Below are positions 1 to 48,636 of a DNA stretch of 48,636 nt, in pieces. The stretch is from Welwitschia mirabilis (taxonomy: Eukaryota): assembly GCA_051453625.1 (NCBI GenBank), contig JBOZIK010000001.1, positions 24,869,997 to 24,918,632 of the forward strand. Reading direction: 5' to 3'. How positions within the stretch are numbered: the stretch's first letter is position 1; each line of letters opens with the position of its first letter. The notes under the pieces were generated by a model, which saw only the letters and a program-made list of their open reading frames with translations, made no database searches and was not told where the DNA came from. Position numbers and translations under genes: made by a program.

Positions 1-1117
1 AAATCTTTGAGGGCCTCGATAGTCTTAGCCAAAAGGGCCTAGATATACTCTAATGAAGCTCCAACTATAGGTCTCTGTACCTAAGGTCTCTTTGCCTCTT
101 CTGATACCTGTATATCCATATCCTATAAATAGCAAGTAGAAGTCTGAATATGTAAGATACATCACTCACCTATGAGCTCTAGTATCCCAAATCGTCTGAA
201 CAAAGATGAGAGGAGGCATGGATAACGAAGTGTCTGTATATGTCCTGTCTCAATCATAGACCTAAGTCTCCTCTAGATAAAGGTCAATAAATCCATCTGC
301 TTCTCTTGATGGAAAGCTGTTAGAATCTGTAAATAAACAAACATAACATGACTATCATGGTATGATGAACTAATGTTATGAATCAGTCCTTTGTGCAAAA
401 CTCTGTATGCGAGGGTCAACCGGGTCACATTTCCCNNNNNNNNNNNNNNNNNNNNNNNNNNNNNNNNNNNNNNNNNNNNNNNNNNNNNNNNNNNNNNNNN
501 NNNNNNNNNNNNNNNNNNNNNNNNNNNNNNNNNNNCCCCCCCCCCCCCCCCCCCCCCCCGCCCCCCGCCCCGCCCCGTCGATCAGTGATAAATCAGCTGG
601 AATGTCTAAAATAGAACCATAAGCTCGAGGATCCTCTGTTTCACTAGCTGAATGAATATGCAAGCTCCTAAGTCCTCTAAGATCTATGATGACTACAATG
701 TGAGATGGGAGGATAGCTATCTTGTGGTCTCAAATGTATGTAACTATCATGTCCTATAGCTGACCACGAGTGTCTCGTCACCTTTCTATATGCATGATGT
801 CATAGAACTCTCTCATCTCAGAAGCATAATATGCACCATGTGCATCTATGATCCATCTAAGCTATAACTTTGTAAATATTTGATCAATCTCTGGCTCTAT
901 GCAGCTCATGAAATATCCAAAGTATCTCTTGACCCGAATGCTAGCTGTCTGTATGCTCAAAGATCGTCCGTGTCGAGGTGGCAGTTGTGTGGGCTCTGCA
1001 TGCTGTATCTTAGGCTTGACTAGAGAATGCCTACTATTCTATAAGCTCAGCTGAATCTTTTGCCTATCTAGCTCTACAAGTACGTGGCCTACTCCACCGC
1101 AAACATAAACTCGTCAT
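1..1117 (-). pseudogene. Accessory (env-position) ORF of family A element, degenerate
   Basis: Minus-strand translation contains ASEMREFYDIM and YPCLLSSLFRRFGI. Collinear with the ORF at about 45800-47027. Confidence 0.6.
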
Positions 1118-3847
1118 GCAAAAACAGATAAACAAGTTAAAAACGTCACATGGATGCACAATAACGACCTCTAAAATCGATGAAAAATTATCAAAAGTAC
1201 TAAAAATATGTCCTACCCTCCTTAAAAGATGCAATGCATCCCGAATTACCTAATTGTAAAAAGTCCCAAAACTGTGTATGTAGTGGGCCCCACAAGAAGT
1301 AAAAAATCGTAGTACTCAAATGAAAAATCTAATCTAGCAAAGTCGTAGATGACATCGCACTGATCAATTTTGCCTAAAGCACCACTATGATTTAACTTAC
1401 AGTTTGCGAGAAAATGAGTGTAAAGAGTAAAAGCCTGAAAATACCTCATAATATGCAAAAGTGATCATAACTTGAAAATATGCCCCGCAACCCGTCGCCG
1501 ATGTATGGTGGAAAACCATATCAATTTGATAACTATACCATATAGTAGGGGAGGGATCGGTAGTTCTTGTAAGAATTCACCATCCATCTTGCCTTGTCAG
1601 TTTCCAGTTGCTTACCTTCCATTGTGCAGTCAACTACATGTGGTTATATATGCGTGATGAGTTTGATCGCAAAAGCATGTATGCTTGGCACATGCATAAG
1701 CATAGTTATATGCTCCTCTGATAGAACTCATAACACAGCTAGTCCCTCATACAAAGCTCTCCATGCCCCTCTTCTTTTTATTCTATATAGTACAGTACAG
1801 TACAATGCGGTACGGTATGCACCTATTGGTGGGTTTATTTTCGTACAATGGTAGACCTTTCCCATCCACACCCCAATAGCATATTAATAATTGTTATATC
1901 TACACCTAAAACAAATAATACCACACTACCCGCTGCCTCTCTAGGGCCCTCATCCAACTAGAGGTAAGCAACCAGCGGGGGTAATATCGGGTCAATGGTT
2001 GCTACAGGCAGTATTGGGGGAGTGTAACATCTATTATGTTGTAAGGATCCCACATAGTATTTGGATTCACCTCCTCAAATCTGTAAGTCCCAAGACAAAG
2101 AGCGTGAAAAACTAAATAATATACATCAAAACTACCCGTCGAAAGGCTAAAAAACGAGAGAAAAAAATGAAAAATCAGGAGCAGAGAGAAACATACCTCA
2201 TTTTTGCAAATTTGAAGAAATCTTGTAATTCTAGTAATGAAATCAGACAAGACAAGTTCTAAAATGCCAATACTAGCCAAAGGGGTTATCTTCTCTTAAA
2301 AGAATGAAGGAAAACAATGAGAAAATGAATGAAAATGAGGAAAAATGGTTTGGACCATGCTTTTATCAGATTGTCATCCGCTCGCGTCATCTAGACGACA
2401 GCCATAGAATGACTGTTAGAAAAATCAGGTCATCGTCTGGCACATTATCACTTGAATGACAAGGTGGATGACGAGACACCAAAATCAAAAGGAAAAGATC
2501 AGCCATGAAAGTTAGGCTCGGGTAGAATCATTGAAGTGACGATTCTAAAAAGGAGAAAAAGATAGAAATCTGAAAATCACATAGAAAACACAAAAACCAG
2601 TAAAACCAAAGGAAAAGGGATAGAAACACACAAAAGGAAAAACTACGATTAAAGAAAATAGACTATCTAGATTGAAAACCTATAATAAAGACTGAATGAA
2701 TGTGCTTAAATAGAAAAATGAAAGCATAATAGACTTAGAAATCAATAATCCTACAAGGAAACTCATGAAGACTGTGGAAAATATGTTCTTTTAAATAATT
2801 TTTTATCAAAATTTATTTTTAAAAAAGTGTTTTATCATAATTGAACAGCAAGAAAACTACTAAATGATGAAAGTCCTAAGAAGAAATAAGAAAATGCAGA
2901 AATAACTTTGAAACAGTAGACTCAAAAACTAAAGAAAACCAGAGTAAAAATGGACATAAGGAATAAGGAGAAGATTGTTTACCTATCATAAGTACTAACC
3001 TAGCAAACTCCCAGGAAAAACATTATAACATCACTTGAGTAAATATGCATGAAAAAATGTATTAACTCCATAAAGTTTATTTGAAAAGGCAATGGTTATA
3101 GTGATATCCAAAGCTTCACGTGTGTAGAATAATGAATGCTAAAACCAAAAGTTACTTAGAAATGAACTCACTTGCCTCTACTCCACAAACTCACTAGAAT
3201 ATCCAAAAGTGAAATAATCCAATGGGAATCCTAAGAGTCTAAGAAACAAGCAATGCCTCTGATGATACCAGAAACATCACTGATCCCTAATCTCAAAGTG
3301 TTTATTTCTTTTTCCATGATGAGAGGAGCGCAATCATTATCAGAGGAGTAAGGACCTATGAAGCATGGCCAACTGAGCCCCCATTAGAGTTCCCACAGCT
3401 ATCATATTACACTGCTAAAGGCTCCTCTTAAAAATGTTTGCCCTAATGTACTTGCGATAGGACATCATGGTGACCATATTTTTGAGATAGCACAAATAGA
3501 AAACATCCTGGCCTTTATTTCACACTTTTTTTTTCGAGCAATTCTCATATAATCACACACCCAAAAAGAAAAAAAACGAAGGTGAATAAGTGAGATAAAA
3601 GACAAAAAAGAATACTTCCAAGTAATCTAAGATTTAAAAACCCTTGAAAAAAACACAAGAAACTGAGACATCTTCCTTTAAATATAGTTCATAGACATGG
3701 GAATGTCTCAATATTGGGTGAATCCAATTTTATCACCTGTAAATGCCCAAGTATAAAACTAATTATGATACTTTATGAAGTAATAAGTTTGAAAGATGAT
3801 TAGGTAATATCATAATATTTAACCAAAGGAGTAGGCTAAGAAAGAAC

Positions 3848-6800
3848 TTAAACAATGATAGGAAGGAAGTCCTCCTCACCAAGGGGAACCTCAAAAATAA
3901 GTGCTTCTACAATGTTCACAGTTGCATCTAAAGATTCCTTATATAATTTCAACCATTGTCCATTAATCTTCTGAATCTCTTTAGTTTCTAAATTTAAAAT
4001 TTTAACTGAGCCATTAAAATGCACTTTCTTTATGTAATAATTACTTAACCATTTAGAGGTTAACTTGTTATTCAAATGGTGAACTCTAGTATTATATAAT
4101 AAGATAAGTTGACCAGGTTTAAACTTTTAATGAAAAATCCTTTTATTATTTTTGAACTTTACTTAGGCTTTATGAATTAATTGATGATGTATGGTACTAA
4201 TTCTTTTTTTATCAAGATGATCTAATTGGGCTAACCTATATTAAGATTTTTAACAAAATCCACAAGATTTAGTTGATAAGATGTACGATAAGAATTGTAA
4301 CACACATTAACCGGTAAGACATAAACTTTATCATAAATAAGTTAGTAAGGTGAGAAACTAAGAGAAGTACGCTAAATAGTATGATAGGCCCAAAATACAT
4401 TGTTAAGCTTAGAAGGCCAAGACTTTTTATTAAGAAAGACAAGTTTTTGAAGCATTTTCTTTATTTCTCTATTAGCATTTTCAGCTTGTCCATTCATCTG
4501 AGGATAATAAGCATAAGCTATTATATGTTCAATACTAATGGACAGAAGAAGTTTTTTAAAAATTGAATTAATAAAATGAGTACTATGATCATTAATGATG
4601 ACTCTAGGGAAACCAAACCTTTGAAATATATAAGATCTAAGAAAATGATAGATAGTTCAAGCATCATTCAAAGAAGTAGGTATGGCTTCAACCCATTTAG
4701 TCACGTAATTAATAGCTACTAAAATGTAATTTTTATTAAAAGAAGATGGGTGAATAGGGGCCATGAAATTAATACCCCAATAATCAAAAGTCTCACACTC
4801 CAGAATAGGTTTAACGGGCATTTCCTGTGAATGAACAAGGCTACCAAAACACTGACAAGAATCACACCTTCTAACAAAATCAAACAAATTACAAAAGAGA
4901 AGGCAGTAAAAACTATAATGAAGGATTTTCATGGCAGTTTTATGTCCACTAAAATGTCTTCCACAAATACCACTATAATAAAGATGAAGAATCTTAGGTA
5001 TTTCCCAATCGGGCACACATTTTCTCATAATCTGGTCTTTGTACCTATGGTACAAATGTGGCTCGATCCACTCATAGTCACCTATACAATGAAGAAAATA
5101 TTTATGCTGATGATAGGTTCAATGTTGTGGTGTTTTTATGGTTACAAGATAGTTGACAATATCATCATATCATGGAGGAGGATGAGAAGAAGAAATAGCA
5201 AAAAGCTACTCATCAAGAAAGGAATCATCAATGAGAATGCCATGTAGAGAAGAAGGAAGTCGAGACAAATGATCAGAAATAGAATTATGCTTTCCTATTT
5301 TATCTATGATGGTCAAATAAAATTATTGCATAAAAAGGATCCATTTGATCAAATAGGCGCTAGAGTCTTTCTTGGTCATGAAGTAATGAATGGATGCATG
5401 ATTGGTATAAACATTCATGTGAAAGCTTAAAAGATAGTATCTAAGAGAATCAAGAAAAAAGATAATGTCAAGCATTTTTTTACTATAGTAGTGTAGTACA
5501 TCTGAGCTCTAGATAATGACTTACTATGGTAAGATATAACTTTGAAGTCCTTCTCATACTCTTAGTAAAGAACCCCACCCATGGTAAAATTGCTAGCATC
5601 ACACATAAGCTTAAAGTCAAGTGCCTAATTAGGTCCCATTACTATAGGAGCATGAGATAATTTATGTTTAAGCCTATCAAAAGCAATTTAACAAGATTCA
5701 TTCCATTTGAATTTGGCATCTTTCTCAAGTAACGGGTGAAGGGGTTTACAAATAGAAGCATAATTATAAATGAACCAATGGTAAAAACCACAATGACCAA
5801 GGAACGATCTCATTTGTTTAACATTTATAGGGGGATTAAGATTTTGAATAATACTAACTTTAGAAACATCCACCTTAATTCCTTCCCAAGAAATGTGATG
5901 ACCTAAAATAATGCCACTCTCTATAAGAAAATAACTCTTTTATCAACTCAAGTAGNNNNNNNNNNATCGATCTAAGACTTTCTCTAAATGATCTAAGATT
6001 TGCTCAAAAGTTTTGACATAGATAGAGAAGTCTTCTATAAAAATCTTTATGAAATCCTTAAGTATATTAAAAAAAGTACTCATCATAGCATGCTAAAAGG
6101 TACCAAGAGCATTGCAAAGTCTGAAAGGCATGCTTCTAAAGGCAAAGGTACTAAAAGAAGTGGTGAAGGTAGTTTTAGCTTTCCCTAAATTATATCAAGA
6201 ATTTTATTAAGAAAAGGTAAAGGACGGTGGTCTTTTTTAGTTACCTCATTTAGTTTTTAGAAGTTATGCATACACGTCATTTCCCAATCTTTTTAGGTAC
6301 TACTATTAAGGGGCTAACCCACTCACTATCAGCAATGGAGTAAATAATTCTAGCATCTATAAGTTTTATGATTTCATCTTTTACAATTTTCTTTAGGGCT
6401 AGATTTACTCTATACTGGGGTTACCTCATAGGTTTTGCATTTTCTTTAAGGTAGATGTTATATTACACAATGGAAGTGGAAATGGTTGATAGATCATTAT
6501 GAGATTAAGAAAATGCATAAACCTTTGATTGTAAGAGAGAAATGAGATTAGTTTCTTATTGAGATGAGAGATTTTTATTGATAATCAAAGGTTTATTTAG
6601 ATCTGTATTTATAAAAATGTATTTTACTCCACTGGCTAAAGGTTTTAGGTTTAAGTTAAGGTTCAGACTTCTGGTTTTTGGAAAATTTTCAAAAACGTTA
6701 ACTGTCATCTTAGATTGTCATCCAGACGTCAGTATTAGATGGCTAATCTTAACATAATAATTCTCAGGGTTTTTAGTTTTTTGGACATCAGAATAATTTA

Positions 6801-8352
6801 TAGACTTAAACTTACTCCTCCTCAAATCAGAAAACTCAGTTGGAAAATGGTCAAACTCAAGTTGTTCGTTAAGCACATAAAGTGATCCACTTTCATTTAA
6901 TCATCAAACAAGATTAAATCATGAAGCATGAATCATCTCTCCTCAAGTGGATGGTGTTATAAAAATAAGATTGGTTTTATTTCTTCCTTCACATCTAAAT
7001 CTTTGCCTAAATCATTTTTTGCCACATCAAACACTCTTATTAAAAATTGTTTATTTCCGAAATGGCACTTCATCAATTCAGTAGTTGTGTCTAGTATGCA
7101 ATGAGCTGTTACACAATAAGCTCTACTTAGAAATAGGGGATATCTACCATGATGCTCAACTTCTAAAACAACCACATCAATTGGGTAAAAGGATTTCTCT
7201 ATTTAAATGACTAAGTTCTTAATCACATCTAAAGATTTCTTGATGGATGTATTGACTAACTCTAAGATAATGCATGTAGGCTCTACTCTTTGTTCTAATC
7301 CAAGACGTTGACAAATGTGCAAGGGCATAATATTGACACTAGCTCCTCTATCTATCAAGGCTTTCTTAATTCTATGGTTTTCCTCTAAAGTGATACTAAC
7401 TATTATTGCCCCTAGGTCTTTAAACTTTAGACACTTTTTCTAAACCAAGTTGCTAATGGATTGAGCTAGGAAGGCCTTACTAAGAATGGTTCATTTTTGT
7501 TTCCTTCTTATTAGGTCTTTTCATGGCTTAGAGTATTTTGGATTCTCTTATAGAAGTTTCCAAAAATTTAAGTTAGTACTCACATTTACATTAAGGCTTC
7601 TAAATGATCATCAAATATGGGATTTACATTAAACCTATCAAGCCATGAAGTAGCGAGTTTCTTTTGTGAAGGATATTTTTTTGATTGCTAAGTGAGAAAG
7701 GAAAGGAATGGTTTTCTAAGATTTCTATGTCCTCTTTTTCATTATTTTTGTCATTTTAGGAAGTTAAAGCCTCATGGGTTATGTCATTTTCACTCCTTGT
7801 CACCACCTTACAATCTTTTCTTACTTCATTAGGGTTCTGTAAAGGTTGAGTGGTAAGGGTCCCTTGTGGTCTTTGATTGGTAAGCATGGTTTGTTATAAA
7901 ATACTTATAAGATTTTCTATGTTTGCATTTATTTTATTTTAAGTTTTTCTCAACTCTTCACTAGATTTCCTAAGAGGATCACTATAGTTTTAGACGTTGC
8001 AAGGGCTTAACAAGTTATTTAGATAGTTGAATTAAAAGTTTGAATGTTCAAATCTATTTTTGAAAGGCTAAAGTTAGGATGATGTGTTTGAAAATTTCTA
8101 GAATTTGCTTGCCCACTCATCCTATTTTAAAAATTGTTATTTTGGACTTCTCTTTAGTTGTGGTTTTGCATGTAGTTAAAAAGTCTTTAGTTAAATACAC
8201 AAACTTTCTCATAGATTATTTCTTTGTAAGTAGGAAGTAAAGGGAAATATTTTGTAACATGATAACTATTTTCACATAAATTACATGTTGGAACAATAAC
8301 TTCACTCTTTTTGGTTATCATTTTAGCATCAAGGATCATTTGGATATATTTC
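3848..8352 (-). pseudogene. Athila-like gag(C-term)-PR-RT-RNaseH-integrase pseudogene (copy A)
   Basis: ORF fragments 6957-7175 (protease), 5688-5873 (RT/RH, RSFLGHCGFY), 4657-5055 (integrase) and 3848-4075 (integrase C-terminus, KINGQWLKLY). Collinear with copy B. Confidence 0.88.
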
Positions 8353-8452
8353 NNNNNNNNNNNNNNNNNNNNNNNNNNNNNNNNNNNNNNNNNNNNNNNN
8401 NNNNNNNNNNNNNNNNNNNNNNNNNNNNNNNNNNNNNNNNNNNNNNNNNNNN

Positions 8453-11400
8453 TAGTAAAAAGCTGCTCATCAGGAAAGGAATCATTAATGAGAATGTTAT
8501 CTGGAGGAGAAGGAAGTCAAGACAAATGATCGGCAATAGAATTGTGCTTCCTTGCTTTATCTATGATGGTTAAATTAAATTTTTGCATAATAATAATCCA
8601 TCTAATTAAATGGGCATTAGAATCTTTCTCAGTCATGAGGTAACAAATAGCAGCATGATCAGTATAAACATTTATGTAAAATCCTAAAAGATAGTGTTTT
8701 AGATAATCAAGGCAAAAGATAATGGCAAGCATCTCTTTCTCTGTAGTGGTGTAATTCATCTGAGCTCTAAACAATGATTTGCTATGGTAAGATATAACTT
8801 TAAAATCATTCTCATACTTTGGCAAAGAACCCCACCCACGACAAAGTTACTAGCATCACACATAAGATCAAAGTCAAGTGCTCAATTGGGTCCCCTTACT
8901 ATAGGAGTATAAGATAATCTATGTTTAAGCCTATCGAAAGCAATTTGACAAGATTCATTCCATTCGAATTTAGCATCTTTTTCTAGTAATGAATGAAGGG
9001 GTTTATAAATAGAAGCATAATCACGAATGAATCAAAGGTAAAAATCACAATGACCAAGGAAAGATTGGATCTATTTAACATTTGTAGGGGAACTAAAATT
9101 TGGAATAATACCAACTTTAGAAGCATCCATCTTAATTCCCTTCCAAAACATATGGTGACCTAAAATAATGCCACTCTCTATAAGAAAATAACTATTTTCC
9201 CAACTCAAGTGGAGGCCACTAGAAAGGTATCGATCTAAGACTCTCTCTAAATAATTTAAGATTTATTCAAAAGTTTCAGCATAGATAGAGAAATCATCTA
9301 TGAAAATCTCAATGAAATCCTCAAGAATATCAGAAAAGATACCCATCATAGCATGATGAAAAATACTAGGAGCATTACAAAGTCCAAAAGGCAAGCATTT
9401 AAAGGCAAAGGTACTGAAAGGAGATGTGAAAGTTATTTTATTTTTGTCCTCAGTGGTAATGTAAACATGATTGTAACTGCTATAATCATCAAGGAAACAG
9501 TAAAAAGCATGAACCTGAATCCTATCAAGAATTTAATCGAGAAGGGCAAAGGATAGTAGTCTTTTTTAGTTACCTCCTTTAGTTTTCTGAAGTCTATGCA
9601 CATGCACCATTTCCCACCCTTTTTAGGTACTACTGTTAAGGAACTAACCCACTCACTATAAACAATGGAGTAAATGAATCCATCATCCATAAGTTTTATG
9701 ATTTTATCTTTTACAATTTACTTTAGGGTTGGATTGAGTCTATGTTAAGGTTGCCTCATAGGTTTAGCATTTTCTTTGAGGTACATTTTATGTTGCACAA
9801 TGGAAGTGGGTATGGCTGACAAATCTTTATGAGACCAAGCAAATGCATGAACCTTTGCTTCTAAAAGAGAGATAAGATCGAATTCTTATTAAGGTAAAAG
9901 ATTTTTGTTGATAATTAATGGTTTATTCATATATTTATTCAGAAAAATGTACTTTAGTTCACTGTCTAAAGGTTTTAGGTTCAGGTTTGAATTTAGACTT
10001 TTGGTTTCAATAAAATTTTCGGAGAAGCTGACTATCGTCTCAGACTTTCATTCAAATGGCAATAGTAGATGATGCACCTCAGAACAAGAATTCTTAGGGT
10101 TTTCAATCTCTCGAACTTCAAAATAGTTTATAGACTTAGACTCACTACTTCCCAGATTAGAAACCTTAGTTGAGAGATGAACAAACTCAAGTTAATCATT
10201 AAGCACATAAAGGTAGTCTACTTCCGATTTATCATTAAACAAGATTGGCTCATGAATCATGGTCCATCTCTCCTTAAGTGGATGATGCTGTAAAGTAGGG
10301 TTGATTTTATTTCTTCCTCCAAACTTAAATCATTGCATAAATCTTTTTTGGCAACATCAAACACTCTTATCAAAAGCTGTTTATTCCCAAAATGGAACTT
10401 CATCAATCTGATTCTTATATCTATTATGCAATGGGCTGTTGCAGAGAAAGCTCTACCTAAAAGTAGGGGATATTCACCATGGTGCTCAACTTTTAAAACA
10501 AATACATCAATGGGGTAGAAGGCTTCCTCTATCTGAATGACTAAGTCCTTGATCACACCTAATGGTTTCTTCATGGATGTATCAGCTAACTCCAAGATAA
10601 TGTGTGTAGGCTCTACTCTTTCTTTAAAACCAAGGCATTGACAAATGTGCAAGGGCATAATGTTAATACTAGCTCCTATATCAATCAAGGCTTTCTTAAT
10701 TCTATGGTTTCATTCTAAAGTAATACTCATGATTGCCGCCCCTAGATCTTTAAACTTTGGATCTTTTTTTATTACCAAGTTGCTAATGGATTGAGCTAGA
10801 AAGAATTTACTAGGGATGGTTCATTTTTATTTCATTATTATTAGATCTTTCGATAGCTTGGAGTATCTTGGATTTTCTTATAAAAGTTTTCAAAAAGGTA
10901 AGTTGATGCCTACATTTTACATTAAGGCTTTCAAATAATCATCAAAGATGGGGTTTGTGTTAAGCCTATCAAGCCATGGGGTAGTAGGTTTCTTTTNNNN
11001 NNNNNNNNNNNNNNNNNNNNNNNNNNNNNNNNNNNNNNNNNNNNNNNNNNNNNNNNNNNNNNNNNNNTCATCATCATTTTTGTCACTTTGAGAAGTTAAA
11101 GCCTCATTGGTAGGGAGAGTTGTGTTATTTCCACTTCTTATCACTACCTTACAATCTTTTCTTAGTTTATTAGGGTTTGGTAAAGATTGAGTGGCAAGTG
11201 ACTCTTATGGTCTTTGATTGGCAAGCATCGTTTATTGTAAAATACTCACAAGATTTTCTATGTGGGTGTTGTCTTCTTTTGAGTTTTTCTCAACTCCTTA
11301 ATGGAATTCCTAATAGGATCACTATGGNNNNNNNNNNNNNNAGGGTTTACCAAGTTGTTTGGATTGTTGGATTGAAAGTTTAAATGTTCAAATCTATTTC

Positions 11401-12470
11401 TCAAAGTTTGAAAGTTAGGATGATGTTTTGAAAATTTCTATAGTTTAGTTGCTCACTCATCCTATGTTGAAAGTTGTAATTTTTGGCTTGTATTTGGTTG
11501 TGGCTTTGAATGTAGTTGGAAGGTCTTTGGTTAAAGGCACAAACTTCCTCATAGATTTTCTCTTTGTAAGTAGGAAGTAAAGGGTAATCCTTTGTGACAT
11601 ACAAATCGCATGTCAGAACAACAACTTCACTCTTCTCAGTTACCACTTTAGCATCAAGGATCATCTAGGTGTATTTATCTAAGGTAGAAGTAAAATCCTT
11701 AATGATGCTAATTAGTTAATTTTCTATTTTGGTTTCATTCTTCTCATGTTTAACTTCTTTTAGGTCCTTAATGATTTGGCCTAATATTTGGTTTTCTCTA
11801 AAGGAGGGTTTAGGGTAGGTTTGAATTACTTCCACTAAATTTTTCAACACCTTTCAAGCATCTTCTAGGGTTTGGTTTAACAGGTTGCCTCCACAAGAAA
11901 AATCTACGAGTTGTTTGGTATGACTATTTAACTCACTATAAAAGTGGTCAACTAACTCTACCTCTGAAAAGGAATCTATAGGATTTGAATGTAAAGCAAC
12001 AAAGAATCGCTTATAAGTAGATGCACAGTCTTCATTAGGTAACTGTTGGAAGTTGATAACTTCTTTCTTACACTTCCAGATGATGATTTCACTCATGAAT
12101 CTATATATGAAGGCTTCTTGAACTTGACTCCAAGTTTTAAGGCATTTATGGGGAATCGTTCTAAGCCAAAATTTTGCTTTATCTCTCAAGGTGATGGGAA
12201 AGATAACCATATAGGTTCTATGAGTATTGGGTTGAAAAGGAATGGACGTAGGGGTTCCAATAATAGGAGGTGGATTTGGAAAGATAGGTTGTTTAAGCTT
12301 TTATTTTAAGATTGACATGGTAGAAAAATCAAACTCTCTAGAAATAAAAATGGAAATTGTAGAGAATTCAAAATGTTATGTACCTTCACTATTTTTATCT
12401 ATTTCTATTTCAAGATTTATCAAATCTTTTCTGATGTTTTCAGCAATCAACAGTCGCTCTCTATAGTATT
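8453..12470 (-). pseudogene. Athila-like gag-PR-RT-RNaseH pseudogene (copy B)
   Basis: ORF fragments 11854-12210 (gag), 10257-10688 (protease), 9433-9690 (RT N-part, SEWVSSLTVVPKKGGKW) and 8517-8825 (RNase H). Many stops and frameshifts. Confidence 0.88.
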
Positions 12471-12961
12471 TTTTTTATACTAGACTTAACCATTCATACT
12501 CTGTCTTAGATCTATAAAAGTATTATTGCTTTAGTCATCTGGACAATATCCTAGATGATAGAAATACAGAAACCACAAGAAAAGAAAAAGTAGAAAATAG
12601 AAATGAAAAATTAACTTTTTAACATAGTAAAGATTCAGAAAACAGTCTATCATTCACCTGGTTGTTTGGATGACAAAGAGGACGATGGAACTAGAATCTT
12701 AAAAATTTAAACAAAAAACTAAAATAGAAAAAACTTGCGGCACAGAGGCCATCATCTCCATAAGTTATCTGGATGACAGAGCATATGATAAAACTTTTTA
12801 TTGTAAAACAGAAAAAATAGAATTTGATTTAAAAAATAGAAAACTGACTCTGTAAAAATGGGAATTACCCTACTGCAGGTACCATTACATCACTGCTACA
12901 GTAAGCATCCAAATTGAAATACTTACCAAAGCAATGACAGCTCTTAAACTCTAAGCAGCCT

Positions 12962-12980
12962 TCCCTAGTAATGGCGCCAA
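12962..12980 (-). other. Primer binding site, Athila type (tRNA-Asp)
   Basis: Minus strand reads TTGGCGCCATTACTAGGGA, a transition-eroded form of TTGGCGCCGTTGCCGGGGA. Confidence 0.8.
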
Positions 12981-12985
12981 GATAT

Positions 12986-14072
12986 TTTAGTGCATATTTA
13001 TGTAATGTTTATGTCTTGATTAGAATTCTGTTAACTACAAATAATATGCACAAACAAAACACACTAATATAGATGGAAGTGACCTGAATGTCGTAATACA
13101 TTGAAGGCCAAAATATGGAAATAAGAGAGTTGCTTTCAAGATGAAAAATATTGTAACCCTAACCTACAAAAATAACTTGCAATGCATGAAAATGAAATAA
13201 AACACACTTATGCAAAATTAATTTAGGAAAAGAAATAATAATGCATCTAAACTAACCAAGAACAACCTTAACAAAGGTTGCCCTCATAATCTATATCACA
13301 AGAGAAGCTGGCACTGAATCTCAAGTAACATAAATTCTAAGGGAGAAGATAATTCATACATTAAGCACAAAAAGAAATGTTTATATTAAAAATTCACATC
13401 ACATCTATATTATAAAGTAGCTACATCTCAATGGAGGAAATGCCGCCCAATACTAAGGAAAAATCTATCTAAAATTACAGGATAGTTCTCTGGCCCCTTG
13501 ATCTCCTGTCATGAGTGTGTTACGTACCAACGAAGATGAGCAAGAAACGAGAGAAAGACATCTATTTATTGACTTAAAACATAAAATAAAATGGACAGAA
13601 AGGCATGGAAAAATCCTAACCATCATGCAAAAATAAATCAGAATAAGTGGAAAAAGTTTAGGTGAACATTCAGTGTGGGCGTTACAAATAGTGTCATCCA
13701 GCTAGTCGTCCAGACGATACAGGAGATGATGCTATCTCATAGTTAAACCCTCATCTGCTGCCAGTTAAACTACCATTTAGACATTAGTCAGCATCTAGTT
13801 TGCATAGTTATCTATTCCTATCATCCGGACAATCTGGTAGATGATGGACTTCGATAGATTGCTTTAGCTTTGTTGTTTGCAGGAAGTTATCATCCGAAAT
13901 ATATATTATTCATATTTGTTCAGAATGTTTGTAATTTACTAAGGAAATTGCATATTCACATCCTTTTCATTCCATCTTTCCAATATTATGAAAACCAATT
14001 ATTTACCTATCCATTTACCTGCAAAACAACTCAAAATACCCTATCAAATATATGTAAGTCTGTGGCGCAATA
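12986..14072 (-). repeat. 5' LTR of family A element (about 1.09 kb)
   Basis: Abuts the PBS. Alignable by eye at both ends to 44016-45254, e.g. both carry ctcaaaataccctatcaaatata near the plus-strand right end. Termini are eroded. Confidence 0.75.
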
Positions 14073-14238
14073 GTAAGTTTTATTATGATCATGTACTAAT
14101 TAAACATGCTTACTCCATTGTGCTATTTAGTAATGCAATTGTGATTTAATTTTGATTTTATGATATCCCAACTAAAATTGTAAATGCTTGCACTACTAAG
14201 ATTTACCAAGTCATGGACATCACAAAAAAGGGGAAGAT

Positions 14239-14505
14239 TGTTGATAAAATTCCAATTTTTATGACATTGTTATCAAATACAATGTGACTAATTTATAGAC
14301 ATGATATTAAAGATATCTTTTAGATTACCAAGGTACTTAAATTACAAATAGAAATCATCATCTAGCCAATGTTAATGTCTAAGGTAATTAATAGGTTATG
14401 CAAATAAAGCTCAAGATCATAGAAGACTCAACTTAAAATTCATGAAGGTTGGATAAAGTTGACCAGAGATGTCTATAGTGTTGAATACATCTATGTAAAG
14501 ATGTC
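14239..14505 (+). repeat. 5' part of a second SIRE-like LTR, cut by an assembly gap
   Basis: Begins TGTTGATAAAATT right after the PPT and is homologous to 18128-18460. Confidence 0.72.
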
Positions 14506-14605
14506 NNNNNNNNNNNNNNNNNNNNNNNNNNNNNNNNNNNNNNNNNNNNNNNNNNNNNNNNNNNNNNNNNNNNNNNNNNNNNNNNNNNNNNNNNNNNNNN
14601 NNNNN

Positions 14606-15215
14606 ATTAATAGTTTACTTTATCTTATAGCTAGTATATCAGATATAGTTCTAAATGTAGGGATATGTACATGTTATTAGAGTGATCCTAGAAAATCATA
14701 CCCTACTATCATTGAAAGAATATTTTATCATTTAAAAGGTACTAATAGGCCTTTGGTACTCAAAGGACTTATGCCTTTATCTAGTTTGAAATTATCATGT
14801 AGATTATATAGCTTTTAAGGATGATAGAAGGAGAACTAATGGAAGTCACTACTTATTAGAATAATGCTTAGTATCATGAAGTAGTAAGAGTGAATATTCA
14901 ATTACTCTCTCAATTGTCAAAGCTATGTAAATTGGTAGTAAAAGTTATTATGCTTAAGTTATTTAGGAAAAAAATATTGAAAAACTTTGGACTTAGAATG
15001 GAGAAAATTTAAACTTATTATGATAATAAGAGTTCCATCAACATATTTAAAAATTCTATTTAGCATTTCAGAATGAAGCACATTGAAATTAGAGACCACT
15101 TTCTTAGAGAGCATGTGAAAAATAAAGACAGCACTTTGGAATATGTCAAAATGAATTAAAATCATTGAATGAAGAAAGGTTCATTAAGCTATGCTAGAAT
15201 TTAGAGATTGGACCT
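14606..15215 (+). pseudogene. Ty1/copia RT C-terminus and RNase H remnant
   Basis: INSLLYLIASISDIVLNVGIC..., DDRRRTNG, DNKSS, KHIEIRDHFLREHV; interrupted by stops. Confidence 0.85.
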
Positions 15216-15794
15216 TTCCTAATCAAGTAATTCTATAGGTAACTTGGCCACTTACTTATGATTGATCTTCAAATTTATATTAAGTGATTAGCATTATCAA
15301 TTTTTATTTTTATTAATTTTACATAATATTATCTAATAATGATGTTAGTAATAGACAATCTAGTAGTTTTTAGGATATTTAAGATAGATATCTTTAAAAC
15401 TACAAACATCTTACTTAGAAATGTCTTTGATGTTAAGACATCTTTGAAGTATATAGACATCTTTAGTTGTTAATAAAAAGCAAATAAAAATAGATATCCT
15501 TTAAAAGATAGACATCTCATACTTTCAAAATAGATGTCTTTAAGGTTATAAACATCTTTATTGGCTCTAGGTAGTATTTTAAATGTTTTATTAGCAGACA
15601 TTTTTGGAATTTATAGAAATCTAGTTTTATCCTCTTAAATATCTTCCATGAGGTAGACATCTTTGATACTATCTGTAATTAGAAACCATGCTAAATCCTA
15701 GGATTTTAAGTCCTTTTTAAGTAAGAAAAGGACTATTAACCCTTATTTTCATTCCTTTAGTCATCAGATGTCTCTCTCATTATGCACAAAAACC

Positions 15795-15826
<32 letters not shown>
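15795..15826 (+). repeat. Compound microsatellite (CT)9(CA)7
   Basis: Read directly from the sequence. Confidence 0.95.
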
Positions 15827-15827
<1 letters not shown>

Positions 15828-15971
15828 ATTTCACTAGATAAACGTCTTTAATATTAAAGAAGTCTTTATAGTAAGACAACATATGCTATTTTCTTATTAA
15901 AAGTTCATATTTTTTCATTTTTATCAGAAATTCTTTCATGTTTTAGTTTCTACCTTTTTTATTTCATAAAT

Positions 15972-17100
15972 ATGATGAGGAAAAGACCCACTAGAACTCT
16001 TAAGGAAAAGGAACCTATTTATGAGACATAAAGACCATGGTATAAAGCTCAATTTTATCAAGAATCAGCTAAGAAATGGTTTAACAATTTGATTATAAAT
16101 TTTATCATTATAGAAAAAACTCTTAATTTTCATAAGCATAAGAAGGATTAGCTATTAGCATACTTCACTTGTCTTGGTTGGAACATGATCATTTAGATTG
16201 AAGAGATTATTATAGATCCTATTATAAGAAAATTATATGCTAATATTCATGAGATTAATGATGCTAATAGTATATTTTAGCACAAGTAAGAGGTACTCAT
16301 CTCATTCTAACTCCAATTTTTTTTAATAGACTACTTAGTATTGATGATTCAATTACTCCTTAGTTATACATGCATTCTTTAAAAGATATCTTCATATAAC
16401 AGTTAGTTAAAGTTTTAAGATGTATTTTAGTAATGTTATTTTTAGTTATGCAAACATGAAGTCTTATAAGAATGTTGAATAAAAGAACATGATGCCAAAT
16501 TCCTCTATGTTAAGCTTGGTTTCATTTATAATATTCTAGTATAAGTAGGCAGTCATAATTACTAAAATCTCATGAAAACATTTTTAGTGGATTATTTCCT
16601 TACAAGGGTTAAAATTCATATTTGTTTTGTACTAAGCATGAACATTGTTACTCTATTTTAGAAGGGTCAAACTTTGAGCCTTCCATATTTAATCAACTTC
16701 ATTATTAATAGTGATAGTATCATAGTGCCTTAGGTAAATCTTATTTAAGTAAAGAAGTCACTTTTAAAGTTTAGTAAGAAGAAACATGTATCAGTTTAGG
16801 TAGGGGAAGGCATGAGAAAAAGGCCTTTTAAAACACATTTTTAAAGATCCAAATATATAGGTTCACATAGTTCTTAATTAGTCAATAAGTATCTCTATGT
16901 CATAGCTAATATGGTTAAAAATATTAACAAAAACTTATTGAGATTAAAGAAGCATACATCCATCGTTAGTGAGAGGAAAGCACTTACTAGTAACTAGGAA
17001 TGTATTGGGACTTCTACATGATTAGATTTAGAGGAGGATTTAATGTCAAAGGAGATTATAATACTATGTACCATAAACTATAATTATAGTAGGGAAAAGA
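15972..17100 (+). pseudogene. Accessory ORF downstream of copia pol (SIRE env-like position), degenerate
   Basis: Starts MMRKRPTRTLKEKEP. Contains IIRKLYANI (16221-16247), QVRGTHLILTP and LSLPYLINFII. The 3' end is approximate. Confidence 0.55.
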
Positions 17101-18127
17101 ACATAAAAGAGTTAGTTACTTTAGAGATAAAGTAAGAGGAAACACACATTCAAGATAAGTACCAACTTCTACCAAAGGTGCAGGAGGAGTATCCAGTGGA
17201 TTTAGATGATTTAGATGATGAGCCTCTAATATTCTATATGGATTACTATACACTTTTAATTTGTCATCCTACACAACTACCTTTACTAGCTCATATACCT
17301 TCATTACCTTACTTACATTCACCACCACTACTTACACTTTCCTTTCATGCATTACCACTTAACACTGCTCCACCATCTGCACCTCATTTTACTTAAACTA
17401 TTTCAACTACTTTATTTGGTACTTTCATTATCCCTTAAATGTATTTTTGTATGAAGAACAAGCCTCTTAAAGTTATGGTAAGACATCACAACAATAGTCA
17501 TGAAAATAGTATACACATTCACTTGCCTCATCCTCATCATATGTCATCTAGACTTTCATTACCTAGAATAGTGATGATGATAGTGATGTTTCTAGGAATG
17601 GAGTTCCCTATACTATTAACTCTACTCTCAGTGATTAGATCTTTTTGTATTATTCAAAAAGAGGGAGGAGATATGGCAAATCACTTTGAACATCTTATGC
17701 AAGTTTGAAGGACATGGATTTAAGGCACTTGATTGGATCTTCTTGTGAGTGTCATCATAGTTGATGCTCACTCTTAATTTATTGCACAAATGACTTGATA
17801 TTTTATTTTTTCTTAGTTTTTTTCCCTTGTTGTACTCTTTCTTATTTTTTAGATGTATTTGTGATATATTTTATCATACTTATATTGATCTAGTACTAGC
17901 ACTACCATTGACTTTACTATCTTGTGTGATTATCAAATGTGTTTTTCATGTTAGTTCTTATTGCAATGTTTATTACACTCATGTATCAATTAAACATACA
18001 TAGTCCTTTGTACTAGTTAGTAATGCAATTATGATTTAATTTTATTTTTATGCTATCCAAGTATAATTGTAAATGCTTATACTAGTAAGATTTACTAAGT
18101 TCTAGATATCATCAAGAAGGAAGAGAT

Positions 18128-19740
18128 TATTAGTAAAATTCTAGTTTGATAAATTTACTTATCAAATATAATGTAATTAATGTAAAAATAATGTATTAAA
18201 AACATCTTTTATATTACCAAGAAACTTAAATTTTAAATATGAATCACCATCTATCCAATATTAAAGACATCTTTTAGATTGTCAAGGCACTCAAAATGGA
18301 AATAGGGATCACCATCTAGCCAATGTCAATGTTTAAGGTAATTAATAGGTTATGTAAATAAAGCTTAAGGTCACAAAAGACTCATCTTAGAATTTATGAA
18401 AGGTGGATAAATTTAACAAGAGATGTCTACAATATTGAATAAATCCATGTCAAAGATATTTATAAGAATAAAGATGTCTATACTAAATCTGAAGCTCAAA
18501 TAGGTAAAAGATTTTTATTTTAGTAAAGATACCTATACTAAATGAACTAATGAAAGACATTTGATAGTACGAGGACATCTATGCTAAAATAAAATAGATG
18601 TTAGAATATAGTTGTACCAATAGAACAATAAAGATGAATTATTTATTCTATAGAATCTAGCAAATTTTAACATAATAAATTCTTGATGTTTAAGGACCAA
18701 AGACACAGTGGTTTAAAGCTTGTTGAAATCTAGGCAGGTTGATTGAAAATGTCTTTCAGATTAAATATTTTTAATTATGAGAGAAATCCACCATGGTGAA
18801 GATGTATATCTTAAAAAAGTGATGTAAAAATGACTAAATCTAATTATTTATAACCATTAGACTACATTCAAAATAATTCAATTGGTTATATAATTGAAAA
18901 GAAGATCAAGAATACCTCAAAAATATAAAAGGCATAAAGATTAGAGATGTAAGGGTTACTCACATAACTGATTGAAACTATATAAGCTAAAATATATTTA
19001 AATTTAATCAAAAGGACTTTAATACTAAAGACATTGTATGATTTGTAGTACTTCTATGGCACAACTTTAGTACTTGATCTTTGTAAGTAACTACATCAAG
19101 GAGAACATAAGAAAAGTAACTACATCAAGGAGGACATAAGCAATTATCATTGTGACATCACCTCAAGATTGTTTATTTTTCCTTTAATAGCTTTGATACT
19201 ATTTGATTATTGAATTACCTATAACCTCATTCACAAGATTTTGTATATCTTTTCTAGGATTTCTTACTTTGGGATTCCATGGTGTAAGGCAATCCTTATA
19301 TGCGTGTGTTATTATGATTAGTTTTGTACTTAGGAGTACTATTAAATATATATTTGTTATTATCCCTAAGGGAATAGAGTACTACATTTAGAGAAGTATC
19401 TCAATTAGGTATGTAGTTGATAGTGCTCTAAAACCACTATTTTATAGGTTAAGAATATCTAGAGGTATGAAAGAAAGCTACCCTTTATGTGTGGATATAC
19501 CTAGGTTGGGGAACCACATAAATTGATAAGATCTTGATTGTAAATTTTATTTATTTAATTTTTAAACTTTATTTGAAAAAACTCATTTACCCTCTTCTCT
19601 GAGTTTAAGAATCCTCATTTACCTAGGTTGAAAAAGCATGTAAATTAGTAAGATTTCCTTGTATGATTTTTATTAGTTGGTTGGTTATTTTTTTTTAGTG
19701 GATCTTATTTATGCCTCCACTCTAGGTATGATGATGCTTA
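18128..19740 (+). repeat. SIRE-like LTR (about 1.6 kb), bounded by a PPT on the left and a PBS on the right
   Basis: Follows atcaagaaggaagagat. The first 330 bp match 14239-14505. TATA-like TATAAAAG at about 18924. Ends just before TGGTATCA. Confidence 0.72.
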
Positions 19741-19742
19741 GG

Positions 19743-19754
19743 TGGTATCAAAAT
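19743..19754 (+). other. Primer binding site (tRNA-iMet type)
   Basis: TGGTATCAAAAT versus canonical TGGTATCAGAGC, located directly before gag. Confidence 0.7.
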
Positions 19755-19789
19755 AGGTACTCACAAAGATTAGTAACATCTTTGAGTGA

Positions 19790-20520
19790 ACTATAAAGGG
19801 ATACTATCCATCAGACCTTTACTCTTTTATGGGTTAACCTACATCTATTGGAAGATGAGGATGCAAGTGTACTTATAGTTTTTTGATTTCCATGATTGGC
19901 AAAGCATTAAAGATGGATACAGAAAACCAATAAAAACCTTCATAGATACTATAGATAATACCATTACACAAGTTAATCTTAGGAGAAAATGGAAAAACCA
20001 AGACAAGGAAGCCTTTATGTATATTTCAAAGGGAAAGAATGCTCTTTATTTAGCCCTTACTTTGAAAAAGTTCAATTGGATAACTACATGTAAAGGTGCT
20101 AGAAGCATATAGAATATCTTAGAAGGTACATATGAATGAACCTAAATTATCAAGCAATCAAAAATCTTGATTTAGATGAATCAATTTGAGAATATAAAGA
20201 TGAATGATGGAAAGAGAATGAATGAATACTTTACAAGGGTTAACAACATTGTAAATGCCGTTCATATAGTTAGTAAAGATCTTCTAAAGTACAAGGTGAT
20301 TTAGAAAGTAACTAGATCCTTGATTCTCAAATATATGCTAAAGATAATAGCAATGAAATAATTAAATGATTTTAACACTATGAAGATTGAAGAAATGCAA
20401 GTGCTTTAATAGCTTACAAGATGGACCTCATATAAGAAGATGCCATAAAAGAGAAACACATTTCTTTTAAGGCAAGTAAAAGCTCAAGACAAGCATCTAA
20501 AGAAAAGGCATAAGAAGCTA
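19790..20520 (+). pseudogene. Ty1/copia (SIRE-like) gag remnant, 3' truncated
   Basis: RPLLFYGLTYIYWKMRMQVYL, NQFENIKMNDG, EYFTRVNNIVNA, ISFKAS: UBN2-type gag motifs with stops. Confidence 0.78.
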
Positions 20521-20537
20521 CATAGGAGAGCAATCAT

Positions 20538-21244
20538 TGTTGAAGGAAGAACTATTCTATCATGTCTTTTTAGTTTTTATTCTTTGAAAATGAGCTAGCC
20601 TTGAGATTAGCTTGATATTTATTTTTTAAGATTAATATTTCATCCATTGATGTACTACAATTTCATTTATATAGTAACATGCTAGTTTTTGTTTCTTGAT
20701 TTTATGCATGATTCATTTCATATCTTTAATACTTGATATGAAGCTACAATGTTGCCAATTTATTTATGTTTCTAAGTGAATTTTAATGCTTTATGTTTTC
20801 ATTTTCATAGTTTTATCTTGTTTTCTAAATCTTTGGTTTCATTTTCTACTTTTTATCCTTATAAGTACACTATGATAAATGAAGACTGATAGGAGGATCT
20901 CACCACTACTTATATGATGAATGTGATTTCACAACAATTCAAACCACAATGAACTTTAATGTATTTAAGAATTAAAGAGGAACTTGCATCATCTATTTGA
21001 ATGCATTTTTCTTGTTCTATTAAAACATTTAAGTTAGTTCTTAAGTGATGCATTTATTTTCAGTTATCACTCATTGAATTCCTTTTTAAAAATTCTTAAC
21101 TTAAAGTTGCTTGAAACATTTTTCTAGTTTAGAAGTATGTATACTACTACTTTTCTATCATCTTTATTCCTATGGAAGAATAACTCTAGGACCATTCTAC
21201 AATAGACATTCTAGTTTTTACTTGTAAAAGCAAGCCTCAATTAG
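20538..21244 (+). repeat. Partial 5' LTR of the non-autonomous element
   Basis: Collinear with 25800-26499 (shared aatgagctagccttgag ... tgtaaaagcaagcct). Confidence 0.75.
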
Positions 21245-24200
21245 ATTTTTAACATTGTTACCAAGGATAATGACATGGCATCTTTAGTAGGACATGTGTA
21301 GATTTTTCCTTTCTTACATCTTAGATTCTAGTATCTTCATTTTCTACACTTTTCCAATGTGTGGTACTTGTCCTATTCTAGTAATACCTGAATTGGTTTA
21401 GTTTTCTTACATTTATATTTGTGCATTTCTTTTATTTTCTATACTCTCTAGTAATTAGTACTAGTCATTTTTCAATAATACCCAAAATTGTTATGATTCT
21501 TAGTTATTTCAAGTTTTTGTTTCACTTTTTAGCTCTAACTTATACTATTGTTGTTATATTGATATTTTTTTTGTATAATGTTCACCAGTTTGTGCTGATT
21601 TAGCTATTAAATTTCTCTCAAACTAATGATAAAGAGATGACAATAAAAAAAGTCAAACGAAATCAAAACTAACAAAATAGAAAAGAACACCCTTTCCCTT
21701 TCATTTGTTTTTTGCATTTTCATTACTATACATTTTTTGTTTTATTTCTGTATGTACTTAGATTAAATTTTTTATTTCTTTTTGCTTTTCTGAGTTTCCA
21801 TTTTTTAAAGGATTTTACCATGATTTTCATTTCATATCTACGCTGCATTTTCATTTTTGTCAATCTTTTTTCAAATCCATTCCAAATATAGCATGGATTT
21901 TTATCATGAAGATGGATCATTTCCTTTGCCTTTTCTAAAATATAACCCCTACCATTTTTAACCCCAAAATATTTTTAATACTAAGTGAATTATAAGGGAT
22001 TGTCTTCAACATATGGAATCTCTTTTATAGATAGATAAGCCTATTTATAACCTTGAGTTTCAAACTCCTTACTTTCAACAAAAAAAGTGTGGTCCTATGT
22101 CTTTCGCCATTTTTCATAACCCTTATTCCTCAATATCTTATCAATTCCCTTTACCTTGTAATTCTTATCCTCCATTTTTTTTCATGAACACCCTTTATTC
22201 TTCATTATTTGACTAATACCCATTACCTTTTATCACTTGACAATCCTCTTTAAATTCCTTGGGAGACATCTTTGCAAGATTTAGGGAATTTCAAATGCAA
22301 ATAAACCAAAGCCTTGAGTAAAACAAATAATACTTAAACTAGGTTACTACTTAAATCTTTAGTACACTTAAGCATTAAGAAGAGGAAAATCTTTATACAC
22401 TCCATTAACCTAATCTTGGGAGTCTCAAAAAACTTGAAAGGATTATGGTTAGTTGAATCAATGATAACCAAGACATATTATTTAGGAATCGAAAGGTCAT
22501 AAATGAGGACCTAAAGAATAAGCAATCATCAAAGGATGAGAAGTTACTTGAGGAGAGTTATACATTAGAGGATGAGTCATTTCACAATCCTTATAAAGAG
22601 AAGAATATTAAACAAAAATTCATACATGATCCATTATATGCAGAACCATTTCCTTCTTCTCAACACTCTCATGATCAAAACATTTCTATTTCATCTTCAT
22701 CTTTTAAGAAAGACCTAAGCTTTAATAAATAATACAAACCTTTCATCTAATTGGAATCATCTTCTAATGATTCTTTTAATAAACAAATGCTTTGTCTACT
22801 AGTTTTCAAATCACTTTTATCTTTCCATCAAAATGATGTCTTGCAAGAATTATTGAGAAAGTGTAAACAAGCTAAAGAATAAACCATTTCAAACCTTAAA
22901 TACATATATTTTACTACTTGTATTGATTTTCTTTCTAATTTTATTAACTCATGTATTAAAATTTACATGGATTCTCTCCTAGTTTAAAATGCATGATTCA
23001 TGATTTTATGTTTGCTTTCATACCTATAAGCCTTCATCCATACATTTTCTTGGAAAACCCTATGTTGAGAAAATTTGAATTTCATTGCATACTTTTAGAC
23101 TAGATTATTATTTTATAATAAACATAGGATGGATAGTTTCATACATAATAAAACCAATGTCTTCTAATAATGTCTCTTTGATGCAACCACTTAAAGCATT
23201 ACAATCTATATAATCATCACCTTAAGCCATTTCATTTAGGTAATCCTAAGTTTCACCCACTTCATAGAATAAGCCATTACTTTCTTAAACTTTAGCATCT
23301 ACTTCTTCCATCATGGCTTTTTTATAAAACTCACTAACCATCCACCTCTCCTATTTACTTATGAGTTTTGAGACTTAAATATCTAGGTTGATGACCTTTA
23401 ATAATTAAACCAATAATAAGTGATCCTTGTTCATCTTAAATTTTTGTTAAGGTTAGGTGCACTTATGATTTTGAAATAAAGTTATTCTTATTTTGAGTTA
23501 TTTTTTTAAAGTTTGCATTCACCTGAGATGTTTGATTTAGGAAAATAAAAATGGATAAAAACATAAAATCTACTTTCATATTGTTCTCTTTGCTTTCAAG
23601 CATTTATGGGATAACATATTTCTTAATTAGGCTAATGAGATAATGACCATTCTATGTGCATAAAAAAATGTATATAAGAGGTAGATACAAAATAAAAATA
23701 ATATATTTTCTCCAAAAGCATAATTTTATTTCCACTTAATTTATTAGATTTAATTTACTACATCAGGCCTATAGATGCTTATTGGAAATGTAGCTCTATT
23801 GATCTACTTATGCCATGTTCAATTGCATTAGGGTTATAGACACTTACTAGTAGGGTAACACCAATTTCTTAAAAGATAACATGCTTAACTCTATTGGAAG
23901 AAAATGCTATAACACTGGATGCTCAATAAGATTAAAATGCTTAAAACAAAGGTACACATGATTGCATAAAAGGAAAAAAATTAGAAATAAAATATGGAAA
24001 TTAGAGATCTCTTGTGTTTTTATTTTATTTAATAATTTTACTTAATTTTCTTTACCACTCTTAGATTTGAACGATTTTTCTTTGTCAAAATCTTACTTAT
24101 GTGACATTTAGATTCATTAGATAAAGTTAAAAAATTATAAAAAACTTAATAAATAAAGTTATTATATTACATAATTAGTCTCTTTTATTCATATGTTGTA

Positions 24201-25278
24201 TGGTAGAGTTTTTATTTGCATTACCATTTTTCATTCCACATCCATTCACATTACTGTTTTCACCTTACCCCTATTCTATGAGAAAGCACATCAAAGGCAT
24301 AAATCTTTTTTATTATGGATTGAACTTTTACTTGNNNNNNNNNNNNNNNNNNNNNNNNNNNNNNNNNNNNNNNNNNNNNNNNNNNNNNNNNNNNNNNNNN
24401 NNNNNNNNNNNNNNNNNNNNNNNNNNNNNNNNNNNNNNNNNNNNNNNNNNNNNNNNNNNNNNNNNNNNNNNNNNNNNNNNNNNNNNNNNNNNNNNNNNNN
24501 NNNNNNNNNNNNNNNNNNNNNNNNNNNNNNNNNNNNNNNNNNNNNNNNNNNNNNNNNNNNNNNNNNNNNNNNNNNNNNNNNNNNNNNNNNNNNNNNNNNN
24601 NNNNNNNNNNNNNNNNNNNNNNNNNNNNNNNNNNNNNNNNNNNNNNNNNNNNNNNNNNNNNNNNNNNNNNNNNNNNNNNNNNNNNNNNNNNNNNNNNNNN
24701 NNNNNNNNNNNNNNNNNNNNNNNNNNNNNNNNNNNNNNNNNNNNNNNNNNNNNNNNNNNNNNNNNNNNNNNNNNNNNNNNNNNNNNNNNNNNNNNNNNNC
24801 ATTTAGCTTTGTTATACATATTCTAGCAAAGTTGCATTTCTTTGCATTTTCCCTTTTCTAGTTGCAATAAAATGACATGTAGTAAAGCATATTCTTTCTA
24901 AGGTTTTATCAACTTATTCTAAAATTCTACATTGATTTTTTCCTATCTTTTCAAACTTTTAGAAGAAGTTCAACTTCAGTTTGGGAGGTATAGCATTCGC
25001 ATTTTTTATTTTAATGCCTCATTTTCTCAAAAATTAGCCAAATTCTTCAAGTTTATCATTCTTATACTTGAATGGCTTTCNNNNNNNNNNNNNNNNNNNN
25101 NNNNNNNNNNNNNNNNNNNNNNNNNNNNNNNNNNNNNNNNNNNNNNNNNNNNNNNNNNNNNNNNNNNNNNNNNNNNNNNNATTCTTATACTTGAATGGCT
25201 TTCTTAGAAAGATTTCCATGTTAGTTATTCTTTATTGTGATTTTTGCTAAGGGATTAGCAAAAGTTTTGTCAAGGGTG

Positions 25279-26499
25279 TAATAACATGTAAAAATTAACA
25301 TTTATCTCAAGTATATTAGGTTAACTTAGTATAGGTAAAGACATTAATTTAATAGCTTTATCATAAAAATATGTCTTCTATCATTTTTTATGTCATATGT
25401 GAATTTATGATTTTAACCATAATTTTTTTAGGTTTTTAGCCACATTTTGAAATACATGTCTGAAGATGAATCTAACTCTATACAAAATGGCAATTATTCT
25501 AAAGACATCTAGAGGTGGCATCAATTGGTGGAGGAATCTTGATCCAAAGGCCATGTGTTTGACACTTCATGCCAATCACTACTAAACACTACAAGAAAAA
25601 GATTCTAACTACTCCACAAAATGCTACAAGATAAAGATTCCAATTACTCCACCAATTGCTATAAGATGGAATTTCAACCATCCCACTTAATATAAAAGGA
25701 TAAGAAATCCCAACTACCTTAATCCTAGCTTTACTATAAAAAAGGTCAAGCACCCTCCTTTGTAAGTTAATCTTTAGTATATGGAAGAAGTTATTCTTGG
25801 AAAGAAAAACACTTTTATCATGTATTTCTAGTTTTTCTCATTTGGAAATGAGCTAGCCTTGAGGTTAGCTTGATGTTTTTTTAAGCATAAGATTTCCTTC
25901 ATTGAAGTACTATAGTTTTGTTTCTATAATAAAATCGTAGTTTTTATTTCTTGATTTTATGTGTGATTTATTTCATACCTTTAATACTTGATGTGAAACT
26001 TTAATGTTACTAAAATTATTTATGTTTCTTAGTGAACACTTTGTGCTTTATGCTTTTGTTTTTATAGCTTGATTTTTTCTGATGAATCTTAGGTTTCATT
26101 TACTACTCTTCATACTTCCAAATAGGCTATGATAAACATAGTAATAGGAGGATCTTACCACTACTCATGTGATGAATGTGATAATGTCATTATGATTAGA
26201 TATGCAACAAACTTATCATATTTAGAACTTAAATAGGAACTTGCATTATATCTTTGCTTAAATTTCTCTTTATTTGTTGAAAGATTTAAATTAGTTCCTA
26301 AGTTCTATGTATGTTTCCAAATCTCGTCCATTGAATTCTTATTTAAATATTCTCAACTTGAAGTTGCTTGAATCTTTTTGCTAGTTTATAAGTGTGTGTT
26401 TTACTATTTTTGTATTGCCTTTACTACCATGGAATAATGACTCTAGGACCCTTTACAATGCAAGCCCTAGTTTCTATTTGTAAAAGCAAGCCTTGATCA
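25279..26499 (+). repeat. 3' LTR of the non-autonomous element (about 1.22 kb)
   Basis: Preceded by ttgctaagggattagcaaaag...aagggtg (Athila-type pre-LTR/PPT context). Ends in ATCA. TATA-like ctataaa at about 25734. Confidence 0.7.
25601..25720 (+). repeat. About 3.5 copies of a 35-bp tandem repeat in LTR U3
   Basis: gattctaactactccacaaaatgctacaagataaa / gattccaattactccaccaattgctataagatgga / atttcaaccatcccac... Confidence 0.75.
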
Positions 26500-26599
26500 T
26501 GATACACAATAGAAAATGTGAATACTATACCCAACATAAGAATTAGCCTATCTACTTGGAGTAATATAATTTAAAGTATAAGCTTTTTACTATTCTTGA

Positions 26600-29500
26600 T
26601 TTCTACCTAGAGCGTTTTCTATAATCCTAATCCAATGTTGGCATCCATGGTTTAAAACTCTAATACCTCTCTTAAGTTTAAATCAATTACCTAATACATC
26701 AAAAAGGAATGTTTCCATCACACCTACGACAGGATTAATTTTTAATCCTACCATAATGCCTCAACAAAATCATTTGCATAATCCTACACAAATATGATAA
26801 AGTAGACCAAATCAATCATATGTAGTTCCTCACTTACAATCGTATCCAATTTAAGAAGCACTTTTGCAACAAGCTTAAATTGGAAATTTTGGATTTTACA
26901 ACCAATCACATCTTCCAAATATAACTCAACTAGAACCAACCCTTAAAGATTTAAACTTTTAATGTAAACAAATTCATAAAGAACCATTAGTTTTTCCACC
27001 TATACTAGATGTATAAGTAAGAAACGTGCAATTATGACCTTCATTTCATAGCATAGATGCTTCATGAACCTATGACTTATTTAGTAANNNNNNNNNNATT
27101 TATACTCTTAAAAACTATAGAGAAAACAAAAATTATTGCATTTAGGACTAATTAAAAGATAAGAAAAACTCCTAATTATAAACCCCACAAAGTCAAATTC
27201 AATCATGGAAAGAATTTAAAATTTCCTCCATGAGGAAATTCATTTTTAATGATAAGCTCTATAACTTATAAATAATCCTATGAATGTTTTTGTAAAATTT
27301 ATCAACAAAACCCTCATCATGGATTTCAATCCCACCAACTATTAAAAAGTTCCGTTAAGGAATTAGAAAAATATGTGAGACAACATGTTAATTTTGCAAT
27401 AGAAGGGAACATATTAAACACAACACATGAGGTAAACTTTAAAATTTTATAGGAATTAGTGAATCAAATCAAGATATGGCCAAAAAATTAAAAAAAAAAT
27501 CTTTACTTAAGAACAATCTGTTATGGTAAAGAGAATGAAGGAAATGATGTAGAAAATCATGAGCATTATGCCTTGTTAATAATCTTATATACCTACTATA
27601 ACACATGTACAAATATATATTACTATAGTGTAATATATGATGTTACCAAAACCTAACCAACAATAATAAACACAAACTATTCTCTTTTAAGTTCCATAGA
27701 ATGAAATAGTTTGTATTCAACAAAAGCTAAGAATCCATAATTATGTGTTCTTTGTGAGAAAACTAGTCATCAAGTTCAAGCTTATCGATCTTGGCAATAT
27801 CTACTTAGTATAGTGAAGGACATGATAGTAGTATTTCAAAGTAATACATATTCTACTTTAACTTTATCATCTTCTTCTCAATGAGGTTATCCTAAGAATC
27901 AAATACCACAATGATAAGGATACTCCAACTATGAACAAAAAGCATCATATGTAGAAAATATGTATAGATCTTAAGTTGAAAAAAGACTATATGTATCACA
28001 ACAATAATTATAACTTTGGGTTTAGATAATTTTACCAATAATAGACCATGCCTCAGAGCATGAAATAACAAGTGGACTTAATGAATAAAAAGGTTAGAAA
28101 CATTAAAACAAGGATTACCAATTTTGCTTAAAAGTAGAAATTATCCTACCTTTACAAGAAGAGACAAATCATGTCAATAACCATTATGAATAAGCACATT
28201 CAATGATGGACTAAATGGGAAAAACCTAGAACCAATGCAAATCAACAAGCACTATAAAAAGACTAAAATAATTGAGAAAAAAACTCTATAAATCAATGGA
28301 ATACTACATACTCGAATTATTAGAACAATCCCAAGAAACTCTTCATTATCACTCCTATATCTCTGGTAGATCCAAAAACTAGACCATGATTTCCTAGGTG
28401 ATTAAAGAAAAATCTCATTGAGGATGAATAAATAAATAAGATATTTAAAGAGGCCTAACTTAGATTGCCTTTGATTTAAGCTTTGAAGTATACCCATTTA
28501 TACTCCAAATACATCAATGGTTTGTGATTCGAAAATAAATGGAAATTCATCCCTAAATAAGTTCATTTAGTTGAAAACATTACACAAATGATGAAGGAAA
28601 AAAAATACCACCTAAACATAAATATTCAGGGTTATCTACTATTCTAGTAATTATTAATAAGAAAAAGGTGTTGCATGCGTTGCTTGATCTAGGTGGAAGT
28701 GTCAACCTCATGCCTTCATATCTTTGTAAAACCTTAGGTCTAATGGAATTCTCAAACTTTAATATGATTCTATCATTAGCCAATGGATCAATAGCCAATC
28801 CAGTTGAAATCACTAAAAATCTATAAGTTGATTAAGTACTCTATCTTGTAGGCTTTGTAATTCTAAAAATTATTTAAATTTTTTTTAATCATTTTAGTAA
28901 GATATTGATTAGCCAATACAGATGTTATAATACATTATCACACTAGTTTAGTTTAACTTACCTTCATCAATATTCCTTTATCAATCTTAAAATGAATATG
29001 AACATTTTCAATCCAATGAAACCTAGGGAAGAAGGAAAGAACAAAGAAAAAATATCATTCGTAAATACCTCAACTCTTGCACTTTTCAAAAGAGAACTTT
29101 TTCAAATACTTTTAGAAAATGAATAGGAACATGTGTTATGTACAGATAAAGAACATGATGATATCACTATTATAAAAGAATCATTACTATCTAGACCATA
29201 AGGTAGTCAAGAAATCATCACACAAAATGAAATTATAGAAACATTAGAGCTTACTACCCACTTTGAAATACTTCTTCTTGGATGAAGAAGGAACTAAACC
29301 TCTAATCATTATTAACAATCTAGAACTAGAACTTGAGGTAAACTTAATTTGAAGAAATAAAGGAAAATATAAAAGGTTTTTTCTTTGTTACACAATGATC
29401 TTCAAAGAGGAACTTTACCAACATTAGTTATGCACAAAATTTATTTAGAAGAAAATGTTAAATAAGTTAAGAAACCCTCTTGCCATTTGAATCTTACATT

Positions 29501-32000
29501 ATAAAAGATAGTTAAAGACAAATTTTATAAGTTATAAGAAAAGGGAACCATCTATTTCATATCAGATAGTGGTTGTTCCTAAGAAAAAGAGTAAATGGTG
29601 AGTTTGCATTAACTTTAGAAAATTCAATGAATGTATAAGAAAATATCAATTTCTCATATCATGCATCAATAAAATCCTATATAAACCTTTTTTGACATCA
29701 ATTTATTATTTTTTAGATGGATTTGACAGATACAATCAAATTGCAATCACCCCTATAGATCAATATAAAACAATTCTCATCTCATCCTTTGAAACTTTTG
29801 CTTATTGTGAAATGCCTTTTAGACTTCATAATGCATATGCAACTTTTCAAAAAGCCATGATGTTAATTTTCTTTGACATGCTTAAATAATTTGTAAAAAC
29901 TTTTATGGATGATTTTGTAATATATGGTGATACCTTTGACTTTATAGACTTTGCAAATCATTATCACGATGTAGTGAAAAGAACTTAAAATGTAACTAGG
30001 AGAAAATCCATTTAATGGTTATAAATGAAATCATTTTAGTATGTCTCACAAATAGGTATGAGTATAAATCCTAAGAAAATTCAGGTTCATTACCAACTCC
30101 AACAAATCTTAAAATATTTAAAGGTTTCTCAGGATATTCTAGGTATTATCAAAGATTCATCAAGGATTTTTTAAAAAAACTGCAAAACTGTTGTATGAAT
30201 TACTAGATGAAGATAAACATTTCATATGGAATTATGCTTTTGAAAAAGCATTAAATGTTTTAAAAGAGCTAGTCTTCATGGCACTTGTTATTAGAGCACC
30301 TAATTGGAATTATTCCTTTAATCTTATGTGTGATACCAGTAACACAAATATAGGAATTATCCTAGGACAGTACATTAACATAACCTACATGTTATTTATC
30401 ATAGCTCAAAAATCCTTAATTCATCTCAGGCTAATTACACACTAATAGAAAAAGAACTGCTTGCTATTATCACTACACTCGATCAGTTTTGATACTACCT
30501 TGTAGGTTTTAAAACTTAAGTTTATATAGATCACTTATCTATTAAGTTTCTAGAAATTAAGCAAATTGATAATGTTTGAATCATGCATTAGTGTTTATTA
30601 ATATAAGAATTTGATTTGGACATTTGAGATAAACAATACCATGCTAATGTAGTAGATCATCTCTTCCATTTAAAAATAGTGGATGAATGTCATACTAAAG
30701 AGATATCTAATGATTGATTTCCATATGTAAAATTATTCACAATCCACCATAATTCCATAAGAAAGACCCCTGATATGCTTATATTACAAATTTCTTATCC
30801 ACTATACAAATTTATTAGAATTAGTTAATGAAGATAAGAATTTGTTCTTAAAATGGATTAAGAATTACATTTGGTAAAGATGAAATTACATGTAGTATGT
30901 TGTGAACGGGGAAAAAACCCAAGATCCTAAGGTTGTTTCATGATATCAACCACAGACGACACTTTAATGAGGATGAGATCACTAAAAAATTCCTTAAAAT
31001 GGATTTTATTAGCCAATTGTTTAAGGATTCATAGGGTTATGTTTCAAAATGTGATATATTATCAATGATTGAGAAGAATTTCTAAAACAAATGAGATGTC
31101 AATGAACATGATTATGGAATGTAAATTAAATGATTATAAATATATTACAGTTTGTGTTGATTATATCATAAAATGGGTTGAAGCTCAAGCTATCAAAACA
31201 AATGATGTTAAGGTTGTTATTAACATTTTTTGAGAGCACATTTTGCAATGTTTTGATTATTCAAAAGTATTCATTAGTGATCAAGGAATCCATCTAGCTA
31301 ATAAAATAATAAGGAAATTAATAACATCAGTAGGAATTATTCACAAAGTAGCAACTGCTTATCATCGACAAACAAATGGTCATCTTGAAAATTACAATTA
31401 TGAAATTAAAAGAATTTTTTTAAAACCATAAATTCTAACCATAATGATTGGTATAAGAAATTAAATGATTCTTTAATAAGTATATGAAAGCACTTGCAGA
31501 AACTGATTAGGATATGCTTCTTTTTAATTGTTTATGGAAAATAATGCTTCTTACCAATGTAGGTTTAACGTAAATCATGGAAGTTGATGTAAAAACTTAA
31601 CTTAGTAGTGAAGAGAACATTCAGAAAAAGGCGATGCAACTAGAGAAATTAGATGAATTGAGATATCATGCAATTAAATATCAATGAATAATGACGAAAA
31701 AAGAAAAATACCATCACGAGAGACAAATCTGTAAGAAAGAATTTTAACCCTAGAGACAAGGTTTTGCTTTACAACATAAGATTACATAACTTGTCAAAAA
31801 ATTAGAAAGAAATGGGAAGGATCCTTTGAGGTAGTTAACATAAATTGAAATGGAAGTATACTAAAAAGTCTAACTTGTAATATTTAGTTCACTATAAATG
31901 GTTAATGTTTAAAATTATATGATGAGAATGATCTAGATAACTTTGATGTGAATCTTGAAGGACCTCTTGAATCTGATTCTCAAATTCTTACTTCTAATAA
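26600..32000 (+). pseudogene. gag-pol pseudogene of the family C element
   Basis: ORF fragments 29692-29889, 30191-30445 and 31243-31431 fall in gypsy domain order, with many stops. Confidence 0.85.
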
Positions 32001-33099
32001 TTGTACTTCTTATGCCATACTTTCAATGTGCATACTTTATTAAATACATGTATTTACTTATCTCTTATGCATGCTACAACTTATATATGTATATATATAA
32101 AATGCAGGATGTGTACTATGATATTTAATTACTTGAAAAAGGGAAAAATAATTAAAAAATAGGTAAACAAATAAAATACCAAAAAATTGTAATAATAGTT
32201 TAACGATAATAATCATAATAAATTTAATAATATCACAATTCCATCGATAAGCAAGAGATTATCGTAAAGACATTATGTGGTGGAATACATAATGAATTTG
32301 AAATAGTTTCATCACTAATCAATATGAATGCAATACTATCACAGGTTGTCAATGTGTGGTAAATGCCATGGTTGGAAATTTTTCTAAGAACTATCGCAGA
32401 CTCTTACAACATGATACCTAGAATGATACTTTACTTTACACATAGCTTGAATGTTATCAATGGACAACAGGCTTGAAATAGCTTGTTGCAACCCTTACAT
32501 GTAGTGATAGTGTTGATTAGGATCAAAAAATTATAAATAAAATGTAAAATAGATTTGACCCATATTTCAAAATAGCATTTTCCCCCTTCCTAGACATGTT
32601 GGAACTCTTGTTGACATCAAATTTGACCAATCCAACATAATAACATGCCTAGACAGCAATGTCTACTTTGAATGGATCTCATCATCATGGACAAGGCTCA
32701 TGTCTTTCTCATTTTTGTTATCTCTACTTAAAATAGAGTTTGGATTATTTTCTTGATCTTTCTTTAGTAAATTGAGTTATTATTCAATATTTTAAGGCTA
32801 ACAACCTACCCTCATAGAAATTAGACTTATTTAAACTAGCAAATGCCTTCTTTAAATTTAAAACTATAGAATTTGAGAAGAAAATGCAATAAGGATGTTG
32901 TTTCCAAGTTTAAAACCTCCCATATTTCATTTTTCTTTTGCTTTTCCCTTTCTTTTCAAAACATCTATTTTATTTAGCTTAGATTTAGCTATTTTGCTAT
33001 ACTAATAAGTACTTTTGATGATAATTTTAATTTGTTCTAGGCTAAGTAGATCACCTATAATAGAAGAACAAGTGATAACTCAACTTAACTAAATAAGAT

Positions 33100-34110
33100 T
33101 CAATACAAAATCTTACAACATAACTGCTACCACCTAACCTCCTCCCACATCGATTACCATGACCACTACTCCAAAAGTGGTAGTAGAAAAAAGGAGACAA
33201 TTATAGGATGTCATAGTTATTCTAGACTAGGATTACATTGGACTGCTAAAGTTAGTTTATCCTAGAATTATGTCAGAAATGATTCATTATGGATTGATTG
33301 GGTTTGTTAAGCCAATGCATAGGAGTAATTTTCTATTTAGGTCAAAGAGTTCTATTATAGGATGATCACATACTATAATCATTGTATTAATAAAGACCCT
33401 AATTAGCTAGAATGGAAAATTACCATTCTATCTCATCTGAGTAATACAAATATTAAAATTACAAAAGCATTTCTCCAAGAGAATTACAACATTCCATTTG
33501 AGGGAACACACCTATACATCAATTGAGGTATGAGGGAGCAAAAATTAGAATTTTTCAGATCTCTTGCAAAAGACGAGATTGTCTCTGAGGCTTTAGCTTT
33601 AGTTTTTGAGAAAGGCTTTTCCATTTAGATTCTCTCTCCTTTCACACTTGTATTGTTTAAAGTAATTACCACTAATATTCATCCCACAACACATGTAGCC
33701 AACATCATGATGTTTCCTATTAGGTTGGTGTTAGGTTTACAAAATATAGATTCCTACAATTTTATTTATATTGTAATTAAATTCATGAAATTAGTAGTTC
33801 AGCATCTTGATTATCCTAGCTTTCCTTTCTTTATAAATGCTATCTTGAGGGACAAAAATGTACCCAATCTAACTCATGAGGTAGTAACATAGATGATCAC
33901 TTTAACAAAAAAGGACTTGACTAAAATTCACCTCACAAAATAAGGCCAAGTACACCTACTAGAAGCACTGCCTTCTTAAATGAATGCCACTCTTAAAAGG
34001 ATCAACCTACTAGTGAGATAAGAGACATTAAAATGTGTATAGAGCTTGAGCTTGGACATGTGACAAGGCCACCACTGCCAAAGGAAGGGAAAGATTCATA
34101 AGAAATGAAA
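33100..34110 (+). pseudogene. Accessory ORF of the family C element, degenerate
   Basis: VKEFYY at 33341-33358. ORF 33653-33892 has ITTNIHPTTHVAN...SFPFFINAILRDKNVP. Ends are approximate. Confidence 0.6.
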
Positions 34111-34749
34111 ACTCCTTAAATTATATCTTTTCTTATTTTTGATTTTACAAGTGAAAGAATAATGATGATTTGTAATCTTATAATAAATGCTCTTTCTATT
34201 GTAAACATCGTTTTTGTAGGTATTCTTTTATTCTATCAATGAATTGAGTCCCATATAAAGCAGAGTTAAATTCACTTGTTAATTATTATGTGATGAAGAA
34301 ATTATCAGAAAGGGGACTATGATAGTACTATAGAATTTCACTTTTTAACAAATGATTGTATCATAATGTTTGAACTGAAAAGACTCTAAATTACCCTTCA
34401 TAAATGCATTTGGAAATAATTGTGTCAAAGAATTTTTTTAAAAAATGTTATAAGTAATAATATTAATTTTTTGTTTATCACATGATAATATCTAATGATT
34501 TGGTGTAATGTCCAAAATCATTGCTAGAAATTCCTTTAGTGATAGATTTATCACAAGATGATAAGAAGTATAACTAATTATAGGTCAATTAGCTTAATGC
34601 CCAATGATAGTAAACGATACATTTATCACTGATTATCACTCAACAATAGTGTCATGATAATAGAGGCTATCATCAATCGATAAGAATAAACACATAAAGT
34701 AAGTTCTATAGTCAAATAGTGAGATATCTATGTTTATTGCTTGCATATA

Positions 34750-36330
34750 ACCCCAAGCTCTATGGACTTTACATCTATAGACTGATGTGGCTTTCGATCT
34801 GAATACCTATACCTTCAACTGATGTGATCTCCAACAACATATATGATACGTAGGGTGCAGTGCTTAGGCTCCATAATTAGTTATAGCTGTTGATGTCTCC
34901 ATGTAGCCAAGGGTAGATCATTTGGATCAATTAGATGAATGGTTTCTATTAGCAGAAATATGTGTTGTACCCTAAATCCTAGTGTAGATCAACAAGTACT
35001 CTATTAGCTTGAATAGTGTCTATTAAGTTGTGATTCATGGTCTAGAACTAAAGGAAGAATGGATCTAAACATATGTTGGTGATAGGGCTATAACATTCCT
35101 TCCATAACAAACCCTTTAGTTGAACAATAGATCACAAGCACCTATTTGGCGAGCATGTTGATCCTAATATTGTATGAACTATCCAGACTAGCTATCCTTC
35201 ATCACTATATGGATATTACAAACAACAGGAAGTGCCTATACCATCGTGTCGGAAATCCAATAGCATTGAAGTTTAGCATTAGTTTGTTTTGTAGTTACCA
35301 CTTCATGAGGGTAGTGGATGGCTGCATCGGAAGTTGTTGGAGGTTAGTTATCCTCTTGAGGCATAGAGATGTGAGTGGTAATATCACACAACATGTGAGG
35401 TTGGAGGAGCTCCCATATAGATCCTAGTAGAAGTAATCATTAAGGCAGTTTCGGGTTATAGCTGACTCAAAGTATGGTATGGATATTGGTATGAAGTGGA
35501 GGAAGAAGTGGAAACTCTTCCCTACTTGTGTTATATGTCTCACTGAAGGGAACTAGTTCTAGGTAATAAACCTATGATTTTGCCTTCTAAACAACTTCTT
35601 TCACTTCACATACAACCTTGCATTTTGGATGCATTATTAAAATACAGATGTAATGTTACATTTCATAAAAAAGATATCTATGGTTGTGTTAGCTATATTT
35701 TAAAATGTAATAAAATGTGGTCTTTTTCAAACCCACACCTAAGTGAAAAAAGTTAAAGCTTGAAGTCAATTATTTGTTAAATCTTCTTGAGCATTGGTTA
35801 AATGGGCCTTACTTAGTATCAAGGATACCTTTAGAGCATCTTCACTTTTAGGCATACCTAGACGACAAGACTGTAAAAATATTAAAAATAGCTCATAGAC
35901 CTTTACTGGAAAGCAAAAATGGGCAAAACCAAGGCGTAAACCTCTTGGGGTTAAGAAATGATAGAGCCCCATGATATTTGAAGAAATAGCCCACATCATA
36001 ATGTGGCTATTCCATGGCCTATGTTCTTTGTTGAGATCTCCATCCTTATGCTCATTCACCCTGCTATAAGTAGTCAGAGTGCTATAGTCACCAAAAGATG
36101 TTATAAGTAGTTAGAGTGCCATAATCACTAAAGGAGGTTTTCTTCCCTCCATATTTTATCATCTTCTTTCTGGTATAATTTTTTTTTGAGATTTTGGAGG
36201 ATGTGGAGCTTGAAATTGTTAATGAACATGCCTCCTACTAGAAGTATAACCACTACAATTGCCAAATGAATAATTTAATTGTCAATAAAGTCTCATAATA
36301 TGCCAAATGAACTAGGCTATGTAAGCAATG
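34750..36330 (-). mobile_element. Highly decayed Ty1/copia-like gag(-protease) remnant
   Basis: Minus ORF 35766-36059 WNSHIMMWAISSNIMGLYHFL...KVYELF resembles copia UBN2_3-type gag. WISDT near 35255 may be the protease motif. The signal is weak. Confidence 0.4.
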
Positions 36331-37598
36331 ATCTCTTAGTAATGTTGGGGTCATTTCGTGCCAGCATCATCCTATAGTACAAAGAAAGTGATGGCATGGC
36401 AATAGAAATGGCATGGATTTAGTGATACATGGAAATGTGAGGTAAAGACTGATTTGTCCATATTATCATCAACATATTATGCACCAGAGACATCTTGCCA
36501 AAGACGCAAGGTTGTGACTTTGAACTTGGAATCCATTGCTGCTCGAATTTTAAGCAAAGTGAGGTTTTCTTTCCTAGGCCAGTGACTTCCTATAGATCCT
36601 CCATGAAGTAGCCCCACACTGCCTATGGAATCATCCTTCGTGTCAAAAACTTGCGGATCACATGTACTTATTATTCTAGTAAATTGCTCATTCTCGTTTT
36701 GGTAAATTGAGGGCGAATTTGATGACATTTGTAGCCTCATTTTATGCACAACCATCTCCTATGATATCTGATCGTCAGAGTAGATCTACTATTGTTGAGC
36801 TAGAGACCAATCAGCAATCTCAGCCATAGAAATTACGTCAATGGAGTACTAGCCACTCTGCATTACAGAAGCCATACTTGATCTTTGTAGTATCAAAAAG
36901 AAAAGGAAAGCACACGAAGATTTTGAATTCCAGGATTGTAGGAAAAAGTCAAAGAATCATTACAGGTGAAAGAGAAAGTAAATGATATGAGAATCAAAAG
37001 TAGCCATGACGGTAGCTAGTGGATAAGCTTCTTGCTAATGCAAAGGCAAGTGAAAAGAAAGGAGGACAAGGAATTGTACATTCAATCAAAATGGATGGTG
37101 CATGCATAAAAGGCATGACGTGCATTGACCTCCCCTCTTCATCTAATAAGAGATGGGAGGTTGTTTAATTTCTCCACTGCAAAATTAGGGATCAAGAGGT
37201 TCAAACCCATAACCTTTAGAGACTATACCTTCTTTTGCAAGTATAGGCACCACCCATGATGTTCATCCAAAAAAATGATTCAACTATGACACCACTCATA
37301 ATGATCACCTAAATAGATGATTTAGTTATGACAAACTTTGATATAGGCTTAGACCACGAAACTCTATATGAGACTTTTGTACAAGCCTAAACTACTAAAC
37401 TCTATATGAGGTTTTTCATTTTAAATCTTTAACTTCAATGTCTAATGCCCTAATATATATATTAATATCTTACCCTTTCCAAACTTTTTTCTTAACGAAA
37501 AGGAAGAAAATCTAGAATGCTCCTATCCTATCATCTTCAAAGTAATAAGAAGAATTTGGAGGATTTTCGATTGGGAATGGACGACGTGGGCAAGATAT

Positions 37599-37689
37599 GG
37601 AACCCTCCAGAAGCCCTTTTACATCGTTCACAAACTTTCGAGACGGTTCGTCTGCTATTGGGCGTTCGGGAATTTTTTAAGAATGTTCC
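37599..37689 (+). promoter_or_regulatory. Cluster of heat shock elements (nGAAn inverted arrays) upstream of HSP90
   Basis: gGAAc-cCTCc-aGAAg (37599-37613); gTTCa-cAAAc-tTTCg-aGACg-gTTCg (37626-37650); gTTCg-gGAAt (37664-37673); aGAAt-gTTCc (37680-37689). All lie just 5' of the TATA box. Confidence 0.8.
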
Positions 37690-37710
37690 AGTCCCTTTAC
37701 AACCTCCCAC

Positions 37711-37716
37711 TATAAA
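37711..37716 (+). promoter_or_regulatory. TATA box of HSP90
   Basis: cTATAAAc about 20 bp downstream of the last HSE and about 165 bp upstream of the ATG. Confidence 0.8.
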
Positions 37717-37878
37717 CACCCGCGCCATTTCGTGCTGTGTCTCAGTTGAAGTTTTCTGTTCGCTGTCTGTGAATTGCGATCTCTGTTCTTTTGCCTACAT
37801 AGCCTTGCTGGTTATCAATCGATCATTAAATTTGTTCTTTGAAGGATCGAGTCTGCGTCGCTTTGTTGAAGCGGGAAG

Positions 37879-40407
37879 ATGGCTGCTACCGACGTCGCCA
37901 TGGGGGAGAGTGAGACTTTCGCATTTCAGGCCGAAATCAATCAACTGCTGAGTCTCATCATCAACACTTTCTATTCTAACAAAGAAATCTTCTTGCGAGA
38001 ACTTATCAGCAATGCTTCTGATGTAAGTTTTGCCTCCTTGTTTCAAACCTTTTAATTGTTTGCAGGTTTTGTCGACAACGCAATTCCTGTTTCGAAATAG
38101 TAAGGCTACGAATTCAAAATTTTCGGGTTTGCGGATTCGTTTTTGGTAACTCTTCTGAATCGATTTTTTGTTATTGTTTTTAGGCGTTGGACAAGATTCG
38201 CTTTGAGGGATTGACAGACAAGAGCAAATTGGAAGCTCAACCAGAGCTCTTCATTCGGATTGTGCCTGACAAGGCCAACAAAACGCTCAGTGTTATTGAC
38301 AGCGGTTGTGGCATGACTAAGGCCGGTAAGTTTTGGGCTGCTTCAAATCCACCCCCTTTTTTTTCCGTTTTCTGAAGTTTTATGTTCGAATTTTAAGCGA
38401 TTTCATATGCAAATGTAGATTTGGTAAACAATCTGGGGACAATTGCTCGTTCTGGAACCAAGGAATTCATGGAGGCCTTACAGGCCGGGGCTGATGTCAG
38501 TATGATTGGTCAGTTTGGAGTCGGATTTTACTCGGCCTATCTTGTAGCGGAGAAGGTTGTTGTCACCACTAAACACAACGATGATGAACAATATATCTGG
38601 GAGTCTCAAGCAGGTGGCTCCTTTACTGTCACCAGGGATGTCAATGGTGAGCCCCTTGGCAGAGGCACCAAGATTACCTTGTTTCTCAAGGACGATCAGG
38701 TAAGTCTTCTTGTTTGCAGTTATGTTAATCTGTCATGTGTTCCTATGTGTGTTTGATCTACGTTAGAAGTTCATTCTTCAAATCTGTTTAGAGGATTTAG
38801 TGTAAATCCTTAAATATCTGAGGAAAAAATCTTTGGGTCTATTTTTGCAGTTGGAATATCTCGAAGAGAGGAGGCTGAAAGATCTCATTAAAAAGCACTC
38901 CGAATTCATTAGCTATCCGATCTATCTGTGGACAGAAAAGACGACTGAAAAGGAGGTAAGCGACGACGAAGAGGAGGAATCTGCAGAGAAGAAGGAAAAA
39001 GAAGGTGATGTCGAGGAGGTCGAAGATGAAGACAAGGAAAAGTCGAAGAAGAAAAAGAAGGTGAAGGAGGTGTCACATGAATGGGTGCAGGTCAACAAAC
39101 AAAAACCAATCTGGATGAGGAAACCCGAAGAAATCACAAGGGAGGAATATGCTGCCTTCTACAAGTCACTGACCAACGACTGGGAAGACCATTTGGCGGT
39201 GAAACATTTCTCTGTGGAGGGGCAGCTGGAATTCAAGGCCATCTTGTTTGTGCCAAGGAGGGCACCCTTTGATCTCTTCGACACTCGCAAGAAGCTCAAC
39301 AACATCAAGCTCTATGTCAGGAGGGTCTTCATCATGGACAACTGCGAGGAGCTCATTCCAGAGTACCTTGGTTTCGTGAAAGGTGTTGTGGATTCTGACG
39401 ATCTGCCTCTGAACATTTCTCGTGAAACGTTGCAGCAGAACAAGATTCTGAAGGTCATTCGCAAGAACTTAGTCAAGAAATGTATCGAGCTGTTTAATGA
39501 GATTGCAGAAAACAAGGAGGACTATGCCAAGTTCTATGAGGCCTTCTCGAAGAACATCAAATTGGGCATCCATGAGGACAGCCAAAACAGGGCCAAGCTT
39601 GCAGAGCTTCTGAGATTCCATTCTACCAAGAGTGGAGACGAGACGACTAGCCTCAAGGACTACGTTACTCGCATGAAGGAGGGTCAGAAAGATATCTACT
39701 ACATCACTGGTGAGTCCAGAAAGGCAGTTGAGAATTCTCCATTCTTGGAAAGGCTCAAGAAGAAGGGATATGAGGTGCTTTTCATGGTTGATGCCATTGA
39801 TGAATACGCTGTGGGACAGTTGAAAGAATATGACGGCAAGAAGCTGGTTTCGGCCACAAAAGAGGGGCTAAAACTAGAGGAAACAGAGGAGGAGAAGCAG
39901 AAGAAAGAAGAAAAGAAGAAGTCGTTTGAGAACTTGTGCAAGGTCATGAAAGACATTCTGGGTGACAAGGTTGAGAAGGTGGTTGTTTCAGACCGTATAG
40001 TGGAGTCTCCGTGTTGCCTTGTGACAGGTGAATATGGATGGACTGCAAACATGGAGCGTATTATGAAAGCTCAGGCGTTGCGTGATAGCAGCATGTCCTC
40101 GTACATGACTTCCAAGAAAACCATGGAGATCAATCCGGAGAACTCCATTATGGAGGAGCTCCGAAAGAGGGCTGAGGCCGACAAGAACGACAAGTCTGTA
40201 AAGGATCTAGTGCTTCTCTTGTATGAGACTGCCCTGTTGACATCTGGATTTTCTCTTGACGACCCCAACATGTTTGCTGGTAGGATTCACAGAATGCTGA
40301 AATTGGGTCTTAGCATTGACGAAGAAGCAGATGCTGATACCGACATGCCGGCTTTGGAAGATGACACTGCTGCACAAGAGGAATCCAAGATGGAAGAGGT
40401 TGATTAA
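37879..40407 (+). CDS. HSP90-1: Cytosolic heat shock protein 90 (HSP90.1/HSP83 type), 707 aa, 4 exons: 37879-38022, 38184-38325, 38419-38699, 38851-40407
   Basis: The spliced frame is open across three GT-AG introns (38023-38183, 38326-38418, 38700-38850). It reads [55 protein letters not shown]...[14 protein letters not shown]...GQFGVGFYS and ends in MEEVD. Three introns and the short N-terminal extension match the inducible HSP90.1 subtype. Confidence 0.97.
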
Positions 40408-41851
40408 GTCACCTGAAAACGGATTCTTAGATGCTGCTACGTTGAATTAAACTTGGTTTGTCTGGTTTTTGCTTACGTTAGGCTACTGAAAGTTTTGCTA
40501 GTCTAATAATTTGTGTAGTAGTCTTGATCTGAATGTAGCGTTGTGGCCTCTTATGTAATGTTGTCATTAGCTGATGATAGTTTTGAATGTAATCTTTCTA
40601 CATGTAAAGAATAGATGTTTCTGCATATCGTTCTGTTCCATATCTGTTACCCTGTTAAAAACTACTTTACACAATTAACAATAAGGATGGAGAAGACGGA
40701 ACCCAGACGATTAGCAAATATACTAATTGTTTCATGATATTGCTTTAACACCCATGGAGAAGTCTACTTTGAAATCGGGAGAAATCCAGCAGCTTTGAAA
40801 GGATGGCGTTAAATCTTCATGTCCATTGCTGCCAATCTGATTGAAATAATTTTGGGCGTTGTCGTGAAGTATTTCGCCTATTCTAGTAGATTAAGACCCT
40901 AGTTTTGCCTACTTTGAAAGGTTCCGAGGCGTTTCAGCGTGGAAATTGTTGGGCTGGAAATGATTCGTTGTTAAAGGCGGATGACGCTTCGTTTTGGAAT
41001 CATGACTTGGTATTGAAAATGGTTCGACTGTGATACGATTCTGGTGAAAAGTGTCCCTTCTACCGAAGAGGGGCGTTGCCTCCATGCTTGACGTTAAATG
41101 ATCCGAAGATGATCTTCCAATGCACTATTCCGTATCGAATGTTATCCTTTTTTCAAATAGGAAAAATAAAATGCTAACTAAAAGGCTTACGGAGACCTAG
41201 GGCTATTCGACATCAGATGACGATCTTGTTTTAAATTAGGAAAAATGAAAGAAAACCAAAATGATTACAAAAACCTCGGTTTTAGGTTTTATTCTTGAGT
41301 GGATCTGAATTCTTAAGTAAGGACTCTGAGCGCGGTGATCTTCGCGGCCAATCCCTAACGCTGCTACTTAGAAGATAATTACTAAAGTGTCGTCCCAATC
41401 CTTGGTAACACCGAGGAGGAGAAAAGGGCCAGCTAGGGTCTGGTCCGCAAAAAGACTCTATCCTCTTACCTTCGCAATTTCTGCTTTTTGCAACGATTTC
41501 TAGCACAACAAAAGGCAACCTCCCAAGGGTCTGTTCGTTGGTAAGAACCAAAAAAGCTTTGGATGAAGAAAGAAGCGATCAAGAAGAAGCACCGTATAAA
41601 TCATGTCCGCGTTAGGCCTGAGATAAGGGAAAGAATCCTACGAGGTGTTAGCTCTGACTGTGAGCAGCTCTCAGTGAGGCTCCTCCAAATGCGCAGTGCG
41701 AAGCACATTCTCGCGGGATCGACTGCCACATCGTTTTCTCATGTGAAGCGCTTTTGTGAGGTCGAGAAAGCAAGGAGAGTCTTAAAAATCGTTTTTCGCG
41801 CTGCATGTGGAAGTACGGCTTTGTGTGTGGTCAGGGTTAGCTACATCTAAA

Positions 41852-41952
41852 TTTTTTTTTATTTTTTTTATTTTTAGCATTCCCTAACAAAGGAATTGAA
41901 CTTGGAGGTTAATGCCTCTCGCACAGATGTCTTTACCGCTAGACCAAAGGTC
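41852..41952 (-). mobile_element. Short tRNA-derived SINE (or tRNA retrocopy) with A-rich tail
   Basis: Minus strand: A box TGGTCTAGCGG (41946-41936) inside a GTCT/AGAC D-stem, B box AGTTCAATTCC (41902-41892), then TAAAAATAAAAAAAATAAAAAAAAA. Confidence 0.68.
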
Positions 41953-41989
41953 TATAGACTAAAAGTCTTTAAAGAAAAAAGGAATTGTT

Positions 41990-43800
41990 AGGGAAGATAT
42001 TTAAATTATTTTCCATTTCATTTTAAGTATTAATTTTTAAGAAAGTTGTTGGAAGACAATGAAATTGTTGATAAGTTTTGTAGGTCATTTTCCTTTTCAT
42101 CCTAAGCATCAAATAGAAAAGAGTGGAGTTATTAATTTATAAGTTAGTATTAATTGTGGAAACTTATAAAATAATGTTTTAGTTACTCACTTGCACAATT
42201 TGAAAGTAGTAGCTCCAAAGATGATGAAGTGGAAGAGCTTTTTGTGGTCATGGAAGACGAAGTACTCATAGAGAATGCAACAATGGAGGATCCTCATAGT
42301 GGAGAATGCGTGGACATGTAGACAAATTTGTGATGTTATGCAAGGAGTAGTGTGTCTTATTAAAGAAGAATTTAAAAGAAGGGAAGTTGGAACCAACTTT
42401 GAAAATTGCATGGCTATGATGGGAGATTATGATGATAAAGATATAATTGTAAATGATGATAGAAGCCAGTCTGGTGCATTGATAGTGGTTGTACTCATTG
42501 CGTGTGAGGTGATTGAAATATTTTCTCTAGCTTAAATGGAAATAAAAATTATATAATGTATGTTGGAGGAAATAAAAAATTCCCCATTGGAGGTGAAGGC
42601 TAGGTGAAATTTCACTTTTTATTGGAGTTCCTTCAATAGCTTGTTTTTGTTGATAGACTAATGGAATCCCTTGGCATTTCCTGGACAAGGGTATGGTGGG
42701 TAGTATGGACTTTGTTGATAAAATGAATGTGTAGAAGGTGGTCTTGATCTAAAAGAAGGATGTGGTCGTTGAAATTGTCATCGAGGTGTTATTAAACTTC
42801 TTGCTTTTCTTTGATTTTATATTTTTCACAAATTCCAATGTCAAGCATTACTTAGATGGATATTTTGGGTTATCATAAAGATAGCAAACTTACGGGTTCG
42901 TTATTGGTGTGATTTTAACCATTAGCTAGGTTGATATCTTCTTGCAATTTTTTGTTAAATTTTCCATCATTTTTCCAATTTCCATTGATGCGATCAAATT
43001 TTAAGTTCCTTATAGTTGTCTTATAGGCCATCCCTAACTTTGGTCTACCAATGAGTTTAGGATTTGAAAAGCAACTTGGTGAGTTATGTTGAGAATATTC
43101 CCTTTTAAAGCTAAATTGACATGTTTTCATACATACTTGTTAAATCCTCTAATAAAAATTTGCAAAAGGCGATGGGATGGAAATCCATGATACAGGTTTC
43201 TCATACATAAATATTTGAACCTTTCCTAAGTTGTTTTCTAGTCTTTGTTTTCTTCTTGTTGAAAGCTCATTAATTGTTCGTATAGTTTATTATCCAAAAG
43301 ATATTTATGGAGGAATGCATTTTTTGACTCCCAATTTTTACTGCGTGTTCGCAAGGTTTGTAATAAAAAGCTAGCCTTGTTCTTAATAATCGATTTGAAT
43401 GTTGCCCTTGTGATTTGTTTATTGCAGTGAGTGCTGACATGGTTAACAATGTTTTGAAGTCCTTATGACTCTTAGGATCCTCATGATTTGGACCTTTAAA
43501 TGCTAGTCAAACTTAATTTCAACATCGTGTTTGAATGGATAAACAAGTGGTCCATTTGGTAGTTGATCTTTTTGATGTAGTTAGAATCTAAAGTCTCACC
43601 CTCATTTCATCTGTGGTTCTCTAGGTTGAATGAACAATGGACAGATAGGTGGGATTGGTGAAGGTCCTATCTCCATTCCTCCTCCTCCTCTTAAAATTGG
43701 TTTAGGTGGTTTCGCAGGTAGTTTTATTTTAGTATAATACAAAAATTAATTTCCTCCAAATGCTGAGTCGAGTATTGAAGGTTGAGTCTAAGTTAATCAT
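41990..43800 (-). pseudogene. Athila-like gag remnant related to the family C element
   Basis: Minus translation has GPNHEDPKSH, LMSFQQEEN, ERFKYLCMRNLYHGFPSHRLLQIF and KHVNLALKGNILNITH. Similar to 27300-27430. Confidence 0.72.
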
Positions 43801-44015
43801 ATTATATGTGTTCTATAGACAACACGCGATGCAAGTTGTTGAGATGTTGTGATGGTTGTTTAGACAATCTCATTGATTGACTATATTCATTACTTTTACT
43901 TCCATTTTCATTCCTATATTGTTTATAATAGGAAATGTAATAAGTATGCACTTAGACGTATTGATGTTGAAGTGAACATTGAACTCACTAGCATGATTAA
44001 TTTAAAGCTCACTAT

Positions 44016-45254
44016 TGTGGTGTGTATTTGTGCAAATATTACGTCTTTAAACAAATCATGAAAATCATCAAAATATATATATTGCATAATGCAACACAGT
44101 AATAGAGATGGGGTTGACCAAAATGTCATAATTTTGTTGAAGGCACAAGCGAGAAGAAGGAGAATTGATTTTAAAAAATGCTTATGTAATATCTAAGTAG
44201 AACAACAACAATGCAAAATAACAATGTAAATAAGCACTATGTAAATGAGATGCAAGTTCTGTTATAAATGCAATATCTATTCGATTACCAAATCAACCTG
44301 TCACGGAGATCGGTCCTATATAATCTAGATGAACCAAGGAAAGTTGTCACCAGACCATGACTAACCTAAGCTATCAGGTGTGTTAAACAGGATATGAAAA
44401 CGATGCAAAGTTAATTTAGGAAATGAAATGCAATGCACCTAAACTAACAATGTCAATCTTCATAAAGGTTGTCCTCTTGATCTATATCATAGATGAAGCT
44501 ATCATAGAATCAAAAGCAACATAAACCATAAGGGAGATGCACATAACAAATGATATGAAAAGGAAAATAGAGTTTTGATTAAGTCGAATCAACATCCATG
44601 TTATAAAATAGTAGCACCTCAATGAAGGATACATAGTCCGACATCAAAGAAGACGTTTCTCTGCAACAACAAAGGATGGACCTTCTACCCTTCAATCTCC
44701 TGTCATGGGAATTTCCAATGCCAAAAAAGATAAATCTAGAGTCAAGGGTGAAGGAGGTCTTTATTACAAAATAGACTTTAAAAATAATGCATACTAATAG
44801 ACGCAGTGAAAATCCGAACCCTAATAGCCACACAAGAAGGTGCAATACATATGATGAAAGTTTGGTGGAGTTCGATGACGTATTATTTTTAGGTGTTGTC
44901 CCGCTGGTCATCTGTACATCACATGAGACAATGCGATATCATACAGGTCCCACATCAACTGCCAGATGATAAGTACTTTTGTCATCTGTCCAGTCATCCT
45001 GATGATAAGGTGGATGATGGGCTTTAAAAAGATGTTTTTTGTGTTGGATTGACCTATTTAATTATAGGATTGCTGCTTCAGATCGGAAGTATTATGATTT
45101 GCTTTAAATGTTGTTAAATGTACTGAAGATTACATGCTTTTGTGATATCTGTCTTACCTCTTCATTATCATTGAAACTAAGCATAAACATGCCTAATGTC
45201 TTGCAAAACTACTCAAAATACCCTATCAAATATATAAAATTTGATAGTGCAACA
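44016..45254 (-). repeat. 3' LTR (TG...CA, about 1.24 kb)
   Basis: Plus strand begins TGTGGTG and ends GTGCAACA. The adjacent minus-strand PPT is AAGTGAAGGG (45267-45258). No TSD, so not a solo LTR. Confidence 0.78.
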
Positions 45255-45799
45255 TAGCCCTTCACTTAGCTTTGTCAGGCCTTGATAAAGCCAGGTGAAC
45301 AACTATGATTGGAAGCCAAATTGACTAATCATAAATCAACTTTAGAACTGTGAAGTATACTTAGAGATAATCTTAGAAATCTCAGAATGCAGAACAAAAA
45401 TGTGAGGAACAGATAATTAAACATTTCACCTATGAAGTGTAAGTGGTCGTACTGTTGTCATGATGGTCGTCCAGATGATAGAGGGGATGACAGGCTCAAA
45501 AATTGATCTTAAAAAAATAGAAGCCTATGAATTTTTTTTTAAGAAGATAAACATTAAAATGGATCACTATTAATAGTCCCCTACTCAAATATACAATAGA
45601 TACTAAAAGTTTATGCATAACATAAAAAATCCTCATCATGAAGTGTCAAAAAAATGATATGTAAAAGATGTGCATAATATCCAGCAATAACGATATACAC
45701 CATGGTGATATACTCAAAAAATGATATGTTTATATAAATAATGAGTTTTTATACAATCCACAGAGGGAAGATACATAATACAATTGTATTAAATCACTC

Positions 45800-47027
45800 C
45801 TCTTGTAGTGTTATGATGAACTCCTGATGCTCACAGCAGGCTCAAGTGCAGGTGGAGAAGAAGGAGGGTGCTTAGGATCTGCAGGAAACAATGGTCTAGT
45901 GATATCGTAATGGAATGTGCTATTTAGTCTCCCTATACTCTAACTACCGCTAGGAGGTTAACTGTCATACTGTGCTCAATACGTAAGATGCGCTGATGCA
46001 TATCAACCAACTGCTCCTTGGTGTTCTATACTCTTCTCTCAACCATAAATATTCTTTACTCAAGTATAGTGATGCCTTAGTCTACCGTCTCTTTGATGCT
46101 CTGTGTCATCTCTGCTAGAAGAGCCTGAATCTATTCAAAAGTGATACCGGCTGTAGGTCTCTGTACTTGAGGCCTCTCTGCCTCCTTTAGTATTTGAATG
46201 CCCATATCTTATAGGTAGCGAGCTGAAGTCTGAATATGTATAAGTCTTTGGTCGCCCACAAGCTTAGGTATACCGAAGCATCTACACATAGTTGAGAGGA
46301 GGCAAGGATATCCCAGAGCTTGTAGCTGTCGTGTCTCAATCACTCTTGAGTCTTCTCCAAATGAAGGTAGGTACATTCATTTGCTCCTCGTGTCTAAACA
46401 CTGTTAGCATCTGAAGGTGAATAACTATAGCTTGACTGTCATGAAATAACGGGTTGATGTTATGAATTACCCCTCTATGAAGAATCTGATAATTAGGCGA
46501 TAACTGTGTCACCAAAACTCCCTGTCTATCAGTAGTCAGGTTAGCTGGAATATCTAATGCTGTGCCATAAGCACGATGCTCCTCTGTACCACCTAGATCA
46601 GTAAGAACAATAATGTGGTGGGGCAAAATCGTGATTTGATGGCTGCAAATGGTAGCTACAATCATATCAACAAGTTGGTCATGAGCACCGAGATACCTCT
46701 CTATATGTATAGTATCATAGAATTCTTTGGTCTCTGAAATGAATATACGCCTTGTGCATTTATGATCGACCAGAGTTTTAGATCCGTCAGCCTCTAATCC
46801 ACCTATGGCTCTAATCATCTCATGAAGTCCCCAAAATGTCTCTCTACACGAATGATAATTGTCTAAATCGAGAGAGACTTAGCTCCACGAGATGGAGAGT
46901 GGACTAGCTTTGCCTGCTTAACCTTTGGTGGTGCCAATAGGCCCGCCTCCTACTTTAGTGCTTCGGCCTTTGTCTCAGCTTATCTCGCTCTACGTGTGCA
47001 TGGCCTAATCAGTCATTAACATGAAAT
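45800..47027 (-). pseudogene. Accessory ORF of the second family A-related element; the best-preserved copy in the window
   Basis: Includes ORF 46336-46818 (ETKEFYDTI...VIHNINPLFHDS...MNVPTFIWRRL) followed by YPCLLSTMCRCFGIP. From memory it resembles the plant transposon protein / Athila ORF families; no search was run. Confidence 0.65.
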
Positions 47028-48636
47028 CCATCATGCAAGATCAAGTGGAGATAGCTAAAATATATCACGTGGAAGCTTTAAATGACCTCATAAAACGGTT
47101 CTTAATGTGTAAAAATCATAAAAATACATTCCAGCCTCCTCCTCAAAAATAAAAAGGTATAAAACTAATGGACCCCACATAAGGTAAAAAATAAAAGTTC
47201 CCAAATGAAAAATCTAATCCAGTAGAGTTGTAAAGCTTATTGTATTGACCAATTTTTCCTATAGGACCATAACATTTCGACTTACAGTTCTTGAGAAAAT
47301 GAGGTTTAAAGTAAAAAACATAATTCTACCTCGTAAAACGCATAATTCAAGATAACTTGTAACATACGTGGTGAAAATCAAATCCGTAAGTTCCAAATCA
47401 AAGAGCACAAAAAACTAAACGACATATGTGAAAACTATGTGCAGAAAGGCTAAAAAATGCAAGAACAAATTGAAAATAAGGAGGGAGAGAAAAACATACC
47501 TCATTTTTTAAAATTCGTTGAAAATTCACAATTTGGGGTACTAATCTGACTGGAGAAAGTTTCACAACATTGCTAGGGACTGGAGTGACTATTTTCTCTT
47601 AGATGAACAGATAAAAATGACAGAGAATGGGAAAAAATAAAGGAAAAGAAATTGACCCGCGGTTTTATTGCACTGTCATTCGGTCGCATTGTCTGGATGA
47701 CAACACTAGGACGACTGTTAAAAAAAATATTAGTTGTTACTCTCCATGTTTTTTGGACAACTGAATGATGAGACTTTAAAAAATTTTTAGAAAAATGAAG
47801 ATGTCACCTGACTAAGTTAGACTTAGATATTAATGTGAAGGTATTAGATTTTATCAGAAAACGTGAAAAATAGGGAATGATGATGAATTGTGACGAGTGA
47901 GGATAATGAGGAAAACTCAAAGAAATCGAAAGATAGAGTGATAAAAATGCACTGAGTAGGATGAAGCCTGACAAAGAAAATTGAAGAAATGTGCCCGAGC
48001 TGAAAAATACTCATAAAAATATGTGGAACTCTAAAAGACTCAAAAGGAATCTCATAAAAATCGTGAAGAATTCATCTAAGAATAAGAGAAGATTATCTAA
48101 TTAAAATGCTAAAAAAAGTCAACTTTTTATCAATAAAATAACACAAGTGAAAATGAAAATAATATGAAGGAAATTATTGAATGATAAGGTCTTAAAAATG
48201 ATGATAAAAAGTACGAAATGACTTTGAAACAACAAACTAAGGAATTGGACACTAAGACCATGAGGAAGATAGCTTACCTACCTAAATGCTAACCTAGCAA
48301 ACCCACTTAGAAGACATCATAAAGCCACATGAGTAAAGATGCATGACTAAACGTATCAGCTCCATAAAGTTTCATTAGAAAAGATAGTGATTATGACGAC
48401 ACAATGGACCAAGTACTCAAAACAATGAAGGATAAGATTAAAATCTTCTTAGAAATGAACTCACCTGTTCACATCTCAAAACACACTTGAATCCTCAAAA
48501 ATGAAATGATCATGTGGGAATACTAAGAGTCTAGGAAACAAGCAACGCCTCTGATGATACTAAGAATACCAATAATCCTATAACCTTAAACTTTATTACT
48601 ACTTTTGATGATGAAGGGAGTACAACCATAGTTAGA

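Follow-up and report, generated by a model that had tools for sequence, protein, structure and literature searches.

The role and expression of the env-like open reading frames (ORFs) of plant LTR retrotransposons have been in question for more than 20 years. VANC proteins, the anti-silencing proteins of the Arabidopsis VANDAL DNA transposons, act on family-specific short motifs. For LTR retrotransposons themselves, the closest described layout is that of the Sireviruses, in which palindromic, family-specific repeats cluster in the U3 region of the LTR, upstream of the TATA box, and in which 77 of the 79 copies in the linker precede ENV; an internal ENV promoter is proposed by the authors (PMC2829016). 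Boxes of this kind have been on record since 2010, in the LTR as well as ahead of ENV, with no known binder. In the gypsy group, an 'ENV ORF promoter / internal promoter' was mapped in Arabidopsis Athila6A (PMC4977677), and a published sunflower Athila ORF carries PF20167 at residues 133-312 (PMC11728184).

Here, we analysed a 48,636-nt stretch of Welwitschia mirabilis DNA (the window), in which an HSP90 gene adjoins a nest of plant LTR retrotransposons with decayed CpGs. Three LTR-retrotransposon families are represented in the window by dead copies; each family has an extra sense ORF after pol and its own family-specific motif clusters in non-coding control regions. Judged by domain order and a PF20167-like ORF, two of them (families A and C) are non-chromovirus gypsy elements of the Athila type, and the third is copia-like and resembles Sireviruses in its architecture and in a reading of its pol by eye. 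The copies are dead, and the locus itself carries no functional weight. CpG observed/expected ratios of 0.02-0.6 per 2 kb across the window sequence indicate heavy depletion, and hence patterns that tolerate CG to TG/CA changes are a fair motif test. What is shown below are the motifs, with their copy numbers and positions, and that both gypsy ORFs are of PF20167 type.

Family A (gypsy, minus strand) is present as two copies, A1 and A2, with the following features.

15 to 1,200, minus strand: A1 accessory ORF, PF20167-like, with stops, a frame change and an N gap
2,373 to 2,413, unstranded: A1 internal composite palindrome in the linker from pol to the accessory ORF, with a partial second copy at 2429-2473
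3,851 to 10,709, minus strand: A1 pol, with protease, RT, RNase H, a second PR-RT block and then integrase (Pfam)
11,857 to 12,300, minus strand: A1 gag (PF03732, E 1.4e-8)
12,534 to 12,777, unstranded: A1 leader between PBS and gag, with three decayed core palindromes (12534, 12661, 12764), flanking half-sites by eye
12,982 to 14,060, minus strand: A1 partial 5' LTR, its upstream end cut by the copia-like fragment; LTR ends inferred
13,693 to 13,730, unstranded: A1 LTR composite palindrome (GTCATCC-N5-GTCGTCC-AGACGAT-N6-GATGAT), from motif searches
44,895 to 45,491, unstranded: A2 3' LTR region with composites at 45454 and 44981 and a degenerate one at 44895, from motif searches
46,100 to 46,878, minus strand: A2 accessory ORF, an open 180-aa frame at 46339-46878 with the YPCLL part in another frame
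47,675 to 47,715, unstranded: A2 internal composite palindrome ahead of the accessory ORF, from motif searches

Copy A1 runs gag, PR, RT, RH, INT on the minus strand with its accessory ORF after pol, and a PBS-like sequence, TGGCGCCATTAC, lies at 12968-12979 on the same strand. Its pol includes a duplication (5196-8351 versus 8453-11676) of PR-RT blocks that are ~80% identical, and it matched RVT_1 (E 9e-9) and RT_RNaseH (E 3.4e-23) in Pfam, with weak matches to a protease (E 0.019), an integrase zinc domain (E 0.14) and rve (E 0.12); no chromodomain was matched among the frames scanned. In the A1 LTR, a 72.7% match links 13210-13438 to 44403-44629 and a 97% match links 14020-14053 to 45202-45235, and a PPT-like run near 45590 suggests that the composite at 45454 lies inside the A2 LTR.

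The family A composite, T-GTCGTCY-N5-6-GTCGTCY-RGACGAY-N6-7-GRACGAY, comprises four half-sites over 38-41 bp. Its decay-tolerant core, GTYRTCYRGAYRAC, searched with at most one mismatch, was matched 8 times in the window versus 0.13 expected, a count reached by 0 of 100 shuffles, and a regular expression for the four-half-site composite found five sites (2373, 13693, 44981, 45454 and 47675) and none in 200 Markov simulations; a degenerate sixth copy, at 44895, was recognised by eye. Copies occur in the LTR (13693 and 44895-45491), in the leader and ahead of the accessory ORF, and a single one falls within pol (6717) and is absent from its paralogue there. Composites are dispersed rather than tandem, about 86 to 470 bp apart in three regions, and the two element copies are only ~69-73% identical yet both carry the composite in fixed register. 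Its half-sites are conserved whereas the N5-7 spacers vary, as one would expect of half-sites recognised by a protein. Searches of metagenome and viral contigs with the exact composite motif returned no locus.

The copia-like element, for which no LTR was found in the window, contributes three features.

14,079 to 15,250, plus strand: C-terminal pol fragment (RT-RNase H), read by eye against a copia consensus
15,386 to 15,865, plus strand: degenerate array with a step of ~18-19 bp and a palindromic AGA(CG)TCT core; a motif search allowing at most one mismatch to AGAYRTCT gave 16 sites
15,972 to 17,705, plus strand: env-like accessory frame, ~578 codons long, interrupted by many stops and containing a proline-rich stretch, read in a single frame and assigned to no Pfam family

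Its pol end had no match in Pfam and no homologue in a protein search against longer proteins. A repeat of 14079-14502 at 17969-18457 was considered as the LTRs of a deleted element and rejected, the sequence past the N gap reading, by eye, as copia RNase H. The pattern AGAYRTCT, which is its own reverse complement, was matched 23 times in the window versus 4.69 expected, including 7 matches within 15386-15773. Central dinucleotides of the array (CA in 7 sites, TG in 3, TA in 3, CG in 1 and others in 2) fit a putative ancestral AGACGTCT, of which the window holds 0 exact matches. Adjacent sites are spaced 18-20 bp apart in 7 of 15 gaps (0.82 at random) and 17-22 bp apart in 10 of 15 (1.62 at random), neither of which was reached in any of 5000 trials, Tandem Repeats Finder gave a period of 19, and 107 bp separate the end of the array from the first ATG (15972) in the long frame.

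Family C (gypsy, plus strand) is laid out as follows.

28,575 to 31,900, plus strand: pol (protease, RT, RNase H, integrase), from Pfam, with the pol end by eye
32,203 to 32,509, unstranded: cluster 1, GATA-core (TATCRY/RYGATA), between pol and the accessory ORF, from motif counts
33,269 to 33,889, plus strand: accessory ORF, PF20167-like
34,319 to 34,684, unstranded: cluster 2, GATA-core, 3' of the accessory ORF, made up of ~74-bp units (repeat families D2 and D5), with sites stepping by 10 bp

Its pol matched RT_RNaseH (E 2.5e-12), rve (E 0.0012) and a protease (E 0.014), and no LTR pair of this family was found in the window. TATCRY/RYGATA occurs 8 times in 32201-32600 and 13 times in 34301-34700, versus a mean of 1.3 per 400 bp. 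Their spacing follows 10-bp steps, and GATA-core pairs at 18-20 bp numbered 1 versus 0.5 at random (P 0.40) and 4 versus 1.3 at random (P 0.035). These weaker clusters could be simple tandem repeats.

A preliminary description of this DNA had proposed a private motif before the accessory ORF in all three families, with one 18-20 bp geometry common to them. A real palindrome stands in two of the three: in family A it is stronger than had been described, with four half-sites and with composite sites that no simulation reproduced, and it passed the suggested comparison with shuffled sequence; the copia motif said to repeat mostly 18 bp apart is borne out by the 16-site array. Of the strings as written in that description, AGACGTCT was matched nowhere and GTCGTCYRGACGAC, with at most one mismatch, twice. 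The motif written for family C, TATCGC-N13-14-GCGATA, has 0 matches in the window, and a decay-tolerant TATYRC-N12-15-GYRATA has 0 in family C, where GATA-core clusters in 10-bp and ~74-bp steps are found instead. The common geometry is thus not supported. Clusters between pol and the accessory ORF do exist as proposed, but those of family A extend to LTR, leader and pol. The analogy drawn with Sireviruses was right; there the arrangement had already been published, under the name 'RM boxes', for LTRs and for the region ahead of ENV (PMC2829016).

For the accessory ORFs, a guess at PF20167/ATHILA was upheld when HMMER was run against Pfam: A1 scored 27.3 bits (E 4.1e-6, profile positions 95-176), family C 17.2 bits (E 0.0049, profile positions 20-177) and A2 15.4 bits (E 0.017), all below the Pfam gathering cut-off of 45 bits because these copies, whose ORFs were read through with X, are decayed. 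PF20167 was nonetheless the sole or best Pfam match of the accessory ORFs of both families, the A1 and A2 ORFs are about 50% identical by tblastn, and 24 of the 30 named language-model look-alikes of the A2 ORF were PF20167 clusters (4 were PF03078), as were 23 of 30 for family C. These weak but consistent matches point to PF20167/ATHILA-type proteins in A and C. A related ORF had been claimed for all three families, and this part does not extend to the copia-like element, whose ORF gave no hmmscan match at E up to 10, nothing against the gypsy ORFs by tblastn or a local HMM, and only out-of-register hhalign pairings (E 0.77 and 0.11); what resemblance is left lies in how short motifs follow one another (RKLYAN ... 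LPY), as judged by eye. Its C-terminus contains a strongly hydrophobic 19-mer (Kyte-Doolittle 2.32; values of 2.0 and 2.4 are reached by 1.7% and 0.31% of background windows), and by the criterion of the preliminary description the copia ORF leans towards a membrane, env-like protein.

An AlphaFold2 model of the A2 ORF from a 4-row alignment had a mean pLDDT of 40.4 and was unusable, and the single HMMER match of this ORF, a 3267-aa bacterial repeat protein (Big_13, RTX repeats, VWA), was rejected as spurious. A protein search returned no homologue of the A2 read-through protein, the four-row ORF alignment found no homologous protein at E up to 10, and a single ORF protein searched against metagenome contigs gave 95 pattern-matched stretches with 0 confirmed by tblastn.

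We hold, with moderate confidence, that the clusters are family-specific cis-regulatory repeat boxes of the Sirevirus 'RM box' kind, i.e., putative host-factor sites driving the LTR and internal ORF promoters, a regulatory function and a binder that we infer. The boxes would act at the DNA level as multi-copy transcription-factor sites, most probably for host factors, and would drive or modulate the LTR promoter together with an internal one serving the extra ORF; their CpG content would make them sensitive to methylation. The putative core of the copia-like array, GACGTC, is the plant bZIP C-box, and ACGT cores including this C-box are bound by plant bZIPs (PMC9736030). In support, the family A composite is common to LTR, leader and pre-ORF linker in two diverged copies, the 16-site copia-like array stands directly 5' of the long ORF, and the GATA-core clusters of family C lie both 5' and 3' of its ORF. 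In addition, four ENV-less Sireviruses still have 8-9 LTR boxes in the published table (Bousios 2010, Table 3; PMC2829016), which indicates that boxes work without a cis-encoded ENV. Counting against this reading, the copia core is GACGTC and not the CGG-CCG of most published boxes; the leader and pol copies of family A, which suit an RNA-level role equally, and the weaker clusters of family C also tell against it.

The persistence of LTR boxes in those ENV-less Sireviruses is also weak counter-evidence against an element-encoded binder, in which the PF20167-type accessory protein would be a nuclear, probably oligomeric, sequence-specific DNA binder of its own family's boxes, acting as an activator or anti-silencing factor like VANC or Tat/Tax. 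Several observations suit such a protein: boxes accompany an ORF in three families of one window, the four dyad half-sites of family A are suited to a dimer or tetramer, a sunflower Athila PF20167 ORF is predicted nuclear with an NLS (DeepLoc 0.80; PMC11728184), Sirevirus linker boxes are restricted to ENV-containing elements (PMC2829016), and a DNA-binding regulatory role was suggested for the Retand TRP28 extra ORF (PMC11963269). However, no VANC-like or other DNA-binding Pfam domain was reported in any scan of window frames, the copia ORF could not be related to the gypsy ORFs and has at its C-terminus the kind of hydrophobic segment that env-like proteins typically carry, and co-evolution is beyond the reach of three families in one window; we consider this proposal quite unlikely. 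Still more doubtful, and the least probable of the schemes considered here, is one control module across Sirevirus copia and Athila-type gypsy, with private palindromic boxes in U3, leader and pre-ORF positions read by the element's own nuclear PF20167-type protein (a Tat/Tax- or VANC-like auto-regulator) and box and protein co-evolving, which would make the Sirevirus 'envelope' ORF a very distant relative of the Athila ORF.

Since the family A motif is found in the transcribed leader and in pol (6717), a role in RNA fits its placement as well as one in DNA, and indeed every family A copy falls within a transcribed part of the element, be it the leader, the linker or U3 (at the RNA 3' end). 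Self-complementary boxes in the genomic transcript might serve as dimerisation or packaging signals, or long-range leader-to-pre-ORF pairing might bring a leader splice donor near the acceptor of a subgenomic ORF mRNA; splicing of env-like mRNAs has been reported or predicted for Bagy2 and Athila (cited in PMC2829016 and PMC7264820). At 12921 on the minus strand, 43 nt past the PBS-like site, is a GGTAAGT that resembles a splice donor (1 of only 2 on that strand in the window), and 60-nt windows after the internal copy are 78-80% pyrimidine and end in AG, but these splice sites were read by eye only and the pyrimidine richness spans the entire linker rather than just the part that follows the motif. 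Folded as RNA, the two internal copies give hairpins with two stems (z-scores -2.8 and -2.1), though better folding than in shuffles was seen in only 2 of 6 copies and the half-site spacers are non-complementary. Published Sirevirus boxes are concentrated in U3 ahead of the TATA box, suggestive of action at the DNA level (PMC2829016). We regard an RNA-level role as unlikely. That the boxes have no dedicated function, being slippage-expanded tandem or palindromic repeats in fast-evolving non-coding DNA and mainly hairpin siRNA hot spots, also seems improbable to us. It would suit family C cluster 2, which resembles a ~74-bp tandem repeat, and the copia array, a degenerate ~19-bp tandem repeat; Retand/Tat-type elements commonly carry, in the stretch from pol to the 3' LTR, tandem arrays that differ by family and have no assigned function (PMC11963269), and the palindrome regions of maize Sireviruses are hairpin-capable siRNA hot spots (PMC4728375). 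It accords poorly with family A, where the composite is dispersed over three regions and, in both diverged copies, has its four half-sites in an unchanged register, and with Sirevirus boxes that are >85% conserved within elements of otherwise very divergent LTRs (PMC2829016).

Among known systems, the likeness to VANC is one of idea only, i.e., an element-encoded protein acting on its own family's non-coding motifs; VANDAL is a DNA transposon, and no sequence relation to VANC was seen in our Pfam scans. In Retand/Tat elements, the TRP28 protein is suggested, by prediction only, to be a DNA-binding element regulator, and the Retand ORFs are antisense with PF04195, whereas those here are sense and PF20167-like (Vicient 2025; PMC11963269). 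Families A and C resemble Athila as gypsy elements that have a sense ORF following pol and in which no chromodomain was detected, and A1 shares a PBS-like TGGCGCC... sequence; palindromic boxes common to LTR, leader and pre-ORF linker were not found described for Athila in the literature searched.

The nearest relatives in layout are the Sirevirus RM boxes (Bousios et al. 2010, BMC Genomics 11:89; PMC2829016), which are short, family-specific, CpG-containing, palindromic and high-copy, as are the boxes here, and which cluster in the LTR U3 and in the linker just 5' of the env-like ORF, as family A boxes do in its LTR and pre-ORF linker. The CGG-CCG signature given there for 12 of 13 published boxes (the Tnd-1 box is without it) is absent from the boxes here, and families A and C differ in being gypsy, family A also in its 38-41 bp unit of four half-sites and its leader copies. 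The array at 15386-15865 fits directly, with 16 copies (at least 8 per element count as high copy number), palindromic and upstream of an env-like ORF, though with no LTR in the window the copia-like element is comparable in the pre-ORF half of the layout only. Its architecture (pol, boxes and a long ORF with a hydrophobic C-terminus) fits the SIRE lineage, with the pol C-terminus read by eye, and the Usier box GTCGGACGTCCGAC (PMC2829016, Table 3) contains GACGTC, the core of this array. Together, a layout known for Sireviruses is seen here in a second group, Athila-type gypsy; if those elements use it in the same way, it would be a general feature of the element class and not a Sirevirus oddity, and the four-half-site palindrome of family A offers a sharply defined sequence for binding and reporter assays.

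Outside a single host gene, the window consists of nested, dead LTR retrotransposons, mostly single-copy, and homologue searches retrieved no intact relatives of them. The sequence is AT-rich (GC 0.20-0.44 per 2 kb), strongly depleted in CpG throughout (observed/expected 0.02-0.6 per 2 kb), and interrupted by nine N runs. The sole intact host gene, an apparently intact HSP90 of the cytosolic type with its ATPase part on an upstream exon, is located between gypsy family C and the second copy of gypsy family A, within the one segment where GC and CpG content rise above the rest of the window.

Features of the window (coordinates, strand, description)
about 14060-12982, minus: partial 5' LTR of A1, the first family A copy
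12968-12979, minus: A1 PBS-like TGGCGCCATTAC
after the PBS-like site in sense order, minus: A1 gag (PF03732, E 1.4e-8)
after gag, minus: A1 protease, RT (E 9e-9) and RNase H (E 3.4e-23)
5196-8351 versus 8453-11676, minus: second A1 PR-RT block, about 80% identity between blocks
after the second PR-RT block, minus: A1 integrase, weak matches only
1200-15, minus: A1 accessory ORF (extra ORF after pol), preceded by a linker
48629-44403, minus: A2, the second family A copy, with linker, accessory ORF (46878-46100) and 3' LTR region
14079-15250, plus: pol C-terminus of the copia-like element, recognised by eye only
19743, plus: PBS-like TGGTATCAAAA, start of a further copia element
about 19975-20370, plus: gag of the further copia element (PF14223, E 2.7e-8)
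28575, plus: family C protease
downstream pol domains, plus: family C RNase H (E 2.5e-12) and integrase (E 0.0012)
near 31900, plus: end of family C pol
33269-33889, plus: family C accessory ORF
38397-40404, plus: HSP90 host gene (PF00183, E 7.3e-244 for 38806-40404)

The two minus-strand family A copies are collinear at 69-73% identity. The A1 PR-RT blocks stand head-to-tail, with N runs between them and on their flanks, and the duplication could reflect recombined or nested copies, or else a scaffolding artefact. A run of 24 G (minus-strand reading, 536-559) adjoins an N gap within the A1 accessory ORF, and a consensus-like splice donor, GGTAAGT, occurs at 12921 (minus), a sequence that the minus strand of the window contains only twice. 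In the further copia element, 20542-21237 is repeated at 25800-26493 with 76% identity.

The exact motif strings of the preliminary description were mostly absent from the window, and because CpG decay makes such loss expected, decayed sites were searched with patterns tolerating CG to TG or CA changes. The family A core GTYRTCYRGAYRAC, with at most one mismatch, gave 8 matches against 0.13 expected, a count reached in 0 of 100 shuffles, while a regular expression for the whole unit, T-GTCGTCY-N5-6-GTCGTCY-RGACGAY-N6-7-GRACGAY, found five sites (0 in 200 simulations), to which a degenerate sixth copy at 44895 can be added. Half-sites are preserved and spacers variable, with half-site offsets of 0, 12-13, 19-20 and 32-34.

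Positions of family A motif copies
2373 and 47675: linker between pol and accessory ORF
13693; 44895, 44981 and 45454: LTR
12534, 12661 and 12764: A1 leader (three copies)
6717: pol, absent at the matching place in the paralogous block

The motif had been placed between pol and the accessory ORF, and it is indeed present in that linker, but it also occurs in the LTR, leader, and pol.

The copia-like element was described as repeating its motif mostly 18 bp apart, and the repeat array was confirmed. Its fragment, whose pol C-terminus had no Pfam match and no homologue in the protein search, continues through a motif array into a single long frame (15972-17705, plus). AGAYRTCT matched 23 times in the window (4.69 expected), seven of them within 15386-15773; with one mismatch allowed, the array comprises 16 sites, and adjacent sites lie 18-20 bp apart in 7 of 15 gaps (0.82 at random; 0 of 5000 trials reached 7), in agreement with a Tandem Repeats Finder period of 19. 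Central dinucleotides (CA 7, TG 3, TA 3, CG 1, other 2) are consistent with a core that may ancestrally have been CpG. A (CT)9(CA)n microsatellite (15795-15826) lies within the array. Directly after the long frame, 17969-18457 is a second copy of the pol fragment 14079-14502 (78-84% identity); its three AGAYRTCT matches occupy homologous coding positions and therefore fall outside the array.

For family C, the proposed pairing of TATCGC with GCGATA was absent, even in decay-tolerant form. GATA-core sites were instead concentrated there in two clusters, one upstream and one downstream of the ORF, at densities of 8 and 13 per 400 bp against 1.3; their spacing shows steps of 10 bp and a repeat unit of roughly 74 bp. 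Since the family C pair is absent and the family A offsets differ, the 18-20 bp geometry thought common to all three families is restricted to the copia array; in family A it is obtainable only by picking interleaved half-site pairs.

A related accessory ORF had likewise been ascribed to all three families, which is supported for A and C, both PF20167-like (the Athila-type extra-ORF family), but not for the copia-like element. Pfam searches gave PF20167 as the only or top match of the A1 (E 4.1e-6, 27.3 bits), C (E 0.0049, profile positions 20-177), and A2 (E 0.017) ORFs, all under the 45-bit cut-off. Among 30 named language-model look-alikes for each ORF, PF20167 clusters made up 24/30 for A2 and 23/30 for C, with PF03078 among the remainder. 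No pairwise alignment of the A and C ORFs was obtainable, and the predicted A2 structure had a mean pLDDT of 40.4. The copia ORF had no Pfam match at E up to 10 and no relation to the gypsy ORFs by tblastn, local HMM, or hhalign, its likeness to them being one of short-motif order, seen by eye. Its frame carries a proline-rich stretch followed by a hydrophobic 19-mer (Kyte-Doolittle 2.32; values of at least 2.0 occur in 1.7% of background windows, and of at least 2.4 in 0.31%), an ending that resembles the env-like ORFs described for Sireviruses.

Taken together, the motifs are best read as repeated cis-regulatory boxes comparable to the RM boxes of Sireviruses, which are family-specific, palindromic, CpG-rich, and present in 8-32 copies per element (Bousios et al. 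2010, PMC2829016). That paper proposed cis-regulation and an internal ENV promoter, and its account of the boxes names no common factor. Later work showed the Sirevirus palindrome region to be hairpin-capable and an siRNA hot spot (Bousios et al. 2016, PMC4728375). By default, the binders would be putative host factors; plant bZIPs recognise the C-box GACGTC (PMC9736030). The preliminary description instead made each element's own accessory protein the putative binder of its boxes, a model that loses weight because the copia ORF has an envelope-like C-terminus and because four ENV-less Sireviruses still retain LTR boxes (PMC2829016, Table 3), although in Retand family-specific repeats do accompany an extra ORF predicted to be DNA-binding (Vicient 2025, PMC11963269). 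A putative RNA-level role of the family A boxes is a live rival, given the donor-like GGTAAGT 43 nt past the PBS-like site, which is reminiscent of the major retroviral splice donor, a pyrimidine-rich sequence after the internal box, and better folding than shuffles in 2 of 6 copies.

Returning to cis-regulatory boxes, the best-supported reading of family A is that it carries the RM-type layout, with leader copies added, into an Athila-type gypsy element. In the open-access article texts searched, we found no description of palindromic or repeated boxes in Athila-type elements; an 'ENV ORF promoter' has been mapped within Athila6A (Panda et al. 2016, PMC4977677), and a sunflower Athila 3' ORF contains PF20167 and a predicted NLS (PMC11728184). 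The RM-type layout itself is already described for Sireviruses, with boxes in the upper LTR half, before a TATA box, and, in ENV-containing members, also in the linker; of 79 linker copies, 77 precede ENV (PMC2829016).

Follow-up and report, generated by a model that had tools for sequence, protein, structure and literature searches.

What is the short palindromic box that recurs along a retrotransposon family in Welwitschia mirabilis, and what reads it? The question arises from a window of 48,636 nucleotides (the whole stretch of DNA that was analyzed), for which a preliminary description had listed nine such units. To our knowledge, the cis-acting signals of plant gypsy-type elements are poorly known, the exceptions being the primer-binding site, the polypurine tract, and some U3 enhancers. 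A stereotyped box at nine places of one element would offer a concrete handle on the control of an abundant family, and it could be used as bait for a binding factor, as a target for RNA structure probing, and as a marker with which to trace the family.

The host is a degraded Ty3/gypsy, Athila-like family with two copies, A and C, in the window, both on the minus strand, on which all of the following element features lie. The 5′ LTR of copy A spans 12995 to 14070, its ends approximate to a few bases, and a TATA-like box was located by eye near 13290 to 13300; at 14070, the edge of this LTR, another repeat begins. Adjoining the LTR is a primer-binding-site-like sequence at 12976 to 12992 that starts with TGGCGCC and is a putative tRNA-Asp site; none is present beside the LTR of copy C. 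The gag, protease-like, RT, RNase H, and integrase regions of copy A (3848 to 12300) carry many stops, and pol is duplicated, with 5196 to 8351 repeating 8453 to 11676 at ~79% identity and an N gap in between. The long 3′ non-coding region of copy A (1 to 3847) extends beyond the window. Copy C comprises a 3′ LTR at 44017 to 45262 (ends approximate) and a 3′ non-coding region at 45263 to 48636 with a 180-amino-acid ORF at 46336 to 46878; positions 4 to 3344 of copy A match 46090 to 48636 of copy C at 63 to 68%.

The order gag, protease-like, RT, RNase H, integrase is that of Ty3/gypsy elements. In the Athila lineage, this order goes together with a long stretch downstream of pol that holds an additional ORF ahead of the 3′ LTR, the absence of a second RNase H ahead of the integrase, and a tRNA-Asp primer-binding site. 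In our copies, the 3′ region is at least 3.4 to 3.8 kb long and holds an ORF common to both, and the gap between RNase H and integrase is only ~80 nt. As a lead only, a protein atlas places the 3′ ORF near the PF20167 and PF03078 “ATHILA ORF-1” clusters (0.90 to 0.92). The protease-like ORF had no match at E 1e-5 in a word-index search of longer proteins.

We scored units as four heptamers against GTCRTCY (forward, F) and RGAYGAC (inverted, R) in the order F-N5-7-F-R-N5-7-R, with a maximum of 28. The whole window contains 13 units of the form RTCRTCY, 5 to 8 nt, RTCRTCY, RGAYGAY, 5 to 7 nt, RGAYGAY; each is 38 to 41 bp long and built from a single heptamer, twice forward and twice inverted. 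With N5-7 spacers, 12 units reach at least 22/28, whereas simulating the window 100 times under a first-order Markov model produced 0.05 units on average at this score and none at 23. The thirteenth unit, at 2432 to 2472, lies outside the model through its 8-nt first spacer and scores 23/28. The remaining seven half-site orders yielded 0, 0, 0, 0, 0, 0, and 1 units in the same scan. Such an excess, in one of eight orders only, favors reading the unit as a recognition box.

All nine units listed earlier are present, and four more lie at 44895 to 47715 in copy C. Within the U3 of the 5′ LTR of copy A are units at 13693 to 13730 (26/28) and 13807 to 13845 (23/28; 225 nt from the LTR start); their respective homologs in the U3 of the 3′ LTR of copy C are at 44895 to 44932 (22/28) and 44981 to 45018 (25/28). 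The leader holds three, at 12751 to 12789 (24/28; 187 nt past the primer-binding-site-like sequence when read along the element), 12649 to 12686 (23/28), and 12522 to 12559 (21/28). The last had been taken for a partial unit at 12534 to 12559; the site stands, but the whole unit runs from 12522 and its first half-site has decayed. Each pol copy has a unit in the protease-RT linker, at 6704 to 6743 in the first (26/28) and, homologous to it, at 10034 to 10073 in the second (22/28). The linker is variable among relatives, and its earlier designation as coding needs a caveat: in the frame continuous with RT, a stop falls inside the unit in both pol copies. In the 3′ non-coding region, copy A has units at 2373 to 2413 (27/28; spacers of 6 and 7 nt) and 2432 to 2472 (second spacer, 5 nt), and copy C has units at 45454 to 45491 (25/28; ~190 nt from the LTR) and, homologous to the one at 2373, at 47675 to 47715 (25/28). 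Nine non-homologous positions are thereby occupied: two in U3, three in the leader after the primer-binding site, one in the protease-RT linker, and three in the 3′ non-coding region. A full-length element, assembled from the two partial copies, would carry ~11 units, namely two per LTR, three in the leader, one in pol, and three in the 3′ region.

Within the window, the units are confined to the family, with 13 in its 18.7 kb and none in the other 29.9 kb. Pairs of half-sites matching at least 13/14 positions number 9 (F|R), 7 (F-n-F), and 10 (R-n-R) in the family, all within units, versus 0, 1, and 1 outside it; simulations predict 0.3 to 0.8 per window. Perfect heptamers that stand alone in the family, outside any unit, are not enriched, their density equaling the background. 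The architecture is therefore all or none, which again favors a recognition box.

Could the units nevertheless lack any function and simply be passengers, relics left by internal duplications or by the ancient insertion of a short palindrome? Between the old copies A and C, homologous half-sites are ~70% identical (78/112, our own count) and not clearly better kept than the flanks at 62 to 79%, so constraint is not demonstrable from these decayed copies alone; the restriction of the evidence to one window also suits relics. Passive decay, however, would strike spacers and half-sites equally, and the spacers of non-homologous units stand at chance identity while the half-sites match their consensus at 86% of positions. 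No target-site duplications were seen by eye at the unit borders, and Tandem Repeats Finder (minimum score, 30; positions 1 to 14200 and 43500 to 48636) reported no array over any unit. The same architecture is moreover found in two lineages that are only 62 to 68% alike, and this retention of units at homologous places in non-coding DNA favors the recognition box. We consider relics improbable.

The statement that the heptamers are kept holds for 312 of the 364 half-site positions in the 13 units, a match that points to conservation of the sequence itself, beyond mere complementarity, as expected of a recognition box. Counts per position over the 52 half-sites are R1 51, T2 48, C3 41, R4 52, T5 51, C6 41, and Y7 49. 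Positions 3 and 4 read CA in 32 half-sites, CG in 9, TG in 8, and TA in 3; GTCATC thus predominates and did not arise through decay of GTCGTC. Departures from the consensus total 52, with 44 transitions, 41 of them C>T or G>A. This bias agrees with the earlier attribution of most variants to CpG deamination, but position 3 is the sole position within a CpG, and the dominance of GTCATC does not fit that attribution.

Spacers were said to be unrelated and unpaired, and they are. Over 74 pairs of non-homologous units, identity is 25% in spacer 1 (last five bases) and 36% in spacer 2 (first five), and spacer pairing is no better than chance (34 best pairs versus 33.7 in 3000 shuffles, 1594 of which reach 34). 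For the half-sites, only the F-F-R-R order is enriched, and 153 of 182 arm positions pair when G:U is allowed. Pair counts were made in a hand-set register because a MAFFT alignment of the 13 units split the first base of the last half-site across columns. Watson-Crick pairs number 119 among the 182 positions; swapping in a partner arm from a different unit gives 119.6, and 2960 of 5000 permutations do at least as well as the observed pairing, which leaves no within-unit covariation. Together with the unpaired, unrelated spacers, this partner swap favors a recognition box over unit-specific pairing. A local RNA hairpin was rejected on the same counts; Rfam contains no family that reaches its gathering score anywhere in the window. 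The proposal of a protein-binding site in preference to an RNA hairpin thus holds as far as sequence-specific recognition is concerned, but the data do not separate DNA-protein contact from RNA-RNA pairing between units.

Such pairing is the content of a second explanation, possible but rather doubtful in our view, in which the unit would be a pairing module at the level of RNA or minus-strand cDNA, any forward heptamer being complementary to any inverted one. It might fold into a two-step hairpin whose internal loop is symmetric, or find its partner in the same or another unit, either on a second genomic RNA or elsewhere along the genome; such contacts could serve dimerization, packaging, or 5′-3′ cyclization of the genomic RNA, and Gag might be bound as well. 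All unit positions could be in genomic RNA, the two in U3 by way of the 3′ LTR, and cross-pairing of H1 with H3 and H2 with H4 gives 117 of 182 Watson-Crick pairs, close to both the nominal and the swapped count, as any-to-any pairing predicts. Spacers free in length and content would suit internal loops, and folding with z < -2 persists in 4 of the 13 units. The other nine fold no better than shuffles, although decay could account for that, and G:U pairs number 21 on the sense strand and 34 on the antisense strand, so that sense-strand G:U does not exceed A:C; both observations favor the recognition box. Compensatory change was not found in the 13 units, the family shows no enrichment of lone heptamers, which any-to-any pairing could use equally well, and pairing alone leaves unexplained why the same heptamer occurs twice on one side.

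In Ty1, short complementary boxes, CYC5/CYC3 and PAL, serve cyclization and dimerization. Like them, our units are short conserved complementary sequences at distant places on a retrotransposon RNA; the Ty1 boxes come as single pairs placed at the RNA ends, whereas here a four-part unit is repeated at nine places. An extension of the pairing idea that we regard as unlikely is an element-wide code, in which ~11 identical self-complementary sites on the genomic RNA would be read by Gag or by the 3′ ORF protein, pairing genomes or joining leader and 3′ region for packaging and strand transfer. If true, it would amount to a multi-site dimerization and packaging system, and we know of none described for plant retrotransposons.

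Our tentative preference is for the unit as a cis-acting recognition box specific to this family, whose most likely reader is a factor that recognizes the sequence in double-stranded DNA. Such a box would present a single heptamer, RTCRTCY (in most cases GTCATCY), in four copies, two forward and two inverted, and the putative factor would bind the duplex as a dimer of dimers. The U3 boxes, 430 to 580 nt upstream of the TATA-like box, may have a regulatory (enhancer-type) role, and those in the leader, protease-RT linker, and 3′ non-coding region could be extra sites for the same putative factor. We infer all three of selection on the half-sites, a protein as reader, and action on DNA. If the box binds a host factor, its thousands of genomic copies would constitute a large dispersed pool of that site.

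Several observations weigh against a DNA box. The unit was described as a palindrome, which is correct for the F-F-R-R order, but the two-fold symmetry is incomplete: the base after the third half-site is A in 12 of 13 units, whereas its mirror position has T in 4 of 13 (Fisher p 0.004), and at the outer edges, the base before the first half-site is T in 9 of 13 and the base after the fourth is A in 3 of 13. This asymmetry is unexpected for a symmetric oligomer; being uniform relative to the element strand, it suits a directional molecule, which counts in favor of the pairing module. Spacers varying over 5 to 8 and 5 to 7 nt would be ill tolerated by a rigid tetramer. Eight of the 13 observed units, and 7 of the 11 in the reconstructed element, lie in the leader, pol linker, and 3′ non-coding region, downstream of the transcription start, where an RNA-level role would fit at least equally. 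In a text search of the literature, the heptamer could be matched to no plant motif: among the matches listed, none was relevant by title or abstract to it as a plant binding site. The whole evidence base, two decayed elements in one window, also counts against the DNA box.

Among known systems, the units most resemble the palindromic repeated-motif boxes of Sireviruses, as these are portrayed by Bousios et al. (2010; PMC2829016). There, the boxes of these Ty1/copia elements start 200 to 400 bp after the LTR start, upstream of the TATA box, and recur in the internal region ahead of an extra 3′ gene; the layout under the DNA-box reading would parallel this. Our U3 units, 225 to 377 nt from the LTR start, fall within the zone so described, which favors the recognition box. 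On the same account, both kinds are short dyad-symmetric palindromes, many per element, with a family-specific sequence and a G+C content above that of their surroundings. The Sirevirus boxes described there are single palindromes of 11 to 20 nt with a CGG-CCG core signature, whereas ours are composites of four heptamers with free 5- to 8-nt spacers, a half-site profile of RTCRTCY, and no CGG-CCG core. The host also differs, being Ty3/gypsy here and, for Sireviruses, of the Ty1/copia order with integrase before RT. Sireviruses are credited in that source with at least eight boxes per element, mostly clustered in the upstream half of the LTR; our units are fewer and dispersed, two per LTR, occurring also in the leader and pol and forming no clustered arrays.

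The maize Sireviruses Ji and Opie bring in a further explanation. Their LTRs carry 17-nt palindromes, ~7 per LTR and LTR restricted, for which Bousios et al. (2016; PMC4728375), with siRNA data, propose both regulatory and silencing roles. As in our units, these palindromes are described as conserved in the regulatory half of the LTR, with arms better kept than the centre and in proximal pairs (PMC4728375); most of our units, unlike them, lie outside the LTR. By analogy, the units might be hairpin-forming palindromes whose main role is to trigger host small-RNA silencing or to be targeted by it, which we judge very improbable. The maize palindromes are reported in that study as hairpin-capable hot spots of 21- to 22-nt siRNAs (PMC4728375). 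The G+C content of our units exceeds that of the flanks (0.44 versus 0.33), and the decay of their cytosines, mostly C>T or G>A, is as expected for methylated DNA. Against this, a unit of 38 to 41 nt with unpaired spacers would form stems of only 7 and ~5 bp. Stems of that length are too short to be Dicer substrates. Silencing would, moreover, account for a consequence of the boxes and not for their retention at nine places.

The arrangement of two direct sites facing two inverted ones is shared with the IR/DR ends of Sleeping Beauty-type transposons and the TnpA motif clusters of En/Spm, whose protein-binding sites follow the same arrow pattern, two pointing right and two left. In those systems the sites enclose an entire DNA transposon, and the transposase it encodes binds them, whereas here the two sides abut with no cargo between them, no target-site duplication was seen, and the host is a retrotransposon. 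Other candidates were rejected on features of the units themselves: a miniature inverted-repeat transposon (non-homologous spacers 25 to 36% identical and no duplications at the borders, by eye), a tandem repeat or satellite seed (no array reported over the units), a box C/D or k-turn (TGATGA in only 1 of 26 inverted half-sites), a polypurine tract (arms mixed), a frameshift stimulator (units ~185 to 215 nt beyond the end of the protease-like frame), and a bZIP site (ATGAC half-sites in the wrong orientation).

Beyond the window, the exact four-part pattern had no match in viral contigs and one in metagenome contigs; the latter contig has 53 to 62% G+C and other GTC/GAC-rich runs nearby, and we rejected the match as chance or low complexity. 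Queries with a single pol protein and with a 16-row alignment found no pol relatives in viral contigs. In prokaryote genome contigs there were 15 loci with related pol (27 to 50% identical), evidently gypsy-type contigs of eukaryotic contaminants. Among 16 loci with 53,824 bases, the pattern-selected one excepted, no unit of at least 23/28 is present in the 15 other gypsy-type contigs; their best scores are a borderline 22 in one and 21 in another, the latter inside an open gag frame. The family is very abundant in its host, with hundreds of thousands of contigs aligned in each of two DNA runs. Two RNA runs yielded few reads (504 and 131); most of these were <90% alike, they fell on both strands, and the majority of unit-holding bins had almost none. 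They are uninformative on expression or splicing of this copy. Among the differences listed for other family copies in sequencing contigs, those at 2432, 2435, 2451, 2452, and 2455 bring the unit at 2432 to 2472 nearer to the consensus.

The recurrent 38- to 41-bp unit comprises four heptameric half-sites (H1 to H4 in order), two forward (GTCRTCY) followed by two inverted (RGAYGAC). We scored candidates by comparing four heptamers with GTCRTCY or RGAYGAC in the order forward, 5 to 7 nt, forward, inverted, 5 to 7 nt, inverted, for a maximum of 28. The nine units of the preliminary description, spanning 2373-13845, are all present at their positions; the one called partial, at 12534-12559, is a genuine site but a whole unit, whose decayed first half-site starts at 12522. 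Twelve units in the window score at least 22, and 9, 7, 6, and 3 remain at thresholds of 23, 24, 25, and 26, compared with a first-order Markov expectation (100 simulations) that averages 0.05 at 22 and never reaches 23. Seven alternative half-site orders returned no unit in six cases and one in the other. The unit at 2432-2472, with a first spacer of 8 nt, scores 23. Four further units lie at 44895, 44981, 45454, and 47675, of which three correspond by homology to those at 13693, 13807, and 2373. Half-site pairs were found only within units, and the four-part unit is therefore the entity. The original observation is confirmed and extended, and its interpretation is supported in part. Within the window the unit is confined to one family: all 13 units fall in the 18.7 kb of copy A (1-14070) and copy C (44017-48636), two minus-strand Ty3/gypsy copies, and the remaining 29.9 kb holds no unit, with a chance of about 2e-4 for full confinement if nine independent positions are counted. 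The gypsy-like pol remnant at 29266-31426 is free of units and provides a negative control within the window.

The gene order of copy A, all on the minus strand, is that of Ty3/gypsy: a gag ORF (12300-11854, Retrotrans_gag), a protease-like ORF (10709-10257, with an ALIDxGAS motif and no Pfam match), reverse transcriptase (RT; around 9717-9263, RVT_1), RNase H (8846-8517, RT_RNaseH), integrase-like ORFs (5118-4372), and the end of pol near 3848. The closest library proteins examined (ten of the 150 listed), named as reverse transcriptases of two asterid plants, are 26 to 45% identical to the query. Copy A contains two pol copies because 5196-8351 duplicates 8453-11676 at about 79% identity, a 3.3-kb piece from the end of gag to RNase H. 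An N gap (8353-8452) lies exactly at the joint, and in the contigs of two DNA runs 5191 continues straight into 8453 or 8457, a form that lacks the second piece; either two elements combined by scaffolding or a real rearrangement may underlie the doubling. The inverted second pol remnant at 29266-31426 is 58 to 61% identical to the copy A pol.

In a self-comparison of the window, 4-3344 matches 46090-48636 (63 to 68% identity) and 13210-14070 matches 44403-45252 (62%). A primer-binding-site-like sequence starting TGGCGCC (12992-12976, minus strand), which we take to resemble a site complementary to plant tRNA-Asp, directly follows the 5' LTR of copy A; none accompanies the matching repeat at about 44017, and no tRNA genes were found in the window. 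Both LTR repeats start alike, near 14068 and 45262, and an unrelated repeat begins at 14070. From the self-matches, the primer-binding-site-like sequence, and the shared repeat starts we read the map as follows, again on the minus strand: in copy A, the 5' LTR (12995-14070), the leader (12975-12300), and a 3' noncoding region of at least 3.8 kb (3847-1); in copy C, a second element, the 3' LTR (44017-45262) and the 3' noncoding region (45263-48636). Downstream of pol, both copies share a minus-strand ORF without a Pfam match (46336-46878, 180 aa, in copy C; 273-729), which adjoins the protein-atlas clusters PF20167 "putative plant transposon protein" and PF03078 "ATHILA ORF-1" (0.90 to 0.92, a lead only). 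The long 3' region, this common extra ORF, and a spacing too small for a second RNase H point to a probable Athila lineage.

Contigs of two DNA runs indicate that the family is extremely abundant. At three segments of about 35 to 45 bp (3387-3428, 13263-13298, and 14013-14059), contig depth is very high and both sides carry loose ends, in the DNA as well as the RNA runs. These segments, which correspond to a piece of the 3' region, the core promoter, and the LTR start, are the family's best-conserved or most broadly shared pieces; other families may carry them as well. A TATA-like box read by eye near 13290-13300 coincides with the second of these, whose loose ends in the DNA-run contigs are at 13263 and 13298. 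Most units lie in places of far lower depth than the conserved core segments, namely the distal 3' region, the leader, and part of U3.

Two units are located in U3, 225 to 377 nt from the LTR start and about 430 to 580 nt upstream of the TATA-like box, and three in the leader, 187 to 454 nt past the primer-binding-site-like sequence. Each pol copy has one, at the same place, in the linker that separates the protease-like ORF from RT. The 3' noncoding region holds three, a pair at about 2.4 kb from the 3' LTR and a single unit at about 190 nt. Pieced together from the two partial copies, a full element would carry about eleven units. The pol unit had been described as lying in the coding region of the protease-RT linker; it is in both pol copies, but its coding status needs qualification, as a stop in the frame leading into RT lies within the unit (residue 94 in read-through translations of both copies). 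A full HMMER search returned 17,447 proteins at an E value of at most 0.001, with homology mostly starting past the unit, near residues 113 to 117, and the best stretch begins at or before residue 86 in 3 of the 150 listed proteins. We compared 13 of the 150 by BLASTP, 12 for the earliest-starting best stretch and one for span; in six complete alignments and a portion of another, nothing but variable, often acidic linker is aligned with the residues that span the unit. The pol box therefore sits where the polyprotein tolerates almost any sequence, and in active copies it may still be translated.

The heptamers match one consensus at 86% across nine unrelated places, and the spacers are unrelated, with identities of 25% (spacer 1) and 36% (spacer 2) over 74 nonhomologous unit pairs; in four homologous pairs the values are 70% and 60%. 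Neither do the spacers pair beyond chance (34, versus 33.7 when shuffled), and covariation of spacers as stems, the mark of an RNA structure, was looked for and not found. The conserved thing is the heptamer sequence itself, which points to sequence-specific recognition, either by a protein or through base pairing between any forward and any inverted heptamer, rather than to nine independent local hairpins. We tentatively favor a recognition box specific to the family, to which an oligomeric factor probably binds at the DNA level. RNA-level pairing between units is a less likely reading. Watson-Crick pairs within units number 119 of 182, compared with 119.6 when arms are permuted among units, and H1:H3 plus H2:H4 give 117, as interchangeable arms would. 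RNA folding gives z below -2 in 4 of the 13 present units and -1.6 to +0.7 in the other nine. Across the 13 units we saw no unit-specific compensation between arms, nor any enrichment of G:U pairs on the sense strand of the element (21, versus 34 on the other). No Rfam family was found in the window, nor a tandem array over any unit. The initial preference for a protein-binding site over an RNA hairpin is hence supported as to recognition, which both protein binding and RNA pairing between units would fit.

Across 52 half-sites, the consensus is R1 (G 30, A 21), T2 (48), C3 (41), R4 (A 35, G 17), T5 (51), C6 (41), and Y7 (49). Most variants had been ascribed to CpG deamination. That holds only in part. 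Departures from GTCRTCY number 52; 44 of them are transitions, 41 of these being C>T or G>A changes, an excess that fits methylated-cytosine decay, but only position 3 lies in a CpG. Positions 3 and 4 read CA 32 times, TG 8, CG 9, and TA 3; symmetric CpG decay predicts equal CA and TG, and the CA bias is the same in forward and inverted half-sites, so GTCATC is the main form of the site. Units are richer in G+C than their flanks (44% versus 33%) and depart from perfect symmetry: in 12 of 13 units the third half-site is followed by A, while the mirror-position T occurs in 4 of 13 (Fisher P = 0.004), and T precedes the first in 9 of 13, versus A after the fourth in 3 of 13 (P = 0.05). Pyrimidines predominate in spacer 1 and purines in spacer 2 (purines, 32/74 versus 47/71; P = 0.008).

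Between copies, homologous units have a half-site identity of about 70% (78/112), close to that of their surroundings (62 to 79%), as a passive relic without function would. In copies this old, postinsertion decay therefore hides any constraint, and the argument for selection rests on the consensus match of the half-sites set against the chance similarity of the spacers, which makes a relic improbable. Among the best-supported differences in contigs of two DNA runs, other copies are nearer the consensus at five places in 2432-2455.

The nearest described counterpart is the repeated-motif boxes of Sireviruses. According to PMC2829016, these are palindromic, with dyad symmetry, 11 to 20 nt long, and present in 8 to 32 copies per element; they lie in U3 from 200 to 400 bp after the LTR start, upstream of the TATA box, and again within the internal linker that precedes the env-like gene, and are proposed as regulatory sites. 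Symmetry, repetition, U3 position, and internal copies recur in the present box. However, it lacks two defining features, the CGG-CCG core and the Sirevirus host, and it differs as a four-heptamer composite with free spacers and in extending into the leader and pol. Maize Sirevirus boxes are also hot spots of siRNA matches (PMC4728375); by that precedent the units would be mainly a trigger or target of small-RNA silencing, a reading that we consider quite improbable. No report of a comparable box in gypsy-type elements turned up in literature of partial coverage, a paper on Retand included, which is weak evidence that none has been published.

The exact four-part pattern had no match in the viral collection and one in the metagenome collection, on a contig of 53 to 62% G+C with GTC/GAC-rich runs around the match. 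No unit scoring at least 23 of 28 occurs in fifteen contigs with related pol genes (27 to 50% identity), evidently contaminants of prokaryote genome bins. On these results the box is no general feature of gypsy-type elements. Contigs L002 to L010 and L004, from bacterial or cyanobacterial bins, encode plant-like gypsy polyproteins and look like eukaryotic contamination; a single Sideroxydans bin supplies eight of them and a Stigonema bin one, and L004 has an open gag-pol frame of 1,346 codons.

The window DNA is AT rich and eukaryotic, with assembly gaps. A plant-type HSP90 exon at 38806-40407 (plus strand; 533-codon open frame, almost full-length Pfam HSP90, E value of 7e-244) is a host gene between retrotransposons, and G+C is 38 to 44% around it, between 36 and 42 kb of the window, versus about 30% elsewhere. 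Two pairs of direct repeats, 20522-21237/25779-26493 (76% identity, 5.3 kb apart) and 14070-14502/17960-18457 (69%, 3.9 kb apart), could represent the LTRs of further small elements; the former pair encloses the large N gap (24335-24799). A run of 41 C's (85% pure) at 536-576 abuts the N gap at 436-535 and is probably an assembly or sequencing artifact of the gap edge.
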